Virus record (IMG/VR): IMGVR_UViG_3300044448_004493
Coordinates: 649 to 64,648 of that record
Source of the DNA: a virus
Taxonomy: Duplodnaviria; Caudoviricetes
Direction: 5' to 3' (one strand)
DNA: 64,000 nt
Shown: positions 1 to 64,000 of the stretch, piece by piece
Layout of the letters: each line of letters begins with the position of its first letter
Numbering within the stretch: position 1 is the stretch's first letter
Made by a program: the position numbers and the translations under genes
The notes under the pieces: generated by a model
Seen by the model: the letters and a program-made list of their open reading frames with translations, nothing else
The model's database searches: none
Told to the model about the DNA's origin: nothing

Positions 1-2
1 CA

Positions 3-533
3 GATTCTACAGCATTAAATTATAATCAATTTGCTTGTTTTGATGATAATTCATGTATAACAATAGTAACTGGTTGTACGGATGTGGCAGCTTATAATTA
101 TAACCCATTAGCAAATGTTTTAGATTCTACAGCTTGTTTATATGATGCGGGTTGTTATGGGGGACCAGGAGTACCATATTGGTTAAATGATGGATGTTAT
201 GCTTGGGTGATTGATGTAGATGATTATTGTTGTAATGTAAATTGGGATGCAAGTTGTCAATCAATGTATGATTATTGTACTCAAGGATGGCCTACAACAG
301 TAGAAGATATTTCATCATTAGGAATAGTTGTTTTCCCCAACCCAACTAAAGATTTAATTACTATAGAAACAAGATTAGAAATTAAAGTAGAAATATATGA
401 TATAATGGGTAAATTATTAATAGAAAAAGAAAATATAAAACGATTAGATCTATCAGATTTAGCAAATGGTTTATATAATCTATCTATTATATACAACAAT
501 AAACGATATAGTAAACAAATAATAAAACAATAA
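3..533 (+). CDS. 5'-truncated Cys-rich protein with GCTD..A.NYN repeats and a C-terminal T9SS (Por secretion) sorting domain
   Basis: The frame is open from position 3 (DSTALNYNQFACFDDNSCITIVTGCTDVAAYNYNPLAN), so the GTG at 84 is not the true start. The C-terminus VFPNPTKD..IYDIMGKLL..LDLSDLANGLYNLSI..KQIIKQ matches the type A T9SS CTD pattern. Confidence 0.85.
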   Translation, partial: DSTALNYNQFACFDDNSCITIVTGCTDVAAYNYNPLANVLDSTACLYDAGCYGGPGVPYWLNDGCYAWVIDVDDYCCNVNWDASCQSMYDYCTQGWPTTVEDISSLGIVVFPNPTKDLITIETRLEIKVEIYDIMGKLLIEKENIKRLDLSDLANGLYNLSIIYNNKRYSKQIIKQ

Positions 534-554
534 TACAGTTTCCAAGATAATTTT

Positions 555-563
555 ATATTTATT
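555..563 (+). promoter_or_regulatory. putative phage late promoter ATATTTATT
   Basis: Copy of the recurrent intergenic ATATTTAT(A/T) motif, 29 nt before the ATG at 593. Confidence 0.6.
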
Positions 564-592
564 AAGGAATAATATATTTTATATAGAATAAT

Positions 593-1573
593 ATGGCAAA
601 TAATAAATTTTCAGGATATAGACCAGACCCTAAAAAGGAAGATTTTGAAATGGGTAATCGTTTGGATAGAGTAAACCCATATGAATTTAGAAAAGGTATG
701 GATTATGAATTAGTATCTATGGGTTGTTCAAGATTAGCAGAATCAACTCCAGAAGAAAGAGAAAAAGCCACAGAATCTGTACTTAAGAATTTAGAAACAC
801 ATGGGGGATATTATACTTCCTTAATGACTTATGAAACTTTATTTAGAAATGATGTAGAAGGTATTAAAAAACCTACTTTTAATACTTGGTTAAAAGAACA
901 AGATAATATCAAAATGCAAGAAGTTAAACCAGGAGATAAAGATTCAAAACATAAAGATGATAAAATGATAGAACTTAAAGAAGCTATAAAAAAAGAAATA
1001 GCAAAAGCACTCAGAGAAAATAAAGAAGATGATATAGATGATGATGATATAGATAAAGAAGCTGGAAAAGGTGCTAAAAAAGGATCTAAAAAATTATCTA
1101 AATTTGATAAAGAAAGAGAGGCCTTAGAAAAACTTATAGAATATTTTACAGATAAAAAGGTTAAAGAATTAGAAAGATATAAAAAGAGTAAAAAAGACAA
1201 AAAAGCAGTAGAAGCCTATAAAAAAGCAATAGAAATATCAGATGCCGATAAAAAGAAATTAGAAAAAACAGCAGAAAAATTTGACGTAGCAAGTAAAGAT
1301 TATGTAGCTAAAGATATACCTTCAGTTATAAAAGATCTAGAAAAAAGATTAAAAGCAGTAGATAAAGATGAAGAAGATGCTGTAGCTAAACTTAGAGAAG
1401 AAAAAAAAGACATAGCATTAACAGATATGACTAGAGAAGAGCAACTTAGACTTTTAAATATTATAAAAGAAAATGGTATTTCTTTAAGAGAGGGAGCTCA
1501 GAGTATTAAAATTTATTATGAAATCGCAAAAGCAAGCTTCCTAGAGGGTTTATCCAAAGGAGCAGGATTATAA
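593..1573 (+). CDS. hypothetical protein, candidate internal head protein
   Basis: Highly charged. Contains the ELKEAIKKEIAKALRE tag and several LxE sites. The NPYEFRKGMDYEL..VLKNL..YYTSL module loosely recalls DUF5661-type phage domains. Confidence 0.5.
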   Translation: MANNKFSGYRPDPKKEDFEMGNRLDRVNPYEFRKGMDYELVSMGCSRLAESTPEEREKATESVLKNLETHGGYYTSLMTYETLFRNDVEGIKKPTFNTWLKEQDNIKMQEVKPGDKDSKHKDDKMIELKEAIKKEIAKALRENKEDDIDDDDIDKEAGKGAKKGSKKLSKFDKEREALEKLIEYFTDKKVKELERYKKSKKDKKAVEAYKKAIEISDADKKKLEKTAEKFDVASKDYVAKDIPSVIKDLEKRLKAVDKDEEDAVAKLREEKKDIALTDMTREEQLRLLNIIKENGISLREGAQSIKIYYEIAKASFLEGLSKGAGL

Positions 1574-1585
1574 AACTATTATAAA

Positions 1586-3538
1586 ATGAAAAAACAAAAA
1601 ACTACAATAAATCGTTTTAAAAAACTAGCAGGGTTAAAACCTCTATATGAAAGTAGAAAAAAACAACAACTAAATGAATTTTGGGAGGCAATTTTAGGGG
1701 CAGCAGCTTGGTGGTTAGTAAAAAGACTATATAATTATTTTGAGGGTGACCCAGGAATGGTAAGCCCTGGAACTAGTGGTGGAGGAGATTTACCATTTGG
1801 AATGGCTGAATTTGAAGCAGAAGCATTAATGAACTGGGCAGAAAGTGGAGGACGTCCATCAGATGAAATAGCTATGATAGTTAGAAAATATCAACATTTT
1901 ACTCCTTATGGAAAAAGAATGGGTAAAGATGATAGTTTCGACAGGCATTTAGGTGAAGCATTAGATTATGATGATTTACCTCCTAGTAAAAAACTTCTAA
2001 ACGAAAAATTGTGGGATGACAAATTAGTTTTTAACCCATGGGATGATGGTGAGAAAGATCCTTTTGATAACCCATTTGGAGGATTCGACCCATGGAATAC
2101 AGGTTCTACAACAGGAGGAGATGAAGGTTCAGGAGATGGATCTTGTAAAGCAGGATGTGGTAATTTATGTAGTGTTGCTACGAATGCAAAAGAATTAGAA
2201 ACCTATGTATCCCGTTTGGGAAGTGAAAAAGAAATAGAAAACTTTGTCAAAACAACTATAGAACCTATTGGTACCGGCTTTACATGGGATTGGGTTGTAA
2301 GAAAAGCTGGAATGAGAGAGGAAAAAATGGTCTTAAAGGAATGGTTAGGTGTATTAATTGGATTGATTGCACTTGGTGTTGGAACCTGGGCTTTATTTAG
2401 AAAACCAAATTGTGACTGTCCATGTGGAGGAATGGTACGTCCTGGTGGTGATGGATCTTTACCTGCTACACGTAAAAATGAAATAAAACGTCCTAGTGGT
2501 AAAAGAAAATCTTATTATAAGAAGCATAGAATGTCTGAGCAAACAAGCCTATTAGATGATAACCCATGTGATTCATGGGGTAATTTTCAAACTTGGTCAG
2601 ATCAGTTTGAACAAAATTTTACTAATGCTCCTTGGGCTAATAACCCAAACCAACCATGTAAATTTTTAGGAAATAGAGTAGATAAATGGAGAGCAAAAGC
2701 ACAAGGGGGAATTGGTCAAGCATGGCAAGCTCAATTAAATTGTAAAATACAACACACAATACAAACTTTAGGCCCTCAATATGGATGTACTAATTTAACA
2801 GAATCTAAAGGAAAACTTTCAAAAGTTAAAAAAGCAATATTAAACTTAATGAAAGAAAGCACGAATAAAAAACTTAGACAAATAGCAAATAAAGCAGGAA
2901 TTTATGAGAGGTTAGATGAAAAGAAAAAGAAGTCTAAAATGGAGAAAATAGTAAAAGGAATTTTAAAAATTATTGGTTGGCCAAAGAGTGGTATAACGAC
3001 TTCAACTACACTAGGTGATCTTATAAGTAGAAAAGCTGAATTCGAAAAGATGGCCAAAGGCTCAGGTGGAGACTCTAGTGGAGATTCAGGACCTAAAGAA
3101 CCAAAAGGAGAACCTGTAGATGAATCAAAAGGACAATTAAACGAAGCGTGGTGGATGGGTATAGCTATCAAACTTATACTTTTTCTATTAGATGAGATGG
3201 ATGTTTTAGGATTGACTAATGATAATACAGTGGGTGATCTGCTTGATAAATTAGAAAGTGATGACGTTGATACAGGAAAAGCTATAGGCCAATCCATGAA
3301 TTGTTGTACAGGTGATGTACATTGTGGTGCTGGAGGAAGATGTGGAAAAGATTGTAGATGTGAATATGGAGCTCCAGGAAACCCATGGGATAATGTAGGA
3401 GACTCAGGAGATTCAGGACCTAAAGAACCAAAAGGCCAAGATATGGCAGAATCAAGAGTACCACGTAGATTATTAGAAGCAGTTAAAGCAGTTAGAAGAA
3501 GTAATAGTAAAGGTGGATGTGGTTGTAGTAAAAAATAA
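1586..3538 (+). CDS. modular polyprotein, candidate capsid-packaged protease-processed cargo
   Basis: N-terminal RFKKLAGLKPLYE motif. Modules begin after LNE, LKE, LDE and PVDE, and include hydrophobic helices and Cys-rich blocks. Confidence 0.6.
   Translation: MKKQKTTINRFKKLAGLKPLYESRKKQQLNEFWEAILGAAAWWLVKRLYNYFEGDPGMVSPGTSGGGDLPFGMAEFEAEALMNWAESGGRPSDEIAMIVRKYQHFTPYGKRMGKDDSFDRHLGEALDYDDLPPSKKLLNEKLWDDKLVFNPWDDGEKDPFDNPFGGFDPWNTGSTTGGDEGSGDGSCKAGCGNLCSVATNAKELETYVSRLGSEKEIENFVKTTIEPIGTGFTWDWVVRKAGMREEKMVLKEWLGVLIGLIALGVGTWALFRKPNCDCPCGGMVRPGGDGSLPATRKNEIKRPSGKRKSYYKKHRMSEQTSLLDDNPCDSWGNFQTWSDQFEQNFTNAPWANNPNQPCKFLGNRVDKWRAKAQGGIGQAWQAQLNCKIQHTIQTLGPQYGCTNLTESKGKLSKVKKAILNLMKESTNKKLRQIANKAGIYERLDEKKKKSKMEKIVKGILKIIGWPKSGITTSTTLGDLISRKAEFEKMAKGSGGDSSGDSGPKEPKGEPVDESKGQLNEAWWMGIAIKLILFLLDEMDVLGLTNDNTVGDLLDKLESDDVDTGKAIGQSMNCCTGDVHCGAGGRCGKDCRCEYGAPGNPWDNVGDSGDSGPKEPKGQDMAESRVPRRLLEAVKAVRRSNSKGGCGCSKK
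3080..3435 (+). repeat. 29-bp exact direct repeat GGAGATTCAGGACCTAAAGAACCAAAAGG (3080-3108 and 3407-3435)
   Basis: Read directly from the sequence; encodes the GDSGPKEPKG linker twice within 1586..3538. Confidence 0.9.
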
Positions 3539-3552
3539 AAAATAAAAACGTT

Positions 3553-3810
3553 ATGGAAAAATTAAAAAGTTACTTTAAAAGGTTGTGGAAAGCGCTTTGG
3601 GATTCTACAGATTTAGATGAAAAAGCAGAAGCAGCATTAAAAGAAGCGAAAGCTAGAATCGCTGAAATGAAAAAAGAACTAGCAGATGTTAAAAAAGCAG
3701 CTAAAAACGTTGTAGCACAATCAAAAGACGTTATAGATGCAGCAAAAGGAAAAAAAAGAAGAGGAAAAAAACCTTATTATAAAAATAAAAAGAAAAAAAC
3801 CAATAAATAA
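3553..3810 (+). CDS. small coiled-coil protein with a very basic C-terminal tail
   Basis: Co-oriented ORF tightly packed between neighbours; ends KGKKRRGKKPYYKNKKKKTNK. Confidence 0.6.
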   Translation: MEKLKSYFKRLWKALWDSTDLDEKAEAALKEAKARIAEMKKELADVKKAAKNVVAQSKDVIDAAKGKKRRGKKPYYKNKKKKTNK

Positions 3811-3829
3811 CTCAAATAAAAAAGAAAAA

Positions 3830-4282
3830 ATGAATTTAAAAGATCTTAAAAAAATGATAGCCGAAGAATATTCTAGATACCTATCAGAACAAGAAGAGCC
3901 TGAAGTAGCAGTTTCGGATGCAGATGTTGATATGGAAGGAGGTGAAGACGCAGAATCTACATTAAGAGACATTTATGATATGTTAAAATCTTATTTTGAA
4001 GGTGGGGAAGATGCAGCAGCCGGAGCAGCAGCAGCAGCAGCAGATGATATGGCTGATGACACTATGGATGATTTAGAAGATATGGATGATGAAGATGAGG
4101 GTGATGAAGAAGAATTAGATGAAGCTAAAAAAGCAGGAGGAGGATGTACTAAAGATAGTGACTGTGGTCCTGGCTCATGTTGTAGAGGTGGTTCATGTGG
4201 TGGCTGTATGGATGACCCAACCGGTAAATCAAAAGATTTAAAAGAAAGGTTCCAAAAATTAGCCAACATTATTAAAGGTTAA
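3830..4282 (+). CDS. acidic mini-scaffold-like protein with a Cys-rich mini-domain and C-terminal RFQKLANI
   Basis: Start moved to ATG 3830 (MNLKDLKKMIAEEY) because 3737 overlaps the previous gene. Has an Asp/Glu-rich core, CTKDSDCGPGSCCRGGSCGGC, and a tail identical to the scaffold tail. Confidence 0.65.
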   Translation: MNLKDLKKMIAEEYSRYLSEQEEPEVAVSDADVDMEGGEDAESTLRDIYDMLKSYFEGGEDAAAGAAAAAADDMADDTMDDLEDMDDEDEGDEEELDEAKKAGGGCTKDSDCGPGSCCRGGSCGGCMDDPTGKSKDLKERFQKLANIIKG

Positions 4283-4287
4283 AACTT

Positions 4288-5544
4288 ATGACTCTCGATG
4301 AGTTATTATTGGAATGGTCTTACAGGTCAGAAAAGGGATATCCATCATTGGATAGCCCTTCTGATATTCTGATATTGGAAAATATATTAAATGGGTTAAA
4401 TCTTCCTACTCAAAAAATCATCGAATCTCTAAAAGAACAAGTAACAATAGCTACTGATGATGAAATCCCAAATGAACCCCCTTCTTCAATAAACACAGAT
4501 GATGAAGATGAAATAAGACATTTAAGAACACAATTAGGATCCCATAAAAAAAGTGATTTAATAAGTCTAATAAAATCAATGGATTTAGACGAAAAACAAA
4601 TCAATAAATTATATCATAGAATTTCAAATTTTGGTTCTTATGCTCCTATATTAAAATCTTTAAGAGCAAGTAATTATAAAGAACTTGTAGTAAAAAGATA
4701 TTCAAACGAAATTCAAAATATTATTGAGGATTTAGATCCTAAAGAAAACATAAAATTTATAGATTATTTATCTAATCCTGAAAAACAATTAGAATTCCCA
4801 ACAAAATCAGAAGGAAATTTATTTAATATAGTACCTTCAGATAAAGTACCCTCTTCAGTAATGGAAAAAATAATTTCACATACTACTCAAGATGAAGGTA
4901 AAAAAGGAGTAGGAATGGGAGAATTAGGTATGGCTTTAATATTTAAAAATATAACTGATTCTAGGGGTAAAGGAGATTTAGCTTTAAATGGAGATGAATT
5001 TGAAATTAAAGGTGATGGAGCAACTTTAGGTGAAAAACCCGCCGCATATCCTATTGATTTATTTAAATTAGAACCTTTTGGTTTAAGAAAAGTTGGAACT
5101 TCTTATGAAGTAGGTGAAGGAGAAGATATAGAAATAGTAGGTAACTTAAATAAATTTGCATTAGCTTTATCTTTAACACATAAACAAACAAAAGATAAAA
5201 AAGAATTTGAAGAAGCATTAAAAGATACTTTATCTAATGATGTGGGGCATGGAGAAGCTGTTAATGCTTTATTTAGTAAAATAAATTTTAATAATCCCCA
5301 AACAATACAACAAGAAATAGCACTAATGAATCTTTATAGGTATGTAAATAAAGAACAATTTAAACATTTTTTAGCCCATGATTTTGGGGCAAGTGGGGGA
5401 ACAGGAAAATATATTTATGCTGGTGGTTCTCCTGAAGATATAGTTAATGGTTTAAGAGGGTTAGCTAAATTTGAAAAAATATCTTGGAATAATTGTAGAC
5501 CACGAATAGGTTTTAAAGCTACTTACTTAGAAGAAGACGCATAA
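4288..5544 (+). CDS. putative PD-(D/E)XK nuclease-domain protein, candidate head cargo
   Basis: GVGMGE...GD-x8-EIK catalytic-type pattern at 4897-5010; N-terminal MTLDELLLE leader. Confidence 0.5.
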   Translation: MTLDELLLEWSYRSEKGYPSLDSPSDILILENILNGLNLPTQKIIESLKEQVTIATDDEIPNEPPSSINTDDEDEIRHLRTQLGSHKKSDLISLIKSMDLDEKQINKLYHRISNFGSYAPILKSLRASNYKELVVKRYSNEIQNIIEDLDPKENIKFIDYLSNPEKQLEFPTKSEGNLFNIVPSDKVPSSVMEKIISHTTQDEGKKGVGMGELGMALIFKNITDSRGKGDLALNGDEFEIKGDGATLGEKPAAYPIDLFKLEPFGLRKVGTSYEVGEGEDIEIVGNLNKFALALSLTHKQTKDKKEFEEALKDTLSNDVGHGEAVNALFSKINFNNPQTIQQEIALMNLYRYVNKEQFKHFLAHDFGASGGTGKYIYAGGSPEDIVNGLRGLAKFEKISWNNCRPRIGFKATYLEEDA

Positions 5545-5547
5545 AAA

Positions 5548-5577
5548 TTTGGTTATTTGAAATCTCCTAAATACAAT
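5548..5577 (+). promoter_or_regulatory. putative host-RNAP promoter TTTG-N20-TACAAT
   Basis: TTTG at 5548-5551 and TA at 5572, the same spacing as at 5919, 41549 and 50618. Confidence 0.4.
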
Positions 5578-5607
5578 CCTAAAAACATAGAGGAAACTTT
5601 AAAACGA

Positions 5608-5937
5608 ATGGAAAAGGCTGATGAATTAAAAAACATCCATCGTTCAGGTACTAATATAATGTCGTTCTTTGATAATAATGATAAAGAACACGAATTACAA
5701 AAACAACAATCAGCAGCAGAATTAAAAAAAGATGAATATCTTAAAAGTGTTGAATTACTTAAAAAACTTATACAAAAAAACGGAACAAAGGACGATTTAA
5801 TCCGTATAACATCAATAGGTTATTTAATTGAATCAACAGACTTCCTTAATATACCATCAGATCGTAAAAAAATGTTAAAAGAAAATATGATTTGGTGTAA
5901 TAAAAAATATGAAAAATATTTGGATTCCCCAAAATAA
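5608..5937 (+). CDS. hypothetical protein
   Basis: ORF-track TTG start at 5557 overlaps the putative promoter; ATG 5608 is preferred. Confidence 0.5.
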   Translation: MEKADELKNIHRSGTNIMSFFDNNDKEHELQKQQSAAELKKDEYLKSVELLKKLIQKNGTKDDLIRITSIGYLIESTDFLNIPSDRKKMLKENMIWCNKKYEKYLDSPK

Positions 5938-5950
5938 TTTACTATAATTA
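5919..5950 (+). promoter_or_regulatory. putative host-RNAP promoter TTTG-N20-TATAATTA
   Basis: Bacteroidota-like -33/-7 spacing upstream of 5972. Confidence 0.45.
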
Positions 5951-5971
5951 AATAAATAATAAAAAAACGTT

Positions 5972-6190
5972 ATGAAATACGAAAGACAATTACAAAATGC
6001 AATGGAAAGATTAGATCAATCTTTAGCAAGCTTACATACACTAATTAAAAGAGGTGAAAACAAAGCAGCTATTCGTTTTATGGAAGAAGGCGAATTAAAA
6101 GATAGATATGATGAATTACAAAATATAATTACTATAGCTCAATCAGGTAATTATGGTGCTAGAAATGTTCAAAATACAGGAACATTATAA
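5972..6190 (+). CDS. hypothetical helical protein
   Basis: 72-aa co-oriented ORF with an A-rich leader. Confidence 0.55.
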   Translation: MKYERQLQNAMERLDQSLASLHTLIKRGENKAAIRFMEEGELKDRYDELQNIITIAQSGNYGARNVQNTGTL

Positions 6191-6202
6191 AAAATAAAAG
6201 TT

Positions 6203-6988
6203 ATGTTATCAGCAGAAAAAATCCAGTCAAACTGGGATCGTTATATTAACGAAATAAAAACAAATATATCTAAAGACAGAGCAGATATATTAATTTCATT
6301 TTTAGAAAAATACCAAGAAAGAATAATGATGATGCCTGCAGCCGCTAAAAATTGGCACCATTCAGCATTTGCTGGGGGTTATGTTGATCATGTTTTACGT
6401 GTATATGATTGTGCAAATGAATTATATAAAACGTGGAAATCAATGGGTGGAGATATATCCACATATACAGTTGAAGAAATGCATTTCGTTGCTTTATTCC
6501 ATGATTTAGGCAAGATGGGCCAACAAGAAGGTGAATATTACCAACCAAATGATTCACAATGGCATATTGATAAATTAGGTCAAGTTTATAAATTCAATAC
6601 TGATATTCCTGCAATGAAAATTCCAGAACGATCTTTATTTTTATTACAAGAAATAGGATGTAAAGTAAGTCAAAACGAATACATTGGAATTAAAATACAC
6701 GATGGTTTATATGATGAATCAAATAAATTTTATTTTATGTCTGGAATGAAAGAAACCAAACTAAGATCTCATTTACCTTTACTAATGCATCAAGCAGATC
6801 ATATGGCTGCTCAAATTGAATTTGAAATTTGGAATAATGCAACAGATTCTATTCCTAAACAATCTAAACCTAAAAATGCAAGTAAAGGAGATAAAACATT
6901 AAGAACAGCTAAAAAAATAAACACAAAAAATAATCCGAATCTATCAAATGCTACTTTAAATGTTATAGATTCATTTTTTAAAGATTAA
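6203..6988 (+). CDS. HD-domain phosphohydrolase
   Basis: HHS..GGYVDHVLRV, FHDLGK, IHDG and HQAD motifs of the HD superfamily. Confidence 0.85.
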   Translation: MLSAEKIQSNWDRYINEIKTNISKDRADILISFLEKYQERIMMMPAAAKNWHHSAFAGGYVDHVLRVYDCANELYKTWKSMGGDISTYTVEEMHFVALFHDLGKMGQQEGEYYQPNDSQWHIDKLGQVYKFNTDIPAMKIPERSLFLLQEIGCKVSQNEYIGIKIHDGLYDESNKFYFMSGMKETKLRSHLPLLMHQADHMAAQIEFEIWNNATDSIPKQSKPKNASKGDKTLRTAKKINTKNNPNLSNATLNVIDSFFKD

Positions 6989-6989
6989 T

Positions 6990-7262
6990 ATGGAATTAAT
7001 ACTTAGTATAATATTAACATCAGTAACAATAACTTCTTTTTTTATTATTAGAAATTTAATAAAAAGAAATGAAACCCAAGAAGATATAATAGAAGAATAT
7101 GAAAATTTTATTATAAAACAAAGTGAAGCCATAAATACTTGTGATCAAAGATTAAAACAAATAGATGATAAAGGTATATTTTATTCTGATGATCAAATAG
7201 GTTGGTTTTTTCAAGAAGTACAAAAAATACAAGAGGCATTAAATGAATTTACACTTAAATAA
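6990..7262 (+). CDS. single-pass membrane protein with a coiled coil
   Basis: N-terminal hydrophobic ILSIILTSVTITSFFII followed by a heptad-like region. Confidence 0.6.
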   Translation: MELILSIILTSVTITSFFIIRNLIKRNETQEDIIEEYENFIIKQSEAINTCDQRLKQIDDKGIFYSDDQIGWFFQEVQKIQEALNEFTLK

Positions 7263-7276
7263 AATGTAAAAACCAC

Positions 7277-8038
7277 ATGATAAACAAACCAATCCCCCCT
7301 GAACCAGTAAATACTGGTTCTTCTACTCCACAACCTAAAAAAAGAGGAAGAAAAAGAACAAAAAAACAATATTTTACATCAGATACAGATGCAGCTATAA
7401 AAGAATATTTAGCATCATCTAATCAAGATGAAAGAGATAATATATTTAAAACTAGAATACATTACCCCTTCTATAAATTAGCCGAAAATCTTATACATAC
7501 TTTTAAATTTTATTATACAGAAGTAGATGATTTAGAAGATTTAAAACATGAAGTAATTTGTTTTCTTTTAGAAAAACTAGATTATTTTAAACCAGAAAAA
7601 GGTACTAAAGCTTTTAGCTATTTTTCAATTGTAGGGAAAAATTATCTTATTCTTTATAATAATAATAACTATAAGAAGAAAAAAATAACAACTGATGTAA
7701 TGGCAGCAGATGAAGATGATGGTGTATTATATCAATTAGGTAGAGATGAACGTAAACAAGATATAAAAGATTTTATAGATTATTTTACAGAATATATAGA
7801 TAAATATATGTTTAATATGTTTAAAAAAGAACAAGATTTAAAAGTTTGTGATGCTATAAATGTATTATTTAAACGTAGAGAAAATTTAGAAATTTTTAAT
7901 AAAAAAGCATTATATATTTACATAAGAGAAATGACAGGAGTAGATACCCCCGTTATAACTAAAGTAACTAAATATCTTAAAAAATTATATAAAGAATTAT
8001 ATGCTGAATATGCTATTCATGGATATGTAAAAGTCTAA
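7277..8038 (+). CDS. phage RNA polymerase sigma factor (sigma70-like region 2; probable late sigma)
   Basis: DLKHEVICFLLEKLDYFKPEKGTKAFSYF resembles sigma70 region 2 (DLxQE..FDPxKGxxFSTY). Confidence 0.75.
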   Translation: MINKPIPPEPVNTGSSTPQPKKRGRKRTKKQYFTSDTDAAIKEYLASSNQDERDNIFKTRIHYPFYKLAENLIHTFKFYYTEVDDLEDLKHEVICFLLEKLDYFKPEKGTKAFSYFSIVGKNYLILYNNNNYKKKKITTDVMAADEDDGVLYQLGRDERKQDIKDFIDYFTEYIDKYMFNMFKKEQDLKVCDAINVLFKRRENLEIFNKKALYIYIREMTGVDTPVITKVTKYLKKLYKELYAEYAIHGYVKV

Positions 8039-8047
8039 TTTTTTTCC

Positions 8048-8056
8048 ATATTTATA
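8048..8056 (+). promoter_or_regulatory. putative late promoter ATATTTATA
   Basis: Recurrent motif, 10 nt before ATG 8067. Confidence 0.65.
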
Positions 8057-8066
8057 ATAAAATAGT

Positions 8067-8447
8067 ATGGATCCATTAAACCAAATATTATTTGACGATA
8101 AATCTTTTTCGGATTTATTAAAAGAAATTCATGGTAATCAAAAGAAAAAAGCTAAACAATTAGCATCTTTAATTGCCGAATTACGTCCTTTAGTCCAATC
8201 TTTAGGTGATGCTACTGTTGTAGTCCCTTTAATAAAAGAATATATGGAAATTAGTGTTAAAAACGATGATGCTTTATTAAAAATGGCAGCCATAGTACAA
8301 CGTTTATCTACGGGTAATGCAAATTCAGGTGATGGTGGATTATTAACAGAAGAAGAAATGGCTCAACTTCAGGATTTAACTGAAGAAATAGCTAAAACTG
8401 TTGAAGAACCTAAACAATTAGAAGAGGGAAATGCCAATAAGAATTAA
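8067..8447 (+). CDS. hypothetical coiled-coil protein
   Basis: Helical ORF that starts the baseplate operon. Confidence 0.55.
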   Translation: MDPLNQILFDDKSFSDLLKEIHGNQKKKAKQLASLIAELRPLVQSLGDATVVVPLIKEYMEISVKNDDALLKMAAIVQRLSTGNANSGDGGLLTEEEMAQLQDLTEEIAKTVEEPKQLEEGNANKN

Positions 8448-10533
8448 AAAACAAAACGAAGAAACAAATAATTCTTTTAATACACAAGGTACTTATACTT
8501 TAGGTAGAGTAAAAAATGTAATATTAGATGTTAATCAGGCATATAATTTAGGATTAGGTAAAAATAATTATGATAGTGTAGGAACTATATATTATGATAC
8601 AATAGATAATGAAGATGATTCTGTAAAAGGTAGAACAAATATACCTGCTAAACCTTTTTTTTCTTTTGTAAAAAATTATCCTCTTAAAAATGAATTAGTT
8701 TTGATAGTTTATGCAAAAAATCAAAACTTTGGAACAAATAGTACTAATGATGTATCAAGTTATTATATATCTAATATTAATATTTGGAATCATCCCCATA
8801 CTAATCCATTACCCTTATTATCATCTTTAAATAATAAAGATGAACTCCAAGAAGTAGATTATTCTAATGTAGAAAGGGGTTTAATAAATAAACCTATATC
8901 TAATGTAGATGGTGGTTCTTCTCCTTTATTGGGCGAATATTTTAAAGAAAAAACAGATTTAAAACCTTTATTACCTTTTGAAGGAGATATAATATTAGAA
9001 GGTAGATTTGGTAATTCTATAAGATTTGGTTCTACAAATGTAAAAAAAATATCTGAAAATAATACTTATAAAGAAGGAAAAACAGAAGGATTAAACCATT
9101 GGTCTAAAGATAGAGAACACTCAAATAATGGAGATCCTATTATTATAATTAGAAATGGACAGGAAGAATCTAATACAAATGAAGAAGGATGGATACATAC
9201 AATTGAAGACATAAATAGTGATAATTCAAGTATATATTTAACTTCTAACCAACAAATACCTAATTTTATTCCCGCTTCTTTACATTTTAAATCCCATGGG
9301 GCTAATTTAGAAGAAATAAAACCAATAAAAGAAACATTTACTAACCCCACATTAAATGAAACAGTAGAACCTGATTTTGAAGAAAGTGAAAATTTAATCG
9401 AAGAAAATGAAGAAATAACCCAATCCCCACCAACTCCAAATGTAGAAGGTTGTACAGATCCACAAGCAGAAAATTATAATGAAGAAGCAACATTAGATGA
9501 TGATAGTTGTATTTATCTTTTAGAAAATACATTAATAGAAGATAAAACGGATAATTTAAAAATGAGAACAAACAGTTACCCTCAAATAGGAAATACAGCC
9601 CCTACACAAACAGCTCCAGAAGTAAATCAAGGATTAAATCAATTAATAGGAAAACATTATAAATTATCCCATTTAATATCATCAGCATATTATAAACCAA
9701 AAATACACCCTACAGCTATATATGAAAAATATAGAGCATATATAGATAGGGATAATGGAAGTCCTAATGATAATTTTATAGTAAAAGATACATTAGGTTT
9801 TTATCCAGCAGGAGGAGGGTTTGATCATAAAATGATAGTAAAAGATTCTCAAATGAGAATAATATATAATGGAGTATATAGAATACCAAGTAAAAATTAC
9901 AAATTACTTATAGACGTAGCAGAAAAAGAAATATCAGGAGGATATACTGTAGATGAATGTTCCCCACCATCAACCCATGAATTATATACACCTCCTTATG
10001 AAGAAGACTCAGAAACTAATGATAATGAGATTAATAATTATCCTGGTATAGATAAAGAAGAATATAATGAATCTTGGACTATTGGGGATACTATAGTAAA
10101 TCACTTAAAAGGAGTAATGTTTAATTGTATAGATCCTATAATAGATAAAAGTCCCTTTCCTAAAAATTATTTTAGAATAAAATCAGGATATAGATCTTCA
10201 AAATTAACAAATCATATAGGGGGAACCATTATACAAAATGAACATTTTTATGGTCAAGCTATTGATTTTTATATAAAAGATCAAGATATAGAATTAGTAT
10301 GGGATTGGTGTTATAATAATTTAGAAAGTTGGCATCAATTAGTGTTAGCATATCCTGAAAAAGGACCAGATGCTTGGATTCATGTTTCTTATAAAAACAA
10401 AGATGAAAATAAAAAATTTACAACATTAATATCTAGAGATAAAGAATTACATAATAAATACGGGGGAGAAAAAAGAGACCCTAATAGTAATTATCAGGAT
10501 AATATAAAACCTATAAAATTAAATGAGTTATAA
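8431..10533 (+). CDS. gp5-like baseplate hub protein with a C-terminal peptidase M15-type cell-wall hydrolase
   Basis: FEGDIILEGRFGNSIRFGS hub-type segment, position next to gp25/gp6, and C-terminal SGYRS..H..GQAIDF..WIHVSY M15 zinc-ligand pattern. Confidence 0.65.
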   Translation: MPIRIKKQNEETNNSFNTQGTYTLGRVKNVILDVNQAYNLGLGKNNYDSVGTIYYDTIDNEDDSVKGRTNIPAKPFFSFVKNYPLKNELVLIVYAKNQNFGTNSTNDVSSYYISNINIWNHPHTNPLPLLSSLNNKDELQEVDYSNVERGLINKPISNVDGGSSPLLGEYFKEKTDLKPLLPFEGDIILEGRFGNSIRFGSTNVKKISENNTYKEGKTEGLNHWSKDREHSNNGDPIIIIRNGQEESNTNEEGWIHTIEDINSDNSSIYLTSNQQIPNFIPASLHFKSHGANLEEIKPIKETFTNPTLNETVEPDFEESENLIEENEEITQSPPTPNVEGCTDPQAENYNEEATLDDDSCIYLLENTLIEDKTDNLKMRTNSYPQIGNTAPTQTAPEVNQGLNQLIGKHYKLSHLISSAYYKPKIHPTAIYEKYRAYIDRDNGSPNDNFIVKDTLGFYPAGGGFDHKMIVKDSQMRIIYNGVYRIPSKNYKLLIDVAEKEISGGYTVDECSPPSTHELYTPPYEEDSETNDNEINNYPGIDKEEYNESWTIGDTIVNHLKGVMFNCIDPIIDKSPFPKNYFRIKSGYRSSKLTNHIGGTIIQNEHFYGQAIDFYIKDQDIELVWDWCYNNLESWHQLVLAYPEKGPDAWIHVSYKNKDENKKFTTLISRDKELHNKYGGEKRDPNSNYQDNIKPIKLNEL

Positions 10534-11005
10534 ACCACAAGACCCCAACATATATCAAGGTAAACAAGTAATAATAAATTCAGATAGATTATTATTTAAT
10601 GCTAAAGATGATTCTATTTTATTATTTTCAAAAGAAAGTATAGGCTTTAGTGCTAATAGAAGTATACATATTGATACTAGCGAAATAAGAGAGGGAGATA
10701 ATGCCAGTAAATTTGTATTAAATTCTCCTAATATTTATTTGGGGTTAACATATGATGATAAATTACCATCAGAACCAGCAGTATTGGGTAATGAGTTAGA
10801 AGAACTACTAACAGGAATATTAGGATTAATAGATGATATATTAGATGATCTAGAAAATAAAGTATCATATGTATCAGGTCCTCCAGGATCCCCAACGGCT
10901 CCTAATCCTGCTAATAGTTTTTTACTACAAGTAAGAAGAAATCAAATAAGAGATTTAACAAATGATATTCAATATATAAAAAGTAAAAACACAAAATTAG
11001 TATAA
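10523..11005 (+). CDS. putative baseplate spike / gp5 C-terminal-like protein
   Basis: Short beta-repeat pattern QVIINSDRLLFNAKDDSILL; overlaps the hub gene. Confidence 0.45.
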   Translation: MSYKPQDPNIYQGKQVIINSDRLLFNAKDDSILLFSKESIGFSANRSIHIDTSEIREGDNASKFVLNSPNIYLGLTYDDKLPSEPAVLGNELEELLTGILGLIDDILDDLENKVSYVSGPPGSPTAPNPANSFLLQVRRNQIRDLTNDIQYIKSKNTKLV

Positions 11006-11006
11006 A

Positions 11007-11897
11007 ATGGCAAGCACAATAATAAGAAATCTTCTTAATAATAATATTGATAAAGTTATAGTTAGAGCTAAATCTGAAGTAAAAAATGAATCTAAAAAAG
11101 AAATAACTAAACTAAAAGAAAATATCCCATCTCCCGAAGATTTAAAAGAACAAATAGTAACATCGGCATGTAGTGCTAAAGCTCAATCTAAAATTGAAAG
11201 AATATTTAATAAAAATAAATCATTATTAGATAAATTAAATAATAGATTAAAACAATCAAAAGAAAAATTAGCGGAATTAGATAATAAACTTAATAAAGTA
11301 CGTAATATAATAGACAAAATAAAAGAAATACTACAAGCATTAGGAGCTATATTAATAGCTTTAGAAATAATAGTAAGAGTAGCACCAGCAGGATTAGCTG
11401 CTTCTTCGGGGCCCGCTGCTAGTGGGATTATTATAGATAGATTAGGTAAAGCTATTGATTATGGAAAAGCTAAAATAAAAGAATATGGTAGTTTAACCAA
11501 AGCTATATTAGCCAATTTACCAAAATACGCAGAAAAAGCCTTAGCAATATTAGCAATAATAGGGGCAGCAATACTTGCTTTAAATATGTTAATAACATTA
11601 ATAGACAAGTTAATTGTATTTTTACAATTTTTATATGCTAAATATATAGAAAATTGCACAGTATCAGACCAATCCCCTATAAATAATGAGGGGCTTCTTA
11701 ATGAAGATCTTTTACTAGCAAATGAAAATATAAATTCTGGAATAGCTGATCAAATGTCTACATATTATGATGATTTATTACAAACTTTATCCGAAGGAGG
11801 ATATACATTACAAGCTCAAAGAATATATAAAGTAATTAATTCTTCAGATTTATTACAAAAATCTTATTCTTTAATTGAAACTCCTAAAACTATTTAA
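11007..11897 (+). CDS. coiled-coil virion protein with two long hydrophobic segments
   Basis: ILQALGAILIALEIIVRVAP and ALAILAIIGAAILALNMLITLI segments. Confidence 0.5.
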   Translation: MASTIIRNLLNNNIDKVIVRAKSEVKNESKKEITKLKENIPSPEDLKEQIVTSACSAKAQSKIERIFNKNKSLLDKLNNRLKQSKEKLAELDNKLNKVRNIIDKIKEILQALGAILIALEIIVRVAPAGLAASSGPAASGIIIDRLGKAIDYGKAKIKEYGSLTKAILANLPKYAEKALAILAIIGAAILALNMLITLIDKLIVFLQFLYAKYIENCTVSDQSPINNEGLLNEDLLLANENINSGIADQMSTYYDDLLQTLSEGGYTLQAQRIYKVINSSDLLQKSYSLIETPKTI

Positions 11898-11905
11898 AAT
11901 TTTTT

Positions 11906-11914
11906 ATATTTATT
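11906..11914 (+). promoter_or_regulatory. putative late promoter ATATTTATT
   Basis: Recurrent motif upstream of 11934. Confidence 0.6.
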
Positions 11915-11933
11915 AATAACCAAATAACAAAAC

Positions 11934-12362
11934 ATGAAAGCAAAAACATTTGAAAACCTAATTAGAAAAGTAGTTAGAGAAGAAATTGATTATGCGTTAC
12001 GTAGAGAAATTAAAACACTTAAAGAAGATTTACGTGATGAATTAAAACCAACTATTGTAGAACATAAAGAAAAAATAGTTGAAGTTCCAAATAATTCAAT
12101 GTCTGAAACATCAAGAAATTCTTTAAGAGAAAAAATTATGGGTTCAAACCCTTCTCCTAGAAGAACATTTAAAAAACAAAATTTCACATCAGATAATGCA
12201 TTAAATGATCTTTTAAATGAAACTGCAATGGGAGATACCAATTTAGAAGGAGGAAACACCCCAGGAGTATCTATAGAAGAAATGCCTGCTCCTGTACAAA
12301 ATGTTGTAAATAGAGATTATAGAGAATTAATGAAAGCAATAGAAAAGAAAAAAGGAAGATAA
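11934..12362 (+). CDS. hypothetical protein with an amphipathic N-terminal tag
   Basis: MKAKTFENLIRKVVREEI start; LLNE site. Confidence 0.55.
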   Translation: MKAKTFENLIRKVVREEIDYALRREIKTLKEDLRDELKPTIVEHKEKIVEVPNNSMSETSRNSLREKIMGSNPSPRRTFKKQNFTSDNALNDLLNETAMGDTNLEGGNTPGVSIEEMPAPVQNVVNRDYRELMKAIEKKKGR

Positions 12363-12365
12363 TAG

Positions 12366-12773
12366 ATGCCAATACTTAATTCTAGACGAAGAATAAGCCC
12401 ATTAGATCTTAATAAAAATGTTAAGATTGGGGTAGCTTTTCCTTTAGATGAAGTAAACTTATTTACGGGAACCCAAACTGTAAAAGAACAAGTAAAAAGT
12501 AATTTAATCAATCTTTTACTGACAGTAAAAGGAGAAAGAGTAAATCAGCCTAGATTTGGTGTAGGTATACGAAATTTATTATTTGAAAATAAAATAAATT
12601 TAGATGGATTAAAAGAAAATATAAAAAATCAAATAAATATTTATATCCCAGAAATATCATTAATAAATGTAATAGTAAGAGAAAGCGAAGATGGACATAA
12701 AATATTTATAATAGTATCATATAGGTTTATATCAGATGGGATTACTGATGCTGTGCAATTAAATTTTAAATAA
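12366..12773 (+). CDS. gp25: baseplate wedge protein gp25-like
   Basis: QVKSNLINLLLTVKGERVNQPRFGVGIRNLLFE is the GPW/gp25 signature. Confidence 0.9.
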   Translation: MPILNSRRRISPLDLNKNVKIGVAFPLDEVNLFTGTQTVKEQVKSNLINLLLTVKGERVNQPRFGVGIRNLLFENKINLDGLKENIKNQINIYIPEISLINVIVRESEDGHKIFIIVSYRFISDGITDAVQLNFK

Positions 12774-14662
12774 TGGCTTATACAAAAATATCAAATAAAA
12801 CACAAGATAAAGATATTCAATATCTAAATAAAGATTATAATTCTTTTAAAAACCAATTAATGGATTTTGCCCAGGTTTATTTCCCTAATAATTTTAATGA
12901 TTTTAGTGAAGGTAATCCAGCAATGATGTTTTTAGAAATGGCAGCCTATGTAGGAGATGTTTTATCTTTTTATACTGATACACAATTAAGAGAATCATTT
13001 TTATTATTAGCTCAAGAAAATGAAAACTTATACAATTTATCTTATGCTTTAGGATATAGACCTAAAGTAACAGCAGCAGCAACAACAAATTTAGAAATAT
13101 TTCAATTAGTACCTTCTAAATTAGTAGATAGTGCTTATAAACCAGATTTTGATTATGCCTTAGATATAGAATCTAATTCTAATTTCCAAGGAGGGGGTCA
13201 AACATTTACTATAACAGATACTGTTAGATTTGATTTTTCTTCATCATTTGATCCTACTAATATAAATGTTTATCAATATAATTCTTCAAATAACCCAGAA
13301 TATTTTTTACTTAAAAAATCTGTACCAGCAATATCAGGAGAAACAAGAGAACAAGAATTTTCAATAGGAAGTCCTGAACAATTTAAATCTATAACTTTAT
13401 TTGATAGAGATATTATATCAATAGAATCAATAATAGACTCAGAGGGTAATGAATGGTATGAAGTTCCTTATTTAGCTCAAGATACTATTTTTGAAGAAGT
13501 AGAAAATAGTGCAACTAATGACCCCGAACTACATGCATATAATAATCAAACTCCTTATCTTTTAAAATTAAAAAAAGTACCACGAAGATTTGCAACAAGA
13601 TTTAAAGAAACTAATGAATTAGAAATTCAATTCGGAGCTGGTGTAAGTGATAAAGCAGATGAACAAATAATCCCAAACCCAGATAATATAGGTTTAGGAA
13701 TTAAAGATGGAAGAAGTAAATTAGACACTGCATATGATCCTTCAAATTTTTTACTTACAAGAGCTTACGGTAAAATACCTTCTAATACAACATTAACAGT
13801 AACTTATTTAGCAGGAGGGGGTTTGGCATCTAATGTACCATCTAATATTATAATAAACCCAGGAACTTTATTAATAACTAATAAACCTAATTTAAATCAA
13901 CCTATGTTAAATTTTGTTAAATCTTCAGTAGCATCTACAAACCCGGAAGCAGCTACAGGAGGGGGAGCAGGAGATTCAATAGCAGAAATTAGAATGAATG
14001 CTATGGCTAATTTTTCTGCCCAACAAAGAACAGTAACTAAAGATGATTATATAATAAGAACTTTATCTATGCCTCCCCGATTTGGAAGAATAGCAAAAGC
14101 TTATATAACACAAGACGATCAAATATCTCCTCTTACTTTAGAAACTAATAGAATTCCTAATCCTTTAGCATTAAATTTATATATCTTAGGATATGATGGT
14201 AATAAATACTTATCCAATCTAAATCAAGCTTCTAAAACAAATCTATCAACATATTTAGAACAATTTAGAATGTTAACAGATGCTATTAATATAAAAAATG
14301 CTTTTATAATTAACTTTGGAGTAGATTTTGAAATAACAACTTTTAAAAATTACAATAATCAAAAAGTAATATTAGATTGTATTACTGAAATAAAAGATTT
14401 TTTCAATATAGATAAATGGCAAATAAATCAACCAATTATTATAGCTGAAATAGAAACTTTAATAGGAAATGTATTAGGAGTAAAAACAGTAGAAAAAGTA
14501 GAACTAATGAATAAAAGTGGGGTAGTTTTAGGGTATTCTAAATATAAATATTCTTTAGAAGCTGCTAATAAAAAAGGAGTAATTTATCCATCATTAGACC
14601 CAAGTATATTTGAATTAAAATACCCTGATTCAGATATTAGAGGTCGAGTAATAACATATTAA
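12773..14662 (+). CDS. gp6: baseplate wedge protein gp6-like (baseplate J family)
   Basis: DYNSFKNQL..YFP..FNDFSEG..MMFLEMAAYVGDVLSFY and AQQRTVTKDDY motifs. Confidence 0.88.
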   Translation: MAYTKISNKTQDKDIQYLNKDYNSFKNQLMDFAQVYFPNNFNDFSEGNPAMMFLEMAAYVGDVLSFYTDTQLRESFLLLAQENENLYNLSYALGYRPKVTAAATTNLEIFQLVPSKLVDSAYKPDFDYALDIESNSNFQGGGQTFTITDTVRFDFSSSFDPTNINVYQYNSSNNPEYFLLKKSVPAISGETREQEFSIGSPEQFKSITLFDRDIISIESIIDSEGNEWYEVPYLAQDTIFEEVENSATNDPELHAYNNQTPYLLKLKKVPRRFATRFKETNELEIQFGAGVSDKADEQIIPNPDNIGLGIKDGRSKLDTAYDPSNFLLTRAYGKIPSNTTLTVTYLAGGGLASNVPSNIIINPGTLLITNKPNLNQPMLNFVKSSVASTNPEAATGGGAGDSIAEIRMNAMANFSAQQRTVTKDDYIIRTLSMPPRFGRIAKAYITQDDQISPLTLETNRIPNPLALNLYILGYDGNKYLSNLNQASKTNLSTYLEQFRMLTDAINIKNAFIINFGVDFEITTFKNYNNQKVILDCITEIKDFFNIDKWQINQPIIIAEIETLIGNVLGVKTVEKVELMNKSGVVLGYSKYKYSLEAANKKGVIYPSLDPSIFELKYPDSDIRGRVITY

Positions 14663-14663
14663 A

Positions 14664-15830
14664 ATGGCATATTATCATTTATTTCCCCAAATAGATACAA
14701 CAATATACAGTCACCCTGATCGTAAAAATATGAATACAGGGGGAGATGAAATTTTAGAAATAATTAAAGAAAGGGGAACTGAAGATCAAAGATATTATCC
14801 TTCTAGAATTTTAATGAAATTTAAAAATGAAGAACTATTAACAGTTATAGAAGATATAGTAGGGAATAATAATTTTAATAATCAAGGAGTAACAGTATCA
14901 TCATCAATAGCTCTTAAATTACATACAGCAACACCTCAAAATTTATCTACTGTTTTAAATTTAGAATTATATGCTTTAGCTGAATCTTGGAATGAAGGTA
15001 AAGGTAGATATTTAAATTTCCCAACTTCATCAGGAGGAGCAACATGGATATATAGAGATGGATCCGTATCAGGAACAGAATGGACAACTTCAAGTTTTGC
15101 TGCCAATATAACTGGATCTATTATAGCACCAGGAATAACAGAAGGTGGAGCATCATGGTATACAGGTAGTGGTTTTAGTGCTACTCAAACTTTTTATAAT
15201 GAATCATCTTTGGATACCAATTTTGATATAACTTCTATAGTTCAAAAACATTCAGCTAGTGCTTTTGCAAGTTCTACTTATCCTAATGGTATTGTTAATA
15301 ATGGTTTTATTATAAAACAACCCTATTCTATAGAAACTAATACATCAAGTAGTTTTGGACAAATGTCTTATTTTTCTTTAGATACTCATACTATTTATCC
15401 CCCTAAAATGATTTTTAAATGGGATGATAGTATACATAATTCTCAATCAATAGCAAAACAAAACGGAGATTTAAATGTTTCTTTATATAGAAACCAAGAA
15501 GAATATAATCAAAATGATGAAGCTGTTTTTAGAGTCCACGTTAGAGATAAATATCCAACAAGACAATTTGCATCTTCTTCAAACCATTTAAATACAGGGT
15601 ATTTTACAACATCCTCTTATTATAGTATAAGAGATGCTCACACAGAAGAAGAAGTTATACCTTTTGATAATAACTATACAAAACTTAGTGCCGATAGTGA
15701 GGGAATGTATTTTAAAATATATATGAAGGGTTTACAACCTGAAAGATATTATCGTGTGTTATTTAAACATAAAAATAATGAGGGTATAAAAATATATGAT
15801 AATAAATATCATTTTAAAGTTGTTAGATAA
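14664..15830 (+). CDS. virion structural protein (baseplate region)
   Basis: Ser/Thr/Gly-rich beta-type composition; coupled to gp6. Confidence 0.55.
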   Translation: MAYYHLFPQIDTTIYSHPDRKNMNTGGDEILEIIKERGTEDQRYYPSRILMKFKNEELLTVIEDIVGNNNFNNQGVTVSSSIALKLHTATPQNLSTVLNLELYALAESWNEGKGRYLNFPTSSGGATWIYRDGSVSGTEWTTSSFAANITGSIIAPGITEGGASWYTGSGFSATQTFYNESSLDTNFDITSIVQKHSASAFASSTYPNGIVNNGFIIKQPYSIETNTSSSFGQMSYFSLDTHTIYPPKMIFKWDDSIHNSQSIAKQNGDLNVSLYRNQEEYNQNDEAVFRVHVRDKYPTRQFASSSNHLNTGYFTTSSYYSIRDAHTEEEVIPFDNNYTKLSADSEGMYFKIYMKGLQPERYYRVLFKHKNNEGIKIYDNKYHFKVVR

Positions 15831-17245
15831 TGGGGGTAAATATAAATTTTAATAAACCTACCCAAGGCGAAAGTACTTCTATAGAAGATAGATCATTTAA
15901 AGATCTTACTAAGAGTAAAAAAAAGATAGATGTTAATAAACTTTTTCAAATTCATGAAGAAGTATTTTATAAAATCTCCAAAACAGGAAAAAAATCCCAT
16001 ACTTCTATAATATTAGATTCCCAAAGTTATATAGATAATTATATAGACCCTTTAGATACAGAAATAACAAATCTAATAGATAATGTTGAGGAATTATCAG
16101 ATGAATTAGAAAAATTAGAACAACCTGATATAGATGCTAATCCTTTTTTTCCTAATGAAACTCTTATAACTTATACTATGCAAAATACCTATGGTCTTCC
16201 TATATGGGTAATGATAAATGGGTTAAAAAGAGAATTTAAAAACTACGATACATATGTAACTGCTAAAATAGCTTTGGGTTTTGATGAATCTGAACCAGAT
16301 CAAAATATATTACAAGAAGCAGACGAAGATATATTAGAATCTATACCATCAGGGGATGATATAAACAATGATGTAGATTTAGTAACAATATTTGAAGATA
16401 AAACAGGAGTAATAGAAGATTTAGATTTTAATTTAGATATAAAAAGCATGGCTGTTCAATGTCTTGAAAAAGAAACATATGATAATAATGGAGAATGTTC
16501 TATAAAATATTATGATTTAAAAGGACAACCACAAGAGGTAGAACTTATGAATACACAGCTACTTACAAATAATCCTAATGATGATCAAATAAGTCGTACA
16601 GTAGGTCCTCGTTTAAAGTGGCAAGCAGATCCAGAATCCTCCCTTCAACATGGATTAATAGAAGTTAAAGGATATACAGCTTTTTATTATGGGCAAGATA
16701 CCTTTAAATATAATGAACCAACAGATATCGAATTGGGGGGACCACCTCAATATAGTAAATGGGGTACTAGGATGTTTACAGAAATGCCCCCAGATGGGGA
16801 TGGTTATACTTTTGATGATAGAGGAGATCCTGGTTTATGGTCATCAGTATTAAGGGATCCAAATAACCCTTATTATAATACAGGAGCTTCCTATTACCAT
16901 GATGGTAACTGGTATTTAGATGGTGGGCCATTAGGATCAGGACAAGATGTATATGGAGCCCCAATATTAAGATGGGAGAATCAATATATAGTAGAATTAA
17001 GATCAGTAGGATCATATACAAGTGTTAGTGGTATGAGCTCTAGAGTTTATTTTATGTGGTTAACAGGAGGAAGTAAAGGAGGTTGGGATTATATGAAAAA
17101 ACATAGTAAATGGAAAGATAAAGGTTTACATAATCCTAAATATGATAGTAAAAGTAATAGATTAAAATATTGGCCTGCTAGAGTAAACAATGATTTTAAT
17201 GGAATAGGGTATACATTTAATGCTAATGGTAAAAGTAAAATATAA
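15830..17245 (+). CDS. virion protein (baseplate region); N-terminus paralogous to the next gene
   Basis: LFQIHEEVFY..NPFFPNETLI aligns with FFKIYENLFY..HPIFKNGKII of 17245..17817. Confidence 0.55.
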   Translation: MGVNINFNKPTQGESTSIEDRSFKDLTKSKKKIDVNKLFQIHEEVFYKISKTGKKSHTSIILDSQSYIDNYIDPLDTEITNLIDNVEELSDELEKLEQPDIDANPFFPNETLITYTMQNTYGLPIWVMINGLKREFKNYDTYVTAKIALGFDESEPDQNILQEADEDILESIPSGDDINNDVDLVTIFEDKTGVIEDLDFNLDIKSMAVQCLEKETYDNNGECSIKYYDLKGQPQEVELMNTQLLTNNPNDDQISRTVGPRLKWQADPESSLQHGLIEVKGYTAFYYGQDTFKYNEPTDIELGGPPQYSKWGTRMFTEMPPDGDGYTFDDRGDPGLWSSVLRDPNNPYYNTGASYYHDGNWYLDGGPLGSGQDVYGAPILRWENQYIVELRSVGSYTSVSGMSSRVYFMWLTGGSKGGWDYMKKHSKWKDKGLHNPKYDSKSNRLKYWPARVNNDFNGIGYTFNANGKSKI

Positions 17246-17817
17246 TGAAAGAAACTATTTACTTAAAACCAGGTAATAAAAAATTAAAATCACTTCCTAA
17301 TAAAGATTTTATAGAATTTACATTAGGAGAATCATCTATAGAGGAATTTTTTAAAATATATGAAAATTTATTTTATGATTTAACTAAATTCCATCATGAA
17401 ATATTAGTAGAAGCTTCCACAAAATATATAGGAACCCCACCTAATCCTAAAGAACAAGAAATAGTTTCTTTAAATAACCAAAAAATTGATATAGAAGACA
17501 AAATACTTTCTATAGTTCAAGAACACCCTATTTTTAAAAATGGTAAAATTATAGTAGCTAAAGAAGATACTAATATTAAATATTATATTCAATCTAAAAA
17601 ACTTAGAAAAATAAATAATTTTGATGTAATAAATAAAATAAAAGTAAATAATGGTCTTTCTCCTGAATACCCTAATTCAAAATTTGAAATAAAATTAGAT
17701 TTAGATGCCATTAATAGTTTTGAAATATCTAGTTTTGAAATAAACACAGAAGAAGACCTTAATCTATCAATAGCAGAATTAGAAAGAGCCTCTAGGAGGG
17801 AAGATGATGGTACTTAA
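17245..17817 (+). CDS. virion protein, short paralog of 15830..17245
   Basis: Shared N-terminal module; overlapping stop/start. Confidence 0.55.
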   Translation: MKETIYLKPGNKKLKSLPNKDFIEFTLGESSIEEFFKIYENLFYDLTKFHHEILVEASTKYIGTPPNPKEQEIVSLNNQKIDIEDKILSIVQEHPIFKNGKIIVAKEDTNIKYYIQSKKLRKINNFDVINKIKVNNGLSPEYPNSKFEIKLDLDAINSFEISSFEINTEEDLNLSIAELERASRREDDGT

Positions 17818-17838
17818 TATTAAAAATATTCCATTTTT

Positions 17839-17847
17839 ATATTTATA
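17839..17847 (+). promoter_or_regulatory. putative late promoter ATATTTATA
   Basis: Recurrent motif, only 4 nt before ATG 17852. Confidence 0.6.
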
Positions 17848-17851
17848 ATAT

Positions 17852-20800
17852 ATGGCAACAGAAAGTAAAGGTAAAAATATAAAAAATTTAGCTGCATTAG
17901 ATGCACCTTTATTAAATGATTCAGGATATCCAATATCTGCAATATGGGAGTCTCCTACTTTTAATAATGATTATGGAACAACTGGGGATAATATTGGTGG
18001 TACTGGTACTTCTTTTGGAAGACCTGAAGATTATATGGAGTTACATATTTCGGATTTAAATGGAAATATATTAACTTCAGATGTAAATTTTCAAAACTAC
18101 AAAACAGTAGAGGCTACAAAGGATGGACTTATAAATTCGATAGATATAGATCCTGATGAAATTTTAAAAAATAGAGGATATAATACAGGTCAATATGTTT
18201 TAAATTTAAATATTTTAAGAAGAAAAATAATAAATGCTGAAAAATTATCGTTTGAACTTAAAGATATTTCAGCCTCGAGAACAGAAATAAAAGCAATAAC
18301 CGGTCTAAGTAATAAAATATTAGATCCTGCTGTAAGTGTTTTTATATCAGAATTAGAATCATCATCATTATTTAAAAGTTTCTCATTAAATTTTGGTCAA
18401 AATTTAATGGTAGAGGGGTTAAATGTATTATTAAATAAAAAATCTAAACAACATGAGATTTTTATTAAATTATCTAATCCCTTACCTAATACAATAAGTT
18501 TATCAGATTCTTTTAATATAGTAGAATTATTATCTGATCCTTATCAAACTGTTGTAAATTTAGGAGATACTCAACCAAGGGTTAGTGCTATACAGTTAAG
18601 AGGACCTAATTTTGGTATTGAAGTAGATTTAGATAATAGTATTCCCTCAGATTATAAAACATATAATGATGTACTTAATTATAGCTTAACCTCTTCCTAT
18701 CAACATCTTTTAAGTAGACTAGAAAACCCCGAACATGTAAGTATTAAATATGATTATATTAGACCTGTTTCTTCAAGTTTAGAAGATGTAGAAAAAACTT
18801 ATCATTTTGAAAATTTTGTACATTTTGGTAGTGCTAGAGATCGTTTAAAAAACTTTAAATATAAATTAGAATTAATAGAAATTTATAATTCACAATCTCT
18901 TAATTTAAATAATACTCCAGGAGCTACATCTTCTTCAAAATATATTTTAGAAAATATAGAAAATATTAATAATAAAAAACAAAACATATTAAAAGGATTT
19001 GATGGTTATGAAAGATTTTTATATTATGAATCAGGAGCCTATTCTTGGCCTAAAGCAAATTCAACACCTCCTTTTAATTTAAGAGCAGTATCTTCTTCAG
19101 AAGCAAAAATATGGTATGGGGATGATAAAGATTCTTACAATTTTTATGGGGGTCAGTTATTATCAGCTTCCTTATATGATGATAATAATCAATATAGTTT
19201 AATTAAAACAATTCCTAACCATATTTTAGATAATCCTGATAATAATTTTTATTCATCTTTTACTAATATGGTGGGTCAACATTTTGATCAAATATGGACT
19301 TATATTAAACATATTACCGAAATTAATAACACACATCATACAAGAGGTATCTCAAAAGATTTAGTTTATTTTTCATTAAAAAGTTTAGGATTAGAAACAT
19401 TTGATCAATTTGAAAATACAAGTTTAATAGAATATATTTTAGGAGAAGGAACAGCAGGAAGTAATGTTTATGATACCCCCGCAAACCAAACATTAATAAC
19501 AGGTTCAAATGAGGGATCAACCCCCAAAGGAGATATTTCTAAAGAAATTTGGAAACGTTTATACCATAATGCCCCTTATCTTTTAAAAACTAAAGGAACA
19601 GAAAGAGGACTTAGAGCTTTAATGAGTTGTTATGGAATACCTTCTACAATATTAAATGTAAAAGAATATGGGGGTCCTACAAAAAATCTAGATTTAGATA
19701 CAACATATAAAACATTTAGTTATGATAAATCTGGGTTGGCTTTAAAAGGAGACTCAGGAACAGGAGGATATTTTATAAAAACAGATTGGTCTTCTTCTTT
19801 AACAGATGCTTTATCAGCATCAGCTAAAACAGTAGAATTTAGAATAAAACCAATAAGAACAACATCACAATATCATTTATTTGGTTTATCAGGAAGTACT
19901 GCAAATAATGATCCACATTTAGTATTAAAACCCTATACAGGTAATGATATATCAGCTTCAGGAGATAGAACTAAATTTGGTAGATTAGAATTATATATAG
20001 CTAACTCTGTTGAAGCTTCATCTTCTTATTTTCCTGTATATAATCAAGATTTTTGGAATATATTTATTGGTTATGAAAGTACATCAGGAAGTAATTCAAC
20101 TATAAAATTTGGAGCATATCAATCTAATTGGTTAAAAAATACACTTTATTATACAGGTAGTATTTTTGAACAATCAGAAGCTGCAAGAGCTTTAACTTTT
20201 GGAGATCCTTACTCAGCTAGTGCTGCTCATATAGGAGGAGCCTCATTTGCTTATTTTGGAGGAGTAGAAGCAAACCCTGCTGGGGCTTATAATACTGTAG
20301 ATACATTAAAATATTCTGGTTCACTTCACGAAATTAAATATCATTTTGGAGAATTATTATCTCATAATACTCTTAAAAAACATGCACTTGAACCTTACAT
20401 GTATGGAGGTAATACTATTTCTTCTTCTTATACTAATGTAGTTTTAAGATTACCATTAGGAAGTAATGACCAAAAAGATAGTTCAAGTTTTCATCCTAAC
20501 CAAAATATAGATTATATACCAAGTAGTAGTATATTATCAAATATGTCTTCCCAAGGATGGGAAGAAACTAATGAATTACATCATCATATCACTCCTGATA
20601 CTGTTGGTATTTCAATGACTAGTGAAAAAGTTAGAATAGACTCAGGATCAATTGATGATGGTATATTATCTTCTAAAATAAAATCAGAAACATCTACATT
20701 AGATAGACAACCTCAAGATTTTGAAGATTTAGGAGTTTTCTTTTCACCAACAACAGAATTAAATGAAGATATAGTTTATACTTTAGGTGGATTTAGATTA

Positions 20801-21451
20801 GACGATTATATAGGTTCACCTTTACCTTCAGCTCAAACATCTTCTACATATGAAGATTTAGGCGAAATAAATCATTTTTATTTTAGAAAAACAAAAAGAA
20901 GATATAATTACACAGATTATATAAAACAAATACAATATATAGATCATACTTTATTTAAACTAATTAAACAATGGGTACCTGCAAAATCTAACTTAAAAAC
21001 AGGTTTATTAATTGAACCACATTATTTAGAAAGAACTAAATTTGCAAGAGAATTACCTATAAGATCTGACGGTCAAACAATGGTCACAGGTTCTCATCAA
21101 ACTTTTGAAGCAGATATAAAAGGTGAAAGTATTGATGAAATATATTCTATATCACAATCTTCTGTAGTTGCTACCCAAAACTACAAAATAAGTGGTAAAA
21201 TGACGGGTAGTAATCATAGAAGAATAGTAGGAGGAACTAACGCAGAAATTAATGTAACAGGATATATATTAGACGAACCACAACAAGCAGCACAGGCTCC
21301 TATTAGACCTTATCATACTAGTAAGCCAGATGGGTATATAGCAAGACAATCTAATACTTTTTTAGGTAATGCTATTAAAGGAAGAAAATCTTCTAAATAT
21401 TTTTATACTAAAAGTAGTGGTTCTAACGTAGGAAATTATTATATAGTTTAA
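17852..21451 (+). CDS. large baseplate wedge protein (gp7/tail-I-like)
   Basis: IWKRLYHNAPYLLKTKGTERGLRALMSCYGIP resembles the KGT..G motif of P2 gpI/T4 gp7-type wedge proteins; 1199 aa. Confidence 0.6.
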   Translation: MATESKGKNIKNLAALDAPLLNDSGYPISAIWESPTFNNDYGTTGDNIGGTGTSFGRPEDYMELHISDLNGNILTSDVNFQNYKTVEATKDGLINSIDIDPDEILKNRGYNTGQYVLNLNILRRKIINAEKLSFELKDISASRTEIKAITGLSNKILDPAVSVFISELESSSLFKSFSLNFGQNLMVEGLNVLLNKKSKQHEIFIKLSNPLPNTISLSDSFNIVELLSDPYQTVVNLGDTQPRVSAIQLRGPNFGIEVDLDNSIPSDYKTYNDVLNYSLTSSYQHLLSRLENPEHVSIKYDYIRPVSSSLEDVEKTYHFENFVHFGSARDRLKNFKYKLELIEIYNSQSLNLNNTPGATSSSKYILENIENINNKKQNILKGFDGYERFLYYESGAYSWPKANSTPPFNLRAVSSSEAKIWYGDDKDSYNFYGGQLLSASLYDDNNQYSLIKTIPNHILDNPDNNFYSSFTNMVGQHFDQIWTYIKHITEINNTHHTRGISKDLVYFSLKSLGLETFDQFENTSLIEYILGEGTAGSNVYDTPANQTLITGSNEGSTPKGDISKEIWKRLYHNAPYLLKTKGTERGLRALMSCYGIPSTILNVKEYGGPTKNLDLDTTYKTFSYDKSGLALKGDSGTGGYFIKTDWSSSLTDALSASAKTVEFRIKPIRTTSQYHLFGLSGSTANNDPHLVLKPYTGNDISASGDRTKFGRLELYIANSVEASSSYFPVYNQDFWNIFIGYESTSGSNSTIKFGAYQSNWLKNTLYYTGSIFEQSEAARALTFGDPYSASAAHIGGASFAYFGGVEANPAGAYNTVDTLKYSGSLHEIKYHFGELLSHNTLKKHALEPYMYGGNTISSSYTNVVLRLPLGSNDQKDSSSFHPNQNIDYIPSSSILSNMSSQGWEETNELHHHITPDTVGISMTSEKVRIDSGSIDDGILSSKIKSETSTLDRQPQDFEDLGVFFSPTTELNEDIVYTLGGFRLDDYIGSPLPSAQTSSTYEDLGEINHFYFRKTKRRYNYTDYIKQIQYIDHTLFKLIKQWVPAKSNLKTGLLIEPHYLERTKFARELPIRSDGQTMVTGSHQTFEADIKGESIDEIYSISQSSVVATQNYKISGKMTGSNHRRIVGGTNAEINVTGYILDEPQQAAQAPIRPYHTSKPDGYIARQSNTFLGNAIKGRKSSKYFYTKSSGSNVGNYYIV

Positions 21452-21452
21452 T

Positions 21453-23075
21453 ATGAGTAAGAAAAAAGAATTTATAGTAGAATTTGATGATGCTCTTTTA
21501 TCTTTAAAAGGGTGGAATAATCCAAGATATGATGGATGTAAATTAACAGCAGCAAAAGTAAATAAATATACTGTTGGTGATAAAACATATGGTAAAAAAC
21601 CAGTTTTAGAAAGTAAAACCAACGCATTATATATAGCTAATGTAATATTAAATGCAGATTCTCCTGCTAATAATGAATATACTACTATAAAAAAACACAG
21701 TTATATAGGAATAAGTAAAATGTTATTAATAAACCAAAGAGATGATACAGTTACTGTTTTAGATAGTTTGGGACCTGGAGACAATGTAGGTAATGTTAGT
21801 TTTTTAGGATTTAATAGATATTTAACTACTGATTTTAGAACAGGAACTAAATTTAATATTAAGTTATTAGATGAAACTGTTCAAACAAATCTTAAACAAG
21901 GAGGATATTATGTAAAAATGAATAAAGGATATTTGTATCCTGCTTTCAAATATAGATTTATTTATGATGTTGATAATCATGATAAGAGAAATGGAATGTA
22001 TCTTTATGATAGACTTATAGATTCAGGATCTTTAGTAACAGGAGGAACTGTAAATTCATCCGGACCTTATGGTCCTACAATAAGTGGTAGTTTAAGATTT
22101 AGATATGCTAATTTTTGGGGATCTGTAGGAGCTACAAGTTTTGATTTAACTGATTCTACCCCATCATTTGCAAGTTCTTCTATATTACAAAATGTTTTTA
22201 CTGAACAATATTATTCAGGAGCTTATGGTGTTATAAATGATGACCCAACAGGAGGTACTAATGCTGCAAAATACGCAAATTCGGGTATTGGAAAAGCAAG
22301 TAGATTTTTGGCACAAGACACATTAACATTCTTAAAAAGAAATAATGCAGATACTAGTTTAAATCCAGAAGATAAAACAGAAGTTCATGTAACCTTTTTT
22401 AATGGTACAAAAGATTTTGCTCCTGGATTTAATGATGAAAGAAGTATAAGTACTTTTGAAATGGATTCACACCAACCAGCAGTATCTTTAGGAGATGAGA
22501 CTTGTAATGCAGGTCTTCCTTTAAGACATGAATTTTTATTAAAAGGTCAATTATATCCTAATGGAGACCCTAGATTTATACCTACTATAAACCACCATAT
22601 AGATGATATTCTAACTACTTATTTTGATGATGATGGGGCAAGTGGTTGCTACACAGATGCAAGCGCAGATTTTATAAACAATGCAAGTGTATTTGTGCAA
22701 GGAGGAAATGAAGGAGAACAGGGGTGCATAGAATCAACATTTATTGGTGCTTTTGGATGTACTCCTATTGATACTTTTACATCTGATAATAGTACTTCAG
22801 GATCATTTATAGGTAAAAGAACTGATGGTTCAACAGGTGTAGTTAATGGTTCATTTGATTATGAAATATCATTTTTGAAAAAAGATCATGTAATTATAGC
22901 CGACGTAGATAAAGACTTTGAATTACCTAATGGTATTGGTTCAAAAGAATTAGTTTTAATACCACAAGATATAGATGATAACATACAAAGAAATTTAAAT
23001 TATTATTTACAACAAGCAGGATTATTAGACACTAAAATTACAAAAAGTCCTCGTAATGACAAAAGATTTAAATAA
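21453..23075 (+). CDS. virion structural protein
   Basis: Within the baseplate operon; S/G/T-rich. Confidence 0.5.
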   Translation: MSKKKEFIVEFDDALLSLKGWNNPRYDGCKLTAAKVNKYTVGDKTYGKKPVLESKTNALYIANVILNADSPANNEYTTIKKHSYIGISKMLLINQRDDTVTVLDSLGPGDNVGNVSFLGFNRYLTTDFRTGTKFNIKLLDETVQTNLKQGGYYVKMNKGYLYPAFKYRFIYDVDNHDKRNGMYLYDRLIDSGSLVTGGTVNSSGPYGPTISGSLRFRYANFWGSVGATSFDLTDSTPSFASSSILQNVFTEQYYSGAYGVINDDPTGGTNAAKYANSGIGKASRFLAQDTLTFLKRNNADTSLNPEDKTEVHVTFFNGTKDFAPGFNDERSISTFEMDSHQPAVSLGDETCNAGLPLRHEFLLKGQLYPNGDPRFIPTINHHIDDILTTYFDDDGASGCYTDASADFINNASVFVQGGNEGEQGCIESTFIGAFGCTPIDTFTSDNSTSGSFIGKRTDGSTGVVNGSFDYEISFLKKDHVIIADVDKDFELPNGIGSKELVLIPQDIDDNIQRNLNYYLQQAGLLDTKITKSPRNDKRFK

Positions 23076-23099
23076 ACATGCTACTTTTTAAAAACCTTT

Positions 23100-23108
23100 A
23101 TATTTATA
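23100..23108 (+). promoter_or_regulatory. putative late promoter ATATTTATA
   Basis: Recurrent motif, 15 nt before ATG 23124. Confidence 0.65.
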
Positions 23109-23123
23109 ATAAAATACAGACAA

Positions 23124-23825
23124 ATGGGATACTTAGATAACAGTTCAATTACAGTAGACGCGATTTTAACTAAAAAAGGTCGTGAATTACTATCAAGAAA
23201 TGATGGTTCGTTTAAAATAACACAATTTGCATTAGCAGATGATGAAATAGATTATACTATGTTTAATGAAAATCATCCTAATGGTACTCAATATGCAGCA
23301 GAAGCTATTGAAAATATGGTCTTAATTGAAGCCATTCCTGATGAATCTAATATAATGAGACATAAATTAGTAACATTAGATACAGGAACTTCAGTTTTAC
23401 CTTTTATTTCATCAGTAGATTCACCAGTAAGATTATCTTTAGGATCTAATAAAATAATCTCACCTAAAACAATTAACTTTAATGGAAACACAGCACAATC
23501 TGTAGAACCAGATGGATATGCTTTTACAATAGCAGATGCTAGAATAGTATCTAGATTTGTAGCCGATGGAGGTGGTAATACAGGTATAAGTAGTGTAAAC
23601 AGTGTATCTACTACAGCATTTAGCCAAACAGTATATGGTAATACTTGTACTATACAAGGTATTTCAAAATCCGCTCTATTTGGTTTAAATCAAACATTAT
23701 TAACTTCATTAAAAATTGAAGGAAGAACATCTGGAGCTACTATATCAGTTCCTGTAGAAATAAGTAAAAAGAATACAATAGTTGGAGCAGCATCAGTAGC
23801 CGCTATTCCATCACAATCTTTATAA
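23124..23825 (+). CDS. virion structural protein (baseplate)
   Basis: MGYLDNSSITVDAILTKKGRELL..FKITQFALADDEIDY N-terminus, of the type seen in baseplate/fibre-attachment proteins. Confidence 0.55.
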   Translation: MGYLDNSSITVDAILTKKGRELLSRNDGSFKITQFALADDEIDYTMFNENHPNGTQYAAEAIENMVLIEAIPDESNIMRHKLVTLDTGTSVLPFISSVDSPVRLSLGSNKIISPKTINFNGNTAQSVEPDGYAFTIADARIVSRFVADGGGNTGISSVNSVSTTAFSQTVYGNTCTIQGISKSALFGLNQTLLTSLKIEGRTSGATISVPVEISKKNTIVGAASVAAIPSQSL

Positions 23826-23835
23826 AAAATAAAAT

Positions 23836-24927
23836 ATGACACTAATAAGATTTAACCCAGGTGATACATTAGCAAAAGATGAAAAAATAGGAATATCTAC
23901 TTGGAGTGATAATACAAATAATTTACAATCATCTTACACATCATCCTTAATATCATACCCTAGCTCACCAACAGCATCTTCAGCGTTTTACTTAGAAGTG
24001 TTTAACACAATGTCACAAGCAGGACCTCCAACAGCTGCTGAAGTTCAGTATGCTATTAGTTATGGTCATAAAGAGGGATCTGGGTCACAAGATTTTACTA
24101 ATGATGTAGGTTCTTTTGGTAATAGTGCTGCTAGAACTATATATGGTCAGTATAGAAATTTAGTTTTTGGTGATGAAACTCAAAACTTTACATTTGGAAC
24201 TCATGTACCTAATGATATTTATGTTATTAATGTAAATAGATCAAGATACAGACAACAACTTAAATTAGGTTCTTTAAATTTACATTTACATTTAAGTGGA
24301 GCGGGAGTCCTTGCAACTGACGTATCTACAATAAAATTAACAGATGATAGTGTAACTAATCCAGCAGGTTTAGGAAATTCAAATTTAGGACCCTATTTCA
24401 ATATAGTATCTGGTTCAAGTGGTATAATGTCAGGATCTACTGTAAATCAAATAGCAAATAGTGCTTCTTATGGAATGATATTTCCTAATGCAGGATTAAT
24501 TATATTAAACCCTGATGCTTTTCACACAGCTTCAGCATTATACCCTTACAGAAACCCAAATGGAAACTTTACAGCTTCATATAATGAAGGTCAACCAGGT
24601 AATGTAGCCTGGGAAAACCCATCAAGATTATTCAATGCAATATCAGGGGCGGGATATTTTATATTAGATAGTGAAGAATCTGTTAGTTCTCAATATTATT
24701 TTGTGAGAGCAAGAAATAACGAATTTAATTACACTAATAATCCTACATTTTCAGATGATGAAGGAAATGTAGCTTTTGATAGTATGATTAATAGTCCAAA
24801 AACTTTTATAACAACTATTGGATTATATAGTGATAATAATGATTTATTAGCTGTAGCTAAATTAAGTCAACCTATAGCTAAAGATCCTACTAAAGAAGCA
24901 CTAATTAGAGTAAAACTAGATTATTAA
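23836..24927 (+). CDS. virion structural protein (baseplate)
   Basis: C-terminal TTIGLYSDNNDLLAVAKLSQPI is shared with the next gene. Confidence 0.55.
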   Translation: MTLIRFNPGDTLAKDEKIGISTWSDNTNNLQSSYTSSLISYPSSPTASSAFYLEVFNTMSQAGPPTAAEVQYAISYGHKEGSGSQDFTNDVGSFGNSAARTIYGQYRNLVFGDETQNFTFGTHVPNDIYVINVNRSRYRQQLKLGSLNLHLHLSGAGVLATDVSTIKLTDDSVTNPAGLGNSNLGPYFNIVSGSSGIMSGSTVNQIANSASYGMIFPNAGLIILNPDAFHTASALYPYRNPNGNFTASYNEGQPGNVAWENPSRLFNAISGAGYFILDSEESVSSQYYFVRARNNEFNYTNNPTFSDDEGNVAFDSMINSPKTFITTIGLYSDNNDLLAVAKLSQPIAKDPTKEALIRVKLDY

Positions 24928-24938
24928 AATGTCTTTTA

Positions 24939-27422
24939 ATGGCGTCAATTTACAAGAAATTCACAGCTCAGGATTTTGCAATAATCCCTTTTAACGCCCA
25001 CAAACAGTATAATTTTGTTTCGAGTTCAGCTTCAGGTAATTCAATAAATCATTATAATACAAGGTGGACTTCAGAATCTATTTCTAATTATAGTACACAT
25101 CCTTTAAGTGCTTCAGTTGACACTATTAATGCGATTAAATATAATCAGATTAATCATTTATTTTATAAACATTTTATGAAAAACCCTTCTAGGGTTTTTG
25201 AAGGTGTTAATTATTTAACTCATCATAGGGTTTTATATGAAAAAACAAATATACTATCTCTTCCAACAGGTTTATATGGATATGAAGTAAAACCAGGATC
25301 TTTTTATATTTCAAGTAGTAAATACCAAGTAGTAGATGATAATAATGGAAATCTTATAATACAAGGTACAAACACAGATAATTATCCCACAGATAAAAGA
25401 CAAAATGTATTTAAATTAGAACCAACAGAAGGATTTAAAGCATATGATCTAGGAGTCTTTAAAGGATATGCCGTTTTTAGATATGAACGTGAACCTGTTG
25501 AAGTAGCTGACCCAATTAGAGAAGTAGCAGGGGGAACAAACAGTACCCCTAATCGTCTTACTACTGGTTTAACTTCTATAAAAGATACAGGACCTTGGCG
25601 TTTTTATACAAGAAAATTTTATAGAAGAGGAGAAAGAAATCCTAACGCATCTTCTCATTATTCAACCCCTTCTGGTATATTTGATATTGATGATAGCTAT
25701 CATTTTAATAATATTAGATATTATAATGCACAATTTCAATCATCAAATTTAGGCTCTACAGAACATAAATTTCCATCTATATATTTTGACTGTATAACAG
25801 GTTCTTATGTAATGTCTCCTCATAATGAAAATTTTAATTTTAGTTCTAATGACCAAGATGATGATTTTGCAATTTCCTTTTTTATGAACCCCAAACCAAT
25901 AGGGGATTCATCACAAGCAGTAATAGGAAACGAATTAGGAGGAGGAACAATATTTCATACAGATTCTAATTATATTTATGTTGCTTCAGTATTACAATCA
26001 GATTTTGCATATGAAAATGTTGATTTTTGGGGTCCTAATAACACAGTAGGTGCTAATGATAATACTATGGGGGGAGGATTAGCTAACACTAATGCAATGA
26101 AATCACATGCTAGTTATAATCAAGGTAACACAATAGCTTATAATTTACCTACTGTAGGGGGTTATTCAGATTGGTGGTTTGCTAATCAATTAGAAACTAA
26201 AACAATTATTACTAATTTACTTCCTACTAACTCAACGTTATTAGATGATGTTATTGAAAATCAACTAAATCCATGTGGGTTATCTTCTAATGATTTTGTA
26301 GTATTAGGTACTAGTTATGAAAGAAATAGCTTAACATATTATCCTTTATTATTTTATTTAAATTCTGATGCTGGTTTAGATGATTTTGTATATGAAAATG
26401 GATCAAAAAAGGGAAGTTTTACAACAAATATGAGTGTACAAAAAGATGGAAGTACTTGTCATTACCAATATTATTTTGTAGTAAGAAAAATAGCACTCAA
26501 TACTTTAGATTCAAACACAGAAAAACGTTATATATTATCTAAAAGTACTACAAAAACAGTAACTCCAAAAGCACAAGAAGGAAAATCGGCAACACAAAAT
26601 ACTAGTCTTAAAGGTAATATGCAACCTTTAGACACACAAGCAGAACCACAATTTCCTTTTGAAATATATATGATTAGTCAATCTTTATATTTTGATAGAT
26701 CAGATGGTGATAATACTGTTTCTATTAATTGTCTTGTAACAGGATCTGATAACACGGTAATAAACGACTCCCATATATTATGTCAAAAAACAGGTTCTTT
26801 AATGGAAATCTATTTTAATGGAAATTTAATAACATCAGGAAGTACTAGTAATTTATCACAAACTAGAAATACTGCTAATTTATATATAGGTTCTAAAGGA
26901 AGACAGAGTATAGCTGATAATGGAAAAAAATCACAAATTAGATTTTTTAATGGTAGATTAACTAATTTAAATATTTGGGACAGAACTTTCTCCCAAATAG
27001 AAGTTACAAATATATCTGAAAGTATAAATGCTTCTCCTTATGTAGGAAATATATTTTATAGAAATGGTTTTGCAACAATAACACATCCTAAATATTATAC
27101 TATATTATCTAGTTCTGCTGTTGAAGGGAATTTAAAAGAATTAAAATTTAAAGGAACACATTTACTTTATGAACATGAATATCAATGTACCATTAAAGAA
27201 AATGAATATAATGGTTCATATAATATATCTGCTCGTAAAGAAAAATCAAATACATCTTATGAAATAGCTGATTTTGCTACTGGTTCTAATTTTAAACCAC
27301 ATGTTACAACAATTGGTTTATATAATGAAGATAATGAATTATTAGTTGTTGGTAAATTAGGACAACCTATAAGAATGTCAGATGAAACTGACACAACTTT
27401 TGTACTTCGTTGGGATACCTAA
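24939..27422 (+). CDS. baseplate/virion protein with a LamG/concanavalin-like region
   Basis: LMEIYFNG..LYIGS..FFNGRLTNLNIWDRTFSQIEV LamG-like end; C-terminal TTIGLYNEDNELLVVGKLGQPI. Confidence 0.55.
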   Translation: MASIYKKFTAQDFAIIPFNAHKQYNFVSSSASGNSINHYNTRWTSESISNYSTHPLSASVDTINAIKYNQINHLFYKHFMKNPSRVFEGVNYLTHHRVLYEKTNILSLPTGLYGYEVKPGSFYISSSKYQVVDDNNGNLIIQGTNTDNYPTDKRQNVFKLEPTEGFKAYDLGVFKGYAVFRYEREPVEVADPIREVAGGTNSTPNRLTTGLTSIKDTGPWRFYTRKFYRRGERNPNASSHYSTPSGIFDIDDSYHFNNIRYYNAQFQSSNLGSTEHKFPSIYFDCITGSYVMSPHNENFNFSSNDQDDDFAISFFMNPKPIGDSSQAVIGNELGGGTIFHTDSNYIYVASVLQSDFAYENVDFWGPNNTVGANDNTMGGGLANTNAMKSHASYNQGNTIAYNLPTVGGYSDWWFANQLETKTIITNLLPTNSTLLDDVIENQLNPCGLSSNDFVVLGTSYERNSLTYYPLLFYLNSDAGLDDFVYENGSKKGSFTTNMSVQKDGSTCHYQYYFVVRKIALNTLDSNTEKRYILSKSTTKTVTPKAQEGKSATQNTSLKGNMQPLDTQAEPQFPFEIYMISQSLYFDRSDGDNTVSINCLVTGSDNTVINDSHILCQKTGSLMEIYFNGNLITSGSTSNLSQTRNTANLYIGSKGRQSIADNGKKSQIRFFNGRLTNLNIWDRTFSQIEVTNISESINASPYVGNIFYRNGFATITHPKYYTILSSSAVEGNLKELKFKGTHLLYEHEYQCTIKENEYNGSYNISARKEKSNTSYEIADFATGSNFKPHVTTIGLYNEDNELLVVGKLGQPIRMSDETDTTFVLRWDT

Positions 27423-27441
27423 AATCTCTTTTATACATTTA
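27409..27441 (+). promoter_or_regulatory. putative host-RNAP promoter GTTG-N21-TACATTTA
   Basis: Close to the Bacteroidota TTTG/TAnnTTTG consensus; upstream of the GIY-YIG/primase pair. Confidence 0.4.
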
Positions 27442-27446
27442 TTATT

Positions 27447-27872
27447 ATGTGGTATTACTTAAACAATCAAATTAATGAAATCGTTGACCTCCCTGAAGGA
27501 GCATTCGGTTTTATTTATCAAACAACCCACACTCCAACAGGAAAAAAATATATTGGAAAAAAATCTTTAATTTATAATTTAAAGAAAAAATTGGGTAAAA
27601 AAGAAAAAGCACTTTGGGAAGGAAAAGGTCGTCCTCCTGTATATAAACAAGTACAAAAAGAAAGCGATTGGAAAACTTACTATGGTTCACACAGTTTTAT
27701 AAAAGAAGCAAATAAAGAAGACTTAGAAAGAAAAATCCTACAAGTGGCTTTTAACAAAAAAGAACTTACATATTTAGAATGTAAGTATCAATTTATGTTA
27801 GAAGTTTTAGAAGATAAAAAATACCTTAATGACAATATATTAGGTAAATTTTACGATAGGGATTTTAAATGA
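27447..27872 (+). CDS. stand-alone GIY-YIG-family nuclease
   Basis: GFIYQTTHTPTGKKYIGKK, followed by YYGS, a Glu helix and YLNDNI. Confidence 0.7.
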   Translation: MWYYLNNQINEIVDLPEGAFGFIYQTTHTPTGKKYIGKKSLIYNLKKKLGKKEKALWEGKGRPPVYKQVQKESDWKTYYGSHSFIKEANKEDLERKILQVAFNKKELTYLECKYQFMLEVLEDKKYLNDNILGKFYDRDFK

Positions 27873-28792
27873 AAGAAGATTTATTAAAACAATTATTAGA
27901 ATCAGTTTTAGGTAGAAGTAAATCTGCTCGTGGGGGAGATGAAGCTGTTTTTACTTGTCCTTCTTGTAATCATCATAAGAAAAAATTAACATTTAATTTA
28001 TTATCCCAAAAATTTCAATGTTGGGTTTGTGGTTATAAAGGCCACAGAGCTTTTCAATTACTTAAAAAAGTTAATGCCCCAGGAGCTACATTTGGTATTT
28101 TAAAAGAAATAGATCAACAATATAACTTTAAAAAACAAATTAAACAAAAAGTTGATCCTAATACTTTAACTTTACCCAAAGAAGTAGTACCTATAATATC
28201 ATCATCTGCAGTTTTATCAAGACATGCTTTACATTATTTAGATCAAAGAGGAATTACAAAACAAGACATAGTAAAATATGATTTACATTATTGTGAACAA
28301 GGACCATTAAAAAATATGGTAGTAATTCCAAGTTATGATAAAGATGGTTTCCTAAATTATTATGTAGGTCGTTCGTTCGATAAAAACGCGTATATTAAAC
28401 ATAAATTGGCTTCCAGTACCAAGGACATAATTGGATTTGAAATGTATATAAACTGGGATCTTCCTGTGATTTTATGCGAAGGTGTATTCGATGCTATGGC
28501 AATAAAACGTAATGCGATTCCTTTATTTGGAAAAAAGATTTCTACAACTTTAATGAAAAAAATTATAGAATCTAAAGTAGAAAAAATATATCTTGCATTA
28601 GATGAAGACGCTTTAAAGGATGCTTTTAACCATGCAGAAACTTTTTTATCTTATGGAAAAAAAGTCTATATTATAGAAATGGGGGATAAAGATCCATCTG
28701 AACTTGGTTTTGAAGTATTTACAAAATTACTTCATAATGCAACTAAACTTACGACTTCTACATTAATTAAAAAAAGGCTAGCCTTGTCGTAA
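27869..28792 (+). CDS. dnaG: DNA primase (Zn finger + TOPRIM)
   Basis: CPSCNH..CWVC zinc finger; EGVFDAMAI and LALDEDA TOPRIM motifs. Confidence 0.9.
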   Translation: MKEDLLKQLLESVLGRSKSARGGDEAVFTCPSCNHHKKKLTFNLLSQKFQCWVCGYKGHRAFQLLKKVNAPGATFGILKEIDQQYNFKKQIKQKVDPNTLTLPKEVVPIISSSAVLSRHALHYLDQRGITKQDIVKYDLHYCEQGPLKNMVVIPSYDKDGFLNYYVGRSFDKNAYIKHKLASSTKDIIGFEMYINWDLPVILCEGVFDAMAIKRNAIPLFGKKISTTLMKKIIESKVEKIYLALDEDALKDAFNHAETFLSYGKKVYIIEMGDKDPSELGFEVFTKLLHNATKLTTSTLIKKRLALS

Positions 28793-28798
28793 AGTTTT

Positions 28799-28807
28799 AT
28801 ATTTATA
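28799..28807 (+). promoter_or_regulatory. putative late promoter ATATTTATA
   Basis: Recurrent motif, 16 nt before ATG 28824. Confidence 0.65.
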
Positions 28808-28823
28808 ACAAACTATACGATTA

Positions 28824-31502
28824 ATGTCAAAAATCGCACTCTTACCTGGGGGATTCAAACCCCCACATGCAGGTCATTATAATATGGCTAAGTGGTTAGC
28901 ATCTAATACAGATGCAGACACTGTAGTTATAAAAGTAGGTGCTAAAGAAAGAGATGGTATAACAAGAGAAATGTCTCTTAGATTATGGAATTTATATAGA
29001 ACCACAGATAAAGACCCATTAGCTAAAAAACTTACAATACTACCATCAGAATCTCCTTCACCAGTAAGAGATGTATATGATTTTGTTGAAAAAGAAGCAC
29101 CTGAAAATTCTACTATTTACTTAGGAATGGGAGAAAAAGACATTAATGATAAACGTTTTTCTAATATAGGTAAATTTGCTGAACCAAGAGGGATTACATT
29201 TAAAACATCTTTAGTACCCCCACAAGCAGGTGGTGTATCAGGTACTGAAATGAGAGGTTTTATTAAAGATAATAATAAAGAATCGTTTCAAAAATATCTA
29301 CCAGACCATATTGATAAAGATAAAGCTTGGGATTTAGTTTCATCTATAGAAGAAGATTTTTATGATCCAAGAAATAAATACTATGATTTTGCTAAAAGTA
29401 GTGAGTATAAAGCGGGGTATAGAGGAAAAAAAGATATACCTAGAAAAGGAGACCAAATACATAATAGACAAACAGCACCTGTTAGTTGGGAAGAAGGATT
29501 AACAACACATGAAAAAATCCATCAACTTTATGAATTAGGAGGTACTATGACACGTCAAGAAATGGCTAAACATAATAAAAATTTAAGACGTTTAAAAAAA
29601 GACCTTAAAAGATTAGATAAACAAAATAAATATTATGAAGTACCTAAATATTTAAAAGGCACCTTAACAAGAAAATTATACGAAAATCATGGTACAAGCA
29701 CAGCAACAATAAATGGCCATTTTATACCTTTGGAAATAATGGATACCCCTGAATTACAGATGCAAGGAATGATAGGTAGAGATTCATTAAAGGGGGGTAT
29801 GGTTTTTCCTTATAATAATATATCTCAAAGAGATTTTCATATGCAAAATTGTAAAATCCCTTTAGATATAATTTTTATAGTTAATAATAAAATAAATAAA
29901 ATAGAACATAACGCTCCTCCTTGTAAAGGGGGCTGGTGTCCTAAATATTCAGGAAAAGCAGACAATGTTTTAGAATTACCAGGGGGTTATTGTAAAAAAC
30001 ATAATATTAATATAGGAGATAATATAGGGTTAAATTTAAATAAAATACCTAAACAATTAAATGAATTAGATAAAGAAGATATAAAATCAATAGATAATTT
30101 TGCAGATAAACAATTAGATCCTGTGGATGTAGATTTAACTTCTAAACATTTTTTTGATAGATTAAATGATCCTCGTAATGATAAAAAAATTTCAAATGCT
30201 GAATTAATTGGATTTTTTAAACGTTTAGCCAAAAAGAAAAAAGAATTATTTGATTTTTTATCAAAGTATAAAGAAGTAGTAGCATCTGATAATAGAACAG
30301 ATATTAATATACCTTTTTTAAAACAAGTAGATAAAATAATAGCTAAAACAATAATGAGAAAAAAAGATTTTCAAACCACAAATCCACAATTATCTTTAGA
30401 AACAAGATTATTTTCAAAAAATTGGTGGTTAAATATTCTAACAGAAGGGGGCGCAGCGGGACATATGGCTCATCCTTTTAACTTACCTAATGTTAATTCA
30501 GGTAAAGATTTAAAAGATATATTTGAAAAATCAGCAAATTCACTCCAAACAAATCCAGGAGCAGTAAAAATAGATGGAGTAAATAGTTCTATTCGTTTAG
30601 TTGATTTAGATGGTAAAAAGCAATTTGTAATGGATAGAGGTTCTAAAAAACCTTTAGATATAAAAGGTATAACAAAAGATGATTTATTAAATAGATTTGG
30701 TGATGGACATGGAATGGTAAAAGTAGGAGGAGAAGTATTAGATATGTTTAATGAAGCATTACCTTCACTTGAAAATGATCTTAAAAAATTAGGTGCTTGG
30801 GAAAATCCAAATATTTTATTTAATATGGAATATGTTAGTGGTAAAACCAATGTACAAGAATATGGTTCAAATTTTATAGCAATTCATGGTTTAAATAAAA
30901 TAGAATCAAAAGAAGTACAAGGAGCAAGAAAAATGTTAACTAAAAGAGTATCTTCAGAAATATCTTATGATAAAAATGCTTTAGAATCATTACTTAAAAA
31001 TTTAGAACCAACAGCTAAAAAAAGAGGATATGAAATTTATGGATCTGTACCCACAAAAATGAAAAAGAAACCTAATTTCAATTCAGCATTATCTAAAAGA
31101 TATACAATAGAAGCAGGTGAAAATACAGAAACAAAATCATTAGGGGAATGGTTGAATATATTAAATAACATTCCTGAAGAAAGTTTTATATTTATGAACG
31201 TTAATGGTACTAGAAAAAAAGTTGGAGCTGTTTCTAAACAAGTTTATCTTGCAATTCTCCAAGGAGAAAATATAGATGATTTATTTGAAACATCTGAAGA
31301 TAGACAAAAAGCAGTAGAAGGATTTACAACTTACTTAGCTACTGAAAAATTAGGAGATGAAGTACTTAAAGTATTAGATTCACCTATGGGCTCAGTAGAA
31401 AACCATGAAGGAGTAGTAATTAGGGATAAAAGCATAGCTAGTGTTCCTTTTAAAATAACTGGAAAATTTATATTAGGTGGATTAGCTACTGGATTTAGAT
31501 AA
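28824..31502 (+). CDS. multidomain protein: HxGH nucleotidyltransferase + DUF192 + RNase-like domain + ligase-like nucleotidyltransferase
   Basis: PGGFKPPHAGH..VSGTEMR (28824-29354); QGMIGR..GMVFPY..FHMQNCKIPLDIIFI..VLELPGG (29685-30030); HFFDRLNDPRN (30066-30395); KIDG/EGVVI/FKITG (30447-31502). Confidence 0.7.
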   Translation: MSKIALLPGGFKPPHAGHYNMAKWLASNTDADTVVIKVGAKERDGITREMSLRLWNLYRTTDKDPLAKKLTILPSESPSPVRDVYDFVEKEAPENSTIYLGMGEKDINDKRFSNIGKFAEPRGITFKTSLVPPQAGGVSGTEMRGFIKDNNKESFQKYLPDHIDKDKAWDLVSSIEEDFYDPRNKYYDFAKSSEYKAGYRGKKDIPRKGDQIHNRQTAPVSWEEGLTTHEKIHQLYELGGTMTRQEMAKHNKNLRRLKKDLKRLDKQNKYYEVPKYLKGTLTRKLYENHGTSTATINGHFIPLEIMDTPELQMQGMIGRDSLKGGMVFPYNNISQRDFHMQNCKIPLDIIFIVNNKINKIEHNAPPCKGGWCPKYSGKADNVLELPGGYCKKHNINIGDNIGLNLNKIPKQLNELDKEDIKSIDNFADKQLDPVDVDLTSKHFFDRLNDPRNDKKISNAELIGFFKRLAKKKKELFDFLSKYKEVVASDNRTDINIPFLKQVDKIIAKTIMRKKDFQTTNPQLSLETRLFSKNWWLNILTEGGAAGHMAHPFNLPNVNSGKDLKDIFEKSANSLQTNPGAVKIDGVNSSIRLVDLDGKKQFVMDRGSKKPLDIKGITKDDLLNRFGDGHGMVKVGGEVLDMFNEALPSLENDLKKLGAWENPNILFNMEYVSGKTNVQEYGSNFIAIHGLNKIESKEVQGARKMLTKRVSSEISYDKNALESLLKNLEPTAKKRGYEIYGSVPTKMKKKPNFNSALSKRYTIEAGENTETKSLGEWLNILNNIPEESFIFMNVNGTRKKVGAVSKQVYLAILQGENIDDLFETSEDRQKAVEGFTTYLATEKLGDEVLKVLDSPMGSVENHEGVVIRDKSIASVPFKITGKFILGGLATGFR

Positions 31503-31510
31503 AAATTATT

Positions 31511-33139
31511 ATGAAGAAAAAAGATTTATATAAAATAGTCAAAAAAGAATTAAAAGAACAACTTCGAGGAAGGGACAATGAAATAGAACCTTTAGATAAT
31601 GAACCTATGGATTTTGATGATCTTGTGCCTGATGACTCAACACCACCACCAGATCCAGGAGGAACTGATTATGGCCCACTACTCGAATATTATTGTACTG
31701 CTGATTCCACAGCTAAATATGCTGGTACACTTGATATAGGTGATAAATTTTGTTGTGATGGAGACAGTAACAATGGTGCTCAGTCAAGTACTGGTGGGTT
31801 TGCTGGAGGAGTAGATAGTACTATAGCAGGAAGTCCATCTGGAGATTATTGTTTAGGTGTACATCAACAACAAAGTCTTACTCCCCCACCTCTTAATGAT
31901 TGTTCAGCTGGAACTTTAGCTGCTGATTGGGCTGCTTGGGTAGGTTTTAGCCAATGGCCTTATGGGGGAAATATAGTTACTGATACAGGAGTAGCAACAG
32001 CTAATACTCCTAATACAGCTTTTGGTCCTTATAGTTCTCTGCAGGCTGCAAAAATGAATTGTTGTCCTGATAAAAATAACCTAGCTACCAATCCAAATGG
32101 CACTTGTAGAGGATGTAGAGTTTCGGGTAATGATAACTATGGTTCTGGTTATACTATGTCAGCAAATAATTCTGATTGTATAACTTATGATTGTGATTTA
32201 TCAGCAAATCCACCATATGTTGCAGTAACTGGGCTTGGAGGAACACATGCTAATGCAGCAGCAGCAGCAGCAGCTTGTATAAGTACTACAGTTTACGGAT
32301 GTACTACAGTAGGAGACTGTAACGAAGATACGAATGCTACTGCAAATGATCCACTTTATTGTGTGGGAGTGCCTAATGGAGCATGTGAATCATGTAGCAC
32401 AGATCCATCTGCGGTAGATCCTACCTATAACCCAAGTGGTAATATAGTAGTAAGTAGTGTAGGGGCAACTGGAGGATGTAGTTGTGATGTACCAGGATCA
32501 GGTAATTATGATCCATCAAATTTAGGATGTCCTGATCAAAATAATGATCCAGATCCAGGTAATACTGGTTGTTGTACACCACCAAGCACCACAGCATGTA
32601 TGCAAATTAAAGCAGTAGAATGTAATTCTCATCAAATACCAGGACAACAATCAGTCCATATTACTCCTTGTGCAACTATTGATGGTCAAACACCCCAACA
32701 AGGAGATTCATATATGACAGGTAATGGAGTACCATATTTGATATATCTCCCTGATGGATCGGAATTTGTAAATCACTCAGGATATATAGATTATGAAGTA
32801 ATAGAAGTAAATATGCCAGATGCACCCGCAGGTCAGCCTGCACCAACACCAGTTAATCTTCAGGGGGGAATGTGTCCTAGACCTACAACTACAACACCAA
32901 AAGACCCAAGAACAAAACATCAGACTGATGGTCAATTTGCTAATCCATTTAGCCCTCAATTTGATACCGAACTTACACATTATCATGATAATCCGGCATT
33001 TAAAGATGAGGAAGAAATTATATCTGAAATTCAAACAAGTAAAAAATTAAGAGCTTTATTTGAAGAAGAATTTTCACTTAATGAAGAAAAAAAGTTAAGA
33101 AACTTAATTAAAAAGGTGTTAAAAAAGAAAATAAAATGA
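31511..33139 (+). CDS. Cys/Gly/Pro-rich protein with amphipathic tags at both ends, candidate head cargo
   Basis: MKKKDLYKIVKKELKE start, LNEEKKLRNLIKKVLKKKIK end, and many Cys between. Confidence 0.6.
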   Translation: MKKKDLYKIVKKELKEQLRGRDNEIEPLDNEPMDFDDLVPDDSTPPPDPGGTDYGPLLEYYCTADSTAKYAGTLDIGDKFCCDGDSNNGAQSSTGGFAGGVDSTIAGSPSGDYCLGVHQQQSLTPPPLNDCSAGTLAADWAAWVGFSQWPYGGNIVTDTGVATANTPNTAFGPYSSLQAAKMNCCPDKNNLATNPNGTCRGCRVSGNDNYGSGYTMSANNSDCITYDCDLSANPPYVAVTGLGGTHANAAAAAAACISTTVYGCTTVGDCNEDTNATANDPLYCVGVPNGACESCSTDPSAVDPTYNPSGNIVVSSVGATGGCSCDVPGSGNYDPSNLGCPDQNNDPDPGNTGCCTPPSTTACMQIKAVECNSHQIPGQQSVHITPCATIDGQTPQQGDSYMTGNGVPYLIYLPDGSEFVNHSGYIDYEVIEVNMPDAPAGQPAPTPVNLQGGMCPRPTTTTPKDPRTKHQTDGQFANPFSPQFDTELTHYHDNPAFKDEEEIISEIQTSKKLRALFEEEFSLNEEKKLRNLIKKVLKKKIK

Positions 33140-33591
33140 AAAAACAACCTTTAATAGAACGTTTTCAAAAATTAGCAGGTATTAAATCTCTATATGAACA
33201 AGAAGATGTTGACTTAACAAGTGGAGAAATTGAAATTAGTTTAGAAGATTTAGATTTTGAAACACTTAAAAAAGCTTTTCCTAATCATTATCAAAAAGAA
33301 AAATTTATACGTCCTCAAACAGGTAAACCTTACTATGAAGATGCTATTTCATTTCCTAATTTAGATGACAGTAGTATGGTAATAGGGGATGAATTAGCAT
33401 TAGGGGATTGGAAAGATAAAGTAAGTAGACGATTTGGAAACGTTGAAATAGTATTTAATAATGAAGCAAAAAATAGTTGGGATAGAGTATTTGTATCTGA
33501 CGATGCATTTAATGCTGCGAGAGATAAATTTATTAGAGGAAAAATGTCAGCTATGCAAAGAGATATGGATAAAGGTAGAAGTATAGATTAA
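33136..33591 (+). CDS. hypothetical protein with an N-terminal RFQKLAGI tag
   Basis: MKKQPLIERFQKLAGIKSLYE start. Confidence 0.6.
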   Translation: MKKQPLIERFQKLAGIKSLYEQEDVDLTSGEIEISLEDLDFETLKKAFPNHYQKEKFIRPQTGKPYYEDAISFPNLDDSSMVIGDELALGDWKDKVSRRFGNVEIVFNNEAKNSWDRVFVSDDAFNAARDKFIRGKMSAMQRDMDKGRSID

Positions 33592-33600
33592 AATAAAGTT

Positions 33601-34176
33601 ATGTTAAAAAAAGAATTTAAAAGAAAAGATGTAAATAGAGTCCGTAATTTAGTTATGGGTAAAAATGATGCATCTACAGGTACACAAATTGGTTACAATA
33701 AAAAAACAAAAGACTATAAAGAAGGAGACATTTGGACAGAAGGAAGAAAAACATGGACAATTAAAAACGGTATAAAACAAACAGTATCTAAATTAGATAA
33801 AATTAAAAAAGAAGTATTTATGCCCTTATGTTGTCCTAAATGTAATAAAGTAATGAAACATCGTTTTGATGAACCTAATTATAAAATTCATAAAAAATGT
33901 TGGAGTTGTGTTATAGAATTTGAACATAAATTAAGAACAGAGGGAGTTTATAATGATTATGAAAAAAATCTAAAAATAAAAAACAAAATATCTTTATTAG
34001 ATGAAACTGAATCATATTTATTAGATATAGCTAATGCATCAAACGAAGGATATGTTTCTGAAGATGGAGTAGTTGAAAAATGGGTTGGAGGTATAGATAA
34101 AAATAAATTTACTAAAGACCTTAAACAATATGTTTCTAATACTAGAGAAAAGTTAAAAAAGGAATTAAATGACTAA
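33601..34176 (+). CDS. zinc-finger (CxxC..CxxC) protein
   Basis: CPKC and CWSC pairs. Confidence 0.6.
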   Translation: MLKKEFKRKDVNRVRNLVMGKNDASTGTQIGYNKKTKDYKEGDIWTEGRKTWTIKNGIKQTVSKLDKIKKEVFMPLCCPKCNKVMKHRFDEPNYKIHKKCWSCVIEFEHKLRTEGVYNDYEKNLKIKNKISLLDETESYLLDIANASNEGYVSEDGVVEKWVGGIDKNKFTKDLKQYVSNTREKLKKELND

Positions 34177-34417
34177 AAAAGAACTCAGAGAATTAATAAA
34201 TGCAGTCATTAAAGAATATATGGGCACAGGATCTAGTGGAGGGAACGCTGGAGATGGTAATAATATTACTTCTCCTAGAGTAGGGGGAGAATTCCCTACT
34301 GATGCTGAAGAAAAAGAACACTATAATAATAAAAATGTATATGGGGCCGAAGGGGGACATTATAAAAAAGAACCAGCTTTTCACAACCCTAATAGAACTA
34401 ATTTTACAAAATTTTAA
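34169..34417 (+). CDS. small tagged protein
   Basis: MTKKELRELINAVIKE followed by a Gly-rich peptide. Confidence 0.55.
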   Translation: MTKKELRELINAVIKEYMGTGSSGGNAGDGNNITSPRVGGEFPTDAEEKEHYNNKNVYGAEGGHYKKEPAFHNPNRTNFTKF

Positions 34418-34422
34418 AAAAA

Positions 34423-36126
34423 ATGAAAAAATTTAATTATAAAAAATGGGTAGTAGAAAATAAATACTATGGTAAACAACCACTAAATGAATTTTGGGGT
34501 ATAATTGCGGGATATGTAGCTAATTGGTTATATGATAGATTAAGTGATTATTATGGATCTGGTAACCCGCTAGATTGGTTTGGTGGTATGGAAATCCCAC
34601 CTCCACCACCATTTGGAATGCCTTTAGATGATGTAAAAGTGATAGCATCAACAAATGGTAATTTTGAAAACCCTGAAAACCCAGAAGAATTATATAGAGT
34701 AGTTATGAAATATAAACATCTTACTCCTTATGCTGATGCTCAAACTAGGGGAGATATGAAGATGATAAGAGAACAAGAAGATAAAGATCAGTATGGCCGT
34801 ACTCAGGCTGATAGAGACTGGGAACAGGGTATCAACCCAAAAACAGACAAAAAAAGTACAGCACAGAATTCACCCTCTCAAGAAGAAAAAGTTAAAGTAA
34901 GTATAGATGGAGAAAAAACAGACGTTACAATTAATTATAAACCAGGTAGTAATCTTCAAGATGTTCAAATCAGTTGGGGAGAAGAATCACATACCGTAGA
35001 TTTTGAATACGATGACACAATGGATGATCATGGTAATGAAGGTATGGACACATGGTTTACAGCAGAATCAGAAGATGGTAAATGGAAATTTGGATTAGAA
35101 GTTTATGTAGAAGCTAGTTTTCATAATTCAGGTAATATAGGAGATTGGGATTGGAATTCTTTAGAAATAGAAATAGATGATTCTAAGAAGGATGAACCTG
35201 TAGATGAAGCTAGGGGCCCATCAGGATGTCCCCCTGTATCTTGTAGAGATGGGTTAACACAACATCCAGATACTTGTAAATGTGTTCGAACTAGCTCTCT
35301 TATGGAATCTAAATTAAAAAAAGTAATAAAAAAACATTTGAGAAAATTAAATGAACAAACACAGGATCAATGTGAAAGTTTACAATCACACCCTAGTTTT
35401 CCAATGTGTTGTGAAAATGCTATAGGAGGTAATCCTCCTAACCCACAAGCTTGGTGGGAAGCAGATGAATGTACAAATATTTTTAATACCGCAGCTAGTA
35501 TGGGATTAAATCAAACACAACTTGAAAATTGTTGTAAAGGTGTTTATAGTACTGGTTGTGAAGTAACATTACCAGCGTCTCACCCGTCTTGTGTAAAATG
35601 TTTCTCAAATCAAGCACAAGGATCCCCAGTTCCTCCAGGAGGAGCAGCAGCAGGAGCTCCAGGATCTGGAGATAATTGTGAATGTTGTGAAGATGATTCA
35701 GGAGAAGATCCATGTAGTGATAAAAATACAGCTCATGCACAATGTTTTTGGTGTAGACAAGAAAATAACCCTACACAAACATGTTCTATGGTGGGAGCTA
35801 ATTTAGGATACGCTTTATCTAATAATATTCCTTTATTTTCAGATATAAATGATTGTCATGCACAAACAAGTTGTAATGGTCCTGGTGAAGATCCAGAAAT
35901 AAAATGTCAATGTTGTGATAAACATAATCAACCTGTATCTATGGTACAAACAGTACCTTCTACTCCAGGATGTAGTGTTTTAAATAACCCACCAAATTTT
36001 ACAAATTGTCAAACCCATCCATTATCTGGAGGAACACCGATAAAATGTAAAACACTACCAGGCCCAATAGATGATTTCCCTGTAGGTTTATCAGAAATGG
36101 TAAAAGCTTTAGGATATATAAAATAA
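34423..36126 (+). CDS. modular polyprotein, candidate head cargo
   Basis: QPLNE-FWG module homologous to the first module of 1586..3538; PVDE, LME and LNE boundaries; Cys-rich C-terminal half. Confidence 0.6.
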   Translation: MKKFNYKKWVVENKYYGKQPLNEFWGIIAGYVANWLYDRLSDYYGSGNPLDWFGGMEIPPPPPFGMPLDDVKVIASTNGNFENPENPEELYRVVMKYKHLTPYADAQTRGDMKMIREQEDKDQYGRTQADRDWEQGINPKTDKKSTAQNSPSQEEKVKVSIDGEKTDVTINYKPGSNLQDVQISWGEESHTVDFEYDDTMDDHGNEGMDTWFTAESEDGKWKFGLEVYVEASFHNSGNIGDWDWNSLEIEIDDSKKDEPVDEARGPSGCPPVSCRDGLTQHPDTCKCVRTSSLMESKLKKVIKKHLRKLNEQTQDQCESLQSHPSFPMCCENAIGGNPPNPQAWWEADECTNIFNTAASMGLNQTQLENCCKGVYSTGCEVTLPASHPSCVKCFSNQAQGSPVPPGGAAAGAPGSGDNCECCEDDSGEDPCSDKNTAHAQCFWCRQENNPTQTCSMVGANLGYALSNNIPLFSDINDCHAQTSCNGPGEDPEIKCQCCDKHNQPVSMVQTVPSTPGCSVLNNPPNFTNCQTHPLSGGTPIKCKTLPGPIDDFPVGLSEMVKALGYIK

Positions 36127-36132
36127 AATAAA

Positions 36133-37980
36133 ATGTCTGCAGATACTTTAAAATCTTTTATAAAAAAAACACTCAAAGAATTTAAGGGAAGCCCTTATGG
36201 TCATGCAACTCTTACTACTAGAGATTCAGGAACAATGTATAGTAGATTTACTAGAACAGGTAGACCACCAGGTATAATGGAAAATGAATTAGCAGATTTA
36301 GAAACTCGTTTAGCCCAATTATATAGAGAAATGGAACAAGAGGCTGAACCAGAAGGAGGCCCTATTGCAGACCAATATGCTGATGAAATTCATAAATTAG
36401 AAAGAGAAATTTCAGCATTAAAAGGAGATTCGGAAGGTGGAGCATCATATGATGAAGTATACCTTAAAGGTAAATTAGTTGGAATGACAGATGCCTATGA
36501 ATATAATAATGGTAAAATTACAATTTATCCAGATTTAGGTTCTCTTCAATATAAAAGTAGATCTACTCAAGAAATAGTATTTACAAAAGATAGAGGAGAA
36601 ATAGCTTTTGTAAGAGCTTTTGGAAACAGACCTATATATGATGAACTTAAAAACGTATTTCCTGAAATCCCTGTACCAGGAAGTTCACAATATTCAGGAT
36701 TTATAAATATATTAGCAGATGATGGACCTATTCCTGTAGATTTAGATACAGCAAAAGCAATGATTCAAGCTATGAAAAAAGGAAAAGACGCAGAAGCAAG
36801 AGCACAATCAGCTTTTTATACAAGACAACCTGGAAGAGGAGGCACGGGAATAGATGAATCAAAACTCCCTGCGAGTGTAATGGATAAATTACAAAAATGG
36901 TGGCATAAAATAAAAGGAACCCTTGGTGAAGAAATAACTGATAAAGAAGAAAAAAAGCTTAAAAAAATAGAAAAAGGACTTAATAAAGCTTCTAAATTAC
37001 ATAAAGCACAATCAGCTGCTTTAGCAAATTCTTCAAAAGCACATAAAAGTCAAGCTAACATAATTAATAAAATAGTTGGTGAAGAAGAAATACATGGTAA
37101 AGAAGTAGTAATAACAGCTGAGGGATTACAAAAAGCCCTCGAATTTATAGGTAAATATCTTACTAGAGAACGTGCAAGAGAATTAAATAGTGATTCTATT
37201 AATAGATTATTTAAATTATTTGATGTAGAAGATTTAAAAACTTTAATTGATATTTTTCCAAGAAAGATAAAAGACCTTAAACCTATTCTTAAAAAAATGG
37301 AACCAGCAGAAGCTAAAAAGTTTGGTTTAGAAATAAATAAATTACATGTTGATATGAAAAGAAAAAATCTAAAAGAACAAGCAGCTGAAGATAAAGCTTA
37401 TCAAAGAAAATTAAAATCAATGCAAAAAGCAGTCCTTCAATTTCAAATGAATTATGTAATTAAAAAAATGAATGATGCTAGATCTAAAGCTTCTCAAGCA
37501 ATGAGTAAAAGTTCAGAAAGTTTTGAAAAACAAATAGCAGCATTAAAAAAACAAATACAAGCAATAGATAAACCCCCTAAACAACAAGGACAAGGTCAAC
37601 AAAATGAAAACTTATTACAACAATATATAAATGAAAGAAAAAATAGTGATTTAATGAGTTTTATGGATACTTATAGAAGAGGAATATTGTTAGAAGGAAC
37701 TATGAAAGATGTGTTTAAATTATTTGATAAAGGTAAAACAAATGAAGAAGTAATTAAATATTATGAAGATTCGGGAATTACTATGCCTGAACAATTTTTA
37801 AAGAAAATAAAAACACATTATGAAAATTTTAAAAAATTAAAATTAGAAATGGGGTTTGCTGAACAAGAAGCTAAAGATGTAGTTGTTCCCACTCCTCCAG
37901 AAATACAATTATTTGATATTCCTGAAGAAGAACCAAAACAATTATCTTCAGAATTATCAAAAGAAAAACAAAATAAATAA
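36133..37980 (+). CDS. modular charged protein, candidate head cargo
   Basis: [16 protein letters not shown] start; repeated (I/L)xE boundaries. Confidence 0.55.
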
Positions 37981-37984
37981 AATT

Positions 37985-38263
37985 ATGGCAGGAATAAGAG
38001 TAAAATTAATATCAGGAAGTCAATCAGCAACAGGTAGCTTTACTAAACTTCTTTATTCAGGATCAGGAACTATATGTGATAGAATAGATTTTGGAAATTT
38101 AAAAGACCCTTATGATGGAGGGACATATAATACAGTTACAGATTTACAAGCATTAAATCATGGAACATATTTAGATGGTCCTATTGCAAGTTTTCATGTA
38201 AAAGATGAATCAGGAGCAGTATTAGCTTATTATAATGATGGAACTTTAAAAAACGTACAATAA
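37985..38263 (+). CDS. small beta-rich virion protein, paralog of the next gene
   Basis: Start moved to ATG 37985; ATGSFTKL..SGSGT..RIDFG..DP..TYLDGPI..AVLAY. Confidence 0.6.
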   Translation: MAGIRVKLISGSQSATGSFTKLLYSGSGTICDRIDFGNLKDPYDGGTYNTVTDLQALNHGTYLDGPIASFHVKDESGAVLAYYNDGTLKNVQ

Positions 38264-38264
38264 A

Positions 38265-38531
38265 ATGACAAATAGACCATACGCAAAAAATGCAATATAT
38301 GTTGCTCCTAATACAGATGCAACAGGTAGTTTTTCAAAAATATTTGTATCTGGATCTAATACAGTATTTAATAGAATAGAATGGGGAACATATGCAGATC
38401 CTATAAACCCAGTTATAGGAAAACACGTTAATAAAATAGATGGTTTTCCTGCTAACACATACTTAGAAGGCCCAATTATTGCTTTTTCTATACAAAATGG
38501 AACAGCAGGAGTAATAGCATATAAAGAATAA
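38265..38531 (+). CDS. small beta-rich virion protein, paralog of the previous gene
   Basis: ATGSFSKI..SGSNT..RIEWG..DP..TYLEGPI..GVIAY. Confidence 0.6.
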   Translation: MTNRPYAKNAIYVAPNTDATGSFSKIFVSGSNTVFNRIEWGTYADPINPVIGKHVNKIDGFPANTYLEGPIIAFSIQNGTAGVIAYKE

Positions 38532-38962
38532 TGGATAGTCTTAAAAAATATATAAAAAAAGAGCTTAAATCTTTAATGGAAGCTACAATAATAAAAAGAT
38601 ATCCAATACCTCCTGAAATTAAACATGCTTTAGAAAATGATCTTAGAATGAAACCTTTACAACGTTTTGTAAAAAACCTAAAAGCAGTTAATTCTATTCC
38701 TCCTTCATATAGAATATTTCTTTTAAATGGTCAACATTTTGATATATATTATGAATCATATTCTTTAATGGCTAAAATAGGGATAGACGAATATTATTTG
38801 GGGGATATAGAAGAAAAAAATTATGCTATAAAACATATCAATAGATTAATGACTGAACCTTTAATGAAAAAAGGGGATGATGAATCAGAAGGGGATATAG
38901 CACCTCCACCAGTTGGCCCCCCTGATGCTTCAGGAGAACCAACTGAAGAACCAGAAGTATAA
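38531..38962 (+). CDS. tagged hypothetical protein
   Basis: MDSLKKYIKKELKSLME start. Confidence 0.55.
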   Translation: MDSLKKYIKKELKSLMEATIIKRYPIPPEIKHALENDLRMKPLQRFVKNLKAVNSIPPSYRIFLLNGQHFDIYYESYSLMAKIGIDEYYLGDIEEKNYAIKHINRLMTEPLMKKGDDESEGDIAPPPVGPPDASGEPTEEPEV

Positions 38963-39339
38963 TGGATTATAAAGAAAAGTTTGGAGATTTATATAGGACT
39001 GCTAAAGAAAAATACAATATTCAACAGCAACCTAAATTAATTTTACGTCAAGATGAAGTAAATGCTCAAAAAATATTTGGAAGGACTGCATATTATGATC
39101 CAGAAGAACAAATAATTGTTGTATTTATTACAGATAGACATCCAAAAGATATTTTAAGATCTTTTTGTCACGAATTAATCCATCATGTTCAAAATGAACG
39201 AGGTGATTTAAACAGGGGAGATGCTTCCAGCCCCACTTATGCTCAAGATGATGAACATATGAGAAAAATGGAAATGGAAGCTTATTTAAAAGGCAATTTA
39301 TTGCTTAGAGATTTTGAAGATAATTTTAAATACCAATAA
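38962..39339 (+). CDS. HExxH zincin-like metallopeptidase-motif protein
   Basis: DILRSFCHELIHHVQ with a downstream EMEAY third-ligand-type motif. Confidence 0.6.
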   Translation: MDYKEKFGDLYRTAKEKYNIQQQPKLILRQDEVNAQKIFGRTAYYDPEEQIIVVFITDRHPKDILRSFCHELIHHVQNERGDLNRGDASSPTYAQDDEHMRKMEMEAYLKGNLLLRDFEDNFKYQ

Positions 39340-39343
39340 TTAA

Positions 39344-40933
39344 ATGTCACAAATATATTCAAGTTCAGCACCTTTAATAGCATTTTTTGAAACAGGAGAT
39401 GTACCTACAGCGGATAATTTTGAATCTTTAATTAAATCTTTTGCTGTATATGATGGTACTTTAACTATAATTAGTGGTAGTAGTACAAGTACTGGATCTT
39501 TTGGTCAATTAGTTATTGGAAGTGGGGTTAATTCAAATATATTACCTAATGTAGATAATACACATGATTTAGGATCTTCTACATTAGAGTGGAAAGATTT
39601 ATATATAGATGGAACTGCCCATATTGATACAATTGGAAATGGGGTAGCAATCCCTAGTATTAGTAGTAGTATTAATATTAGTGGATCTTTATTACCTAAT
39701 AAAGACGATCATTGGGATTTAGGAGCTTCAGGATTAGAATGGAAAGACTTACATCTTGATGGAACGGCAAATATAGACACATTATCGAATGCAACTGCAA
39801 CAATAACCACAGCAAATATAACCACAGCAAATATAACTACAGTTGGTAATGGGGTAGCAATCCCTAGTATTAGTAGTAGTATTAATATTAGTGGTTCTTT
39901 ATTACCAAGTGCAGATAATAAATGGAGTTTAGGAACAGCAAATAATTCTTGGAAAGACTTACATGTTCAAGGAACTGCTACTATAGGTACTTTATCAATT
40001 TCATCTTTAGCTAATAGTGTATCTATTACAGGAATTAGTAGTAGTACTCAAGTATTACAATTAAGTGGTTCTTTTATACCAGCAACAGATGATACTTATA
40101 ATTTAGGATCTTCAACCCAACAATGGAAAGATTTATATGTAGATGGAGTAGCTTATATAGATAAAATATCAGGTTCATCAGGAGATCCAGATTCAGCACT
40201 GACTTCAAGTGTACATATTGTACCAGGTTTAGATGACACATATAATTTAGGATCATCTGATTTACAGTGGAAAGATTTACATATAGATGGAACAGCAAAT
40301 ATAGACACAGCAGCTATAGATACAAGTACTGTAAGTGGAGTAGGAACAATAACCACAGCATCTATTAATAACTTAAGTTCAAGTTTAATCCCAGATAAAG
40401 ATAATACTTATGACTTAGGTAGTTCAACAAGGGAATATAAAGACATATATTCTGATGGTATTATTTATTCAGATCAATTAGGAGCAGACGGAAATGGTGT
40501 AGCTTTAGCCTATATAAATGTTATAAGTTCTTCTAATGATTCAACTGCTATTTCTTCTAGTGTATCTTTAGTTCCATCAACAGATGATACTTATAGTTTA
40601 GGTTCATCTACATTACAATGGAAAGATTTACATTTAGATGGAACAGCAAATATAGATAATTTAGCAGCAGATACAGCTTCTATAGGAAGAGTATCAACAT
40701 CTTTAATACCAACAGCAGATGACGCTTATGATTTAGGATCTTCAGATTTTAGATATAATGAAGTATATGCTACTAGTCAGTCATTATCTACTAGTGCAAG
40801 TTTATCAGCTATTAAATTTGAAAACTTACCAACTTCAGTAGCACAAGCAAGACTTATAGGAACAGGATCATTATATTTATCAGGGTCTACAACAGATGGT
40901 GATGGACAATTTTTATGTGTATTTACAGGATAA
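39344..40933 (+). CDS. fibre-like virion protein with eight D(D/N)TYxLGSSxxxWKDLxxDG repeats
   Basis: Repeats read in the translation; N-terminal FETGDVPT is shared with 59902..61575. Confidence 0.7.
   Translation: MSQIYSSSAPLIAFFETGDVPTADNFESLIKSFAVYDGTLTIISGSSTSTGSFGQLVIGSGVNSNILPNVDNTHDLGSSTLEWKDLYIDGTAHIDTIGNGVAIPSISSSINISGSLLPNKDDHWDLGASGLEWKDLHLDGTANIDTLSNATATITTANITTANITTVGNGVAIPSISSSINISGSLLPSADNKWSLGTANNSWKDLHVQGTATIGTLSISSLANSVSITGISSSTQVLQLSGSFIPATDDTYNLGSSTQQWKDLYVDGVAYIDKISGSSGDPDSALTSSVHIVPGLDDTYNLGSSDLQWKDLHIDGTANIDTAAIDTSTVSGVGTITTASINNLSSSLIPDKDNTYDLGSSTREYKDIYSDGIIYSDQLGADGNGVALAYINVISSSNDSTAISSSVSLVPSTDDTYSLGSSTLQWKDLHLDGTANIDNLAADTASIGRVSTSLIPTADDAYDLGSSDFRYNEVYATSQSLSTSASLSAIKFENLPTSVAQARLIGTGSLYLSGSTTDGDGQFLCVFTG
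39638..39894 (+). repeat. 47-bp exact direct repeat (39638-39684 and 39848-39894) plus a 15-bp tandem at 39803-39832
   Basis: AATGGGGTAGCAATCCCTAGTATTAGTAGTAGTATTAATATTAGTGG occurs twice, 210 bp apart and in frame. Confidence 0.9.
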
Positions 40934-40977
40934 TAATTAAAAGGTTATAATAAAATTAATAATAAAAACAAAATGTT

Positions 40978-41376
40978 ATGAGTATATTAGGAACAATATT
41001 TAGCGGAGGAGCTAAAGATTTAGTAGAAGGTGTAGGAGGAGTTATAGACAATCTACATACTTCTAAAGAAGAAAAATTAGAAGCAGAACAAAAAATTAAA
41101 GAATTAATAGCTAACTACGAGGTTGAAATGGAAAAAAACATTACAGATCGTTGGAAAGCTGACATGAATAGTGATTCATGGTTAAGTAAAAATGTAAGAC
41201 CACTTGTTTTAATTTTTCTTGTGGTTTGTACCGTTTTAATGATATTTATTGATGCGGGAACTATTTCATTTGTAGTAGAACAAAAATGGACAGATCTATT
41301 ACAATTAGTATTAATAACAGTAATCGGTGCTTACTTTGGTGGTAGGTCATTCGAAAAAGCTAAAAAAATTAAATAA
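40978..41376 (+). CDS. holin (3TM/GTA holin-like)
   Basis: TSKEEKLEAE..DRWKADMNSDSWLSKNVRPLVL followed by TM helices and YFGGRSFEK. Confidence 0.75.
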   Translation: MSILGTIFSGGAKDLVEGVGGVIDNLHTSKEEKLEAEQKIKELIANYEVEMEKNITDRWKADMNSDSWLSKNVRPLVLIFLVVCTVLMIFIDAGTISFVVEQKWTDLLQLVLITVIGAYFGGRSFEKAKKIK

Positions 41377-41378
41377 TT

Positions 41379-41483
41379 ATGAAAAGATTTATATGTGATT
41401 TAGTATATGCACTATCATTTAGAAATATATGTTTTGGATGGTGTGGTTCAAAAATAAAATGTGATTGTAATTGTAATTGCTAA
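41379..41483 (+). CDS. 34-aa Cys-rich peptide, not in the ORF track
   Basis: MKRFICDLVYALSFRNICFGWCGSKIKCDCNCNC*, starting 2 nt after the holin stop. Confidence 0.55.
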   Translation: MKRFICDLVYALSFRNICFGWCGSKIKCDCNCNC

Positions 41484-41533
41484 AAACATTTAGTTCGATT
41501 CATAGCCGGACGACTTAAATAAATTTTTTAGAG

Positions 41534-41571
41534 AGCTGTGGCCTCCAATTTGGTAGTCACAGTTTTTTTTT
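41534..41571 (+). terminator. intrinsic terminator
   Basis: AGCTGTGGC/GTCACAGTT stem followed by a T-run. Confidence 0.65.
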
Positions 41572-41598
41572 GTACGCTACCACAAAATCAATAAAAGT

Positions 41599-42882
41599 AT
41601 GAATATAGTAATTGTAGGAGCGGGAGTTGCTGGTATAAATGCAGCAACAAAACTAGTAGACAACAATTTCAAAGGCAAAATAACAATTATTGATATGGGT
41701 TTAGATCCATATCGTAGACCAGCATCCGATGTAATGAGAGGTTTTTTAGGTGCTGGTGGTTGGTCAGATGGTAAATTAACCTACCATACTTCAATAGGTG
41801 GTCATCTATCAAAATACACAGGTGAAGAAAAAGCAATGGAATTGATGGATCAAGTTATTGAAAACTTCAAACGATTTCATCCTAAACCAGAAAAAGTACA
41901 ATGTTCAAACCCAGTAGATGAACCCGATTTTATTAAACCCCATTTTGGTTTACGCTTATTCCCTGTATGGCATGTTGGAACGGATTATCTACATGAAATT
42001 GGCAAGAATTGGTATGATTATTTAGTAGATAAAGGTGTAGAATTTAAATGGGAAACTAAAGTAACAGATATTCATTTTGACAAAAATATATTATTTTATG
42101 ATGGTGGTTGGGAAGATTATGATACACTTATATTTGGTGTAGGTAAATCAGGAATCGATTTTGCAAAATCCTTATCTGAAGATTATGAATTACCAACAGA
42201 ACCAAAACCAGTACAAATTGGGGTACGTTTTGAAGCACCACAAAAACATTTTCAAAAATTAATTGATATTGCTTATGATTTTAAATTATATAGAAAATTT
42301 GATGCTGAAGGTGTATCATTAAGATCATTTTGCACAAATAATAATGCAGCTTATGTTGCAGCTGAACATACTTATGGAGATATAAGTTATAATGGTCATG
42401 CTAAAAAAGATAAAAAATACCAAAATGATATGACTAATTTTGGTATATTAATGGAAATTAAAGGTATAGATGAACCTTTTAAATGGGCAAGAGAAGCAGT
42501 AAAGAAAATGCAAGAAGATGGTGTAGGAACATTTTATTCCCCAAGTCATAGAGTACCTTCAAAAACTACAGAAGGAGATTATGTAGAAACTAAAGTAGTA
42601 GAAAACATGGAACCTTTATATGATGCAATTGGAGATTATGCTATTTACATTCAAGATTTTATCCATGATATGGAAAAAGTATTTCCAACATTAGGTAAAG
42701 ATTGGGGCATTTATATGCCTGAAGTAAAATATTTAGCACCAGAACCTTTAGTAAATTACGATGATTTAAGTCTTACTAGGTTTCCCAACGTTCATTTTGT
42801 AGGTGATGCATTATCAGCAAGAGGTATAACAGTATCAGGTGCACAAGGTACATTAGTAGCAGAACAATTATTAAAAAACTAA
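41599..42882 (+). CDS. FAD-dependent oxidoreductase (COG2509/HI0933-like)
   Basis: IVGAGVAG Rossmann motif, GAGGWSDGKL, and FVGDALSARGITVSG. Confidence 0.85.
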   Translation: MNIVIVGAGVAGINAATKLVDNNFKGKITIIDMGLDPYRRPASDVMRGFLGAGGWSDGKLTYHTSIGGHLSKYTGEEKAMELMDQVIENFKRFHPKPEKVQCSNPVDEPDFIKPHFGLRLFPVWHVGTDYLHEIGKNWYDYLVDKGVEFKWETKVTDIHFDKNILFYDGGWEDYDTLIFGVGKSGIDFAKSLSEDYELPTEPKPVQIGVRFEAPQKHFQKLIDIAYDFKLYRKFDAEGVSLRSFCTNNNAAYVAAEHTYGDISYNGHAKKDKKYQNDMTNFGILMEIKGIDEPFKWAREAVKKMQEDGVGTFYSPSHRVPSKTTEGDYVETKVVENMEPLYDAIGDYAIYIQDFIHDMEKVFPTLGKDWGIYMPEVKYLAPEPLVNYDDLSLTRFPNVHFVGDALSARGITVSGAQGTLVAEQLLKN

Positions 42883-42884
42883 AT

Positions 42885-43217
42885 ATGAAAATATTAAATA
42901 AAAAAGAAAAAGAAAAAGCATTAAAGGAAGAAATAAAAAATGTTAGAAAATGGTTTAACCCAAAAACTAAAGTAAGAAGAGTTTATAAAATTGAAGAAGA
43001 TGGTACTAAAACAAGAGCACGTGTAATTGATTTTGGAAATAAAGTAGTTTTTCATGATGAAGAGGGTCCTGCTTTAGTTAATAAAGAACAAAAAAGAAAA
43101 GAATATTATTTAAATGGTATCGAATATGATTATGATACATGGAATGAAATAATGAAAGGTAAAGAGGGTTTACCTTGGTATAAAAACCCTGCACATAAAG
43201 GAACATCAAGACATTAA
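42885..43217 (+). CDS. hypothetical protein with an HxxxGPA..EYYLNG motif
   Basis: FHDEEGPALVNKEQKRKEYYLNG. Confidence 0.55.
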   Translation: MKILNKKEKEKALKEEIKNVRKWFNPKTKVRRVYKIEEDGTKTRARVIDFGNKVVFHDEEGPALVNKEQKRKEYYLNGIEYDYDTWNEIMKGKEGLPWYKNPAHKGTSRH

Positions 43218-43218
43218 T

Positions 43219-43746
43219 ATGAAAATAGGTTTTTGTGGAACAATGAGTGTAGGAAAAACTACACTAGTAAATAGTTTAAAAGAATTATCTGAATTTAAAA
43301 ATTATAATTTTAGAACAGAACGTTCAAAATATCTTATGGAAATGGGTATACCTTTAAATACAGATAGTACCTATAAAGGACAATTAGTATTTGCGGCTGA
43401 AAGAGCAGCCGAATTGATGCAAGAAAATATAATAACAGATAGAACTATTATTGATGTTATGGCTTTTTCTAATTTATCTACATCTATGAAAGATTATGAA
43501 AAATTTCACCTAGGTTCAGCTTTATATCATTTAATAAAAGAATATGATGTTTTATTTTATGTTTCTCCTGAAGGAGTAGAAATAGAGGATAATGGAGTAA
43601 GAGAAACAGACGCTAATTATAGAATGAAAATTGATAAAGAAATAAAATCTATTATACAAATGCATAGAAGTAATACTCCTACGATTAAAGGTACTATAGA
43701 AGAACGTATAAAGCAAGTTAAAAAAACAATAGCTCAATACGTATAA
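43219..43746 (+). CDS. P-loop kinase (AAA_28/NadR-like or dNMP kinase)
   Basis: GTMSVGKTT Walker A, ITDRTIID and YDVLFYV motifs. Confidence 0.75.
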   Translation: MKIGFCGTMSVGKTTLVNSLKELSEFKNYNFRTERSKYLMEMGIPLNTDSTYKGQLVFAAERAAELMQENIITDRTIIDVMAFSNLSTSMKDYEKFHLGSALYHLIKEYDVLFYVSPEGVEIEDNGVRETDANYRMKIDKEIKSIIQMHRSNTPTIKGTIEERIKQVKKTIAQYV

Positions 43747-43754
43747 TATATAAT

Positions 43755-45344
43755 ATGGCCCAACAAAATATAAAACAAATTATAAAGCAAGAGTACATTA
43801 AATGTGCTAAGGATCCTGTCTACTTTATGAAAAAATATTGTTATATACAACATCCAACAAGGGGTCGTATACAATTTAATCTTTTTCCTTTTCAAGAAAA
43901 AGTACTAAATTTATTAAATAAAAATGACAGAAATATAATACTTAAATCAAGGCAATTAGGGATTTCAACCTTATCCGCAGGTATTTCTTTATGGATGATG
44001 GTATTCCAAAAAGATAAATCAATACTTGTAGTAGCAACAAAACAAGATACAGCTAAGAATTTAGTAACAAAGGTTAAATACATGTATGATAATTTACCTT
44101 CTTGGTTACAAATAGGATTTACAGAAAATAATAAATTAGCACTTCGACTTAAAAATGGATCTCAAGTAAAAGCAGTATCAGCAGCAAGTGATGCTGGTAG
44201 ATCAGAAGCAATATCTTTACTAATTGTAGATGAAGCAGCTTTTATTGAAGAAAACAGAATAGAAGACATTTGGGGATCTTCACAACAAACATTATCAACG
44301 GGGGGTAAAGCAATTGTACTTTCTACACCTAATGGAACAGGTAACTTTTTTCATAGAATGTGGGTTAAAGCCCAAGAAGGAACTAATGGATTCATCCCTA
44401 TTAGATTACCTTGGACAGTACATCCAGAAAGAAATCAAGAATGGAGAAATAAACAGGATGATGAATTAGGATTAAGAATGGCCTCACAAGAATGTGATTG
44501 TGATTTTACAACTTCTGGTAATACTGTTTTTGAACCTGAAATTTTAACTTTTGTTGAATCTACAAATATATGTGACCCCTTAGAAAGAAGAGGAATAGAT
44601 GGTAGTTTACATATTTGGGAATATCCTGATTATAATAGAAACTTTATAATAGTAGCAGATGTTGCAAGAGGGGATAGTCAAGATTATTCCGCTTTTCATA
44701 TTATTGATGTTAAAGAATGTAAACAAATTGGTGAATTTAAAGGACAAATAGGTACAAAAGAATTTGGACATATGTTAGTTGCTATTGCAACTGAATATAA
44801 TAATGCATTACTTGTAATTGAAAATGCAAATATAGGTTGGAACACAATACAAGTAGTAATAGATAAAGGATATAAAAATTTATATTATTCTCCTAAAGGA
44901 GAAGCAGCAACAAGCGCAGACGCTTTTCTAGCTAAAGGATATGATATAACAGATACCACTAAAATGGTACCTGGTTTTACAATGTCAATGAAAACAAGAC
45001 CTTTAGTAATAGGAAAATTAGATGCTTATTTAAGAGATAAATCAATAACTATTCAAGGAAAAAGAACATTAGAAGAAATGCGTACTTTTATATGGAAAAA
45101 TGGAAGAGCTGAAGCACAAATAGGTTATAACGATGATTTAGTTATGTCTTTAGCAACAGCATGTTATATAAGAGACACAGCACTTAAATTTGCCCAACAA
45201 GGAATAGATATGACAAATGCAGCATTAAGTAATTGGAAAAAAACAACACCTGCTATTTTTGTTAGTGGTACAAATAAAAAAGAAACAGGATGGACTCAAG
45301 ACTTAGGAGAACATGGACAACAAGATTTGACTTGGCTCCTTTAA
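43755..45344 (+). CDS. terL: terminase large subunit (T4 gp17-like)
   Basis: ILKSRQLGIST Walker A, LIVDEAAF Walker B, ADVARG..DYSAF and NDDLVM nuclease motifs. Confidence 0.95.
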   Translation: MAQQNIKQIIKQEYIKCAKDPVYFMKKYCYIQHPTRGRIQFNLFPFQEKVLNLLNKNDRNIILKSRQLGISTLSAGISLWMMVFQKDKSILVVATKQDTAKNLVTKVKYMYDNLPSWLQIGFTENNKLALRLKNGSQVKAVSAASDAGRSEAISLLIVDEAAFIEENRIEDIWGSSQQTLSTGGKAIVLSTPNGTGNFFHRMWVKAQEGTNGFIPIRLPWTVHPERNQEWRNKQDDELGLRMASQECDCDFTTSGNTVFEPEILTFVESTNICDPLERRGIDGSLHIWEYPDYNRNFIIVADVARGDSQDYSAFHIIDVKECKQIGEFKGQIGTKEFGHMLVAIATEYNNALLVIENANIGWNTIQVVIDKGYKNLYYSPKGEAATSADAFLAKGYDITDTTKMVPGFTMSMKTRPLVIGKLDAYLRDKSITIQGKRTLEEMRTFIWKNGRAEAQIGYNDDLVMSLATACYIRDTALKFAQQGIDMTNAALSNWKKTTPAIFVSGTNKKETGWTQDLGEHGQQDLTWLL

Positions 45345-45345
45345 T

Positions 45346-45354
45346 ATATTTATA
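45346..45354 (+). promoter_or_regulatory. putative late promoter ATATTTATA
   Basis: Recurrent motif, 15 nt before the portal ATG. Confidence 0.65.
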
Positions 45355-45369
45355 ATAAACAAATAAAGA

Positions 45370-47214
45370 ATGGCAGATACTAGCTTATTTTCAAGACTAC
45401 AACGGTTATTTTCAAGTGATGTAATCATTAGAAATGTAGGAGGAAAAAGACTTAAAGTAATGGATACAGGTAGGATCCAAAAATATGGAAACCTAGCTAC
45501 TAATTCACTTTATGATAGATTTACACGTCTACATAAACCTGTAGGATCTTCATTACAATATAACCCAACACTGAATTATCAATCAATGAGACTTCAGCTT
45601 TATAGTGATTATGAAGCTATGGATCATGATCCTATTATTGCAGCAGCACTTGATGTTATTTCTGATGAAACAACTTCAAGAAATGAATATGGGGATGTTT
45701 TAAATATTAATTCTTCGGATGAAAATATTAGAAAAGTATTACATAATTTATTTTATGATGTTTTAAATGTAGAATTTAATCTTCCTACATGGGTTAGAAA
45801 TATGTGTAAATATGGAGATTTTTATTTAAAAATGGAAGTTTCTGAAAAATTTGGAGTATATAATGTTATTCCTTTATCTGTTTATGAAGTAGTAAGAGAA
45901 GAAGGAACAGATCCAGAAAATCCTTCTTATGTTAGATTTACACTTGATCCAAATGGTTTAGCTAGTGGTGCAACTAATACAATTAGAAGAGATCAATTCA
46001 CATTAGAAAACTATGAAGTAGCTCATTTTAGATTACTTACAGACTCAAATTATCTTCCTTATGGTAGAGCTTATTTAGAACCTGCTCGTAAAGTATTTAA
46101 ACAATTAATGTTAATGGAGGATGCTATGTTAATTCATAGAATTATGAGAGCACCTGAAAAAAGGGTATTCTATATTAATATTGGTAATACTGATCCTGAT
46201 AAAGTAGAACAATTTATGGCTGATACAGCTAATAAGATGAAAAAAACACCTTATATAGATCAAAATACGGGTGATTATAATCTTAAATTTAACATGCAAA
46301 ATATGACTGAAGATTTCTTTATTCCTATTAGGGGTAATGATGCTTCAACAAGAATTGATACTACTAAAGGATTAGATTATGATGGTACTCAAGATATTGA
46401 ATACTTAAAAGCTAAAATGATGGCTGCTCTTAAAATACCTAAACCATTTTTGGGTTATGAAGAAGGAGTAGAAGGAAAATCAACATTAGCGGGTATGGAT
46501 ATTCGTTTTGCAAGAACAGTAGAACGTATCCAAAGAATTATAGAATCAGAATTAACTAAAATAGCATTAGTACATTTATATTCACAAGGTTTTACAGATG
46601 AACAATTAGTAGATTTTAAATTAGAATTAACAACCCCATCAATAGTTTATGAACAAGAAAAAGTAGAACTATATACAGCAAAAACTACAGTAGCTCAAAC
46701 TATGATAGATAATAAAATATTTAGTAAAGATTGGGTTTATGAAAATATATATGGTTTATCTCCTGATCAATATAATGATCAAAAAGAAGCTATGTTAGAT
46801 GATGCAATATCTAAGTTTAGAGTTTCACAAATTGAAAATGAAGGAAATGATCCTGTAGAATCAGGTACATCTTATGGTACTCCTCATGATTTAGCTTCAT
46901 TATATGGTAATAAAAGGGACAAAGCAGTAGGCCCGGCTCAAATACCAACAGGTTATGATGAAAAAGATCCGGGGCGTCCAGTAGAAGATCCTACTAAATA
47001 TGGAAGTGATAAAGGTAATTTTAGTAGGGATCCATTAGGTAAAAAAGCTTTAGCAACAACATCCCCAGATAAATTATCAGATGGAAACAGAGTTTCTACT
47101 TTTGAAGTACAAAATATTAAACAATCTCTTCAAAAGTTAAAAAAGAAAAAAAAGATTTTAAAAGAAGAAGAAACAGGACTTTTATCTGAAAAAAATATTA
47201 AGCCTCAAGAATAG
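45370..47214 (+). CDS. gp20: portal protein (T4 gp20-like)
   Basis: LEPARKVFKQLMLMEDAMLIHRIMRAPEKRVFYINIGN and MTEDFFIPIRG motifs. Confidence 0.95.
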   Translation: MADTSLFSRLQRLFSSDVIIRNVGGKRLKVMDTGRIQKYGNLATNSLYDRFTRLHKPVGSSLQYNPTLNYQSMRLQLYSDYEAMDHDPIIAAALDVISDETTSRNEYGDVLNINSSDENIRKVLHNLFYDVLNVEFNLPTWVRNMCKYGDFYLKMEVSEKFGVYNVIPLSVYEVVREEGTDPENPSYVRFTLDPNGLASGATNTIRRDQFTLENYEVAHFRLLTDSNYLPYGRAYLEPARKVFKQLMLMEDAMLIHRIMRAPEKRVFYINIGNTDPDKVEQFMADTANKMKKTPYIDQNTGDYNLKFNMQNMTEDFFIPIRGNDASTRIDTTKGLDYDGTQDIEYLKAKMMAALKIPKPFLGYEEGVEGKSTLAGMDIRFARTVERIQRIIESELTKIALVHLYSQGFTDEQLVDFKLELTTPSIVYEQEKVELYTAKTTVAQTMIDNKIFSKDWVYENIYGLSPDQYNDQKEAMLDDAISKFRVSQIENEGNDPVESGTSYGTPHDLASLYGNKRDKAVGPAQIPTGYDEKDPGRPVEDPTKYGSDKGNFSRDPLGKKALATTSPDKLSDGNRVSTFEVQNIKQSLQKLKKKKKILKEEETGLLSEKNIKPQE

Positions 47215-47218
47215 GTTT

Positions 47219-47227
47219 ATATTTATA
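47219..47227 (+). promoter_or_regulatory. putative late promoter ATATTTATA
   Basis: Recurrent motif upstream of 47255. Confidence 0.6.
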
Positions 47228-47254
47228 TACAGATAAATTCGAATTTACCAAAAA

Positions 47255-48097
47255 ATGAAAGTAAAACATTCTAAGTACAAAAATACTGGAATTTTATTTG
47301 AACTCCTTACTAGACAGCTAACGTCTGATACTATTGCGGGGAACGATCCAAAGTCCTTAAGTTTTTTAAAAAAACACTTTAATTCTAAAACAGAATTATT
47401 AAAAGAGTATAAAATATATCATACTCTTTCTACTAAAAAATATAAACAAAATAGTCAAGCTATAATGTTAATTGAAGAATTAATTAAAGCTCATGGAAGA
47501 TTAAATAAAACTCAATTAAGAAGAGAAAAATATAATTTAATAAAAGAAATTAAAGAAAATTATGATATAAATAATTTTTTTAAATCTAAAATCACAAATT
47601 ATAAAATAATGGCTTCTGTTTTTAATTTATTAGAAAACAAAAAAGCTACACCTTTATCAATAGTTAATTCTAAAACAACTCTTTTAGAACATATTATGGA
47701 AAAACCTCTAACTAAGATAAATAATGGTCTTGCTTCTATTATAGAAAAACAGGATAAAGATACTAGATTACTTACTTATAAAGTCTTACTTGAAAAATTT
47801 AATAACAAATATAGTGGTTTAGAAGATAATCAAAAAACATTATTAAAAGAATATGTTAATAGTGTTAGTAATAGTCCTGCTCTTAAATCTTATATCAATC
47901 AAGAAATCAAAATAGTTAAAAGAGATATCTTAAAATATTCTAAAAAAATTGAAGATAAAGCAGTAGCTGTTAAATTAAATGAAGTAAAAGGAATGATTAA
48001 ACCATTATGTAAAAAATCAAATGTACATGATGATAATGTTATTAATTTACTTAACTATTATGAATTAATAAATGAATTAAAAACACTCCATGGCTAA
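47255..48097 (+). CDS. hypothetical head-module protein
   Basis: Between portal and protease; helical and Lys-rich. Confidence 0.55.
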   Translation: MKVKHSKYKNTGILFELLTRQLTSDTIAGNDPKSLSFLKKHFNSKTELLKEYKIYHTLSTKKYKQNSQAIMLIEELIKAHGRLNKTQLRREKYNLIKEIKENYDINNFFKSKITNYKIMASVFNLLENKKATPLSIVNSKTTLLEHIMEKPLTKINNGLASIIEKQDKDTRLLTYKVLLEKFNNKYSGLEDNQKTLLKEYVNSVSNSPALKSYINQEIKIVKRDILKYSKKIEDKAVAVKLNEVKGMIKPLCKKSNVHDDNVINLLNYYELINELKTLHG

Positions 48098-48701
48098 AAA
48101 ATTTAATATACACGAATGGCAAGCTAAACAAAGACGCTTGTATGAGCAAGAAGACTCAGAAACAGGAAATACATCAGATGAAACTTTATCTCCTTTAGAA
48201 AAATTAGTAGAAAGAGTTGTAGCTGTAATGGATGGTAGACTTGCTACTTGGCAAAATACAGAAACTATTAAAAGTAGTCATGATATGATGGCTTTAATGA
48301 AAAGAGATAAAGAAAAAATAAGAATGATGGTTTATAATCTTCTTAGAGATGATTTCCAACATTTAAAAGAAACAAACACGACAGGTACAGGTGCTACTGT
48401 TAGCACAGGAGCAGGGGAGGCTTTTGCTACTCCATCTGCGTTTGCTAAACCAGGTAAATGGAAAGGTAAAAAAACAACATATACAGAAAATGTTGATAAT
48501 GGAGAAGAAGAATTAGAAAAAGATGCTCAAAAAGTAGCAGATCATCCTCTAGTAGATAAAGTTAATACAAGAGATGAATGGGAAGACTTAATGCAAGCTA
48601 TTATAGATCATGGAGAAGAAAATATTTCACAAGTAAATCCTAGTGTAATGAAAACATTTTTAATGAATGCTTTAAGAGATTTAAATAAACCTAACGCTTA
48701 A
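48090..48701 (+). CDS. modular head-module protein containing a capsid N-arm-like peptide
   Basis: MAKKFNIHEW..RLYE leader; LKE-TNTTGTGATVSTGAGEAFA. Confidence 0.6.
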   Translation: MAKKFNIHEWQAKQRRLYEQEDSETGNTSDETLSPLEKLVERVVAVMDGRLATWQNTETIKSSHDMMALMKRDKEKIRMMVYNLLRDDFQHLKETNTTGTGATVSTGAGEAFATPSAFAKPGKWKGKKTTYTENVDNGEEELEKDAQKVADHPLVDKVNTRDEWEDLMQAIIDHGEENISQVNPSVMKTFLMNALRDLNKPNA

Positions 48702-48704
48702 AAT

Positions 48705-49322
48705 ATGCTTTTAACAGAATATAGACAATTTAAAGTAGATAAACAAATAGCGGAACAAGCTGTTAGAGAAAATAAACCTTTAATAGTTCAAGGTGTACTT
48801 CAAAGAGCTGAAGCTAAAAACCAAAATGGTAGAGTTTATCCTAAGGAAATTCTTGCGAGAGAAGTCCAAAATTATATAGATGGTCCTATTAAAGATAATA
48901 GAGCTATGGGAGAATTAGACCACCCAGAAAGTTCTATAATTAATTTACAAAATGTATCCCATACAGTTAAAAAATGTTGGTGGGATGGTGATGATGTGAT
49001 AGGTAAAGTAGAAATATTAAATACACCAGCAGGAAATATATTAAAAGCATTATTTGCAGCAGGAATAACAGTTGGTATTAGTTCTAGGGGAATGGGTTCA
49101 GTAGAAGAAAATATATCAGAAGGTACAGTAGAAGTACAAGATGATTTTGAATTATTATGTTGGGATTTTGTTTCAACTCCCTCAACACATGGTGCTTTTA
49201 TGAAACCATCAACTCCTGGTATTAATGAAAATAAAATAAAACAAATAGAATACAAATACACAAATATAAATAATATAATTAGAGATATAATTTGCGATAA
49301 TACAGGAGTATGTAAATGTTAA
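48705..49322 (+). CDS. gp21: prohead protease (T4 gp21-like)
   Basis: NQNGRVYP, GELDHPE, NVSH, GISSRGMGS and WDFVSTPSTHGA motifs. Confidence 0.95.
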   Translation: MLLTEYRQFKVDKQIAEQAVRENKPLIVQGVLQRAEAKNQNGRVYPKEILAREVQNYIDGPIKDNRAMGELDHPESSIINLQNVSHTVKKCWWDGDDVIGKVEILNTPAGNILKALFAAGITVGISSRGMGSVEENISEGTVEVQDDFELLCWDFVSTPSTHGAFMKPSTPGINENKIKQIEYKYTNINNIIRDIICDNTGVCKC

Positions 49323-49339
49323 GTCTTTAAAATTTTTTT

Positions 49340-49348
49340 ATATTTATT
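49340..49348 (+). promoter_or_regulatory. putative late promoter ATATTTATT
   Basis: Recurrent motif upstream of 49374. Confidence 0.6.
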
Positions 49349-49373
49349 AATAGAATAAAAAAATAATAAAATT

Positions 49374-50591
49374 ATGATGTTTAGGGGAAATATAAATGAA
49401 ATGGGATGCCCATTACAGTGTTGTGTTTATACAAACATGAATGCTAATTACACTATTCAAAATACCACAGTATCAGATTGTACAATAGATTGTTTACATC
49501 AATCTATGCAACTGTTTTTTGGTGGTCCAGGAGTTAGTAGTGTTACAAATATAGATTCAAGTGGAGGGTGCCCGGTTGGAGTAGATCCAACAGGTATGAC
49601 TGTAACATGTGATGGATGTCCAAATGGGGTTCCAGTTAGTCAGCAATACCCAGATCCTCCAGGTTGTCCTCAAGGATGGATACTATCAGGAACAATTAAC
49701 CCTAATACCGGAACAGTTTTAAATCCATGTGATGACGAGGGAGAGATGATTTCTTGTGATTTTTGTGATAATGGATCACCAATTAGTAATACATTCCCAA
49801 CAGCTGATGGATGTCCTCCAGGATGGATACCATCTGGTTCAGGGAATCCTTGTGATGGTCAAGGAACAGGATGTGATTTTAGTCCTAGTGGAGGATGTGC
49901 AACTCTTCATGATTTACAAGGTAGATTTGTAAATAATATGCCAAATAATTTCTTAGCTAATATGTACAATGGGTATAATAATAATGGTTGTCCTTTCTTA
50001 CACAATAGATTACAACATCATTCAGATATGATAAATTCAAACCCACAAACATTTTATGGACCTAATAACCCACAAGGATATGTGAATCCAGGACCATTAT
50101 GGGTTAATCAAAAACAATCTAAAGTAGACTTTTTACAATGTATAATAGCAGCTTGTTGTACAGGAACTGGAAATGATCACTCAGATCCGTCAGATCCGGT
50201 TGATCACGCTAGAAGAAGAAGACCAAGAAGAATCAGAGAAAATAAAAAAACAAAATCATTATTAAAAGAAAGATTTAAACAATTAGCAGGATTAAAACCT
50301 TTATATCAATTAAAAGAACAAAATCCATCTGGGACATGTCATGGAGTAGGTGATGCATCAGGTCCTTATCCAGAATCATTTGAATTAGGTAATTGGCAAG
50401 GTACTTTTGAGGATAGGCTATCAACAGCCAATAGTCCATGTGATCTTATACAGAAAAAAGTAGATAAATGGGAAAGTAAATTAGATCAACTTTCATCTAA
50501 AACTCCTCCAAAATGTAATCCTAAATGGCAAAGTCAATTAATGGCTAAAATAGCTTATGGTAATGAGTTAAGGGTACAATACGGTTGCTAA
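49374..50591 (+). CDS. Cys-rich modular protein with an internal RFKQLAGL tag, candidate head cargo
   Basis: INE, IRE and LKE boundaries; two copies of a Cys/helical module also present in 1586..3538. Confidence 0.6.
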   Translation: MMFRGNINEMGCPLQCCVYTNMNANYTIQNTTVSDCTIDCLHQSMQLFFGGPGVSSVTNIDSSGGCPVGVDPTGMTVTCDGCPNGVPVSQQYPDPPGCPQGWILSGTINPNTGTVLNPCDDEGEMISCDFCDNGSPISNTFPTADGCPPGWIPSGSGNPCDGQGTGCDFSPSGGCATLHDLQGRFVNNMPNNFLANMYNGYNNNGCPFLHNRLQHHSDMINSNPQTFYGPNNPQGYVNPGPLWVNQKQSKVDFLQCIIAACCTGTGNDHSDPSDPVDHARRRRPRRIRENKKTKSLLKERFKQLAGLKPLYQLKEQNPSGTCHGVGDASGPYPESFELGNWQGTFEDRLSTANSPCDLIQKKVDKWESKLDQLSSKTPPKCNPKWQSQLMAKIAYGNELRVQYGC

Positions 50592-50610
50592 TAAAAATAA
50601 AAGTACTTAT

Positions 50611-50640
50611 AAAAAGGTTTGGTTTCTCCAAACCTTTTTT
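50611..50640 (+). terminator. intrinsic terminator overlapping a host-type promoter (TTTG 50618, TATGTATG 50642)
   Basis: Perfect 12-bp stem AAAAAGGTTTGG/CCAAACCTTTTT. Confidence 0.75.
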
Positions 50641-50794
50641 ATATGTATGTCAAACAATAAAGGTTACAACAAACAATTAACTCCTATGAGAGATTAAAAA
50701 TATATAAAGTACTAAATGTACTTCAAAAGCACAAGAACAGTATGTCAGCTGTTCCTGTTTTCAATTAACTAAATTATTAACTAAAACAAAAATT

Positions 50795-51229
50795 ATGAAA
50801 AATTTAATTATGACAATTGCTGTAGCAATCATGACTACGTTTGCAGCTTCAGCACAATTTATGGTAGTTACGACTTATAATGCACCAGAAGATGGAGCAG
50901 AATGGGAAATGACTAGCTTAACTGACAACATGGGTATCGGATATGTAATAAACGATAAATATGTTGCTGGTTTAGTAAAAGCAGGAGAAGATTCAACAGG
51001 TGAAGCTTCTTATGACTTATGGGGCCGTTACAACTGGAATGCAAATTTATATGTTTCAGTACAAGCACCAATGGAAGAAATGATGGACAACTTAACAGTT
51101 GGACTAGGTTATTCTTACAATGTTTGGAAAGGGCTCAATGTTGAACCTAACTACAGCATGGGTTTAAAAGAAGATGAAAATGGTGAAAGAGCAGGTTCTT
51201 TCAATTTAGGTTTGTCTTACAAATTTTAA
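50795..51229 (+). CDS. small outer-membrane beta-barrel protein with a Sec signal peptide
   Basis: Signal peptide ending ASA|Q; alternating aromatic beta strands; C-terminal FNLGLSYKF BAM signal. Confidence 0.85.
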   Translation: MKNLIMTIAVAIMTTFAASAQFMVVTTYNAPEDGAEWEMTSLTDNMGIGYVINDKYVAGLVKAGEDSTGEASYDLWGRYNWNANLYVSVQAPMEEMMDNLTVGLGYSYNVWKGLNVEPNYSMGLKEDENGERAGSFNLGLSYKF

Positions 51230-51275
51230 ACTAATTATTAATTAAAAAAGACCTCGTAAAACAGGCAAATTAACA

Positions 51276-51503
51276 ATGGAAAAAGTATTTTCAACAGTAA
51301 GTGGATTTTTAACAGGATTAGGATCATTATTTATGGGTTTAATTCCAGTAACAATCCTTTGGTACGTCTTAACAGGCGGAACAGTATTTGGAATGGATGC
51401 AATCGCTAATTTAACTTCATTAGTAAATGGATTTGGAGAAGGTGGTTTCGTAGGATTAGTAGTACTAATTATCGTAGCATCATTTTTTACAGGTAAAAAG
51501 TAA
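51276..51503 (+). CDS. small Gly-rich multi-pass membrane protein
   Basis: Two to three hydrophobic helices and a KK tail. Confidence 0.7.
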   Translation: MEKVFSTVSGFLTGLGSLFMGLIPVTILWYVLTGGTVFGMDAIANLTSLVNGFGEGGFVGLVVLIIVASFFTGKK

Positions 51504-51526
51504 TAGTTTTTAGAACATATTTTTTT

Positions 51527-51552
51527 AAGAGAGGCGCTTCGGCGCCTCTTTT
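51527..51552 (+). terminator. intrinsic terminator with a UUCG tetraloop
   Basis: AGAGGCGC-TTCG-GCGCCTCT-TTT. Confidence 0.9.
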
Positions 51553-51588
51553 GTTTTCTATTTTTTTATTATATGTATATTAGAACAT

Positions 51589-51687
51589 ACGGACTTCCTA
51601 ATAAGCCGTCCCTGATATTTATAAACCCTTATTAAGGTTCCTAATAACCTTATTTCCCGTACAATTAATTAACGAGACTCGAAAGAG
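51589..51687 (+). ncRNA. candidate structured 5' leader of the scaffold/capsid operon
   Basis: Two hairpins sharing the loop TT-CCTAAT-AA, plus a CTC-GAAA-GAG tetraloop. ATATGTATA lies at 51571 and ATATTTATA at 51615. Confidence 0.5.
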
Positions 51688-51703
51688 AAAAAACAAAAAG
51701 AAA

Positions 51704-53245
51704 ATGGCAAAAGACATTTTAAAAGAAGCTATCGCTGATGCTAAAGCTGTTCGTGAAGTTGCTCTTGCAAATGCAAAAGCAGCCCTAGAAGAAGCTTTTA
51801 CACCGAAACTTCAATCAATGCTATCTGCTAAATTATCTGAAGAATTAGAAGAAGACATGTATTACGATGAAGATGAAAATGATGATGTTGAAGAAGAATT
51901 AGATTTAAATTCAATGTTAGATGAAGACGAATTGGAATCAGACATCGAAGAAGACATGGATTATAATGAAAATGAAGATAATATGGATGATGGTATGGAT
52001 GAAGAAATCGATTTAGAAGAAATTCTTAACGAATTAGAAATAGAAGGCGATGAAGCTAACGAAGACGAAGAAGATCTAGAAGAATTAGCACGTCCAAACT
52101 ATAAAGCAGAATATACTGGAACAAACCACCATTATTCAGCTGATAAAGTAATGGAAAGTGAAGAATTTGATTTAGATGCTCTTCTAAAAGAAATCAATAA
52201 TTTAGACGAAACAAAACAACCTTTAAATGAAATATGGATAAAGATTGGGTGCTTCCTTATAGGATGGGGGTTAACTGCACTCTTTGATCATTTTGAATGG
52301 TTACCTGCAGGAGGAGGTGGAATGACAACCGGTCCTGGTACTGGTGGTGTAGGAGACGCTGATATGGCTGCTGCAGCACGAAAAATAGGATTAACGGTTC
52401 CACAAACAAACAGATTACTAGGATGGGCAGAAAAAAATCCACATAAAATAGAAATGTGTAATAGTGGTGGTTCCCTAACAATGAATGATGTATCAGAAAT
52501 AAGAGACATTCTTCCTATATTAGCCGCAAAAAGTGGACGAGCAGATATGGGTGGAGTAGATACAGGTTTAAGAGGACCTAAAGAACCAATGGCAATGATG
52601 GATATGATGGAAAACGCTGAACCTGTAAATGAAAGCATATTTGCTGCTTTGTCAGGATTAGTAGCGCTATTAGGTACAGCTGGTATTACAACAGCAATCG
52701 AAGTGGCATTAGAAGATCCAGAATTCGCAGAGAAACATCCTAAATTAAAAGGTGTTTTTGATTTACTTAAAAAAATAGGAAATTCTTCATTAGTTAAAGG
52801 TATTAAACAAGAAGATATAACTTATGATGAAGACGAAAGTGATGAGTCAGAAGAGCTTGAAGAAACTAAAAAAGCCCTTAAAGCAGTTAAATCTGAACTT
52901 AATGAAGTTAATCTTTTAAATTCTAAATTATTATATGTTAATAGGATTTTTAAATCTAACAATTTAGATGATGGTCAAAAACTTAGAGTTGTTGAAACAT
53001 TAGATAAAGCTGGAAGTATTAAAGAATCTAAATTAATATATGAAACAATTAAGGATACTTTTAATGTTGCTAATACAAAGAAAGCATCTGTTAGAAAAAA
53101 TCAAACAAGAACTATAAAAGAAAATTTTGGAATGGCTTCTAAAGCAGCTGGTATTTATAAAGCTCCTAAAAAAGAAATCATTTCAGAGTCTAATAATATG
53201 GTATCTCGTTTCCAAAAATTAGCAAACATACAGATAAACGAATAA
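51704..53245 (+). CDS. gp22: prohead scaffolding/core protein (gp22-like) with inserted cargo modules
   Basis: Immediately before the capsid gene; acidic and coiled-coil; ends SRFQKLANIQINE. Confidence 0.8.
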   Translation: MAKDILKEAIADAKAVREVALANAKAALEEAFTPKLQSMLSAKLSEELEEDMYYDEDENDDVEEELDLNSMLDEDELESDIEEDMDYNENEDNMDDGMDEEIDLEEILNELEIEGDEANEDEEDLEELARPNYKAEYTGTNHHYSADKVMESEEFDLDALLKEINNLDETKQPLNEIWIKIGCFLIGWGLTALFDHFEWLPAGGGGMTTGPGTGGVGDADMAAAARKIGLTVPQTNRLLGWAEKNPHKIEMCNSGGSLTMNDVSEIRDILPILAAKSGRADMGGVDTGLRGPKEPMAMMDMMENAEPVNESIFAALSGLVALLGTAGITTAIEVALEDPEFAEKHPKLKGVFDLLKKIGNSSLVKGIKQEDITYDEDESDESEELEETKKALKAVKSELNEVNLLNSKLLYVNRIFKSNNLDDGQKLRVVETLDKAGSIKESKLIYETIKDTFNVANTKKASVRKNQTRTIKENFGMASKAAGIYKAPKKEIISESNNMVSRFQKLANIQINE

Positions 53246-53268
53246 TTAATTAAAAAAGAATAAAAAAA

Positions 53269-54984
53269 ATGAACACAGTAAATTCATTATTAGAAGGATC
53301 AAGTCCTTACCAAGTTCTTCAAAACCAAGCTGCCAAATTATCTGGTAAGTGGGAAAAATCAGGACTTTTAGAGGGAATTGAATCTTCTACAGACGCAAAC
53401 AACATGGCTATTCTTTTGGAAAACCAAGCAAAGCAATTAGTAAACGAAGCTAACACTACGGGTACTGGTGCTAATATTTCAACTGGTAATTCAGAAGCAT
53501 GGGCAGGTGTAGCTCTTCCATTAGTACGAAGAGTATTTGGTGAAATCGTTGCTAAAGATTTAGTATCGGTTCAACCAATGAACTTACCTGCTGGATTGAT
53601 CTTTTATTTAGACTTCCAGTATGGTTCAACAGGTGATGGTTTCACATCAGGCGATAGCTTATATGGAGCTTCATCAGACCTTAAGAGAACTGAACTTCCT
53701 GCTACAGCAAATAGAAAAGCTCTATATGGTGCAGGTACTTTCGGTTACTCATTTAACCAAACAGGATCTGCTACAGTTACTTTAGCTTCAGGTGCTGCAG
53801 CTCACGACACTCCATCTGAATTATTAAATGGTATCTTAAATATGGATACACAATTCTCAGCATCTAAAGCTGGTGAATTTAATGATGGTAATGCAGTAGT
53901 AAGAGTTGTAACAGTAAATACTTCATCATTAGTTGATTTTGATGTAGATGCAATTAGAGCTATTTCTTTAGGAACTGGATCTTTAGGTGTTGATCTTTTC
54001 CCACAATTTACAAGAGTAAATGCTGGTAAACTTGAATTAGTAATTTCAGCAGCTGCAAATATTGATATGGAAGGTATGAAAGTAACTTACCCAATCACTC
54101 CTGACAACTTAGATGACAGAGGTGACTTTGAGGAAGGTAAAAACGCATCTTCAGCTGGTGGTGGAACTGATGGTCTTAACTCAACACTTGAAATCCCTGA
54201 AATCAATGTTCAATTAAGAAGTGATACAGTTGCTGCTAAAACACGTAAATTGAAAGCACAATGGACTCCTGAGTTCGCTCAAGACTTGAATGCTTACCAT
54301 TCAATTGACGCTGAAGCAGAATTAACTTCTATCTTAAGTGAATATATTTCAATGGAAATTGATTTAGAAATCTTAGACATGTTAATCAGAAACGCTGATA
54401 CAGTTGAAGGTTGGAGTGCTAAAGTAGGTGAAGATGTTTCAGTTACTAGCCCATCTAACAACTCAGTAGGTGGTTCTAACCCAGCAGTTACTTTCTCTAC
54501 AGAAACTAACAACTTAGGTGTATATTACACTAAGATGTCTTGGTTCCAAACTTTAGGTATTAAATTACAAAAAGTTAGTAACTTAATTCATCAGAAAACT
54601 TTAAGAGGTGGTGCTAATTTCTTAGTAGTTTCTCCAAGAGTTTCTACAATCTTAGAATCAATCCCAGGATTTGCTGCTGACTCAGCTGGAGACAGTGACA
54701 AATACAACATGGGTGTTCAAAAGATTGGTGCAATTAACAACAGATACACAGTTTACAAAAATCCTTATATGACTGAAAATATCATTTTAATGGGTTACAA
54801 AGGATCTCAATTCCTTGAAACTGGTGCTGTCTTTGCTCCATATATTCCATTAATCATGACTCCATTAGTGTACGATCCAACGTCATTCACACCAAGAAAA
54901 GGTATTATGACTAGATACGCTAAGAAAATGGTTCGTCCTGATTTCTATGGTAAAGTAGTAATTAGAGACTTAGACCAACTGTAA
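53269..54984 (+). CDS. gp23: major capsid protein (T4 gp23-like)
   Basis: VSVQPMNLPAGLIFYL, TRKLKAQWTPEFAQDLNAYH and PYIPL motifs; strong C-ending codon bias; predicted cleavage at LVNE60|A. Confidence 0.96.
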   Translation: MNTVNSLLEGSSPYQVLQNQAAKLSGKWEKSGLLEGIESSTDANNMAILLENQAKQLVNEANTTGTGANISTGNSEAWAGVALPLVRRVFGEIVAKDLVSVQPMNLPAGLIFYLDFQYGSTGDGFTSGDSLYGASSDLKRTELPATANRKALYGAGTFGYSFNQTGSATVTLASGAAAHDTPSELLNGILNMDTQFSASKAGEFNDGNAVVRVVTVNTSSLVDFDVDAIRAISLGTGSLGVDLFPQFTRVNAGKLELVISAAANIDMEGMKVTYPITPDNLDDRGDFEEGKNASSAGGGTDGLNSTLEIPEINVQLRSDTVAAKTRKLKAQWTPEFAQDLNAYHSIDAEAELTSILSEYISMEIDLEILDMLIRNADTVEGWSAKVGEDVSVTSPSNNSVGGSNPAVTFSTETNNLGVYYTKMSWFQTLGIKLQKVSNLIHQKTLRGGANFLVVSPRVSTILESIPGFAADSAGDSDKYNMGVQKIGAINNRYTVYKNPYMTENIILMGYKGSQFLETGAVFAPYIPLIMTPLVYDPTSFTPRKGIMTRYAKKMVRPDFYGKVVIRDLDQL

Positions 54985-55008
54985 AAAGTTAGTTAAAATC
55001 TTTTTAAG

Positions 55009-55036
55009 AAAGAGCCGCATTAGCGGCTCTTTTTTT
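55009..55036 (+). terminator. intrinsic terminator after the capsid gene
   Basis: AAAGAGCCGC-ATTA-GCGGCTCTTT followed by a T-run. Confidence 0.9.
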
Positions 55037-55045
55037 ATATTTATT
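55037..55045 (+). promoter_or_regulatory. putative late promoter ATATTTATT
   Basis: Directly after the terminator. Confidence 0.6.
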
Positions 55046-55052
55046 TACGATA

Positions 55053-55135
55053 AACAATGTTTGGTCGATATTGTTAAACAATATTAAAAACGGGGAAAAT
55101 GGCCTCTATGGATTGACCACTATAGTTGTATCCCC
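55053..55135 (+). ncRNA. candidate kissing-loop/pseudoknot RNA leader
   Basis: Hairpin loops TTGGTCG and ATTGACCA are complementary; a GGGGA/TCCCC stem encloses the second hairpin. Confidence 0.5.
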
Positions 55136-55158
55136 ATAATGTCAAAAAATTAAATAAA

Positions 55159-55638
55159 ATGGCAAACAGATCAAGATCGTTCTTAAAGAACTCAAACTCG
55201 GATTTTAACAATATCCTTGACAGTGTAGAATTAGCTATTAGAGAAACATCTTCTCCAACAGGAACTTCTACAACATTAACTAATGAAGATTCAGGAAAAA
55301 TTATCTTTATGGATGCTTCAAGTGCTAACACTATTACTTTACCAGCAGTTGCAACTACATCCGCAGGATGGAATGTAAAAGTAATCCTTACAGTTACAGG
55401 TGATGCGGGTATTATCAATACATCAGGTGCTGAAGATAAATTAACTGGGTATGTAGAAGAATCAGCAGCAAATGGTGGTAACCATACATTAACTGCAGAT
55501 ACAGATGCAGATAGAGTTACATTTGTAAATGGAGCTGTACCTGGTGATTGGGTAGAATTTACTAGTAATGGATCTTTATTTTTTGTATATGGTAAATCAG
55601 CTGCAGAAAATAAAATTACATTAACTAAAGAAGACTAA
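55159..55638 (+). CDS. putative capsid decoration/head-fibre protein
   Basis: Follows the capsid gene; beta-rich DSGKIIFM..TITLPAVA..GDWVEF; start moved to ATG 55159. Confidence 0.5.
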   Translation: MANRSRSFLKNSNSDFNNILDSVELAIRETSSPTGTSTTLTNEDSGKIIFMDASSANTITLPAVATTSAGWNVKVILTVTGDAGIINTSGAEDKLTGYVEESAANGGNHTLTADTDADRVTFVNGAVPGDWVEFTSNGSLFFVYGKSAAENKITLTKED

Positions 55639-55659
55639 TAGTTAATCTATTAAATTTTA

Positions 55660-55692
55660 AAGAAGAGTCGCAATAGCGACTCTTTTTTTTTT
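55660..55692 (+). terminator. intrinsic terminator
   Basis: AAGAGTCGC-AATA-GCGACTCTT followed by a long T-run. Confidence 0.9.
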
Positions 55693-55718
55693 ATATGTAT
55701 TATCAAACGTTACATTAT

Positions 55719-56381
55719 ATGGCTAAACAAAATACGGTAAAAAAGCCTCCAAAAGGCTTGGTTAGATTTTCACTTTCACTTTCACCAGAACAAAAATCAG
55801 CAAAACAAGCAATACTTCATCATCCCTATAATTTTATAGTCGGTAAAGCAGGTAGTGGTAAAACATTATTAGCATGCCAAATTGCTTTAGATTTATTTTT
55901 TAAAAGACAAATCAATAAAATCATAATAACTAGACCTACAGTATCAACTGAAGATAATGGATTTTTACCTGGTTCTGAAAAAGAAAAAATGGAACCTTGG
56001 CTAGTACCTATTAGATCTAATATGAGAAAAGTTTACAATAAACCACTTATTTTAGATAAAATGGAAAAGGAAGAATCCATTGAATTAGTTTCTTTAGCTC
56101 ACTTTAGAGGTAGAACATTTGAAAATTCTTTAGTAATAGTTGATGAATTTCAAAATTTAACTAAATCACAATTAAGAATGACTTTAGGTAGATTAGGAAA
56201 AAATTCAACAATGATATTTACAGGAGATAATCAACAAATTGATTTAAAAGATTCTAATTATTCTGCTATCCATGAATTACCTAAAATTACAAATTCTCAA
56301 TATGTTTATAAAAGAGTATTAGAAGATAATCATCGCCATGAAGCAATAGATGAGGTATTCGAATTATTAAACGGAATGTAA
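55719..56381 (+). CDS. phoH: PhoH-like ATPase
   Basis: GKAGSGKT, IIITRP, GFLPG, HFRGRTF, DEFQN and GDNQQID motifs; start moved to ATG 55719. Confidence 0.92.
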   Translation: MAKQNTVKKPPKGLVRFSLSLSPEQKSAKQAILHHPYNFIVGKAGSGKTLLACQIALDLFFKRQINKIIITRPTVSTEDNGFLPGSEKEKMEPWLVPIRSNMRKVYNKPLILDKMEKEESIELVSLAHFRGRTFENSLVIVDEFQNLTKSQLRMTLGRLGKNSTMIFTGDNQQIDLKDSNYSAIHELPKITNSQYVYKRVLEDNHRHEAIDEVFELLNGM

Positions 56382-56400
56382 CCTTTTTCGTAATTTTTCC

Positions 56401-56409
56401 ATATTTATA
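56401..56409 (+). promoter_or_regulatory. putative late promoter ATATTTATA
   Basis: Recurrent motif upstream of 56434. Confidence 0.65.
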
Positions 56410-56433
56410 CGAGAACAACTAAACTAGATTAAC

Positions 56434-57990
56434 ATGGCAAATATTCCTATATGGCCCGGCTCATCATCATTTGCAGTAGGTGATACTGCTTTTGGGTTTT
56501 ATGATACTGATTCTGATTTTTCAAGTGACGCTGATAATATAGCAACTTGGTGTGCCCAAAGATTAGGTTATCCCTTAGTTGATATAGAACTTCAAGCTGT
56601 TAATTTTTTTACATGTTTTGAAGAAGCAGTAACAGAATATGGTCATCAAGTATATACTTTCCAAATAGTTAACAATTTATTTAGGATTAAGGGAAAAGCC
56701 ACAGGATCAGCTTTAAATCAAATATATTTAGATGATTATTATGGATCTGATTATGGAGGGGGTGCAGGAAGTCAAGGATCAGGAACTAGTTATAATTTAA
56801 CAGATACTAGATTATATTCAGCTTCTTTATCTGTAAAAAGAAATCAACAAAGATATAATTTATTATCACAAGCCCCTGGATTTTCTACAGCAGATTTAAC
56901 ATTTACAGGAATCCCATCTCCATCTCAATCTTTAACTATAATAGCTACAAACGGAAGTTCACACACATATACAGCTCATGCATCATCAAGTGCTTATCAT
57001 GTATCTTCTAGTTTAAATCAATTTGAAACTGGATCTTCAGCAGCATCTGCAGCCACTAATTTGGCTGATCTTATCAATTTAAATACAGATAAACATTTTA
57101 AGGCAACAGTTTCTGCTTCTGTAATAACACTTACTCAAAAAATAGAAGGAACAGCAGGAGATACAACTATAACATCAAATTTTTCTAATTTTACTACATC
57201 TAGTTTTGATGGGGGTGCTTCAGGATTAAAATTTGAAAGTTCAGGATCTGCTATACAAGCAGGAGATAAACAAATAAGAATAAAAAAGATATATCATTAT
57301 GCTCCTTCTGCCATAAATAGATATTTTGACCCATATGCAGGTACAGGTACAGGAATTCAATCTTTAATGCAAACTTTTGGTTTTGGTAATTACTCACCTG
57401 GTGTAAATTTTATGTTAATGCCTATATATTTTGATGCTTTAAAATTACAAGCAATTGAATTTAATGATCAAATAAGAAAATCATCATATCATTTTGAATT
57501 AAATGCAGGTAAATATTTAAAATTATTTCCTATTCCTACTAGAGATTATACTCTTTGGTTTGAATATACTATGTCTGATACATCTTCAGACCCATCAACA
57601 GAAGAAGATGCTCAAGGAAATGAAGTATCTAAACCTAAAAATTTAGTTACAGATATTTCAAATGCCCCATATGAAAGACCTACATATGCTTATATAAATG
57701 AACCAGGAAGACAATGGATTAGGAAATATTCTTTAGCTTTAGCTAAAGAAATGTTAGGAAGTGTAAGAGGAAAATATCAAGTAGTACCTATTCCTGGATC
57801 TGAAACAACTTTAGATTATACAAGATTATTAGATGAAGCTAGAGCTGAAAAAGAACAGTTAATTACTCAATTAAGAGAAGATTTAGAAGCAACAACTACT
57901 CTTAAACAATTAGAAAGATCAACAGCAGAAAGTGATCAAAAACAACAGTCATATACTATAGATAATCCTTACCAAATTTATATACATTAA
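56434..57990 (+). CDS. gp13: neck protein (T4 gp13-like) with an inserted beta domain
   Basis: QRLGYPLVDIEL N-terminal motif and C-terminal WIRKYSLALAKEMLG..RLLDEARAEKEQL. Confidence 0.8.
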   Translation: MANIPIWPGSSSFAVGDTAFGFYDTDSDFSSDADNIATWCAQRLGYPLVDIELQAVNFFTCFEEAVTEYGHQVYTFQIVNNLFRIKGKATGSALNQIYLDDYYGSDYGGGAGSQGSGTSYNLTDTRLYSASLSVKRNQQRYNLLSQAPGFSTADLTFTGIPSPSQSLTIIATNGSSHTYTAHASSSAYHVSSSLNQFETGSSAASAATNLADLINLNTDKHFKATVSASVITLTQKIEGTAGDTTITSNFSNFTTSSFDGGASGLKFESSGSAIQAGDKQIRIKKIYHYAPSAINRYFDPYAGTGTGIQSLMQTFGFGNYSPGVNFMLMPIYFDALKLQAIEFNDQIRKSSYHFELNAGKYLKLFPIPTRDYTLWFEYTMSDTSSDPSTEEDAQGNEVSKPKNLVTDISNAPYERPTYAYINEPGRQWIRKYSLALAKEMLGSVRGKYQVVPIPGSETTLDYTRLLDEARAEKEQLITQLREDLEATTTLKQLERSTAESDQKQQSYTIDNPYQIYIH

Positions 57991-58331
57991 TGATTAAATT
58001 AAAAGACATATTATTAGAAATCTTAAATAACTATAGTATAGAAGTTGATTTATTTGTAGATAATATGGCTTCTCATTATGAAATCACTAATGAAATTAGA
58101 GCTTTAAAAGGAATAACAATTGTAACTATTATTACTCCTGAAGATTATATTCAATCTACATCAGGAGATGAATATATTAGATTAAGAATAAAATTTGTAA
58201 CAAGGGGAGATGCTAAAAATATGTTACAACAATTTTTAGATTCTGCTTTAGCTAAAAACGATACAGATAAAATAAGAATACCTGGAATAAAATCTATGAA
58301 ATTTAGAAAAGAAACCTTAAAAAGATTATAA
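57990..58331 (+). CDS. small tagged hypothetical protein
   Basis: MIKLKDILLE leader. Confidence 0.55.
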   Translation: MIKLKDILLEILNNYSIEVDLFVDNMASHYEITNEIRALKGITIVTIITPEDYIQSTSGDEYIRLRIKFVTRGDAKNMLQQFLDSALAKNDTDKIRIPGIKSMKFRKETLKRL

Positions 58332-58876
58332 TGGCGTTATTTGGAGGATCACGAGATATATGTTTATTTAATACTATAAACGATGAGCTTTTAAAGGATA
58401 TAATCCAAACAGAAGCAGCTTATTATAAATTTGCCTTAGAACAAACAAAAACAAATGTTTATGGTGAAGCACCAGGTAAAAATTATTATGAACCTTTAAA
58501 AATAGCATGTTTAATAGATAGAGCAGACCAAGCATGGAGTTCTGATGATTTTGGATCTGATATTAATCAATCATTAGCATTTAGATTTTTAAAAAAAGAA
58601 TTAAAAAATATAAATTTAATTCCAGAAATAGGAGATATATTACTTTTTAGAAATAATTTTTATGAAGTAGATGAAAAAATTGAAAATCAACTTATATTAG
58701 GTAGAGATCCAGATTATGCTATTTCAACAGAAACTGTAAATTTTGGAGAAAGTTTTTCGATATTAATTAATACTCATCTATCTAGAGTAGAAAAATTAAA
58801 TTTAATACCTTTAAGAGAAGGTAAATACCCAACAACAGAAAAATTAAATGGGGGAACAGCTAACTTATTAGGATAA
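58331..58876 (+). CDS. gp14: neck/head-completion protein (gp14-like)
   Basis: NVYGEA..DDFG..PEIGDILLF..FYEV pattern; synteny with gp13. Confidence 0.7.
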   Translation: MALFGGSRDICLFNTINDELLKDIIQTEAAYYKFALEQTKTNVYGEAPGKNYYEPLKIACLIDRADQAWSSDDFGSDINQSLAFRFLKKELKNINLIPEIGDILLFRNNFYEVDEKIENQLILGRDPDYAISTETVNFGESFSILINTHLSRVEKLNLIPLREGKYPTTEKLNGGTANLLG

Positions 58877-58877
58877 A

Positions 58878-59897
58878 ATGGCAGATAGAAAAAACATAGA
58901 TCCAAGAAGACCTATACCATCAAGTGGATATGACCGTTTGAGGGACAATTTATCATCTAATTTTGGTACAGATCCTGGTAAATTTCCAGAATCACAAGGA
59001 TTTCCTATGGATGATTTTCCTCTTCCTGATAATAGAGCTAGTACAAATAGAGGTAGACTTACTACTCGTAAAGATGATATAATAAAAGATACATCTATAG
59101 GATTACAAGATCATGATGAAGCTATAATGTATTATTTTAATAATGTTATAAAACCTTCAGTTATAATAAATGGTAATAGAACAAATGTCCCTTTAATTTA
59201 TGGTTCTCCTGAAAGATGGAAAGGAGTTCAAAAAGATGGTTTTTATAGAGATAAAGAAGGTAAAATTCAAACCCCTCTTATTATGTTTAAAAGAGATGGT
59301 GTTGAAAAAAGAAGAGATTTAGGAAATAAATTAGATGGAAATAACCCACAACTTTATTATACTTTTAAAGAAAAATATACAAAAAAGAATCAATATGATA
59401 ATTTTACTATTTTACAAGGAAGAACACCACAAAGAGAATTTCATGCTGTTGTAGTTCCTGATTTTGTAAAATTAACATATACTTGTACTATTTGGTGTGA
59501 TTATGTAGCCCAAATGAATAGATTAATTGAAACTATAAACTATGCTTCTGATGCTTATTGGGGGGATGAAGAAAGATTTAAATTTAATGCTAAAATAGAT
59601 ACGTATAATAATACAACAGAAGTAGCTCAAGGTGAAGATAGAGTTGTTAAAACAACTTTTGGTTTAACACTTCAGGGATATTTAGTACCAGATAGTATTA
59701 ATAAAGAATTAACAAGAAAACCACCTAAGTTCTATAGTAAATCTGTAGTTTCTTTTGGAACTGAATTAATAGTATCTCCTACGGGAGAACCTTTAACAAG
59801 AGAAGAAGTAAGAAGCGCACCAACAGCTGAAAGTTTAGGACAAATAGGAACAGGAATAGGATATCAAATAGTAGAATTTACAAACGTAATAGGATAA
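58878..59897 (+). CDS. gp15: tail terminator/sheath stabiliser (gp15-like)
   Basis: NVPLIYGSPERW, VPDFVKLTY..QMNRLIETI and F.LTLQGYL patterns; synteny. Confidence 0.7.
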   Translation: MADRKNIDPRRPIPSSGYDRLRDNLSSNFGTDPGKFPESQGFPMDDFPLPDNRASTNRGRLTTRKDDIIKDTSIGLQDHDEAIMYYFNNVIKPSVIINGNRTNVPLIYGSPERWKGVQKDGFYRDKEGKIQTPLIMFKRDGVEKRRDLGNKLDGNNPQLYYTFKEKYTKKNQYDNFTILQGRTPQREFHAVVVPDFVKLTYTCTIWCDYVAQMNRLIETINYASDAYWGDEERFKFNAKIDTYNNTTEVAQGEDRVVKTTFGLTLQGYLVPDSINKELTRKPPKFYSKSVVSFGTELIVSPTGEPLTREEVRSAPTAESLGQIGTGIGYQIVEFTNVIG

Positions 59898-59901
59898 AAA
59901 T

Positions 59902-61575
59902 ATGGCAATACAAACAAAAGTTACTTTAAAAACATATTTCCAAACAGGAGATATACCAACAGAACCACAATATGCTGATTTGATAGATTCTATGGTTAAT
60001 TTATCAGGAGATAATGTAGGTAGTATGGGTATTACGGGGGATATAACAGCCTCAGGTAATATAAGTGCAAGTGGGGATGTAATAGCAACAGGTACAGGCT
60101 CATTCGGGTATGTTACTGCAAATGAAATAAGTGCTAGTGGAAATATAATAGGTGCAGATTTATATGTTAAAAATGGAGATGAGGGAACTATATATTTTGG
60201 GGCACCTTTAGGATCTAAAATATACACGGCCCATGATTCAACAGATCTTTTTATATCTACTTCAGATGATTTTATTGTTCAAGCAGATGATATAGAACTT
60301 AGAGCACACGGAGGTGATGTTTATTTTATGACTAGTGCCACAAATAAACCAATTCATTTTAATGTATCAACAGGAAATTTAATATTATCAGGTTCAGGAG
60401 GATTAAGTTCAAGTGGAGAAATAAAAGGAGAAAACATAATATCACAAAATGTTAGTAGTGATGAAATATTTACAGGTATTAGTAATAATGGAATAACTCA
60501 ATTTCAAGTAAATACAAGTGGAATATCAGCATTAGGAAAAATACTTGTACCTATAACAGCATCAGGTCATATAAGTGGTAGCTCAACAACACTAATAACA
60601 GCACAAGATTTAACATTAGACAGAAGGTTAATAGCAAATCATGAAATTAGTGGTAGTTCAACAACAACTTTAACTATAGGAGGAAATGCAACAATAAATG
60701 ATTTAACAGCAGCACATATAACAGCCTCCGGAGATATAAGTGCAAGTGGTGATTTACATTGTGCTGATTTATATCTAGATAACGTTGTAGCATTACAAAG
60801 AGCAGGAGGAATATTAAATCTTGGTACTAATGATGAACAAACATTAATAGACGCAAGACACGATGGGTTATCTATAAATGGTAGTATATCTACATTAACA
60901 AATGTAACAATGTCTGGTGATCTAAGTGGAAGTTCAACATCTAGAATAACTAGTCAAGATACATATACATCTAGAGCAATCTATTTAGATAATAAAGGTT
61001 TTGCAGAATATCAAACCTCTAGGGATCTTGCAATAGGGTATGATAATAATATATATTCTATAAGATATGGAAGAGCTAATACTGAAGGACATAATTTTGT
61101 AGGAAATGTAACAGCATCGGGACATATATCAGGAAGTTCAACATCTGGATTAACAATTGGTGGAACAGCAACAGTAGGACAAATAAATACAGGACAAGGA
61201 GCTACTGAGGTTTATAATATGAATCAACATGTTACAACAACATCAGGACCAAGTTTTGCAAATTTAACTATAACAGGTAATGTTGGTCAAGATGGAACTG
61301 CGTACACTTGGAGTGATACTGTTACAGCAGAAGGAAAAACAATTGTACTTTCTACTACTTTTCCAGGAGTAAGTGCATATAGAGCAACAGAACCCCAAAC
61401 AGTAATTAATGATTCAGTAGTAGCAACTTCAGTAATAATAGGATCATCTAATGTTGATGGAGTAGCCATACATATTAGTAGAGTAGCAGCGGGTACATTT
61501 AAGTGGTTTGCAATGGCGGGAGTTGAGGATATATCTGGGGTGATTGGTGCTAAATTTAGTTTTGTTGTATTATAA
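59902..61575 (+). CDS. fibre-like virion protein with ITASGxIS(A/G)S repeats
   Basis: YFQTGDIPT..YADLIDS N-terminus; repeated TASG units. Confidence 0.65.
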   Translation: MAIQTKVTLKTYFQTGDIPTEPQYADLIDSMVNLSGDNVGSMGITGDITASGNISASGDVIATGTGSFGYVTANEISASGNIIGADLYVKNGDEGTIYFGAPLGSKIYTAHDSTDLFISTSDDFIVQADDIELRAHGGDVYFMTSATNKPIHFNVSTGNLILSGSGGLSSSGEIKGENIISQNVSSDEIFTGISNNGITQFQVNTSGISALGKILVPITASGHISGSSTTLITAQDLTLDRRLIANHEISGSSTTTLTIGGNATINDLTAAHITASGDISASGDLHCADLYLDNVVALQRAGGILNLGTNDEQTLIDARHDGLSINGSISTLTNVTMSGDLSGSSTSRITSQDTYTSRAIYLDNKGFAEYQTSRDLAIGYDNNIYSIRYGRANTEGHNFVGNVTASGHISGSSTSGLTIGGTATVGQINTGQGATEVYNMNQHVTTTSGPSFANLTITGNVGQDGTAYTWSDTVTAEGKTIVLSTTFPGVSAYRATEPQTVINDSVVATSVIIGSSNVDGVAIHISRVAAGTFKWFAMAGVEDISGVIGAKFSFVVL

Positions 61576-61880
61576 TGTCCACACCAATTACATGGAATAA
61601 TGCTGACTTTACATGGAATAATAACACATATAAATGGGATGAAGTTCAGTTAATTCAACAATTAATAAGAGGGGGAGGTGATTTTAGTGAAGAAATATAT
61701 AAATATAATGCTCCAAAGAAAAGAAAATTAATAAAATTAATATTAAAAGTTTACGGAAATACTATAACAGAATCTAAAAAAAGAGAAATTAAACAATATA
61801 AAATAAAAGCAAAAGATATAAAAATAGCAGTTAAAGAAGTATTGGGGGTAGAAATGATCGCTGAAAATATATCTATTTAA
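61575..61880 (+). CDS. hypothetical virion protein with Trp repeats
   Basis: ITWNNADFTWNNNTYKWDEV. Confidence 0.55.
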   Translation: MSTPITWNNADFTWNNNTYKWDEVQLIQQLIRGGGDFSEEIYKYNAPKKRKLIKLILKVYGNTITESKKREIKQYKIKAKDIKIAVKEVLGVEMIAENISI

Positions 61881-61888
61881 TATTTATA
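61880..61888 (+). promoter_or_regulatory. putative late promoter ATATTTATA
   Basis: Recurrent motif, 3 nt before ATG 61892. Confidence 0.55.
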
Positions 61889-61891
61889 AAT

Positions 61892-62443
61892 ATGTATAAA
61901 TTATTTACGGATAAAACAGAACTTTTTGAATGTAGTATATCATTACAAGGAGCAAGTTTAAAAAAATCAAAAGCAAGATTAGTAGTAGAAACTCCTGAAT
62001 ATTCATTATTATTTAAAGGTACAATTTCTAAATCAGGTAAATGTGAAATTCCTATTAAAAAATTAAAAGGGCTTATAGATGAAGACACAACAGGAAATAT
62101 ACGATTAGAAGTAATCGCAGAAGATACATATTTTACTCCTTGGGAAAGTGATTTTGAAGTAGAAACAAGTAAAAAAGTAACTGTAGAAGTAAAATCTCAA
62201 ACAACTAAAAAACCTATTGTAGAAGCAAAAGTTAAAGTTAAAAGAAACGTAACAATATCTGAAAAACAACACGTTATAAATTTATTTAAATTATTAATAA
62301 AAGAAGATATAAACATGGATAATATATCTTTCAAACGTAATAAACTAAATAATATAGTAGCAACATATCTCCAAGATAATCCCGTAAAAAACACAGATAA
62401 AGTAATAGGGGGTGTGTTAAAAGTTCTTGAAAAACAAAAATAA
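61892..62443 (+). CDS. hypothetical virion protein (Ig/BppU-like N-terminus possible)
   Basis: Beta-rich N-terminal half and helical C-terminus. Confidence 0.5.
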   Translation: MYKLFTDKTELFECSISLQGASLKKSKARLVVETPEYSLLFKGTISKSGKCEIPIKKLKGLIDEDTTGNIRLEVIAEDTYFTPWESDFEVETSKKVTVEVKSQTTKKPIVEAKVKVKRNVTISEKQHVINLFKLLIKEDINMDNISFKRNKLNNIVATYLQDNPVKNTDKVIGGVLKVLEKQK

Positions 62444-62455
62444 AAATGGTTATAA

Positions 62456-62782
62456 ATGGCATTACCCGATTTAACAGGATTAAACATACAAGATACTTAT
62501 CAAAGAATCTTACAAGTATCAAGTAGTGGAGAAATAACAGACGGAACAGGTTCTTTATATACTCCTATATCTGCTTCACATGCAATTTCTGCATCGTATG
62601 CTATTTCATCTTCTCATGAAATAATTAAAGAAATATCTTCATCACACGCTAATACAGCTGATAATTTATCATCAGGTGCTAATATTAATATTAATTATAT
62701 AACAGCCTCAGGTAATATATCGGCAAGTGGTGATATAATAGCAAATAAACTTACAGGAATAATAGATGGGGGAAGTTTTTAA
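62456..62782 (+). CDS. short fibre-like protein
   Basis: SASHA repeats, ITASGNISASG and C-terminal IDGGSF. Confidence 0.6.
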   Translation: MALPDLTGLNIQDTYQRILQVSSSGEITDGTGSLYTPISASHAISASYAISSSHEIIKEISSSHANTADNLSSGANININYITASGNISASGDIIANKLTGIIDGGSF

Positions 62783-62791
62783 ATATTTATA
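62783..62791 (+). promoter_or_regulatory. putative late promoter ATATTTATA
   Basis: Recurrent motif, 15 nt before ATG 62807. Confidence 0.65.
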
Positions 62792-62806
62792 ATAGAATAA
62801 AAAATT

Positions 62807-64000
62807 ATGGCAAGTACAATACAATTAAAAAGAGGAACAGGAGACACAGCACCTTCAAGTTTAGCTGAAGGAGAATTTGCAATAAGTTTAGATCAAGGTA
62901 AGTTATATTATGGTTCTGGTTCTGCTGTTTTAAATAGTTTTAAATTTACAAATATAACAGCCTCAGGTAATATAAGTAGTAGTGGAACAATACATGCTAA
63001 ATTAAATGCAGGAACAGATAATTCTGTTGTAGTATTAAATTCTTCAAATCAACTAGTAACAGATGAAATAGATGCAGGAGTATGGGGAGGTGCTGGAACA
63101 GTAGTAACAACAGAAGGAGAACATGTAGCCCCAAATGCAACAGCAGCAGCAACAGTTGCAACACAAAGAACAAATACAAGTGCCGCTTTTTATCCTGTAT
63201 TTGTAGATTCAAATAATTCAACCGCAACAAACGAATCTTTAAAAACATCAACAAATGGTTTATCTTATAATCCAGGCGCGCAAACACTTACTGTTACAAC
63301 TATAACAAATATATCAACAACCCACATAACAGCTTCAGGTAATATAAGTTCAAGTGGAAATATAACAGCAGAAAATGTCCGTTTACCAGGAGCAGGTATA
63401 ATATCTTTTGATGATGCTTTGGATGGAACGGACCAATTTATAAAAGGTGGTGAACATTATATAACTATAGAGGGTGATGATTTTATAAAAATGAGAGCAG
63501 ATGATGAAGTTAGATTCCAAGATAATAGTGGAACTGTTTTTGCATCTATAAACCCCAATGCAGGTCATATAACATCTTCAGGTAATATAAGTGCAAGTGG
63601 AACAATAACAGCGGATAAAGTATACGATAACATTTATCATACATGGGAAGTAACTACAAGAGTAGATAGTGATGATGATGATAATTGGCAAGGACCTAAT
63701 ACAAAAGGTATACATACTATGGAAGATTGGACCCAAGATTATGGAACTGATTATGATGATATATCTTCAACAAATGCTGAAGGAAGAACAGGAATGAATA
63801 CAGGTTGGAGAATACCAGATGGAGCAAATTATTCTTGTAGTTTGAAATCAATGGACATTTATGTACAACCAAATGATAATATAACTTATGCTGATGCAGA
63901 TGGATTTTCATGTTCGATATGGTATTCCCACCATTCAGATCTAGTAGGGGAACAAAATATACCAGACTCAAATGCTGGTAATTTCACCCAAAGATTTGCC
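62807..64000 (+). CDS. tail-fibre-like protein, 3'-truncated by the window end (absent from the ORF track)
   Basis: MASTIQLKRGTGDTAPSSLAEGEFAISLDQGKLYYG fibre-type N-terminus; no stop through 64000; three ITxSGNISxSG units. Confidence 0.75.
   Translation, partial: MASTIQLKRGTGDTAPSSLAEGEFAISLDQGKLYYGSGSAVLNSFKFTNITASGNISSSGTIHAKLNAGTDNSVVVLNSSNQLVTDEIDAGVWGGAGTVVTTEGEHVAPNATAAATVATQRTNTSAAFYPVFVDSNNSTATNESLKTSTNGLSYNPGAQTLTVTTITNISTTHITASGNISSSGNITAENVRLPGAGIISFDDALDGTDQFIKGGEHYITIEGDDFIKMRADDEVRFQDNSGTVFASINPNAGHITSSGNISASGTITADKVYDNIYHTWEVTTRVDSDDDDNWQGPNTKGIHTMEDWTQDYGTDYDDISSTNAEGRTGMNTGWRIPDGANYSCSLKSMDIYVQPNDNITYADADGFSCSIWYSHHSDLVGEQNIPDSNAGNFTQRFA

Follow-up and report, generated by a model that had tools for sequence, protein, structure and literature searches.

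Except for T4 and the phiKZ group, little is understood of how contractile-tailed phages cross the cytoplasmic membrane or of the roles of the proteins that they package.

The T4 gp21 protease cleaves after L/I-X-E; it strips N-terminal propeptides of 7–65 residues from proteins that are retained in the head, and it also cuts core proteins to fragments, most of which exit the head (PMC9026906). Proheads of both T4 and SPN3US assemble bound to a membrane and detach only after proteolysis (PMC9026906). The closest precedent for the proteins described here is gp47 of Salmonella phage SPN3US, a processed head protein whose propeptide is removed after x-x-E by a gp21-related prohead protease; the mature part begins with a predicted transmembrane helix, and its authors proposed ejection and contact with the host membrane (PMC5694885). 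The positional counterparts of gp47 are phiKZ gp86 and 201phi2-1 gp148.

The DNA analyzed here (the window) is a stretch of 64,000 nucleotides from an uncultured, distant T4-like myovirus of Bacteroidota. The reading that we favor, although we would put it at somewhat less than an even chance, is that two of its proteins (P0001 and P0002) are targeted to the capsid as internal head proteins, that a third (P0003) is the scaffold, and that gp21-type cuts leave membrane-seeking helices at the free N-termini of products that are later ejected.

Head-Gene Region and Protease

T4 and this phage arrange their genes alike, in the order portal, core genes, protease, scaffold, capsid; in the window, the protease gene is followed by P0003 and then by a gp23-like capsid gene. 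The genes adjoining those of the three proteins are structural or tag-bearing.

48705..49322, + strand: S77 prohead core serine protease of the T4 gp21 type (Pfam PF03420, 4.6e-32; PDB 5JBL, 1.8e-19)
53440..53448, + strand: V-N-E, residues 58–60 of the gp23-like capsid protein, a predicted maturation site that calibrates the motif

Aligned to the T4 gp21 structure 5JBL, the protease has a His within E-L-D-H-P and a Ser within S-S-R-G, both in place, which we take to be the catalytic residues. It is presumed to be the processing enzyme for the head-protein sites. The capsid-protein V-N-E is followed by Ala and lies ~8 residues off the position aligned to T4 gp23 L-T-E65/A66 (the slash marking the cut); the site reads V-S-E/A in Flavobacterium phage immuto and I-S-E/A in Microcystis phage Mel-JY01.

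Hydrophobic Segments at Motif Junctions

1586..3538, + strand: P0001, a modular, Cys-rich protein of 650 aa with two cassette copies, one further hydrophobic and one amphipathic segment
1586..1678, + strand: P0001 N-terminal propeptide, 31 aa, with a scaffold-type tag (R-F-K-K-L-A-G-L), ending in L-N-E (residues 29–31)
1679..1741, + strand: Trp-helix cassette copy 1, P0001 residues 32–52 (translation, cassette alignment)
2342..2407, + strand: Trp-helix cassette copy 2, P0001 residues 253–274, after L-K-E and followed by G-G-M-V-R-P-G
2921..2980, + strand: cationic amphipathic segment after L-D-E (hydrophobic moment 0.54)
3146..3190, + strand: third hydrophobic segment of P0001, after L-N-E, a weak match to the cassette HMM (domain E = 0.36)
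34423..36126, + strand: P0002, 567 aa, made up of tag, cassette, small helical part, beta domain and a C-terminal half very rich in Cys
34423..34491, + strand: P0002 N-terminal tag, 23 aa, of the K-F-N-Y..W type, ending in L-N-E (residues 21–23)
34492..34554, + strand: Trp-helix cassette copy 3, P0002 residues 24–44 (translation, cassette alignment)
51704..53245, + strand: P0003, scaffold-like protein, encoded immediately before the capsid gene
52232..52294, + strand: Trp-helix cassette copy 4, in the variable center of the scaffold (translation, cassette alignment)
52634..52711, + strand: Gly/Ala-rich hydrophobic helix of the scaffold, after V-N-E (KD19 1.81, Hessa sum 1.0)

Translation of the three ORFs placed six hydrophobic segments and one cationic amphipathic segment each directly after [L/V]-[N/K/D]-E, bearing out an earlier note on this DNA that had located them immediately behind LNE, LKE, VNE or LDE. 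P0001, P0002 and P0003 contain no hydrophobic segments beyond those listed, and every one is preceded by the motif. Over the whole window, hydrophobic 14-mers that start after a polar residue are enriched just past [LIV]xE (Fisher one-sided p = 5e-5 to 5e-4, the range reflecting the choice of threshold), and only three other coincidences of this kind were found, in the remaining 62 ORFs. Because four of the segments are paralogous cassette copies, the junctions are not all independent events, and about four independent junctions remain.

The segments at 1679, 2342, 34492 and 52232 are copies of one cassette of ~50 aa, consisting of K-Q-x-L-N-E, a Trp-rich helix, and a linker rich in Gly, G-G-M-V-R-P-G; between P0001 and P0002, the N-terminal match has E = 4.7e-11. 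The earlier note took the hydrophobic segments for a Trp-rich family. The label Trp-rich suits the segment at 3146 and every copy of the cassette, but the helix at 52634 is Gly/Ala-rich, and the segments do not form a single family. When 1.84 billion representative proteins were scanned, only two other clusters had the cassette, a rarity that leaves little comparative power. The Glu-helix junction is kept in the orthologues P0134, P0135 and P0014 (47–72% identity), one of which differs from P0001 by a P2 change from K to N and one extra Ser between Glu and Trp. In P0135, the only orthologue of P0001 (47% identity, BLASTP), the propeptide is almost unchanged and copy 2 keeps its helix, there preceded by L-N-E. 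The segments at 2921 and 3146 fall in stretches missing from P0135 in the alignment.

Every one of the eight cassette copies (four from the window, four from orthologues) has Leu at P3 and Glu at P1 (8/8 each); at P2, seven have Asn and one has Lys, and conservation reaches P6. Counting against the favored reading, P1' at the helix junctions is Phe, Ile, Trp, Leu, Ser or Ala, and at the capsid-protein sites of T4 and this phage group it is Ala. The AlphaFold2 models (P0002 residues 1–275, and P0003) both begin the helix at Glu, with low-confidence linkers next. Copy 3 was modeled as a helix at residues 23–43 (pLDDT 67–87), copy 4 as a helix at 176–196 and then a Gly linker (pLDDT <50), and the 52634 helix from residue 310 at low pLDDT. 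The helices are predicted to lie between Gly/Pro-rich low-confidence linkers, outside the confidently modeled domains, rather than in the buried cores of globular domains, an outcome that the earlier note had named as counting against its proposal.

Such placement might also arise if the junctions were uncut helix caps, Asn of L-N-E being the cap, Glu the first turn and Leu a hydrophobic staple, with the match to the gp21 motif a by-product. Helices beginning exactly at Glu in both models would suit this explanation, as would the lack of overall enrichment of [LIVM]-N-E in the window (27 observed vs 21 expected) and the composition of the 57 distinct Gly/Ala-helix junctions, where P1 is Glu in 52/57 and P2 is Asn in 37/57, whereas P3 is mostly Thr or Gly (40/57), outside the T4 rule. 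Helix capping does not, however, account for the same motif at the capsid-protein site, downstream of which lies a Gly/Thr-rich stretch with no modeled helix, nor for shared N-terminal tags that close with the motif even before acidic or polar sequence, nor for the invariant P3 Leu and the conservation out to P6 in the cassette copies; we judge it distinctly unlikely. Judged from this indirect evidence, the junctions are probably genuine sites of the prohead protease, and the proteins bearing them are probably incorporated into the core of the head. Cleavage before the Gly/Ala helix is less certain, since P3 there is mostly Thr or Gly and not Leu or Ile.

N-Terminal Tags of P0001 and P0002

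The propeptides of P0001 and P0002 (31 and 23 aa) are inside the 7–65 residue range of T4 (PMC9026906). Both tags are reused on unrelated proteins, ending in [L/Y/F]-x-E with or without a helix after it, and some end in the motif although only acidic or polar sequence comes next. Tags of the K-F-N-Y..W type were also found on ORF 48090-48701, P0010, P0012, P0134 and immuto gp069, with [L/Y/F]-x-E at residues 17–23, and both tag types recur on unrelated proteins of the window, of metagenomic relatives, and of phage immuto. Homologues of P0002 share only its beta domain, joined to other tags and other ends. The tag in the P0001 propeptide is that found at the C-terminus of the scaffold, where the R-F-Q-K-L-A-G motif is present in 121/121 sequences. 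This pattern of reuse suggests that the short tags may act as transferable targeting signals into the prohead.

The P0001 propeptide is strongly basic and an apolar helix comes next. A basic N-terminus, an apolar helix and the many Cys of P0001 and P0002 could equally describe host-membrane or periplasmic proteins with signal-anchor helices, unrelated to the capsid, and the window does encode secreted proteins (one with a type IX secretion (T9SS) sorting tail, and an outer-membrane-protein-like ORF). We regard this as highly improbable: proteins encoded elsewhere in the head-gene region carry the same N-terminal tags, the scaffold has this cassette in its middle, and the first helices have neither the length nor the low charge of signal anchors. 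None of the three proteins had a Pfam or PHROG family match, to bacteriocin families or any other. The bacteriocin-like character ascribed to the peptides in the earlier note was thus not borne out, the neighboring genes being structural or tag-bearing and not a leader, immunity or export context.

The Scaffold and Its Variable Center

P0003 fits a scaffold in gene position, acidic region and long helices, and its counterparts in immuto and Mel-JY01 occupy the same gene position. At least 7994 homologues were found at E <= 0.001 among the best 8000 candidates scored, but a P0003-family profile (47 sequences) compared with T4 gp22 by hhalign gave no significant match (E = 0.1, probability 0.6%). 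The counts given here refer to the 120 closest homologues, nearly all from uncultured metagenomic phages, or to 121 with the window's own protein.

The scaffold center is hypervariable. Cassette copy 4, flanked by a long acidic region and a coiled coil, occurs in only 2/121 sequences, the window's own and P0014, whereas the Gly/Ala helix, which is separate from the cassette, was found in 88/120 homologues. The remaining 32/120, together with immuto and Mel-JY01, lack a hydrophobic helix and carry other inserts, so the helices are passengers, dispensable for scaffolding.

This distribution also bears on the possibility that the helices serve core assembly, their Trp-rich or small-xxx-small faces packing so as to build or size the core and to co-assemble cargo with scaffold, and that cleavage serves only to take the core apart, leaving fragments that exit or are inert. 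A cassette shared by the scaffold and both cargo proteins would permit like-with-like docking, the Gly/Ala helix is widespread among scaffolds, and T4 core proteins are likewise fragmented, with the pieces mostly leaving the head (PMC9026906). A part in building the core is nevertheless hard to reconcile with helix-free scaffolds in 32/120 homologues and both cultured relatives, with unrelated inserts in the slot, and with a Trp cassette in only 2/121. We consider this role for the helices somewhat unlikely.

Predicted Membrane Affinity

By Kyte-Doolittle and Hessa scales, only the 2342 helix (KD19 2.04, Hessa sum -0.6) and the 52634 helix are clearly transmembrane-grade. The segment at 3146 passes Kyte-Doolittle and fails Hessa, and 52232 is borderline. 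Overall, 4/7 segments are not transmembrane-grade and 2/7 are not conserved, which counts against the favored reading. Copy 1 (KD19 0.54) and copy 3 (KD19 0.33) fall short, their longest uncharged runs being just 11–14 residues. All four cassette helices are, on the other hand, in the top 0.1% of window 21-mers for predicted partitioning to the membrane interface (Wimley-White); the interfacial sum is -6.7 kcal/mol for copy 1, in the lowest 0.03% of window 21-mers, and -6.1 for copy 3. The earlier note proposed a resemblance to membrane-active helices, and membrane-inserting ejection or anti-host peptides; in the predictions, interfacial affinity is extreme for the cassette copies and two helices are transmembrane-grade, but the others do not reach that grade, and insertion or anti-host action would be a hypothesis.

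Apolar helices might instead tether core proteins to the inner membrane while the prohead is initiated, a cut at the boundary then freeing it. Assembly in T4 and SPN3US is membrane-bound with release after proteolysis (PMC9026906), P0001 has a very basic propeptide before its apolar helix, and the second helix of this protein has flanking charges compatible with an in-out-in topology. The protease, however, acts inside a closed shell, so that its substrates and the attached helices must be enclosed as well; in the scaffold, of which there are many copies, the cassette is bracketed by a long acidic region and a coiled coil, and uninterrupted stretches of uncharged residues reach just 11–14 in the first helices of P0001 and P0002. 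Tethering is accordingly improbable in our view.

Proposed Course of Events

Under the favored reading of internal head proteins and scaffold, a short tag (the scaffold R-F-Q-K-L-A-G or K-F-N-Y..W) would bring each protein into the prohead core, where a gp21-type protease would cut after the Glu of [L/V]-x-E. The cut would fall at the first helix turn in the four cassette copies, and probably also at the scaffold Gly/Ala helix. The helices so exposed would be strongly apolar and aromatic, set between flexible Gly/Pro linkers, and the matured products would thus start with a free membrane-seeking helix; on sequence grounds, free N-terminal helices after maturation are probable. These products would be retained in the head and exit with the DNA, and in the host the helices would partition into the cytoplasmic membrane, either anchoring the attached domains or perturbing and opening the membrane. 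What the sequences themselves show is the layout, the cassette homology, the conserved junctions in orthologues, the protease gene, the capsid-protein site and the shared tags; that the junctions are cut, that the products stay in the virion and are ejected, and that they act on membranes in any way, we infer. Retention in particular should not be assumed, because most T4 scaffold fragments exit the head (PMC9026906).

A stronger form of the proposal, in which the scaffold (many copies per head) and both cargo proteins carry protease-armed membrane peptides, namely the Trp-rich interfacial cassette and the Gly/Ala helix, which is fusion-peptide-like, and in which these stay in the head, are expelled with the DNA, and open, anchor to or depolarize the host cytoplasmic membrane, seems to us unlikely. 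If true, the role of entry effector would be common in the group, because the Gly/Ala helix is present in most of the 120 closest scaffold homologues.

Comparison with Known Systems

The proteins described here resemble the T4 internal proteins (IPI-III, Alt) in being matched with a protease of the same family, in L/I-X-E-type sites, and in short N-terminal tags that in T4 are removed after loading (PMC9026906). The tags differ from those of T4 in sequence and are longer, and one of them doubles as the C-terminal motif of the scaffold. The T4 core proteins gp22, gp67 and gp68 are a parallel for a scaffold cut at several sites (PMC9026906), but gp22, unlike P0003, has no hydrophobic helix.

Relative to SPN3US gp47, the propeptides are short (23–31 aa vs 111 aa), and the helix is a repeated cassette that is also inserted into the scaffold, most copies being interfacial and aromatic rather than transmembrane-grade. 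A gp47-like N-terminal helix would be expected at the start of the mature protein, where P0001 and P0002 score only 0.54 and 0.33 (KD19); the transmembrane-grade helices, 2342 and 52634, are internal. No homology to gp47 or its relatives was detected: tblastn of P0002 against 50,697 phage records gave no match at all, nor did PHROGs for any of the three proteins.

The window offers a clear case, at the sequence level, of a reusable cassette that sets a membrane-seeking helix exactly at a predicted maturation cut, with modular tags that would bring proteins into the head and a scaffold with a hypervariable passenger slot, which in the closest uncultured relatives is mostly filled by a Gly/Ala helix behind a near-invariant Glu. 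Should the fragments stay in the head and be ejected, remnants of the scaffold would serve as effectors of infection; otherwise, the helices would reveal how such cores assemble. The tags could also be used to load foreign proteins into the capsids of Bacteroidota phages.

Cleavage-primed membrane peptides are familiar from animal viruses: in class I fusion peptides, the nodavirus gamma peptide and adenovirus protein VI, a maturation cut leaves an apolar Gly/Ala-rich or amphipathic helix at or near a free end, ready to attack a membrane during entry. The viruses concerned get in by fusion or by rupturing endosomes, and the peptides are parts of their surface glycoproteins or capsid proteins, whereas the DNA of a tailed phage passes through the tail tube. 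The scaffold helix at 52634 is similar to them in composition, which is of course an analogy and not homology. If leftover scaffold pieces do act as entry effectors, they would correspond, in a tailed phage, to the lytic peptides that non-enveloped viruses of animals carry.

Genome Context and Host

The window covers nearly the whole of a 64.6-kb IMG/VR viral contig. It has a G+C content of ~30%, almost all of its long ORFs lie on the + strand, and baseplate and tail genes are encoded as well as a T4-type head module. The principal features are:

3-533, ORF with a C-terminal type IX secretion (T9SS) sorting domain (Por_Secre_tail, 4.8e-13)
1586-3538, P0001, putative head-interior cargo protein
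34423-36126, P0002, putative head-interior cargo protein
40978-41376, three-transmembrane holin of the GTA_holin_3TM family (match 8.5e-06)
43755-45344, large terminase, T4-type head module
45370-47214, gp20-type portal, T4-type head module
48705-49322, S77/gp21 prohead protease, T4-type head module
51704-53245, P0003, scaffold-like protein
53269-54984, gp23-type capsid protein, T4-type head module

The closest cultured relatives are Flavobacterium phage immuto, whose capsid protein is 55% identical, and Microcystis phage Mel-JY01; Rhodothermus phage RM378 is more distant. The sorting domain on ORF 3-533 suggests a Bacteroidota host and points to a phage protein predicted to be exported via the host T9SS. 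The 296 amino acid product of 11007-11897, flanked by a lysozyme-domain protein and baseplate wedge genes, has two strongly hydrophobic stretches and may serve as a tape measure or as a tail protein in contact with the membrane. Two small genes (50795-51229 and 51276-51503), neither with a Pfam match, lie in the interval from the protease gene to the scaffold gene. The product of one has a signal peptide, and its C-terminal ...S-Y-K-F is like that of an outer-membrane protein; the other is a 75 amino acid protein with three hydrophobic segments. A different small gene occupies this position in immuto.

Hydrophobic Segments and Their Junctions

Translation of 1586-3538, 34423-36126, and 51704-53245 confirmed every segment claimed in the earlier note, together with its coordinates: hydrophobic segments at 1679, 2342, and 3146 in P0001, 34492 in P0002, and 52232 and 52634 in P0003, and the amphipathic segment at 2921 in P0001, behind L-D-E. 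The list of hydrophobic segments is complete for these proteins, and each of them begins immediately after [L/V]-[N/K]-E. Across the 65 ORFs of the window, hydrophobic 14-mers starting behind a polar residue are enriched immediately after [LIV]-x-E (one-sided Fisher test, p = 5e-5 to 5e-4), and only three such coincidences occur elsewhere in the window. The [LIVM]-N-E motif alone is not over-represented there (27 observed vs. 21 expected); the signal is the pairing of motif and helix and not the density of the motif. This layout is real and non-random.

The segments had been described as one family. Four of them (1679, 2342, 34492, and 52232) are copies of a single ~50 amino acid cassette, in which K-Q-x-L-N-E is followed by a Trp-rich helix of ~20 residues and a Gly-rich linker with G-G-M-V-R-P-G; 52634 is a different, conserved helix, and 2921 and 3146 are lineage-specific, so the single-family reading was rejected. 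Leu at P3 and Glu at P1 are invariant across the junctions of all eight cassette copies (8/8 each); seven copies have Asn at P2 and the eighth has Lys. Few proteins carry the cassette: when 1.84 billion representative proteins were searched exhaustively with HMMER, just two other clusters emerged, P0134 and P0135 (orthologues of P0002 and P0001, respectively), the weaker matches being Gly-rich or repeat similarity. The scaffold copy is present in only one (P0014) of the 120 closest scaffold homologues, and the cassette HMM found no further copies in six-frame translations of the window and the immuto and Mel-JY01 head loci. The stretches hosting 3146 and the cationic, amphipathic 2921 are missing from P0135, the sole P0001 orthologue and the only one returned by a word-based search. 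Pfam and PHROGs gave no meaningful match to P0001-P0003, phage records none by megablast (6 kb) or tblastn (P0002), and a scan of the N-terminal alignment against viral contigs found no relative; the ESM Atlas offered no usable lead, its P0002 model having a pTM of 0.24.

Predicted Protease Sites and Putative Loading Tags

The window protease is a gp21-family member in which the His and the S-R-G Ser are retained, as seen on alignment to T4 gp21. T4 gp21 cleaves after the Glu of L/I-X-E, removing propeptides of 7-65 residues from head-retained proteins and cutting core proteins into pieces (PMC9026906). In the window capsid protein, V-N-E|A occurs with V-N-E as residues 58-60, ~8 residues off the position aligned to T4 gp23 L-T-E65|A66; the relatives have V-S-E|A (immuto) and I-S-E|A (Mel-JY01).

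The motif R-F-Q-K-L-A-(G/N)-(I/L) forms the scaffold C-terminus in 121/121 sequences (the window's own and 120 homologues). It also occurs, at either end or internally and usually with K-P-L-Y-E directly behind it, on four other window proteins: P0001, where R-F-K-K-L-A-G-L lies N-terminally, ahead of the first helix, and ORFs 3737-4282 (C-terminal), 33136-33591 (N-terminal), and 49374-50591 (internal). Approximate positions of the motif are 1613-1636, 4246-4269, 33160-33183, 50271-50294, and, in the scaffold, 53209-53232. Several metagenomic proteins carry it too, and it looks like a portable, putative capsid-loading tag. Cys is very abundant in several of the putative head-interior proteins that bear tags (35200-36126, 49374-50591, 3737-4282, and parts of 1586-3538). 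It forms runs such as C-D-C-P-C and C-C-x-G, and there are dozens of Cys in the C-terminal half of P0002; this composition hints at metal binding or at disulfide cross-links within the capsid.

The P0002 tag (34423-34491), K-F-N-Y..W, is of a K-F-N-I/Y-x-x-W type that occurs on unrelated proteins from the window, from metagenomic relatives, and from immuto. It is also found on ORF 48090-48701 (tag at 48090-48150), the metagenomic proteins P0010 and P0012, P0134, and immuto gp069 (L001:10340-10400). In every case the tag closes with [L/Y/F]-x-E at residues 17-23, with or without a helix behind it; L-x-E is therefore part of the tag, as it is in the capsid targeting sequences of T4. The cassette helix of P0001 and of P0002 starts with the residue directly behind the tag's L-x-E. 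Several independent lines give good, if indirect, support to the view that the segment junctions are probably prohead-protease sites. The helices might instead be membrane tethers that are cut when the prohead is released. T4 and SPN3US proheads detach from the membrane only after proteolysis (PMC9026906); however, the protease works inside the shell, which makes the topology awkward, and we judge a tether distinctly unlikely.

A Hypervariable Slot in the Scaffold

The 52634 helix, rich in Gly and Ala, occurs in 88 of the 120 scaffold homologues (P0014-P0133). At its 57 distinct junctions, P1 is Glu in 52, P2 is Asn in 37 and Pro in 13, and P3 is Thr in 27 and Gly in 13. In the scaffold model, the helices at residues 176-196 and 310-323 both begin at Glu. 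These modelled starts, and the predominance of Thr or Gly at P3 among the scaffolds, would fit simple helix capping without any cleavage, an explanation that we nevertheless consider unlikely.

The scaffold centre (51704-53245 and homologues) is a hypervariable slot behind a conserved E-I-N-N-L-D-E, and an invariant L-N-E|V-N-L-L starts the conserved C-terminal domain. Its content differs among relatives: the Gly/Ala helix in some, and in others the Trp cassette, a duplicated soluble module, basic peptides, or Cys pairs. The immuto centre has a duplicated non-hydrophobic module behind V-N-E and L-E-E, that of Mel-JY01 is acidic sequence only, and in 32/120 metagenomic homologues the place of the helix is taken by inserts that are basic, contain Cys, or are of other kinds. 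Scaffolding can thus do without the helices, which from these comparisons look like cargo in a slot with Glu sites at its borders, in a passenger and not a scaffolding role. That they are core-assembly helices with no later role is somewhat unlikely. The scaffold homologue of immuto, gp067 (L001:10725-11966), is annotated in GenBank as a 'DNA polymerase phi-like protein', probably a mis-annotation from its acidic low-complexity region.

Predicted Structure and Membrane Affinity

The layout of the models, judged by pLDDT and secondary structure, and the linkers argue against burial of the helices in globular cores, which would have spoken against the earlier note. The P0002 model (residues 1-275) has a helix at 23-43 (pLDDT 67-87), then a small helical region and a confident beta domain; the helix may conceivably pack against residues 49-100. 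In the scaffold model, a Gly linker of pLDDT <50 lies behind the 176-196 helix. The 310-323 helix belongs to a stretch of low confidence that separates a confident small domain (218-277) from the C-terminal coiled coil. Linkers are also seen in the sequences, G-P-K-E-P ahead of the 3146 and 52634 junctions and G-G-M-V-R-P-G behind the cassette helices. The beta domain of P0002 (residues ~150-255; 35000-35200; pLDDT >90) is common to at least nine metagenomic proteins, which combine it with differing tags and end modules; with the 1-275 model as query, Foldseek found nothing in the PDB at E <= 0.001.

Kyte-Doolittle values (19-residue window) were obtained with Biopython, whereas Eisenberg, Hessa, and Wimley-White values are approximate. 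By Kyte-Doolittle and Hessa, 2342 and 52634 are transmembrane-grade; 52232 is borderline, and 3146 qualifies by Kyte-Doolittle (1.67) but not by the Hessa sum. Segments 1679 and 34492, with only 11-14 consecutive uncharged residues, are not transmembrane-grade. On the Wimley-White interfacial scale, all four cassette helices fall within the most membrane-seeking 0.1% of the window's encoded 21-mers, and the cationic 2921 has a high hydrophobic moment (0.54). A membrane role is plausible. The proposed resemblance to bacteriocins was rejected, as it was backed by neither a family match (Pfam, PHROGs) nor a leader or export gene context. That P0001 and P0002 are ordinary membrane or secreted proteins is hardly credible.

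Proposed Mechanism and Comparison with Known Systems

From the architecture observed here, we infer a pathway that we favor, tentatively, as the most likely. The tags would bring the proteins into the prohead core, where the protease would cleave at the boundary of each helix; the helix-first products may be retained in the head, exit together with the DNA and, once in the host, partition into its membrane.

The closest precedent is SPN3US gp47, a head protein that is cut by a gp21-related protease and has a predicted transmembrane helix at the start of its mature fragment; its authors proposed that it is ejected and contacts the host membrane (PMC5694885). No sequence similarity of gp47 to P0001-P0003 was found (PHROGs; tblastn of P0002 against phage records). 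T4 gp22, unlike the window scaffold, is without a hydrophobic helix, and hhalign of the scaffold profile against it was not significant. The T4 internal proteins follow the same tag-and-cut logic as is proposed for the window proteins, and the logic of the putative scaffold-type tag would resemble that of encapsulin cargo peptides. Class I fusion peptides, adenovirus protein VI, and the nodavirus gamma peptide are functional analogies only.

Follow-up and report, generated by a model that had tools for sequence, protein, structure and literature searches.

An uninterrupted open reading frame (ORF) in the 64,000-nucleotide stretch of DNA analysed here (the window) encodes one version of a combinatorial array of cassettes that lies between two constant end enzymes. 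The phage that bears it is a marine T4-like myovirus. The preliminary description had read the ORF as four enzymes joined by protease-type sites and had missed the array, which is its main feature. With a probability only slightly above one half (about 0.55), we propose that the product is a late-made cargo polyprotein, the units of which end in a head-protease motif and would be packaged, cut and injected.

Overall architecture

All motifs and joints quoted earlier were located to within one base. HAGH occupies residues 15–18, HFFDRLNDPRN residues 442–452, KIDG residues 582–585, EGVV residues 862–865 and FKITGK residues 876–881, and the joints IEE, LYE, LNE and LTE end at nucleotides 29354, 29684, 30065 and 30446. 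Each of the four folds had been assigned correctly, the RegB/RelE likeness among them. The label "four enzymes" needs correction, since DUF192 is no known enzyme, and a basic linker of 110 residues had been overlooked.

Among 8,000 candidates scored, at least 1,479 are homologues at E ≤ 0.001. An artefactual ORF is ruled out by more than 1,400 homologues and by confident folds. The Atlas whole-protein model of the 892-residue chain has a pTM of 0.39; AlphaFold models were made per domain, for the RegB-like and the ligase-like domain. Foldseek against the PDB gave weak matches for both domain models, and coherent lists were obtained from the exhaustive VIA search only. PDB sequence searches with single domains or profiles found no significant match.

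Table. Features of the polyprotein gene and of the head genes used for comparison (positions in the window)
Feature	Position	Strand	Remarks
Promoter-like box ATATTTATAA	28799..28808	+	16 nt upstream of the ATG
Whole ORF (P0001)	28824..31502	+	uninterrupted, 892 aa
Module N, HxGH (HIGH-type) nucleotidyltransferase, aa 1–177, ending IEE	28824..29354	+	PF01467, signature motifs
Linker module a, aa 178–237, ending LYE	29355..29534	+	block DFYDP...KKDIPR common to many relatives
Linker module b, aa 238–287, ending LYE	29535..29684	+	basic, 15 K+R in 50 residues
Module D, DUF192, aa 288–414, ending LNE	29685..30065	+	PF02643
Module R, RegB/RelE-fold (BECR) putative endoribonuclease, aa 415–530	30066..30413	+	structural match
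Leader-like spacer TRLFSKNWWLNILTE, aa 531–541, ending LTE	30414..30446	+	conserved before the ligase-like domain
Module C, ligase/capping-fold covalent nucleotidyltransferase, aa 542–892, starting GGAAGHMAHPF	30447..31499	+	fold, motifs
gp21-type prohead protease, trans-acting partner	48705..49322	+	Peptidase_S77 (PF03420), E 4.6e-32
Major capsid protein propeptide, aa 1–60, ending LVNE↓ANTTG	53269..53448	+	calibration of the cut site

The constant end enzymes

Module N shows both signature motifs of the nucleotidyltransferase that had been proposed to end at IEE, and its match to PF01467 is borderline (21.4 bits against a cut-off of 21; the relative P0114 reaches 26.8 bits). In the HxGH motif, H15-A-G-H18, residues H15, G17 and H18 are invariant among relatives, and S139, M143 and R144 of the second, ISxTxxR-type signature (VSGTEMR) are nearly invariant. 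Models for NMNAT/NaMNAT (TIGR00482, PRK01153) and PPAT (TIGR01510) cover the first ~60 residues, mostly residues 1–44, with scores of about 13–25 bits against cut-offs of 103–341, and no full-length NMNAT, NaMNAT or PPAT match above a curated cut-off was found. The PDB profile search returned E values of 0.05–0.2 for the first 25–36 residues only. Atlas neighbours of the module are cytidylyltransferase-like phage clusters.

For module C, described previously as a KxDG/EGVV/FK ligase-type domain, the VIA search with the AlphaFold model (pLDDT 93.8) gave DNA ligases, RNA ligases or capping enzymes at all of ranks 1–19 (Z 7.5–5.6, 163–190 residues aligned), and Foldseek placed Rnl1 on top with a weak E value of 0.028. 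The catalytic motifs are centred on K582 (I), E669 (III), E862-G863 (IV) and K877 (V). In 26 diverse relatives (domain numbering) K41, D43 and G44 of motif I (VK582IDG), N126 of motif III (NMEYV) and E321-G322 of motif IV (EGVV) are invariant and E128 of motif III is nearly so. Motif V (FK877ITG) has an invariant first Lys and a nearly invariant Thr at the second position, where Rnl1 has FK240IK242. The chain ends 15 residues past motif V, and a C-terminal OB domain with motif VI is missing. Conservation of the module is 75–87% identity.

Module C has no Pfam match at E ≤ 1 and lies above the cut-off of neither named RNA-ligase family, PF09414 (RNA_ligase) or PF09511 (RNA_lig_T4_1). PF09414 matches weakly in two of the 26 relatives (best E 0.0085) and nowhere in the genome. 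Atlas neighbour clusters carry DUF6267 on 16–59% of their members, which is a lead only; the DUF6267 model (PF19782) found no match in the genome, its controls being silent too, and a literature search on DUF6267 yielded no paper.

T4 Rnl1 (9do4) and module C have the same covalent nucleotidyltransferase fold, with 178 residues aligned at Z 7.4, and share the lack of an OB domain, the motifs KxDG, N-x-E-[YF]-V (NFEFV vs NMEYV) and EG-[VY]-V, and the start of motif V, FKI. The hhalign comparison of the module C profile with T4 Rnl1 is not significant (E 0.19), and its sole segment sets NMEYV on NFE159FV. Unlike Rnl1, module C appears from its model to have motifs IIIa and IV separated by an insertion, which we estimate at ~100 residues or longer. 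It also differs in the replaced second Lys of motif V (FKITG), in its own N-terminal GGAAGHMxHPF element and in that its family is always paired with an HxGH nucleotidyltransferase.

The internal units

Residues 178–287 form a conserved basic non-enzymatic linker built from two modules. Linker module a has no family match; linker module b is kept even in minimal relatives of 609 residues (P0103). Neither these modules nor the pre-ligase spacer significantly match the scaffold or other proteins within the window, and no loading signal common to the scaffold and the ORF was found.

The DUF192 domain is clear, as PF02643 matches residues 302–401 far above its gathering score (85.2 bits against 27, E 3.6e-24, profile positions 2–94 of 96). 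We know of no activity for DUF192, and a literature search on its function returned nothing useful.

For the HFFDRLNDPRN domain (AlphaFold pLDDT 88.6) the best solved match is T4 RegB (2hx6, Z 8.1, rmsd 2.8, 101 of 127 residues aligned). RelE (2kc8, Z 6.5) ranks next, and ParE, YoeB, HigB and CdiA-CT come after it at Z 4.2–5.6. In the BFVD the domain matches a protein of 602 residues from phiM12 (E 9e-10) and an annotated RegB "site-specific RNA endonuclease" (E 1.2e-3, TM 0.67); phrog_23027 is matched as well. The phiM12 protein with the RegB-like domain is annotated "hypothetical protein", and its neighbour two genes upstream "virion structural protein". The invariant residues H28, D31, R32, K94, R98 and K99 (domain numbering) would be compatible with a metal-independent RNase. 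No sequence-level similarity of module R to T4 RegB was found. The likeness between the two lies in the fold, in being phage proteins and in conserved His, Arg and Lys residues that are present in module R. T4 RegB, however, is early and unpackaged, whereas relatives of module R either bear leaders of the capsid-targeting kind or form part of long fusion proteins.

Cassette exchange among relatives

More than 1,400 metagenomic relatives keep both end domains and exchange the internal cassettes, with about 60 architectures in 183 proteins. Among the cassettes seen are the RegB-like RNase, DUF192 and SET, and a DxDxT cassette in some relatives is, in our own reading, probably HAD-like. The nucleotidyltransferase and the ligase-like domain occur as fusions in which either of them may come first (P0431; Mel-JY01), or are encoded side by side in overlapping genes that both have a leader (L073). 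A minimal family member (protein WWT39297.1) is known from the cultured Microcystis phage Mel-JY01; a literature search on this phage found no paper. The P-loop kinase motif is absent from 119 relatives, and there is no end-healing kinase among the members examined. The more distant gp088 of Flavobacterium phage immuto contains two HExxH motifs.

Joints, head protease and leaders

All five junctions of the ORF (IEE177, LYE237, LYE287, LNE414 and LTE541) read [LI]xE. Besides the gp21-type protease, the genome encodes a Gp23-type major capsid protein (PF07068, E 1.6e-79). Its propeptide holds four [LIV]xE sites, the last of which stands directly before the conserved mature N-terminal stretch ..LPLVRRV..VQPMNLP; the propeptide of T4 gp23 ends FLTE↓AEIGG. 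In a comparison of 84 relatives by BLAST, 7.2% of the homology segments stop precisely at the Glu of [LIVM]xE, compared with 1.4% of random positions, and 32% stop within 5 residues of it, compared with 14%; both counts come from non-independent pairs.

The start of the ligase-like domain is recognisable in 103 representatives of 50%-identity clusters. Sequence precedes GGAAGHM in 82 of them, and in 78 of these 82 (95%) [LIVMF]xE lies directly before the domain. A free N-terminal leader of 4–34 residues is present in 42 of the 103, and 21 begin with Met followed directly by GG, without a leader. Because of these 21, the Glu before GGAAGHM cannot be part of the fold; a few relatives have Cys or Asp in its place.

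The spacer at residues 531–541 is conserved in fused forms as F[ST]KxWW..I[IL]xE before the ligase-like domain and lines up by eye with the MLNFKQYF..ILE leaders of free-standing relatives. The T4 capsid-targeting sequence (CTS), MKTYQEFIAE, was confirmed in two exact copies in T4. Leaders resembling it occur on ligase-like relatives (MMTFKQFLLE in L071–73, MITFKQYLLNE, MKTLQSYI...VE) and on free-standing RegB-like relatives (MMKTFTEFILE in P0297, MNMLNFKSWSALNE, MIKLKDILFE), and they end exactly at the domain start. Targeting depends on CTS residues 4 and 7 and processing on residues 8 and 10 (PMC9026906); all four positions are kept in these ~10-residue leaders on free-standing relatives of two modules. 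The ORF itself has no N-terminal targeting sequence, as it starts MSKIALLPGGFKPPH, the first strand of the nucleotidyltransferase core (MSKIALLPGGF). To our knowledge, capsid targeting in T4 has been shown for N-terminal tags only. CTS-like elements are confined to free-standing relatives and, possibly, the internal spacer at residues 531–541.

Within module C there are four further sites of the strict form [LI]xE and one of the looser form [LIV]xE, and DUF192 contains another of the looser kind. Therefore, the motif alone is no predictor of cutting. The HExxH peptidase motif is absent from the ORF and from 119 relatives; consequently, any cutting needs a protease acting in trans. Intein-like or self-cleaving joints are ruled out, since no such domains are present. 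The gp21-type protease, the homologous capsid cut site, the breakpoints on [LIVM]xE, the T4-CTS-like leaders on free-standing relatives of two domains and an upstream box common with structural genes support, by comparison, the suggestion that the joints are head-protease sites and that the product is virion cargo. The missing N-terminal tag weakens the suggestion.

Upstream box and gene context

The box before the ORF reads TATTTATA on the coding strand, a motif with 13 copies on the plus strand of the window. Nine of the 13 lie 11–35 nt upstream of gene starts, in zones that cover 3.5% of the window. Genes with the box include the portal gene (45370), the gene at 47255 and the sheath gene (56434). 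An own late-motif promoter had been claimed for the ORF. The box is real and recurs before gene starts, but it reads TATTTATA and not TATAAATA, the late promoter of T4. The latter is missing from the coding strand upstream of the ORF and is not enriched in the window (20 found against 25.8 expected). That the box acts late we infer solely from its association with structural genes. The ORF lies within an all-plus-strand run of tail-fibre-like, terminase, portal, scaffold, capsid and sheath genes, with a primase gene directly upstream.

Proposed pathway and alternatives

In our proposal the ORF encodes a series of units that fold separately and that all close with [L/I/V]-x-E, after which T4-type prohead proteases cut. 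The chain would be built into the prohead core, where the gp21-type protease would cut it into up to six pieces: the HxGH nucleotidyltransferase, two small linker peptides (one strongly basic), DUF192, the RegB-like endoribonuclease and the Rnl-type ligase-fold enzyme, which would thereby receive the new N-terminus GGAAGHM. The pieces would exit with the DNA and work in the next host cell ahead of any phage gene expression. The HxGH enzyme and the ligase-fold enzyme presumably form a constant functional pair, and the units between them would be exchangeable accessory effectors. RNA-directed chemistry is most likely. The RegB-like unit would cut mRNA. The ligase-fold unit, in which the OB domain known from DNA ligases and capping enzymes is missing, would link or modify the ends of RNAs by way of a Lys582-NMP intermediate. 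Predicted packaging and cleavage are well supported by comparison. The folds and motifs, the variation of the cassettes, the places of the joints, the protease gene and the leaders of relatives are observed; loading, cutting and injection as such, and all substrates, are what we infer.

A more far-reaching version of this proposal is tentative, and we would not expect it to hold in full. It takes the protein as a capsid-delivered combinatorial effector array, in which the constant pair, an HxGH nucleotidyltransferase and a new Rnl-like ligase family, would catalyse a hitherto undescribed nucleotide-transfer reaction with host or phage RNA as its target, during the very first seconds of an infection. 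Cassettes would be shuffled at head-protease sites against host defences, comparable to the swapped toxin tips of polymorphic toxin systems, and F-x-K-x-W-W...L-x-E would be a new position-independent capsid-loading signal.

Alternatively, the product could be an uncut cytoplasmic multi-domain enzyme with one substrate, its [LIV]xE joints reflecting linker composition or leftovers of gene fusion. We regard this as rather unlikely, although the absent N-terminal tag, the [LIV]xE sites within folded domains, the 21 of 103 ligase-like representatives without a leader, the relatives without the joint Glu and the primase directly upstream all fit it. Near-identical T4 CTS leaders on free-standing relatives of two different domains are difficult to reconcile with such an enzyme, as are the 95% retention of [LIVMF]xE at the joint that precedes the ligase-like domain, and the position among structural genes with an upstream box in common. 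Free swapping of cassettes is also unlike a fixed multi-step enzyme. 

Improbable in our view is that module C is the nick-sealing replication DNA ligase of the phage, acting beside the primase with the other domains as accessories. The adjacent primase, the very strong conservation of the module and the DNA ligases among its structural matches (e.g. Pmar-Lig, Z 7.5) would agree with this role. A canonical ligase, ATP-dependent (PF01068) or NAD-dependent (PF01653), is found neither in the 64.6-kb record nor in the 73.5-kb relative G006, but these records are fragments, so that its absence means little; for G006 and G007, both close relatives, the completeness given by CheckV is unreliable because capsid and protease genes are missing. 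In the complete 181.6-kb relative G004 and in the 132-kb G009, a canonical PF01068 ligase exists alongside a module C-type domain. The missing OB domain and motif VI, the missing second Lys of motif V and the capsid-targeting-like leaders on free-standing forms likewise argue against a replication ligase.

The preliminary description had suggested NAD restoration or RNA repair, i.e. an injected kit against NAD-depleting (Sir2/TIR) or tRNA-cutting defences, which finds no support beyond the fold level and which we consider doubtful at best. It is true that the best NCBIfam matches of the nucleotidyltransferase are NMN and NaMN adenylyltransferases, that its neighbour-gene version carries GRFQPFHTGH, a form which we take to be typical of NMNAT, that FKI in motif V and N-x-E-[YF]-V in motif III resemble their counterparts in T4 Rnl1 and that the DxDxT cassette of some relatives may be HAD-like. 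However, the NMNAT-type models are partial and far below their cut-offs, and an NMNAT by itself is unable to rebuild NAD from Sir2 or TIR products. The absence of a P-loop kinase motif from 119 relatives and of an end-healing kinase from the members examined speaks against RNA repair, and a fused RNA-cutting RegB-like domain suits host takeover at least equally well.

Comparison with known systems

The cargo polyprotein that we prefer would have its closest counterparts in the T4 internal proteins IPI, IPII and IPIII and in Alt, which bear a CTS and are processed by gp21. Both genomes encode a prohead protease of the T4 type and a capsid protein of the gp23 type, and cutting occurs, as proposed here for the ORF, after [L/I]-x-E. 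The proposed purpose is also the same, namely proteins delivered with the DNA. T4 packages small individual proteins that all bear an N-terminal tag, whereas the ORF comprises up to six units in one chain. Also unlike T4 cargo, its tag-like element is internal, its N-terminus is untagged and its units are enzymes with swappable cassettes.

The polyvalent proteins (Iyer et al. 2017, PMC5512222) resemble the ORF in combining several unrelated effector domains, among them a RelE/BECR-fold RNase, in their mosaic architectures, in the location of the gene among virion genes and in predicted packaging. In contrast to them, the ORF contains no zincin metallopeptidase, which is frequent there, and no MuF or portal fusion, and release would rely on the head-maturation protease. 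HxGH, cytidylyltransferase and adenylyltransferase do not occur in the text of PMC5512222, and ligases are named in another context only.

In the giant phages phiKZ, 201phi2-1 and SPN3US many head proteins are cut after Glu at short motifs, with redundant propeptide sites (PMC9026906). The inner-body and ejection proteins cut there by gp21-like proteases are unrelated to the ORF, and their processing is proteomically proven, whereas that of the ORF is predicted from the sequence. The phiKZ cleavage motif is S/A/G-x-E and thus differs from [LI]xE.

Implications

If the proposed pathway is true, abundant marine T4-like phages would inject a whole enzyme set with their DNA, beyond small internal proteins, and this set would be altered via cassette exchange at protease sites. 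The T4 internal-protein model would then extend to long enzyme polyproteins. Roles would be gained for DUF192, for a DUF6267-related ligase-like family without literature and for a packaged RegB-like RNase. Since the cultured Microcystis phage Mel-JY01 carries its minimal family member, the proposal is directly testable. It would also serve as a template from nature for equipping T4-type capsids with several foreign enzymes.

Domain architecture of the ORF product

Translation of the window gives a single open frame of 892 codons at 28824..31502 on the + strand, in which all motifs and joints of the preliminary description lie where it placed them, at most one base off. Its four fold assignments are supported by motifs, Pfam, and predicted structures together with their structural matches. 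The description of four domains in one ORF thus stands for the domain folds, but it overlooked two non-enzymatic modules, a leader-like spacer and the rearrangement of these parts throughout the family. One of the two modules is strongly basic and is retained even in the shortest relatives.

Positions of the relevant features (aa, residues of the ORF product; other positions refer to the window unless a locus or accession is given)
Feature	Position	Strand	Remarks
NTase	aa 1-177	+	HxGH and second signature VSGTEMR
Two extra non-enzymatic modules	aa 178-287	+	conserved in relatives
DUF192	aa 288-414	+	Pfam, 85 bits (solid match)
RegB-like domain	aa 415-530	+	predicted structure, pLDDT 88.6 (alignment of free-standing relatives used)
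Leader-like spacer TRLFSKNWWLNILTE	aa 531-541	+	resembles leader peptide
Ligase-like domain	aa 542-892	+	predicted structure, pLDDT 93.8
Peptidase_S77 prohead protease, T4 gp21-type	48705-49322	+	E 4.6e-32
Major capsid protein propeptide	53269-53448	+	60 residues, four [LIV]xE sites
Box copies upstream of gene starts	8049, 17840, 23101, 28800, 45347, 47220, 56402, 61881, 62784	+	
Mel-JY01 fusion, 639 aa, WWT39297.1	L091:4296-6212 (PP395634.1 11243-13162)		annotated only 'cytidylyltransferase like protein'

Both NTase signatures, the first as H15-A-G-H18, are conserved among relatives. The match to Pfam CTP_transf_like is borderline (21.4 bits at a cut-off of 21; 26.8 bits for one relative), and only the first ~40 residues match the curated NMNAT, NaMNAT and PPAT models, with scores far under the cut-offs. 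Judged by its motifs, the domain is a HIGH-motif nucleotidyltransferase outside every named subfamily of this superfamily. For DUF192 no function was found in the literature. Within this cassette (window 29850-29960, aa ~343-380) lies an insert of the form H..(C/A)PPC...C.xYSG, with three Cys in most relatives and just two in the window copy (HNAPPCKGGWCPKYSG). The insert may be a small metal-binding knuckle that is partly lost here.

Free-standing relatives of the RegB-like domain comprise 110-135 residues. Among 48,161 solved chains the best match to the predicted structure is T4 RegB (Z 8.1, rmsd 2.8, 101 residues aligned), followed by the toxins RelE, ParE, YoeB, HigB and CdiA, and a viral model library returns annotated RegB at E 1.2e-3. 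Kinship to RegB at the sequence level was looked for and not found. The RegB/RelE likeness suggested earlier is right at the level of the predicted fold.

Each of the 19 best solved matches of the ligase-like domain (Z 7.5-5.6) is a DNA ligase, an RNA ligase or a capping enzyme. Across 26 diverse relatives no change is seen in K41-x-D-G (motif I; K41 is K582 of the ORF product), N126 (motif III), E321-G322 (motif IV) or K336 (motif V), and E128 of motif III, NMEYV, is nearly invariant. These motifs resemble those of T4 Rnl1 (KIDG/KEDG, NMEYV/NFEFV, EGVV/EGYV and FKIT/FKIK, respectively). In contrast to Rnl1, the domain lacks the second lysine of motif V, and its motifs IIIa and IV are set apart by an insertion of ~100 or more residues, as estimated from the predicted model. 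The domain matches no Pfam model. In its Atlas neighbour clusters some of the members carry the label DUF6267, a family on which no literature was found.

Genomic setting

The record has 64,648 bases with ~30% G+C, and nearly all of its genes are on the + strand. Since the window encodes terminase, portal, tail sheath, a Gp23-type major capsid protein and a gp21-type protease, its source is a T4-like myovirus. CheckV rates the record 82% complete. However, the capsid protein and protease have no match in two related virus records rated 100%, G006 (73.5 kb, locus L016) and G007 (55 kb, locus L017); hence CheckV completeness is unreliable for this clade, including the value given here. The true genome size is probably well over 100 kb.

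The ORF lies within a long run of structural genes, with tail-fibre-like genes upstream; downstream follow the genes for terminase, portal, protease, scaffold (51704-53245), capsid and sheath. Directly before it are only a primase and a homing-endonuclease-like ORF of 141 aa (window 27447-27872), which follows a tail-fibre-like gene with a LamG domain and runs into the start of the primase gene. The latter ORF matches the homing-endonuclease PHROGs phrog_7363 and phrog_314, and also phrog_447, which is mislabelled 'NAD synthetase'.

The box ATATTTATAA is found 16 bases 5' of the ATG. Nine of the 13 + strand copies of (T)TTATATTTATAA(T) are located 11-35 nt upstream of gene starts, including those of portal and tail sheath, and several include TATAAT. 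Of the late-motif promoter claimed for the ORF, a recurring upstream box is thus confirmed, but it differs from T4's late TATAAATA. For this phage the box is a likely promoter element; late activity is suggested only by the neighbouring genes.

Probable processing at the joints

On four lines of comparison, the joints of the ORF are probably head-protease sites. Their Glu residues include E177, E287, E414 and E541; in T4, exchange of this Glu for Asp blocks processing. The capsid propeptide serves as a calibration of protease specificity in this phage. Its sites are SLLE, GLLE, ILLE and LVNE, the last of which ends it at LVNE/ANTTG (slashes mark supposed cuts or domain starts) and adjoins the conserved mature N-terminal region ...LPLVRRV...VQPMNLP. 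T4 gp23 is cut at LTE/A, a position equivalent to LVNE/A here, and prohead protease specificity looks conserved between the two phages at the level of these sites.

BLAST segments among 84 relatives end exactly on the Glu of [LIVM]xE in 7.2% of cases against 1.4% for random positions, a five-fold excess between non-independent pairs; with the same dependence between pairs, 32% end within 5 residues of the motif against 14% at random. For the ligase-like domain, a start can be assigned independently of [LIVMF]xE. In 21 of the 103 representatives of its 50% clusters the protein begins with M/GGAAGHM and has nothing upstream, so the Glu before GG lies outside the fold; where upstream sequence exists, [LIVMF]xE directly precedes GG in 78 of 82. 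Two observations on the motif count against packaging: in a few relatives the Glu of the joint is replaced by Cys or Asp, and [LIV]xE also occurs within folded domains of the ORF.

Leader peptides and probable packaging

The ligase-like domain is free-standing or N-terminal in 42 of the 103 representatives, behind a leader 4-34 residues long. Among these leaders the most frequent ones (for example MMTFKQFLLE/, MITFKQYLLNE/, MNTFEEYFLLE/ and MKTLQSYI..VE/) closely resemble MKTYQEFIAE, the T4 capsid-targeting sequence, two copies of which were confirmed in the T4 genome. Free-standing RegB-like relatives bear similar leaders, for example MMKTFTEFILE/ in P0297 with 7 of 10 residues as in the T4 tag. 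Residues 4 and 7 of this tag control targeting and residues 8 and 10 processing (PMC9026906); all four are preserved in the leaders of relatives. Aligned by eye, the internal spacer F-[ST]-K-x-W-W...I-[IL]-x-E matches the leaders, which suggests that the ORF arose by head-to-tail fusion of leader-plus-domain units.

A 113-aa ORF at window 57990-58331 starts with MIKLKDILLE, the leader type of P0311 (a free-standing RegB-like protein, MIKLKDILFE), and is therefore another small candidate head cargo. Leaders of this kind ending in [LIVM]xE also begin the window ORFs at 33136, 34423, 36133, 38531, 11934 and 48090.

By analogy, we propose a likeness to the T4 internal proteins and Alt, which are tagged, cut by gp21 and injected. 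The N-terminal tag that defines T4-type cargo is absent from the N-terminus of the ORF, and its domains are not recognised by the models for named RNA ligases, for NMNAT or for DUF6267 (DUF6267 controls were silent too); hence we do not count it as a member of these classes. In phiM12 the annotation of the protein with the RegB-like domain does not call it a virion protein, whereas that of the gene product two places upstream does, which counts against packaging. Packaging and cutting of the ORF product are judged probable, at roughly 0.55.

The ORF product also fits the phage polyvalent proteins (PMC5512222), a broader class with RelE/BECR-fold RNases and mosaic architectures among its members. 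Many of them depend on an in-chain zincin peptidase, whereas the ORF family has none (no HExxH in 119 relatives). The words HxGH, cytidylyltransferase and adenylyltransferase are absent from that paper, and ligases are mentioned only in another context.

Variation of the family and the NTase/ligase-like pair

A word-indexed search with 8,000 scored candidates yielded 1,479 homologues of the ORF; the ligase-like domain by itself accounts for 403 clusters when grouped at 50% identity. The constant parts are the NTase at the N-terminus and the ligase-like domain (75-87% identical among relatives) at the C-terminus, and the modules between them vary in presence: DUF192, RegB-like, SET (Pfam), several basic blocks and one small block without a name. 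A DxDxT block of some relatives is HAD-like in our own reading, for which Pfam gives no confirmation. Scored by simple signature motifs, 183 proteins fall into about 60 architectures with a nearly fixed cassette order, and the arrangement of the window occurs once. The minimal form, P0103 (609 aa), consists of NTase, linker b, spacer and ligase-like domain.

The constant pair occurs with the NTase fused before the ligase-like domain, fused in the opposite order (P0431), and as adjacent overlapping genes with a leader on each. In the latter case (L073:5971-7835) the ligase-like gene (MITFKQFLLE/GGVAGHM...) overlaps the start of the HxGH NTase gene (MRFDDLVNE/...FPGRFQPFHTGH); thus the pair exists as two tagged genes and not only as a fusion. 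The cultured cyanophage Microcystis phage Mel-JY01 carries, 2.6 kb upstream of its large terminase gene, a minimal fusion with leader MGKLINILLSE, an NTase with the variant motif PMGIHH, joint IIAE/GGLGGHM and the ligase-like domain. Two uncultured phages of >460 kb also carry the minimal fusion. Flavobacterium phage immuto gp088 (L004:2132-4852, 907 aa), encoded two genes downstream of the primase and annotated 'NMN adenylyltransferase NadR', is actually a multi-domain chain with an HxGH NTase 33% identical to that of the window, two HExxH motifs and, in our reading, an N-terminal NTase motif of the Pol-beta type.

Alternatively, the ligase-like domain could be a replicative DNA ligase. This is unlikely, because no OB domain follows its nucleotidyltransferase part and a canonical PF01068 ligase is present as well in two relatives with larger records, of 181.6 kb and 132 kb; the smaller records show no canonical ligase, so the replicative role retains some weight. 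Anti-defence functions of the ORF product are speculative. The recurrent association of NTase and ligase-like domain, seen at the level of gene and domain order, argues for a functional unit of two enzymes.

Follow-up and report, generated by a model that had tools for sequence, protein, structure and literature searches.

What purpose is served by a long insert of low acidity in the middle of an otherwise acidic protein encoded between the prohead protease and the major capsid protein of a phage? The window analysed here comprises 64,000 of the 64,648 bases of an IMG/VR virus record with approximately 30% G+C and nearly every gene on one strand; all features described below lie on the + strand. 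The closest cultured phages were Flavobacterium phage vB_FspM_immuto, with a capsid 55% identical, together with Microcystis phage Mel-JY01 and Rhodothermus phage RM378. The source is an uncultured, marine, T4-like phage, the host of which is probably a member of the Bacteroidota. The head genes are arranged as portal (45370-47214; Portal_T4, E 9.7e-69), two unassigned ORFs, the T4 gp21-type prohead protease (48705..49322; Peptidase_S77, E 4.6e-32; phrog_207), three small ORFs, an ORF of 513 aa (51704..53245) and the major capsid gene (53269-54984; Gp23, E 1.6e-79). This order matches 20-67-68-21-22-23 of T4 and that of immuto, and places the 513-aa ORF at the position of gp22.

The predicted product of this ORF (56.8 kDa, pI 4.4) matched no Pfam, PHROG or PDB family when the whole protein and each of its modules were searched (Pfam and PHROGs at E values up to 10, PDB by sequence search), and alignment by hhalign of a 51-sequence profile with T4 gp22 gave a probability of 0.6%; scaffolds diverge fast. 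Both ends of the protein were clearly homologous to the genes at the scaffold position in immuto and Mel-JY01, with residues 392-509 being 52% identical to immuto. The composition was also of scaffold type, with Asp and Glu making up 45% of residues 47-176 (Gly 2%) and long helices predicted by AF2 at both ends. On the basis of position, acidity, long terminal helices and homology of the ends to the positional counterparts in immuto and Mel-JY01, 51704-53245 is identified as the prohead scaffold of a T4-like phage. Homologues of this scaffold are numerous (at least 7,994 in metagenomes and 158 in IMG/VR).

The scaffold begins with a conserved N-terminal helix (residues 1-46; 51704..51841; AF2 helix 2-44), which was nearly invariant among 51 homologues and 98% identical to that of P0001, a 525-aa protein in ENA. 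This is followed by an acidic repeat region (residues 47-170; 51842..52213; D+E 45%) with the conserved anchors EEIDLEEILNELE and FDLDALLKEINNL. At the other end, a second acidic stretch leads into a conserved C-terminal helical domain ending in RFQKLANIQINE (residues 371-513; 52814..53242; 96% identical to P0001), with long AF2 helices at residues 378-466. The initial annotation had described an insert between these arms that breaks the scaffold composition and holds two modules, each opening with a hydrophobic helix. Both observations held. The insert at 52232-52813 corresponds exactly to residues 177-370, D+E falls there from 45% to 12% and returns to 55% in residues 371-390, and the two helices begin with IWIKIG... 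after PLNE176 and SIFAAL... after PVNE310. Module 1 comprises residues 177-310 (D+E 12%, Gly 16%, 4 Trp, 2 Cys) and module 2 residues 311-370 (D+E 12%, Gly 10%).

The centre of the scaffold was compared across the family between the anchors FDLDALLxEINNL and ELNEVNLLNSKLL, both of which could be placed in 170 homologues, a sample biased towards the best matches. The distance between the anchors in these ranged from 52 to 234 aa (median 108), and the stretch in the scaffold of the window was the longest. Clustering after removal of the acidic linker resolved the remaining non-acidic contents into approximately 27 unrelated clusters, including Cys/His motifs, basic stretches, Trp-rich pieces and helical domains; many of the cassettes were short and of low complexity. 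Eight scaffolds consisted of the acidic linker alone with no module, the immuto scaffold carried a 57-aa cassette in tandem duplicate with each copy following VNE or LEE, and Mel-JY01, RM378 and T4 had no cassette. On a backbone tree of 141 rows, from which the centres were left out, the centre class changed at least 30 times, compared with 52-57 times with shuffled labels, a few sequences being misfiled by the regular expressions that define the module classes. Small, well-supported clades mixed centre classes, and the centres differed between backbones 98-99% identical: L060 is without module 2 and L008 carries it, and P0052 has module 2 where P0093 has another cassette. As the initial annotation had anticipated, the insert was variable or absent among related scaffolds and was no universally conserved scaffold domain, minimal scaffolds having neither module. 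Comparison of the homologous sequences showed both modules to be dispensable for the family and exchangeable, and scaffolds of this clade to share an architecture in which acidic repeats connect conserved helical ends and the two anchors enclose a cassette-tolerant slot. The literature searched contained no description of a natural, hypervariable slot for non-enzyme cassettes within a scaffold.

Such a slot could be a neutral spacer, that is, a disordered, recombination-tolerant linker that gains and loses functionless junk, with the modules degraded along with the rest of the scaffold. The range of centre lengths, the number of short, low-complexity cassettes and the lack of any cassette in the distant scaffolds of Mel-JY01, RM378 and T4 are consistent with this reading, as is the much faster divergence of the modules than of the scaffold ends (54-60% versus 96-98% identity to P0001). 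The structure of module 1 is difficult to reconcile with it. The module opens with a Trp-rich hydrophobic helix (residues 177-200; 52232..52303; AF2 helix 174-196) with a Kyte-Doolittle 19-residue maximum of 1.48 at residues 185-186, a borderline value below the transmembrane threshold of 1.6. A Gly-rich linker, read from the sequence (residues 201-216; 52304..52351; pLDDT <50), connects the helix to a small five-helix domain (residues 217-277; 52352..52534), and the module ends in a tail (52535..52633; pLDDT <50) consisting of a Gly/Met linker with GPKEP and the probable protease site PVNE310. AF2 predicted residues 220-275 to form a five-helix bundle with a pLDDT of 84-91 in the full-length protein and approximately 80 when the region was folded alone. 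Module 1 was found in one other protein, P0001, in which the scaffold ends were 96-98% identical. Identity within the module was lower, at 56% for the Trp helix, 54% for the helical domain, which aligned without gaps, and 42% for the GPKEP linker, where gaps were needed. Retention of a gap-free, confidently predicted domain of 61 residues at 54% identity argues against a linker without function.

No further copies of module 1 beyond P0001 were detected by region search, HMMER on 1.8 billion representatives, metagenome scans or an IMG/VR scan, and no W-helix family was found in IMG/VR; four additional HMMER matches were rejected as Gly-rich or repeat artefacts. No solved structure matched the AF2 model of the core (residues 201-300; Foldseek best E 1.1, VIA best Z 4.4), and Atlas look-ups of both modules returned weak helical look-alikes only. 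A helix-turn-helix reading of the module 1 core was not adopted, there being no Pfam match at E values up to 10, a best VIA match to ZntR at Z 4.4, and Foldseek E values above 1; Atlas TM scores of the core against HTH clusters were 0.33-0.43. The GC3 of module 1 (0.21) was no higher than that of the capsid gene, and thus gave no sign of recent foreign origin.

Relatives of module 1 were present elsewhere in the same phage. The N-terminus of ORF 1586-3538 (KQQLNE|FWEA...WAESGG; 1655..1855) aligned locally with module 1 at a Smith-Waterman z of 11.5, a score reached by none of 500 shuffles, and was recovered by tblastn inside the phage's own record (E 6.7e-4). A second paralogue, at the N-terminus of ORF 34423-36126 (KQPLNE|FWGI...; 34468..34752), scored z 7.9 with the scaffold and z 18.5 with ORF 1586, these z-scores being somewhat inflated by local composition. 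All three units have in common the leader, an (F/I)W helix with which the Trp-rich helix of the scaffold aligns, an aromatic-x-x-F/Y-E/G turn, a Gly/Pro stretch and a further helix. The GPKEP linker had already been noticed in both the scaffold and ORF 1586. The six-frame translation contained three copies of GPKEP, two of them in ORF 1586-3538 and the third in the scaffold, with a 16-nt core identical in all three and each copy 6-14 residues ahead of an h-x-E motif. As judged by these alignments, module 1 is a copy of the unit at the N-termini of two large Cys-rich proteins that this phage also encodes. Other cassettes had no paralogues in the two further records searched, both fragments of 26-29 kb.

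The presumed scaffold-cutting enzyme is the protease encoded at 48705..49322. It scored 111.5 bits against a Pfam cut-off of 27 and had the GELDHP and GISSRG motifs invariant with T4 gp21; these motifs hold the catalytic His and Ser. T4 gp21 cleaves after L/I-x-E (PMC9026906), and T4 gp23 loses 65 residues on maturation (PMC9958956). In a three-way capsid alignment, LTE65|AEIGG of T4 gp23 fell on LVNE60|ANTT of the window (KQLVNE60|ANTT; 53431..53448) and on IVSE|ANVT of immuto. This capsid site served as the reference for protease specificity in the clade, which was deduced from one aligned capsid site and from the statistics of motifs in sequences that are related and not independent. The leader of module 1, KQPLNE (52214..52231), is a probable prohead-protease site, with the cut predicted after Glu176. 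Four K-Q-x-[LIVM]-N-E motifs were present in the six-frame translation of the window compared with 0.05 expected, a number reached in none of 2,000 shuffles. These four were the capsid site LVNE60, the start of module 1 (KQPLNE|IWIK) and the two paralogues in ORFs 1586 (KQQLNE|FWEA) and 34423 (KQPLNE|FWGI). The KQ(P/Q)LNE leader was absent from 183 other scaffolds checked, P0001 excepted; thus, the module 1 unit seems to have arrived with its own cutting site.

The centres of the family pointed to the same motif. Across 106 non-redundant homologues, the centres were enriched 2.4-fold in NE dipeptides (z 13.7, a value that overstates independence since the homologues are related to each other), and 69% of the residues preceding NE were V, T, L, M or I, versus a background of 24%. 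In 62 of 83 homologues the helix of module 2 followed x-N-E with no intervening residue, and in 20 more it began three residues later, after h-N-E-GPE. In the scaffold of the window there were five h-N-E motifs, including the C-terminal INE. The broader [LIVM]xE motif occurred 27 times, with 16 in residues 1-176 versus 9 expected. It was missing from residues 311-384 (74 residues; 0 versus 2.6 expected, P 0.03). Module 1 showed no such depletion (2 versus 1.8 expected) and could therefore undergo additional cleavage, for instance at VSE265, the lone candidate site within the module, which sits in the confidently predicted domain of the AF2 model. In the same model both module junctions fell in stretches of low pLDDT and are probably exposed.

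These motifs would have a different meaning if h-N-E were not the protease site but a by-product of acidic Asn-rich repeats, with cuts made elsewhere, or at least not at these junctions, and no products starting at IWIK or SIFA. Most module 2 boundaries have Thr before NE, which is atypical for T4 and outside its L/I-x-E rule, and the homologues behind the statistics are mutually related. Against this reading, the position aligned to T4 Glu65 read VNE in 56 of 57 related loci, and the C-terminal PGINE of the protease aligned with KEITE of T4 gp21, such that INE fell on ITE. Furthermore, the extended K-Q-x-h-N-E form was confined in the window to four head-related sites, and T4 gp68 itself contains SINE and PLNE. 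We consider it highly improbable that h-N-E is not the protease site here. Both modules, as aligned, begin at motifs matching the capsid maturation site, and the sequence evidence gives good support to their predicted excision by the prohead protease.

Module 2 (52634..52813) consists of a hydrophobic Gly/Ala helix (residues 311-336) followed by an EDPEF..KHPK motif and an amphipathic helix (residues 337-370). The Kyte-Doolittle 19-residue maximum of the first helix, 1.81 at residue 321, passes the transmembrane threshold (≥1.6); the maximum for the whole of T4 gp22 is 0.68. The signature of the module, a Gly/Ala helix, (E/D)DP(E/A)F..K(Y/H)PK and an amphipathic helix, was recognized in 94 of the 170 homologues (~55%), with near-invariant Gly and Pro positions. 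The persistence of these residues across deep divergence is not what would be expected of functionless junk, nor is the placing of cassette starts on h-N-E far above the expectation from composition, nor the extended capsid-type site carried by module 1. A neutral spacer is accordingly an unlikely explanation of the slot.

The same features of module 2 bring forward another explanation, namely a role confined to assembly. Here the hydrophobic helices, and particularly that of module 2, would keep the scaffold core together, provide docking for the hydrophobic helices at the N-termini of cargo proteins (ORFs 1586 and 34423, for instance) or anchor the growing prohead to the cell membrane, and would then be removed by the protease to leave the head or be degraded. 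The occurrence of module 2 in more than half of the sampled relatives suggests a role in assembly, and its near-invariant Gly and Pro positions and transmembrane-like hydropathy are consistent with one. T4 proheads form on the membrane, with the localisation of core proteins unsolved (PMC9958956), and T4 IPIII affects head assembly and co-purifies with gp22 (PMC9026906). However, backbones 94-98% identical were without any module 2, and elsewhere unrelated helices took its place. Module 2 was likewise lost or swapped for unrelated amphipathic modules between backbones 88-99% identical. Its loss or replacement in close relatives indicates that module 2 is not needed for scaffolding as such and is also a cassette, though an old and common one. 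Stand-alone module 2 genes were represented by one 114-aa fragment only. Module 1 is at odds with a role restricted to assembly, being present in just two sequences and containing a folded domain of 60 residues that a docking helix does not need. A purely assembly role is the main rival explanation and is most plausible for module 2; for the insert as a whole we regard it as possible but distinctly less probable than the delivery of cargo described below.

We propose that the slot holds two cassettes that are cut out by the gp21-type protease, kept within the head in as many copies as the scaffold and expelled with the DNA, a reading to which we assign a probability of roughly one in two. The scaffold slot would here have taken in two in-frame cassettes, module 1 (residues 177-310; 14.1 kDa) and module 2 (residue 311 to ~387; 8.3 kDa). 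After assembly of the shell, the protease would cut after h-N-E, freeing both modules with hydrophobic N-termini, and the acidic and coiled-coil parts of the scaffold would be chopped small and leave the head. The freed pieces are predicted to be 14.1 kDa and 8.3-9.8 kDa, and both would remain in the head at the copy number of the scaffold and exit with the DNA. Retention and exit are suggested by analogy of size with the T4 internal proteins of 8-20 kDa. T4 gp22 is present in ~580 copies per prohead (PMC9958956), and the T4 head keeps gp22* and internal proteins of ~8, 10 and 20 kDa at ~300 copies each (PMC9026906). At a T4-like number of scaffold copies, the load would be ~13 MDa by arithmetic, within the range of the T4 internal proteins. 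Against the proposal, a DNA-filled head may be an unfavourable place for hydrophobic peptides in their hundreds. The initial annotation had called the modules excisable passengers, an interpretation that is supported in part. The cut-site motifs strengthened the claim of excision; "passenger" is too strong a word for module 2, since that module is common, old and present in approximately 55% of the sampled relatives.

A broader and more tentative extension of this proposal is that the scaffold centre serves as a general cargo bay. In such an arrangement, conserved arms and protease sites would frame a recombination hot spot at which small cassettes are traded, each being loaded at several hundred copies per capsid with no targeting tag and injected as a membrane-active or anti-defence peptide. 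We consider this conceivable for the clade, at odds well short of even.

The proposed arrangement can be compared with several known systems. Like the scaffold described here, T4 gp22 is an acidic, helical, high-copy core protein encoded between the gp21 and gp23 genes; it is cut many times after Glu, and a processed fragment, gp22*, stays in the head (PMC9026906, PMC9958956). It differs in having no detectable sequence similarity, and its 269 aa include no hydrophobic segment, inserted folded domain or exchangeable cassette. The T4 internal proteins IPI, IPII, IPIII and Alt are non-essential and fast-changing, measure 8-20 kDa, are present in hundreds of copies, are trimmed by gp21 after L/I-x-E and are ejected with the DNA (PMC9026906, PMC9958956). 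The fragments predicted here, 14.1 and 8.3 kDa, resemble them in size. The T4 internal proteins, however, are the products of separate genes with an N-terminal tag of ~10 residues, whereas the modules form part of the scaffold polypeptide. Neither module is preceded by an N-terminal capsid targeting peptide: both are internal, and module 1 has its KQPLNE leader and no N-terminal tag of its own. Lying within that polypeptide, the modules would owe both targeting and copy number to the scaffold. The two-module scaffold is a new variant on the theme of the T4 core and internal proteins.

In SPN3US and phiKZ, the cut made by the prohead protease in ejection proteins such as SPN3US gp47 exposes a mature fragment that starts with a predicted transmembrane helix, a likeness to the modules here, and the long propeptides are suspected of acting in core or scaffold formation (PMC5694885). 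Those phages differ in lacking a confirmed gp22-type scaffold, in the cleavage motif (A/S/G-x-E) and in the position of the cargo, which is C-terminal to the propeptide and not in the middle of a scaffold. The DarA and Hdf proteins of phage P1 are internal head proteins that are tied to head morphogenesis and are also delivered as anti-restriction cargo (PMC12810830); they are encoded by separate genes in an unrelated head system. Fusions of protease and scaffold are found in herpesvirus UL26, lambda C/Nu3 and P2 gpO, and P22 scaffold fusions have been engineered as carriers of cargo. In T4, GFP carrying the CTS has been packaged into heads (PMC9958956). All of these resemble the present case in that a functional protein enters the procapsid within or fused to a scaffold and is freed by maturation cleavage. 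They differ in that the natural passenger is the protease itself, and the remaining cases are man-made.

Sorting of proteins into phage heads continues to be described as mysterious, even in T4 (PMC9958956). If the proposal is correct, a scaffold with exchangeable cassettes bounded by protease sites would be the simplest natural answer to the sorting problem, with targeting and copy number provided free. A large and fast-evolving pool of injected peptides would thereby be exposed in a clade with thousands of relatives in ocean metagenomes, and the cultured Flavobacterium phage immuto, with its duplicated scaffold cassette, would make the idea testable. The slot would then be nature's equivalent of the cargo systems engineered from the P22 scaffold and the T4 CTS.

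The C-terminus of the 513-aa scaffold (ORF 51704-53245) was found to carry the motif R-[FWMI]-[QK]-[KR]-L-A-[GN]-[IL] (window 53207-53242), which the immuto, Mel-JY01 and RM378 scaffolds also retain; the scaffold loci compared for it were L085 (1739-2839) and L086 (1863-2711). Because the motif is kept in these three phages, the end that bears it probably binds the shell or the portal. A 116-aa ORF antisense to the scaffold (52288-52638, minus strand) was rejected as a gene and attributed to the Gly-rich coding stretch, of which it is a by-product.

Tandem heptads of the xEETNE type, up to six of them consecutive, lie immediately N-terminal to the module 2 helix in the scaffold homologues P0078, P0069, P0098 and L013, and resemble cutting-site arrays. 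Flavobacterium phage immuto gp067 (L001 4563-5804), although annotated as a 'DNA polymerase phi-like protein', is the homologue of the scaffold; its centre holds a 57-aa cassette in tandem duplicate, each copy preceded by VNE or LEE. C-terminal self-cleavage has been reported for related proteases. Alignment of T4 gp21 KEITE↓SQ with the C-terminal PGINE↓NKIK of the window protease (49218-49232, residues 172-176) fits such a cleavage.

The large, Cys-rich, multi-module ORFs 34423-36126 and 1586-3538 have in common an N-terminal unit in which a leader, KQxLNE and an FW helix precede ..FGM.. and ..KY.H.TPY. Neither ORF matched a PHROG or Pfam family, and an IMG/VR pattern scan returned no relatives.

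Three ORFs lie between protease and scaffold. Directly upstream of the scaffold, a 75-aa ORF (51276-51503) with two Gly-rich hydrophobic helices matched no family. The 144-aa ORF 50795-51229 carries a signal peptide (..AASAQ↓F), has ..LSYKF at its C-terminus and weakly matches OMP_b-brl (E 0.017); it may be a small outer-membrane beta-barrel that the phage encodes within its head gene row. The third, a Cys-rich ORF of 405 aa (49374-50591), contains RFKQLAGLKPLYQ, similar to the scaffold C-terminus, and begins MMFRGNINE↓MGCP. This 9-residue leader, with h-N-E (the proposed protease site motif) at its end, resembles the T4 capsid targeting sequence.
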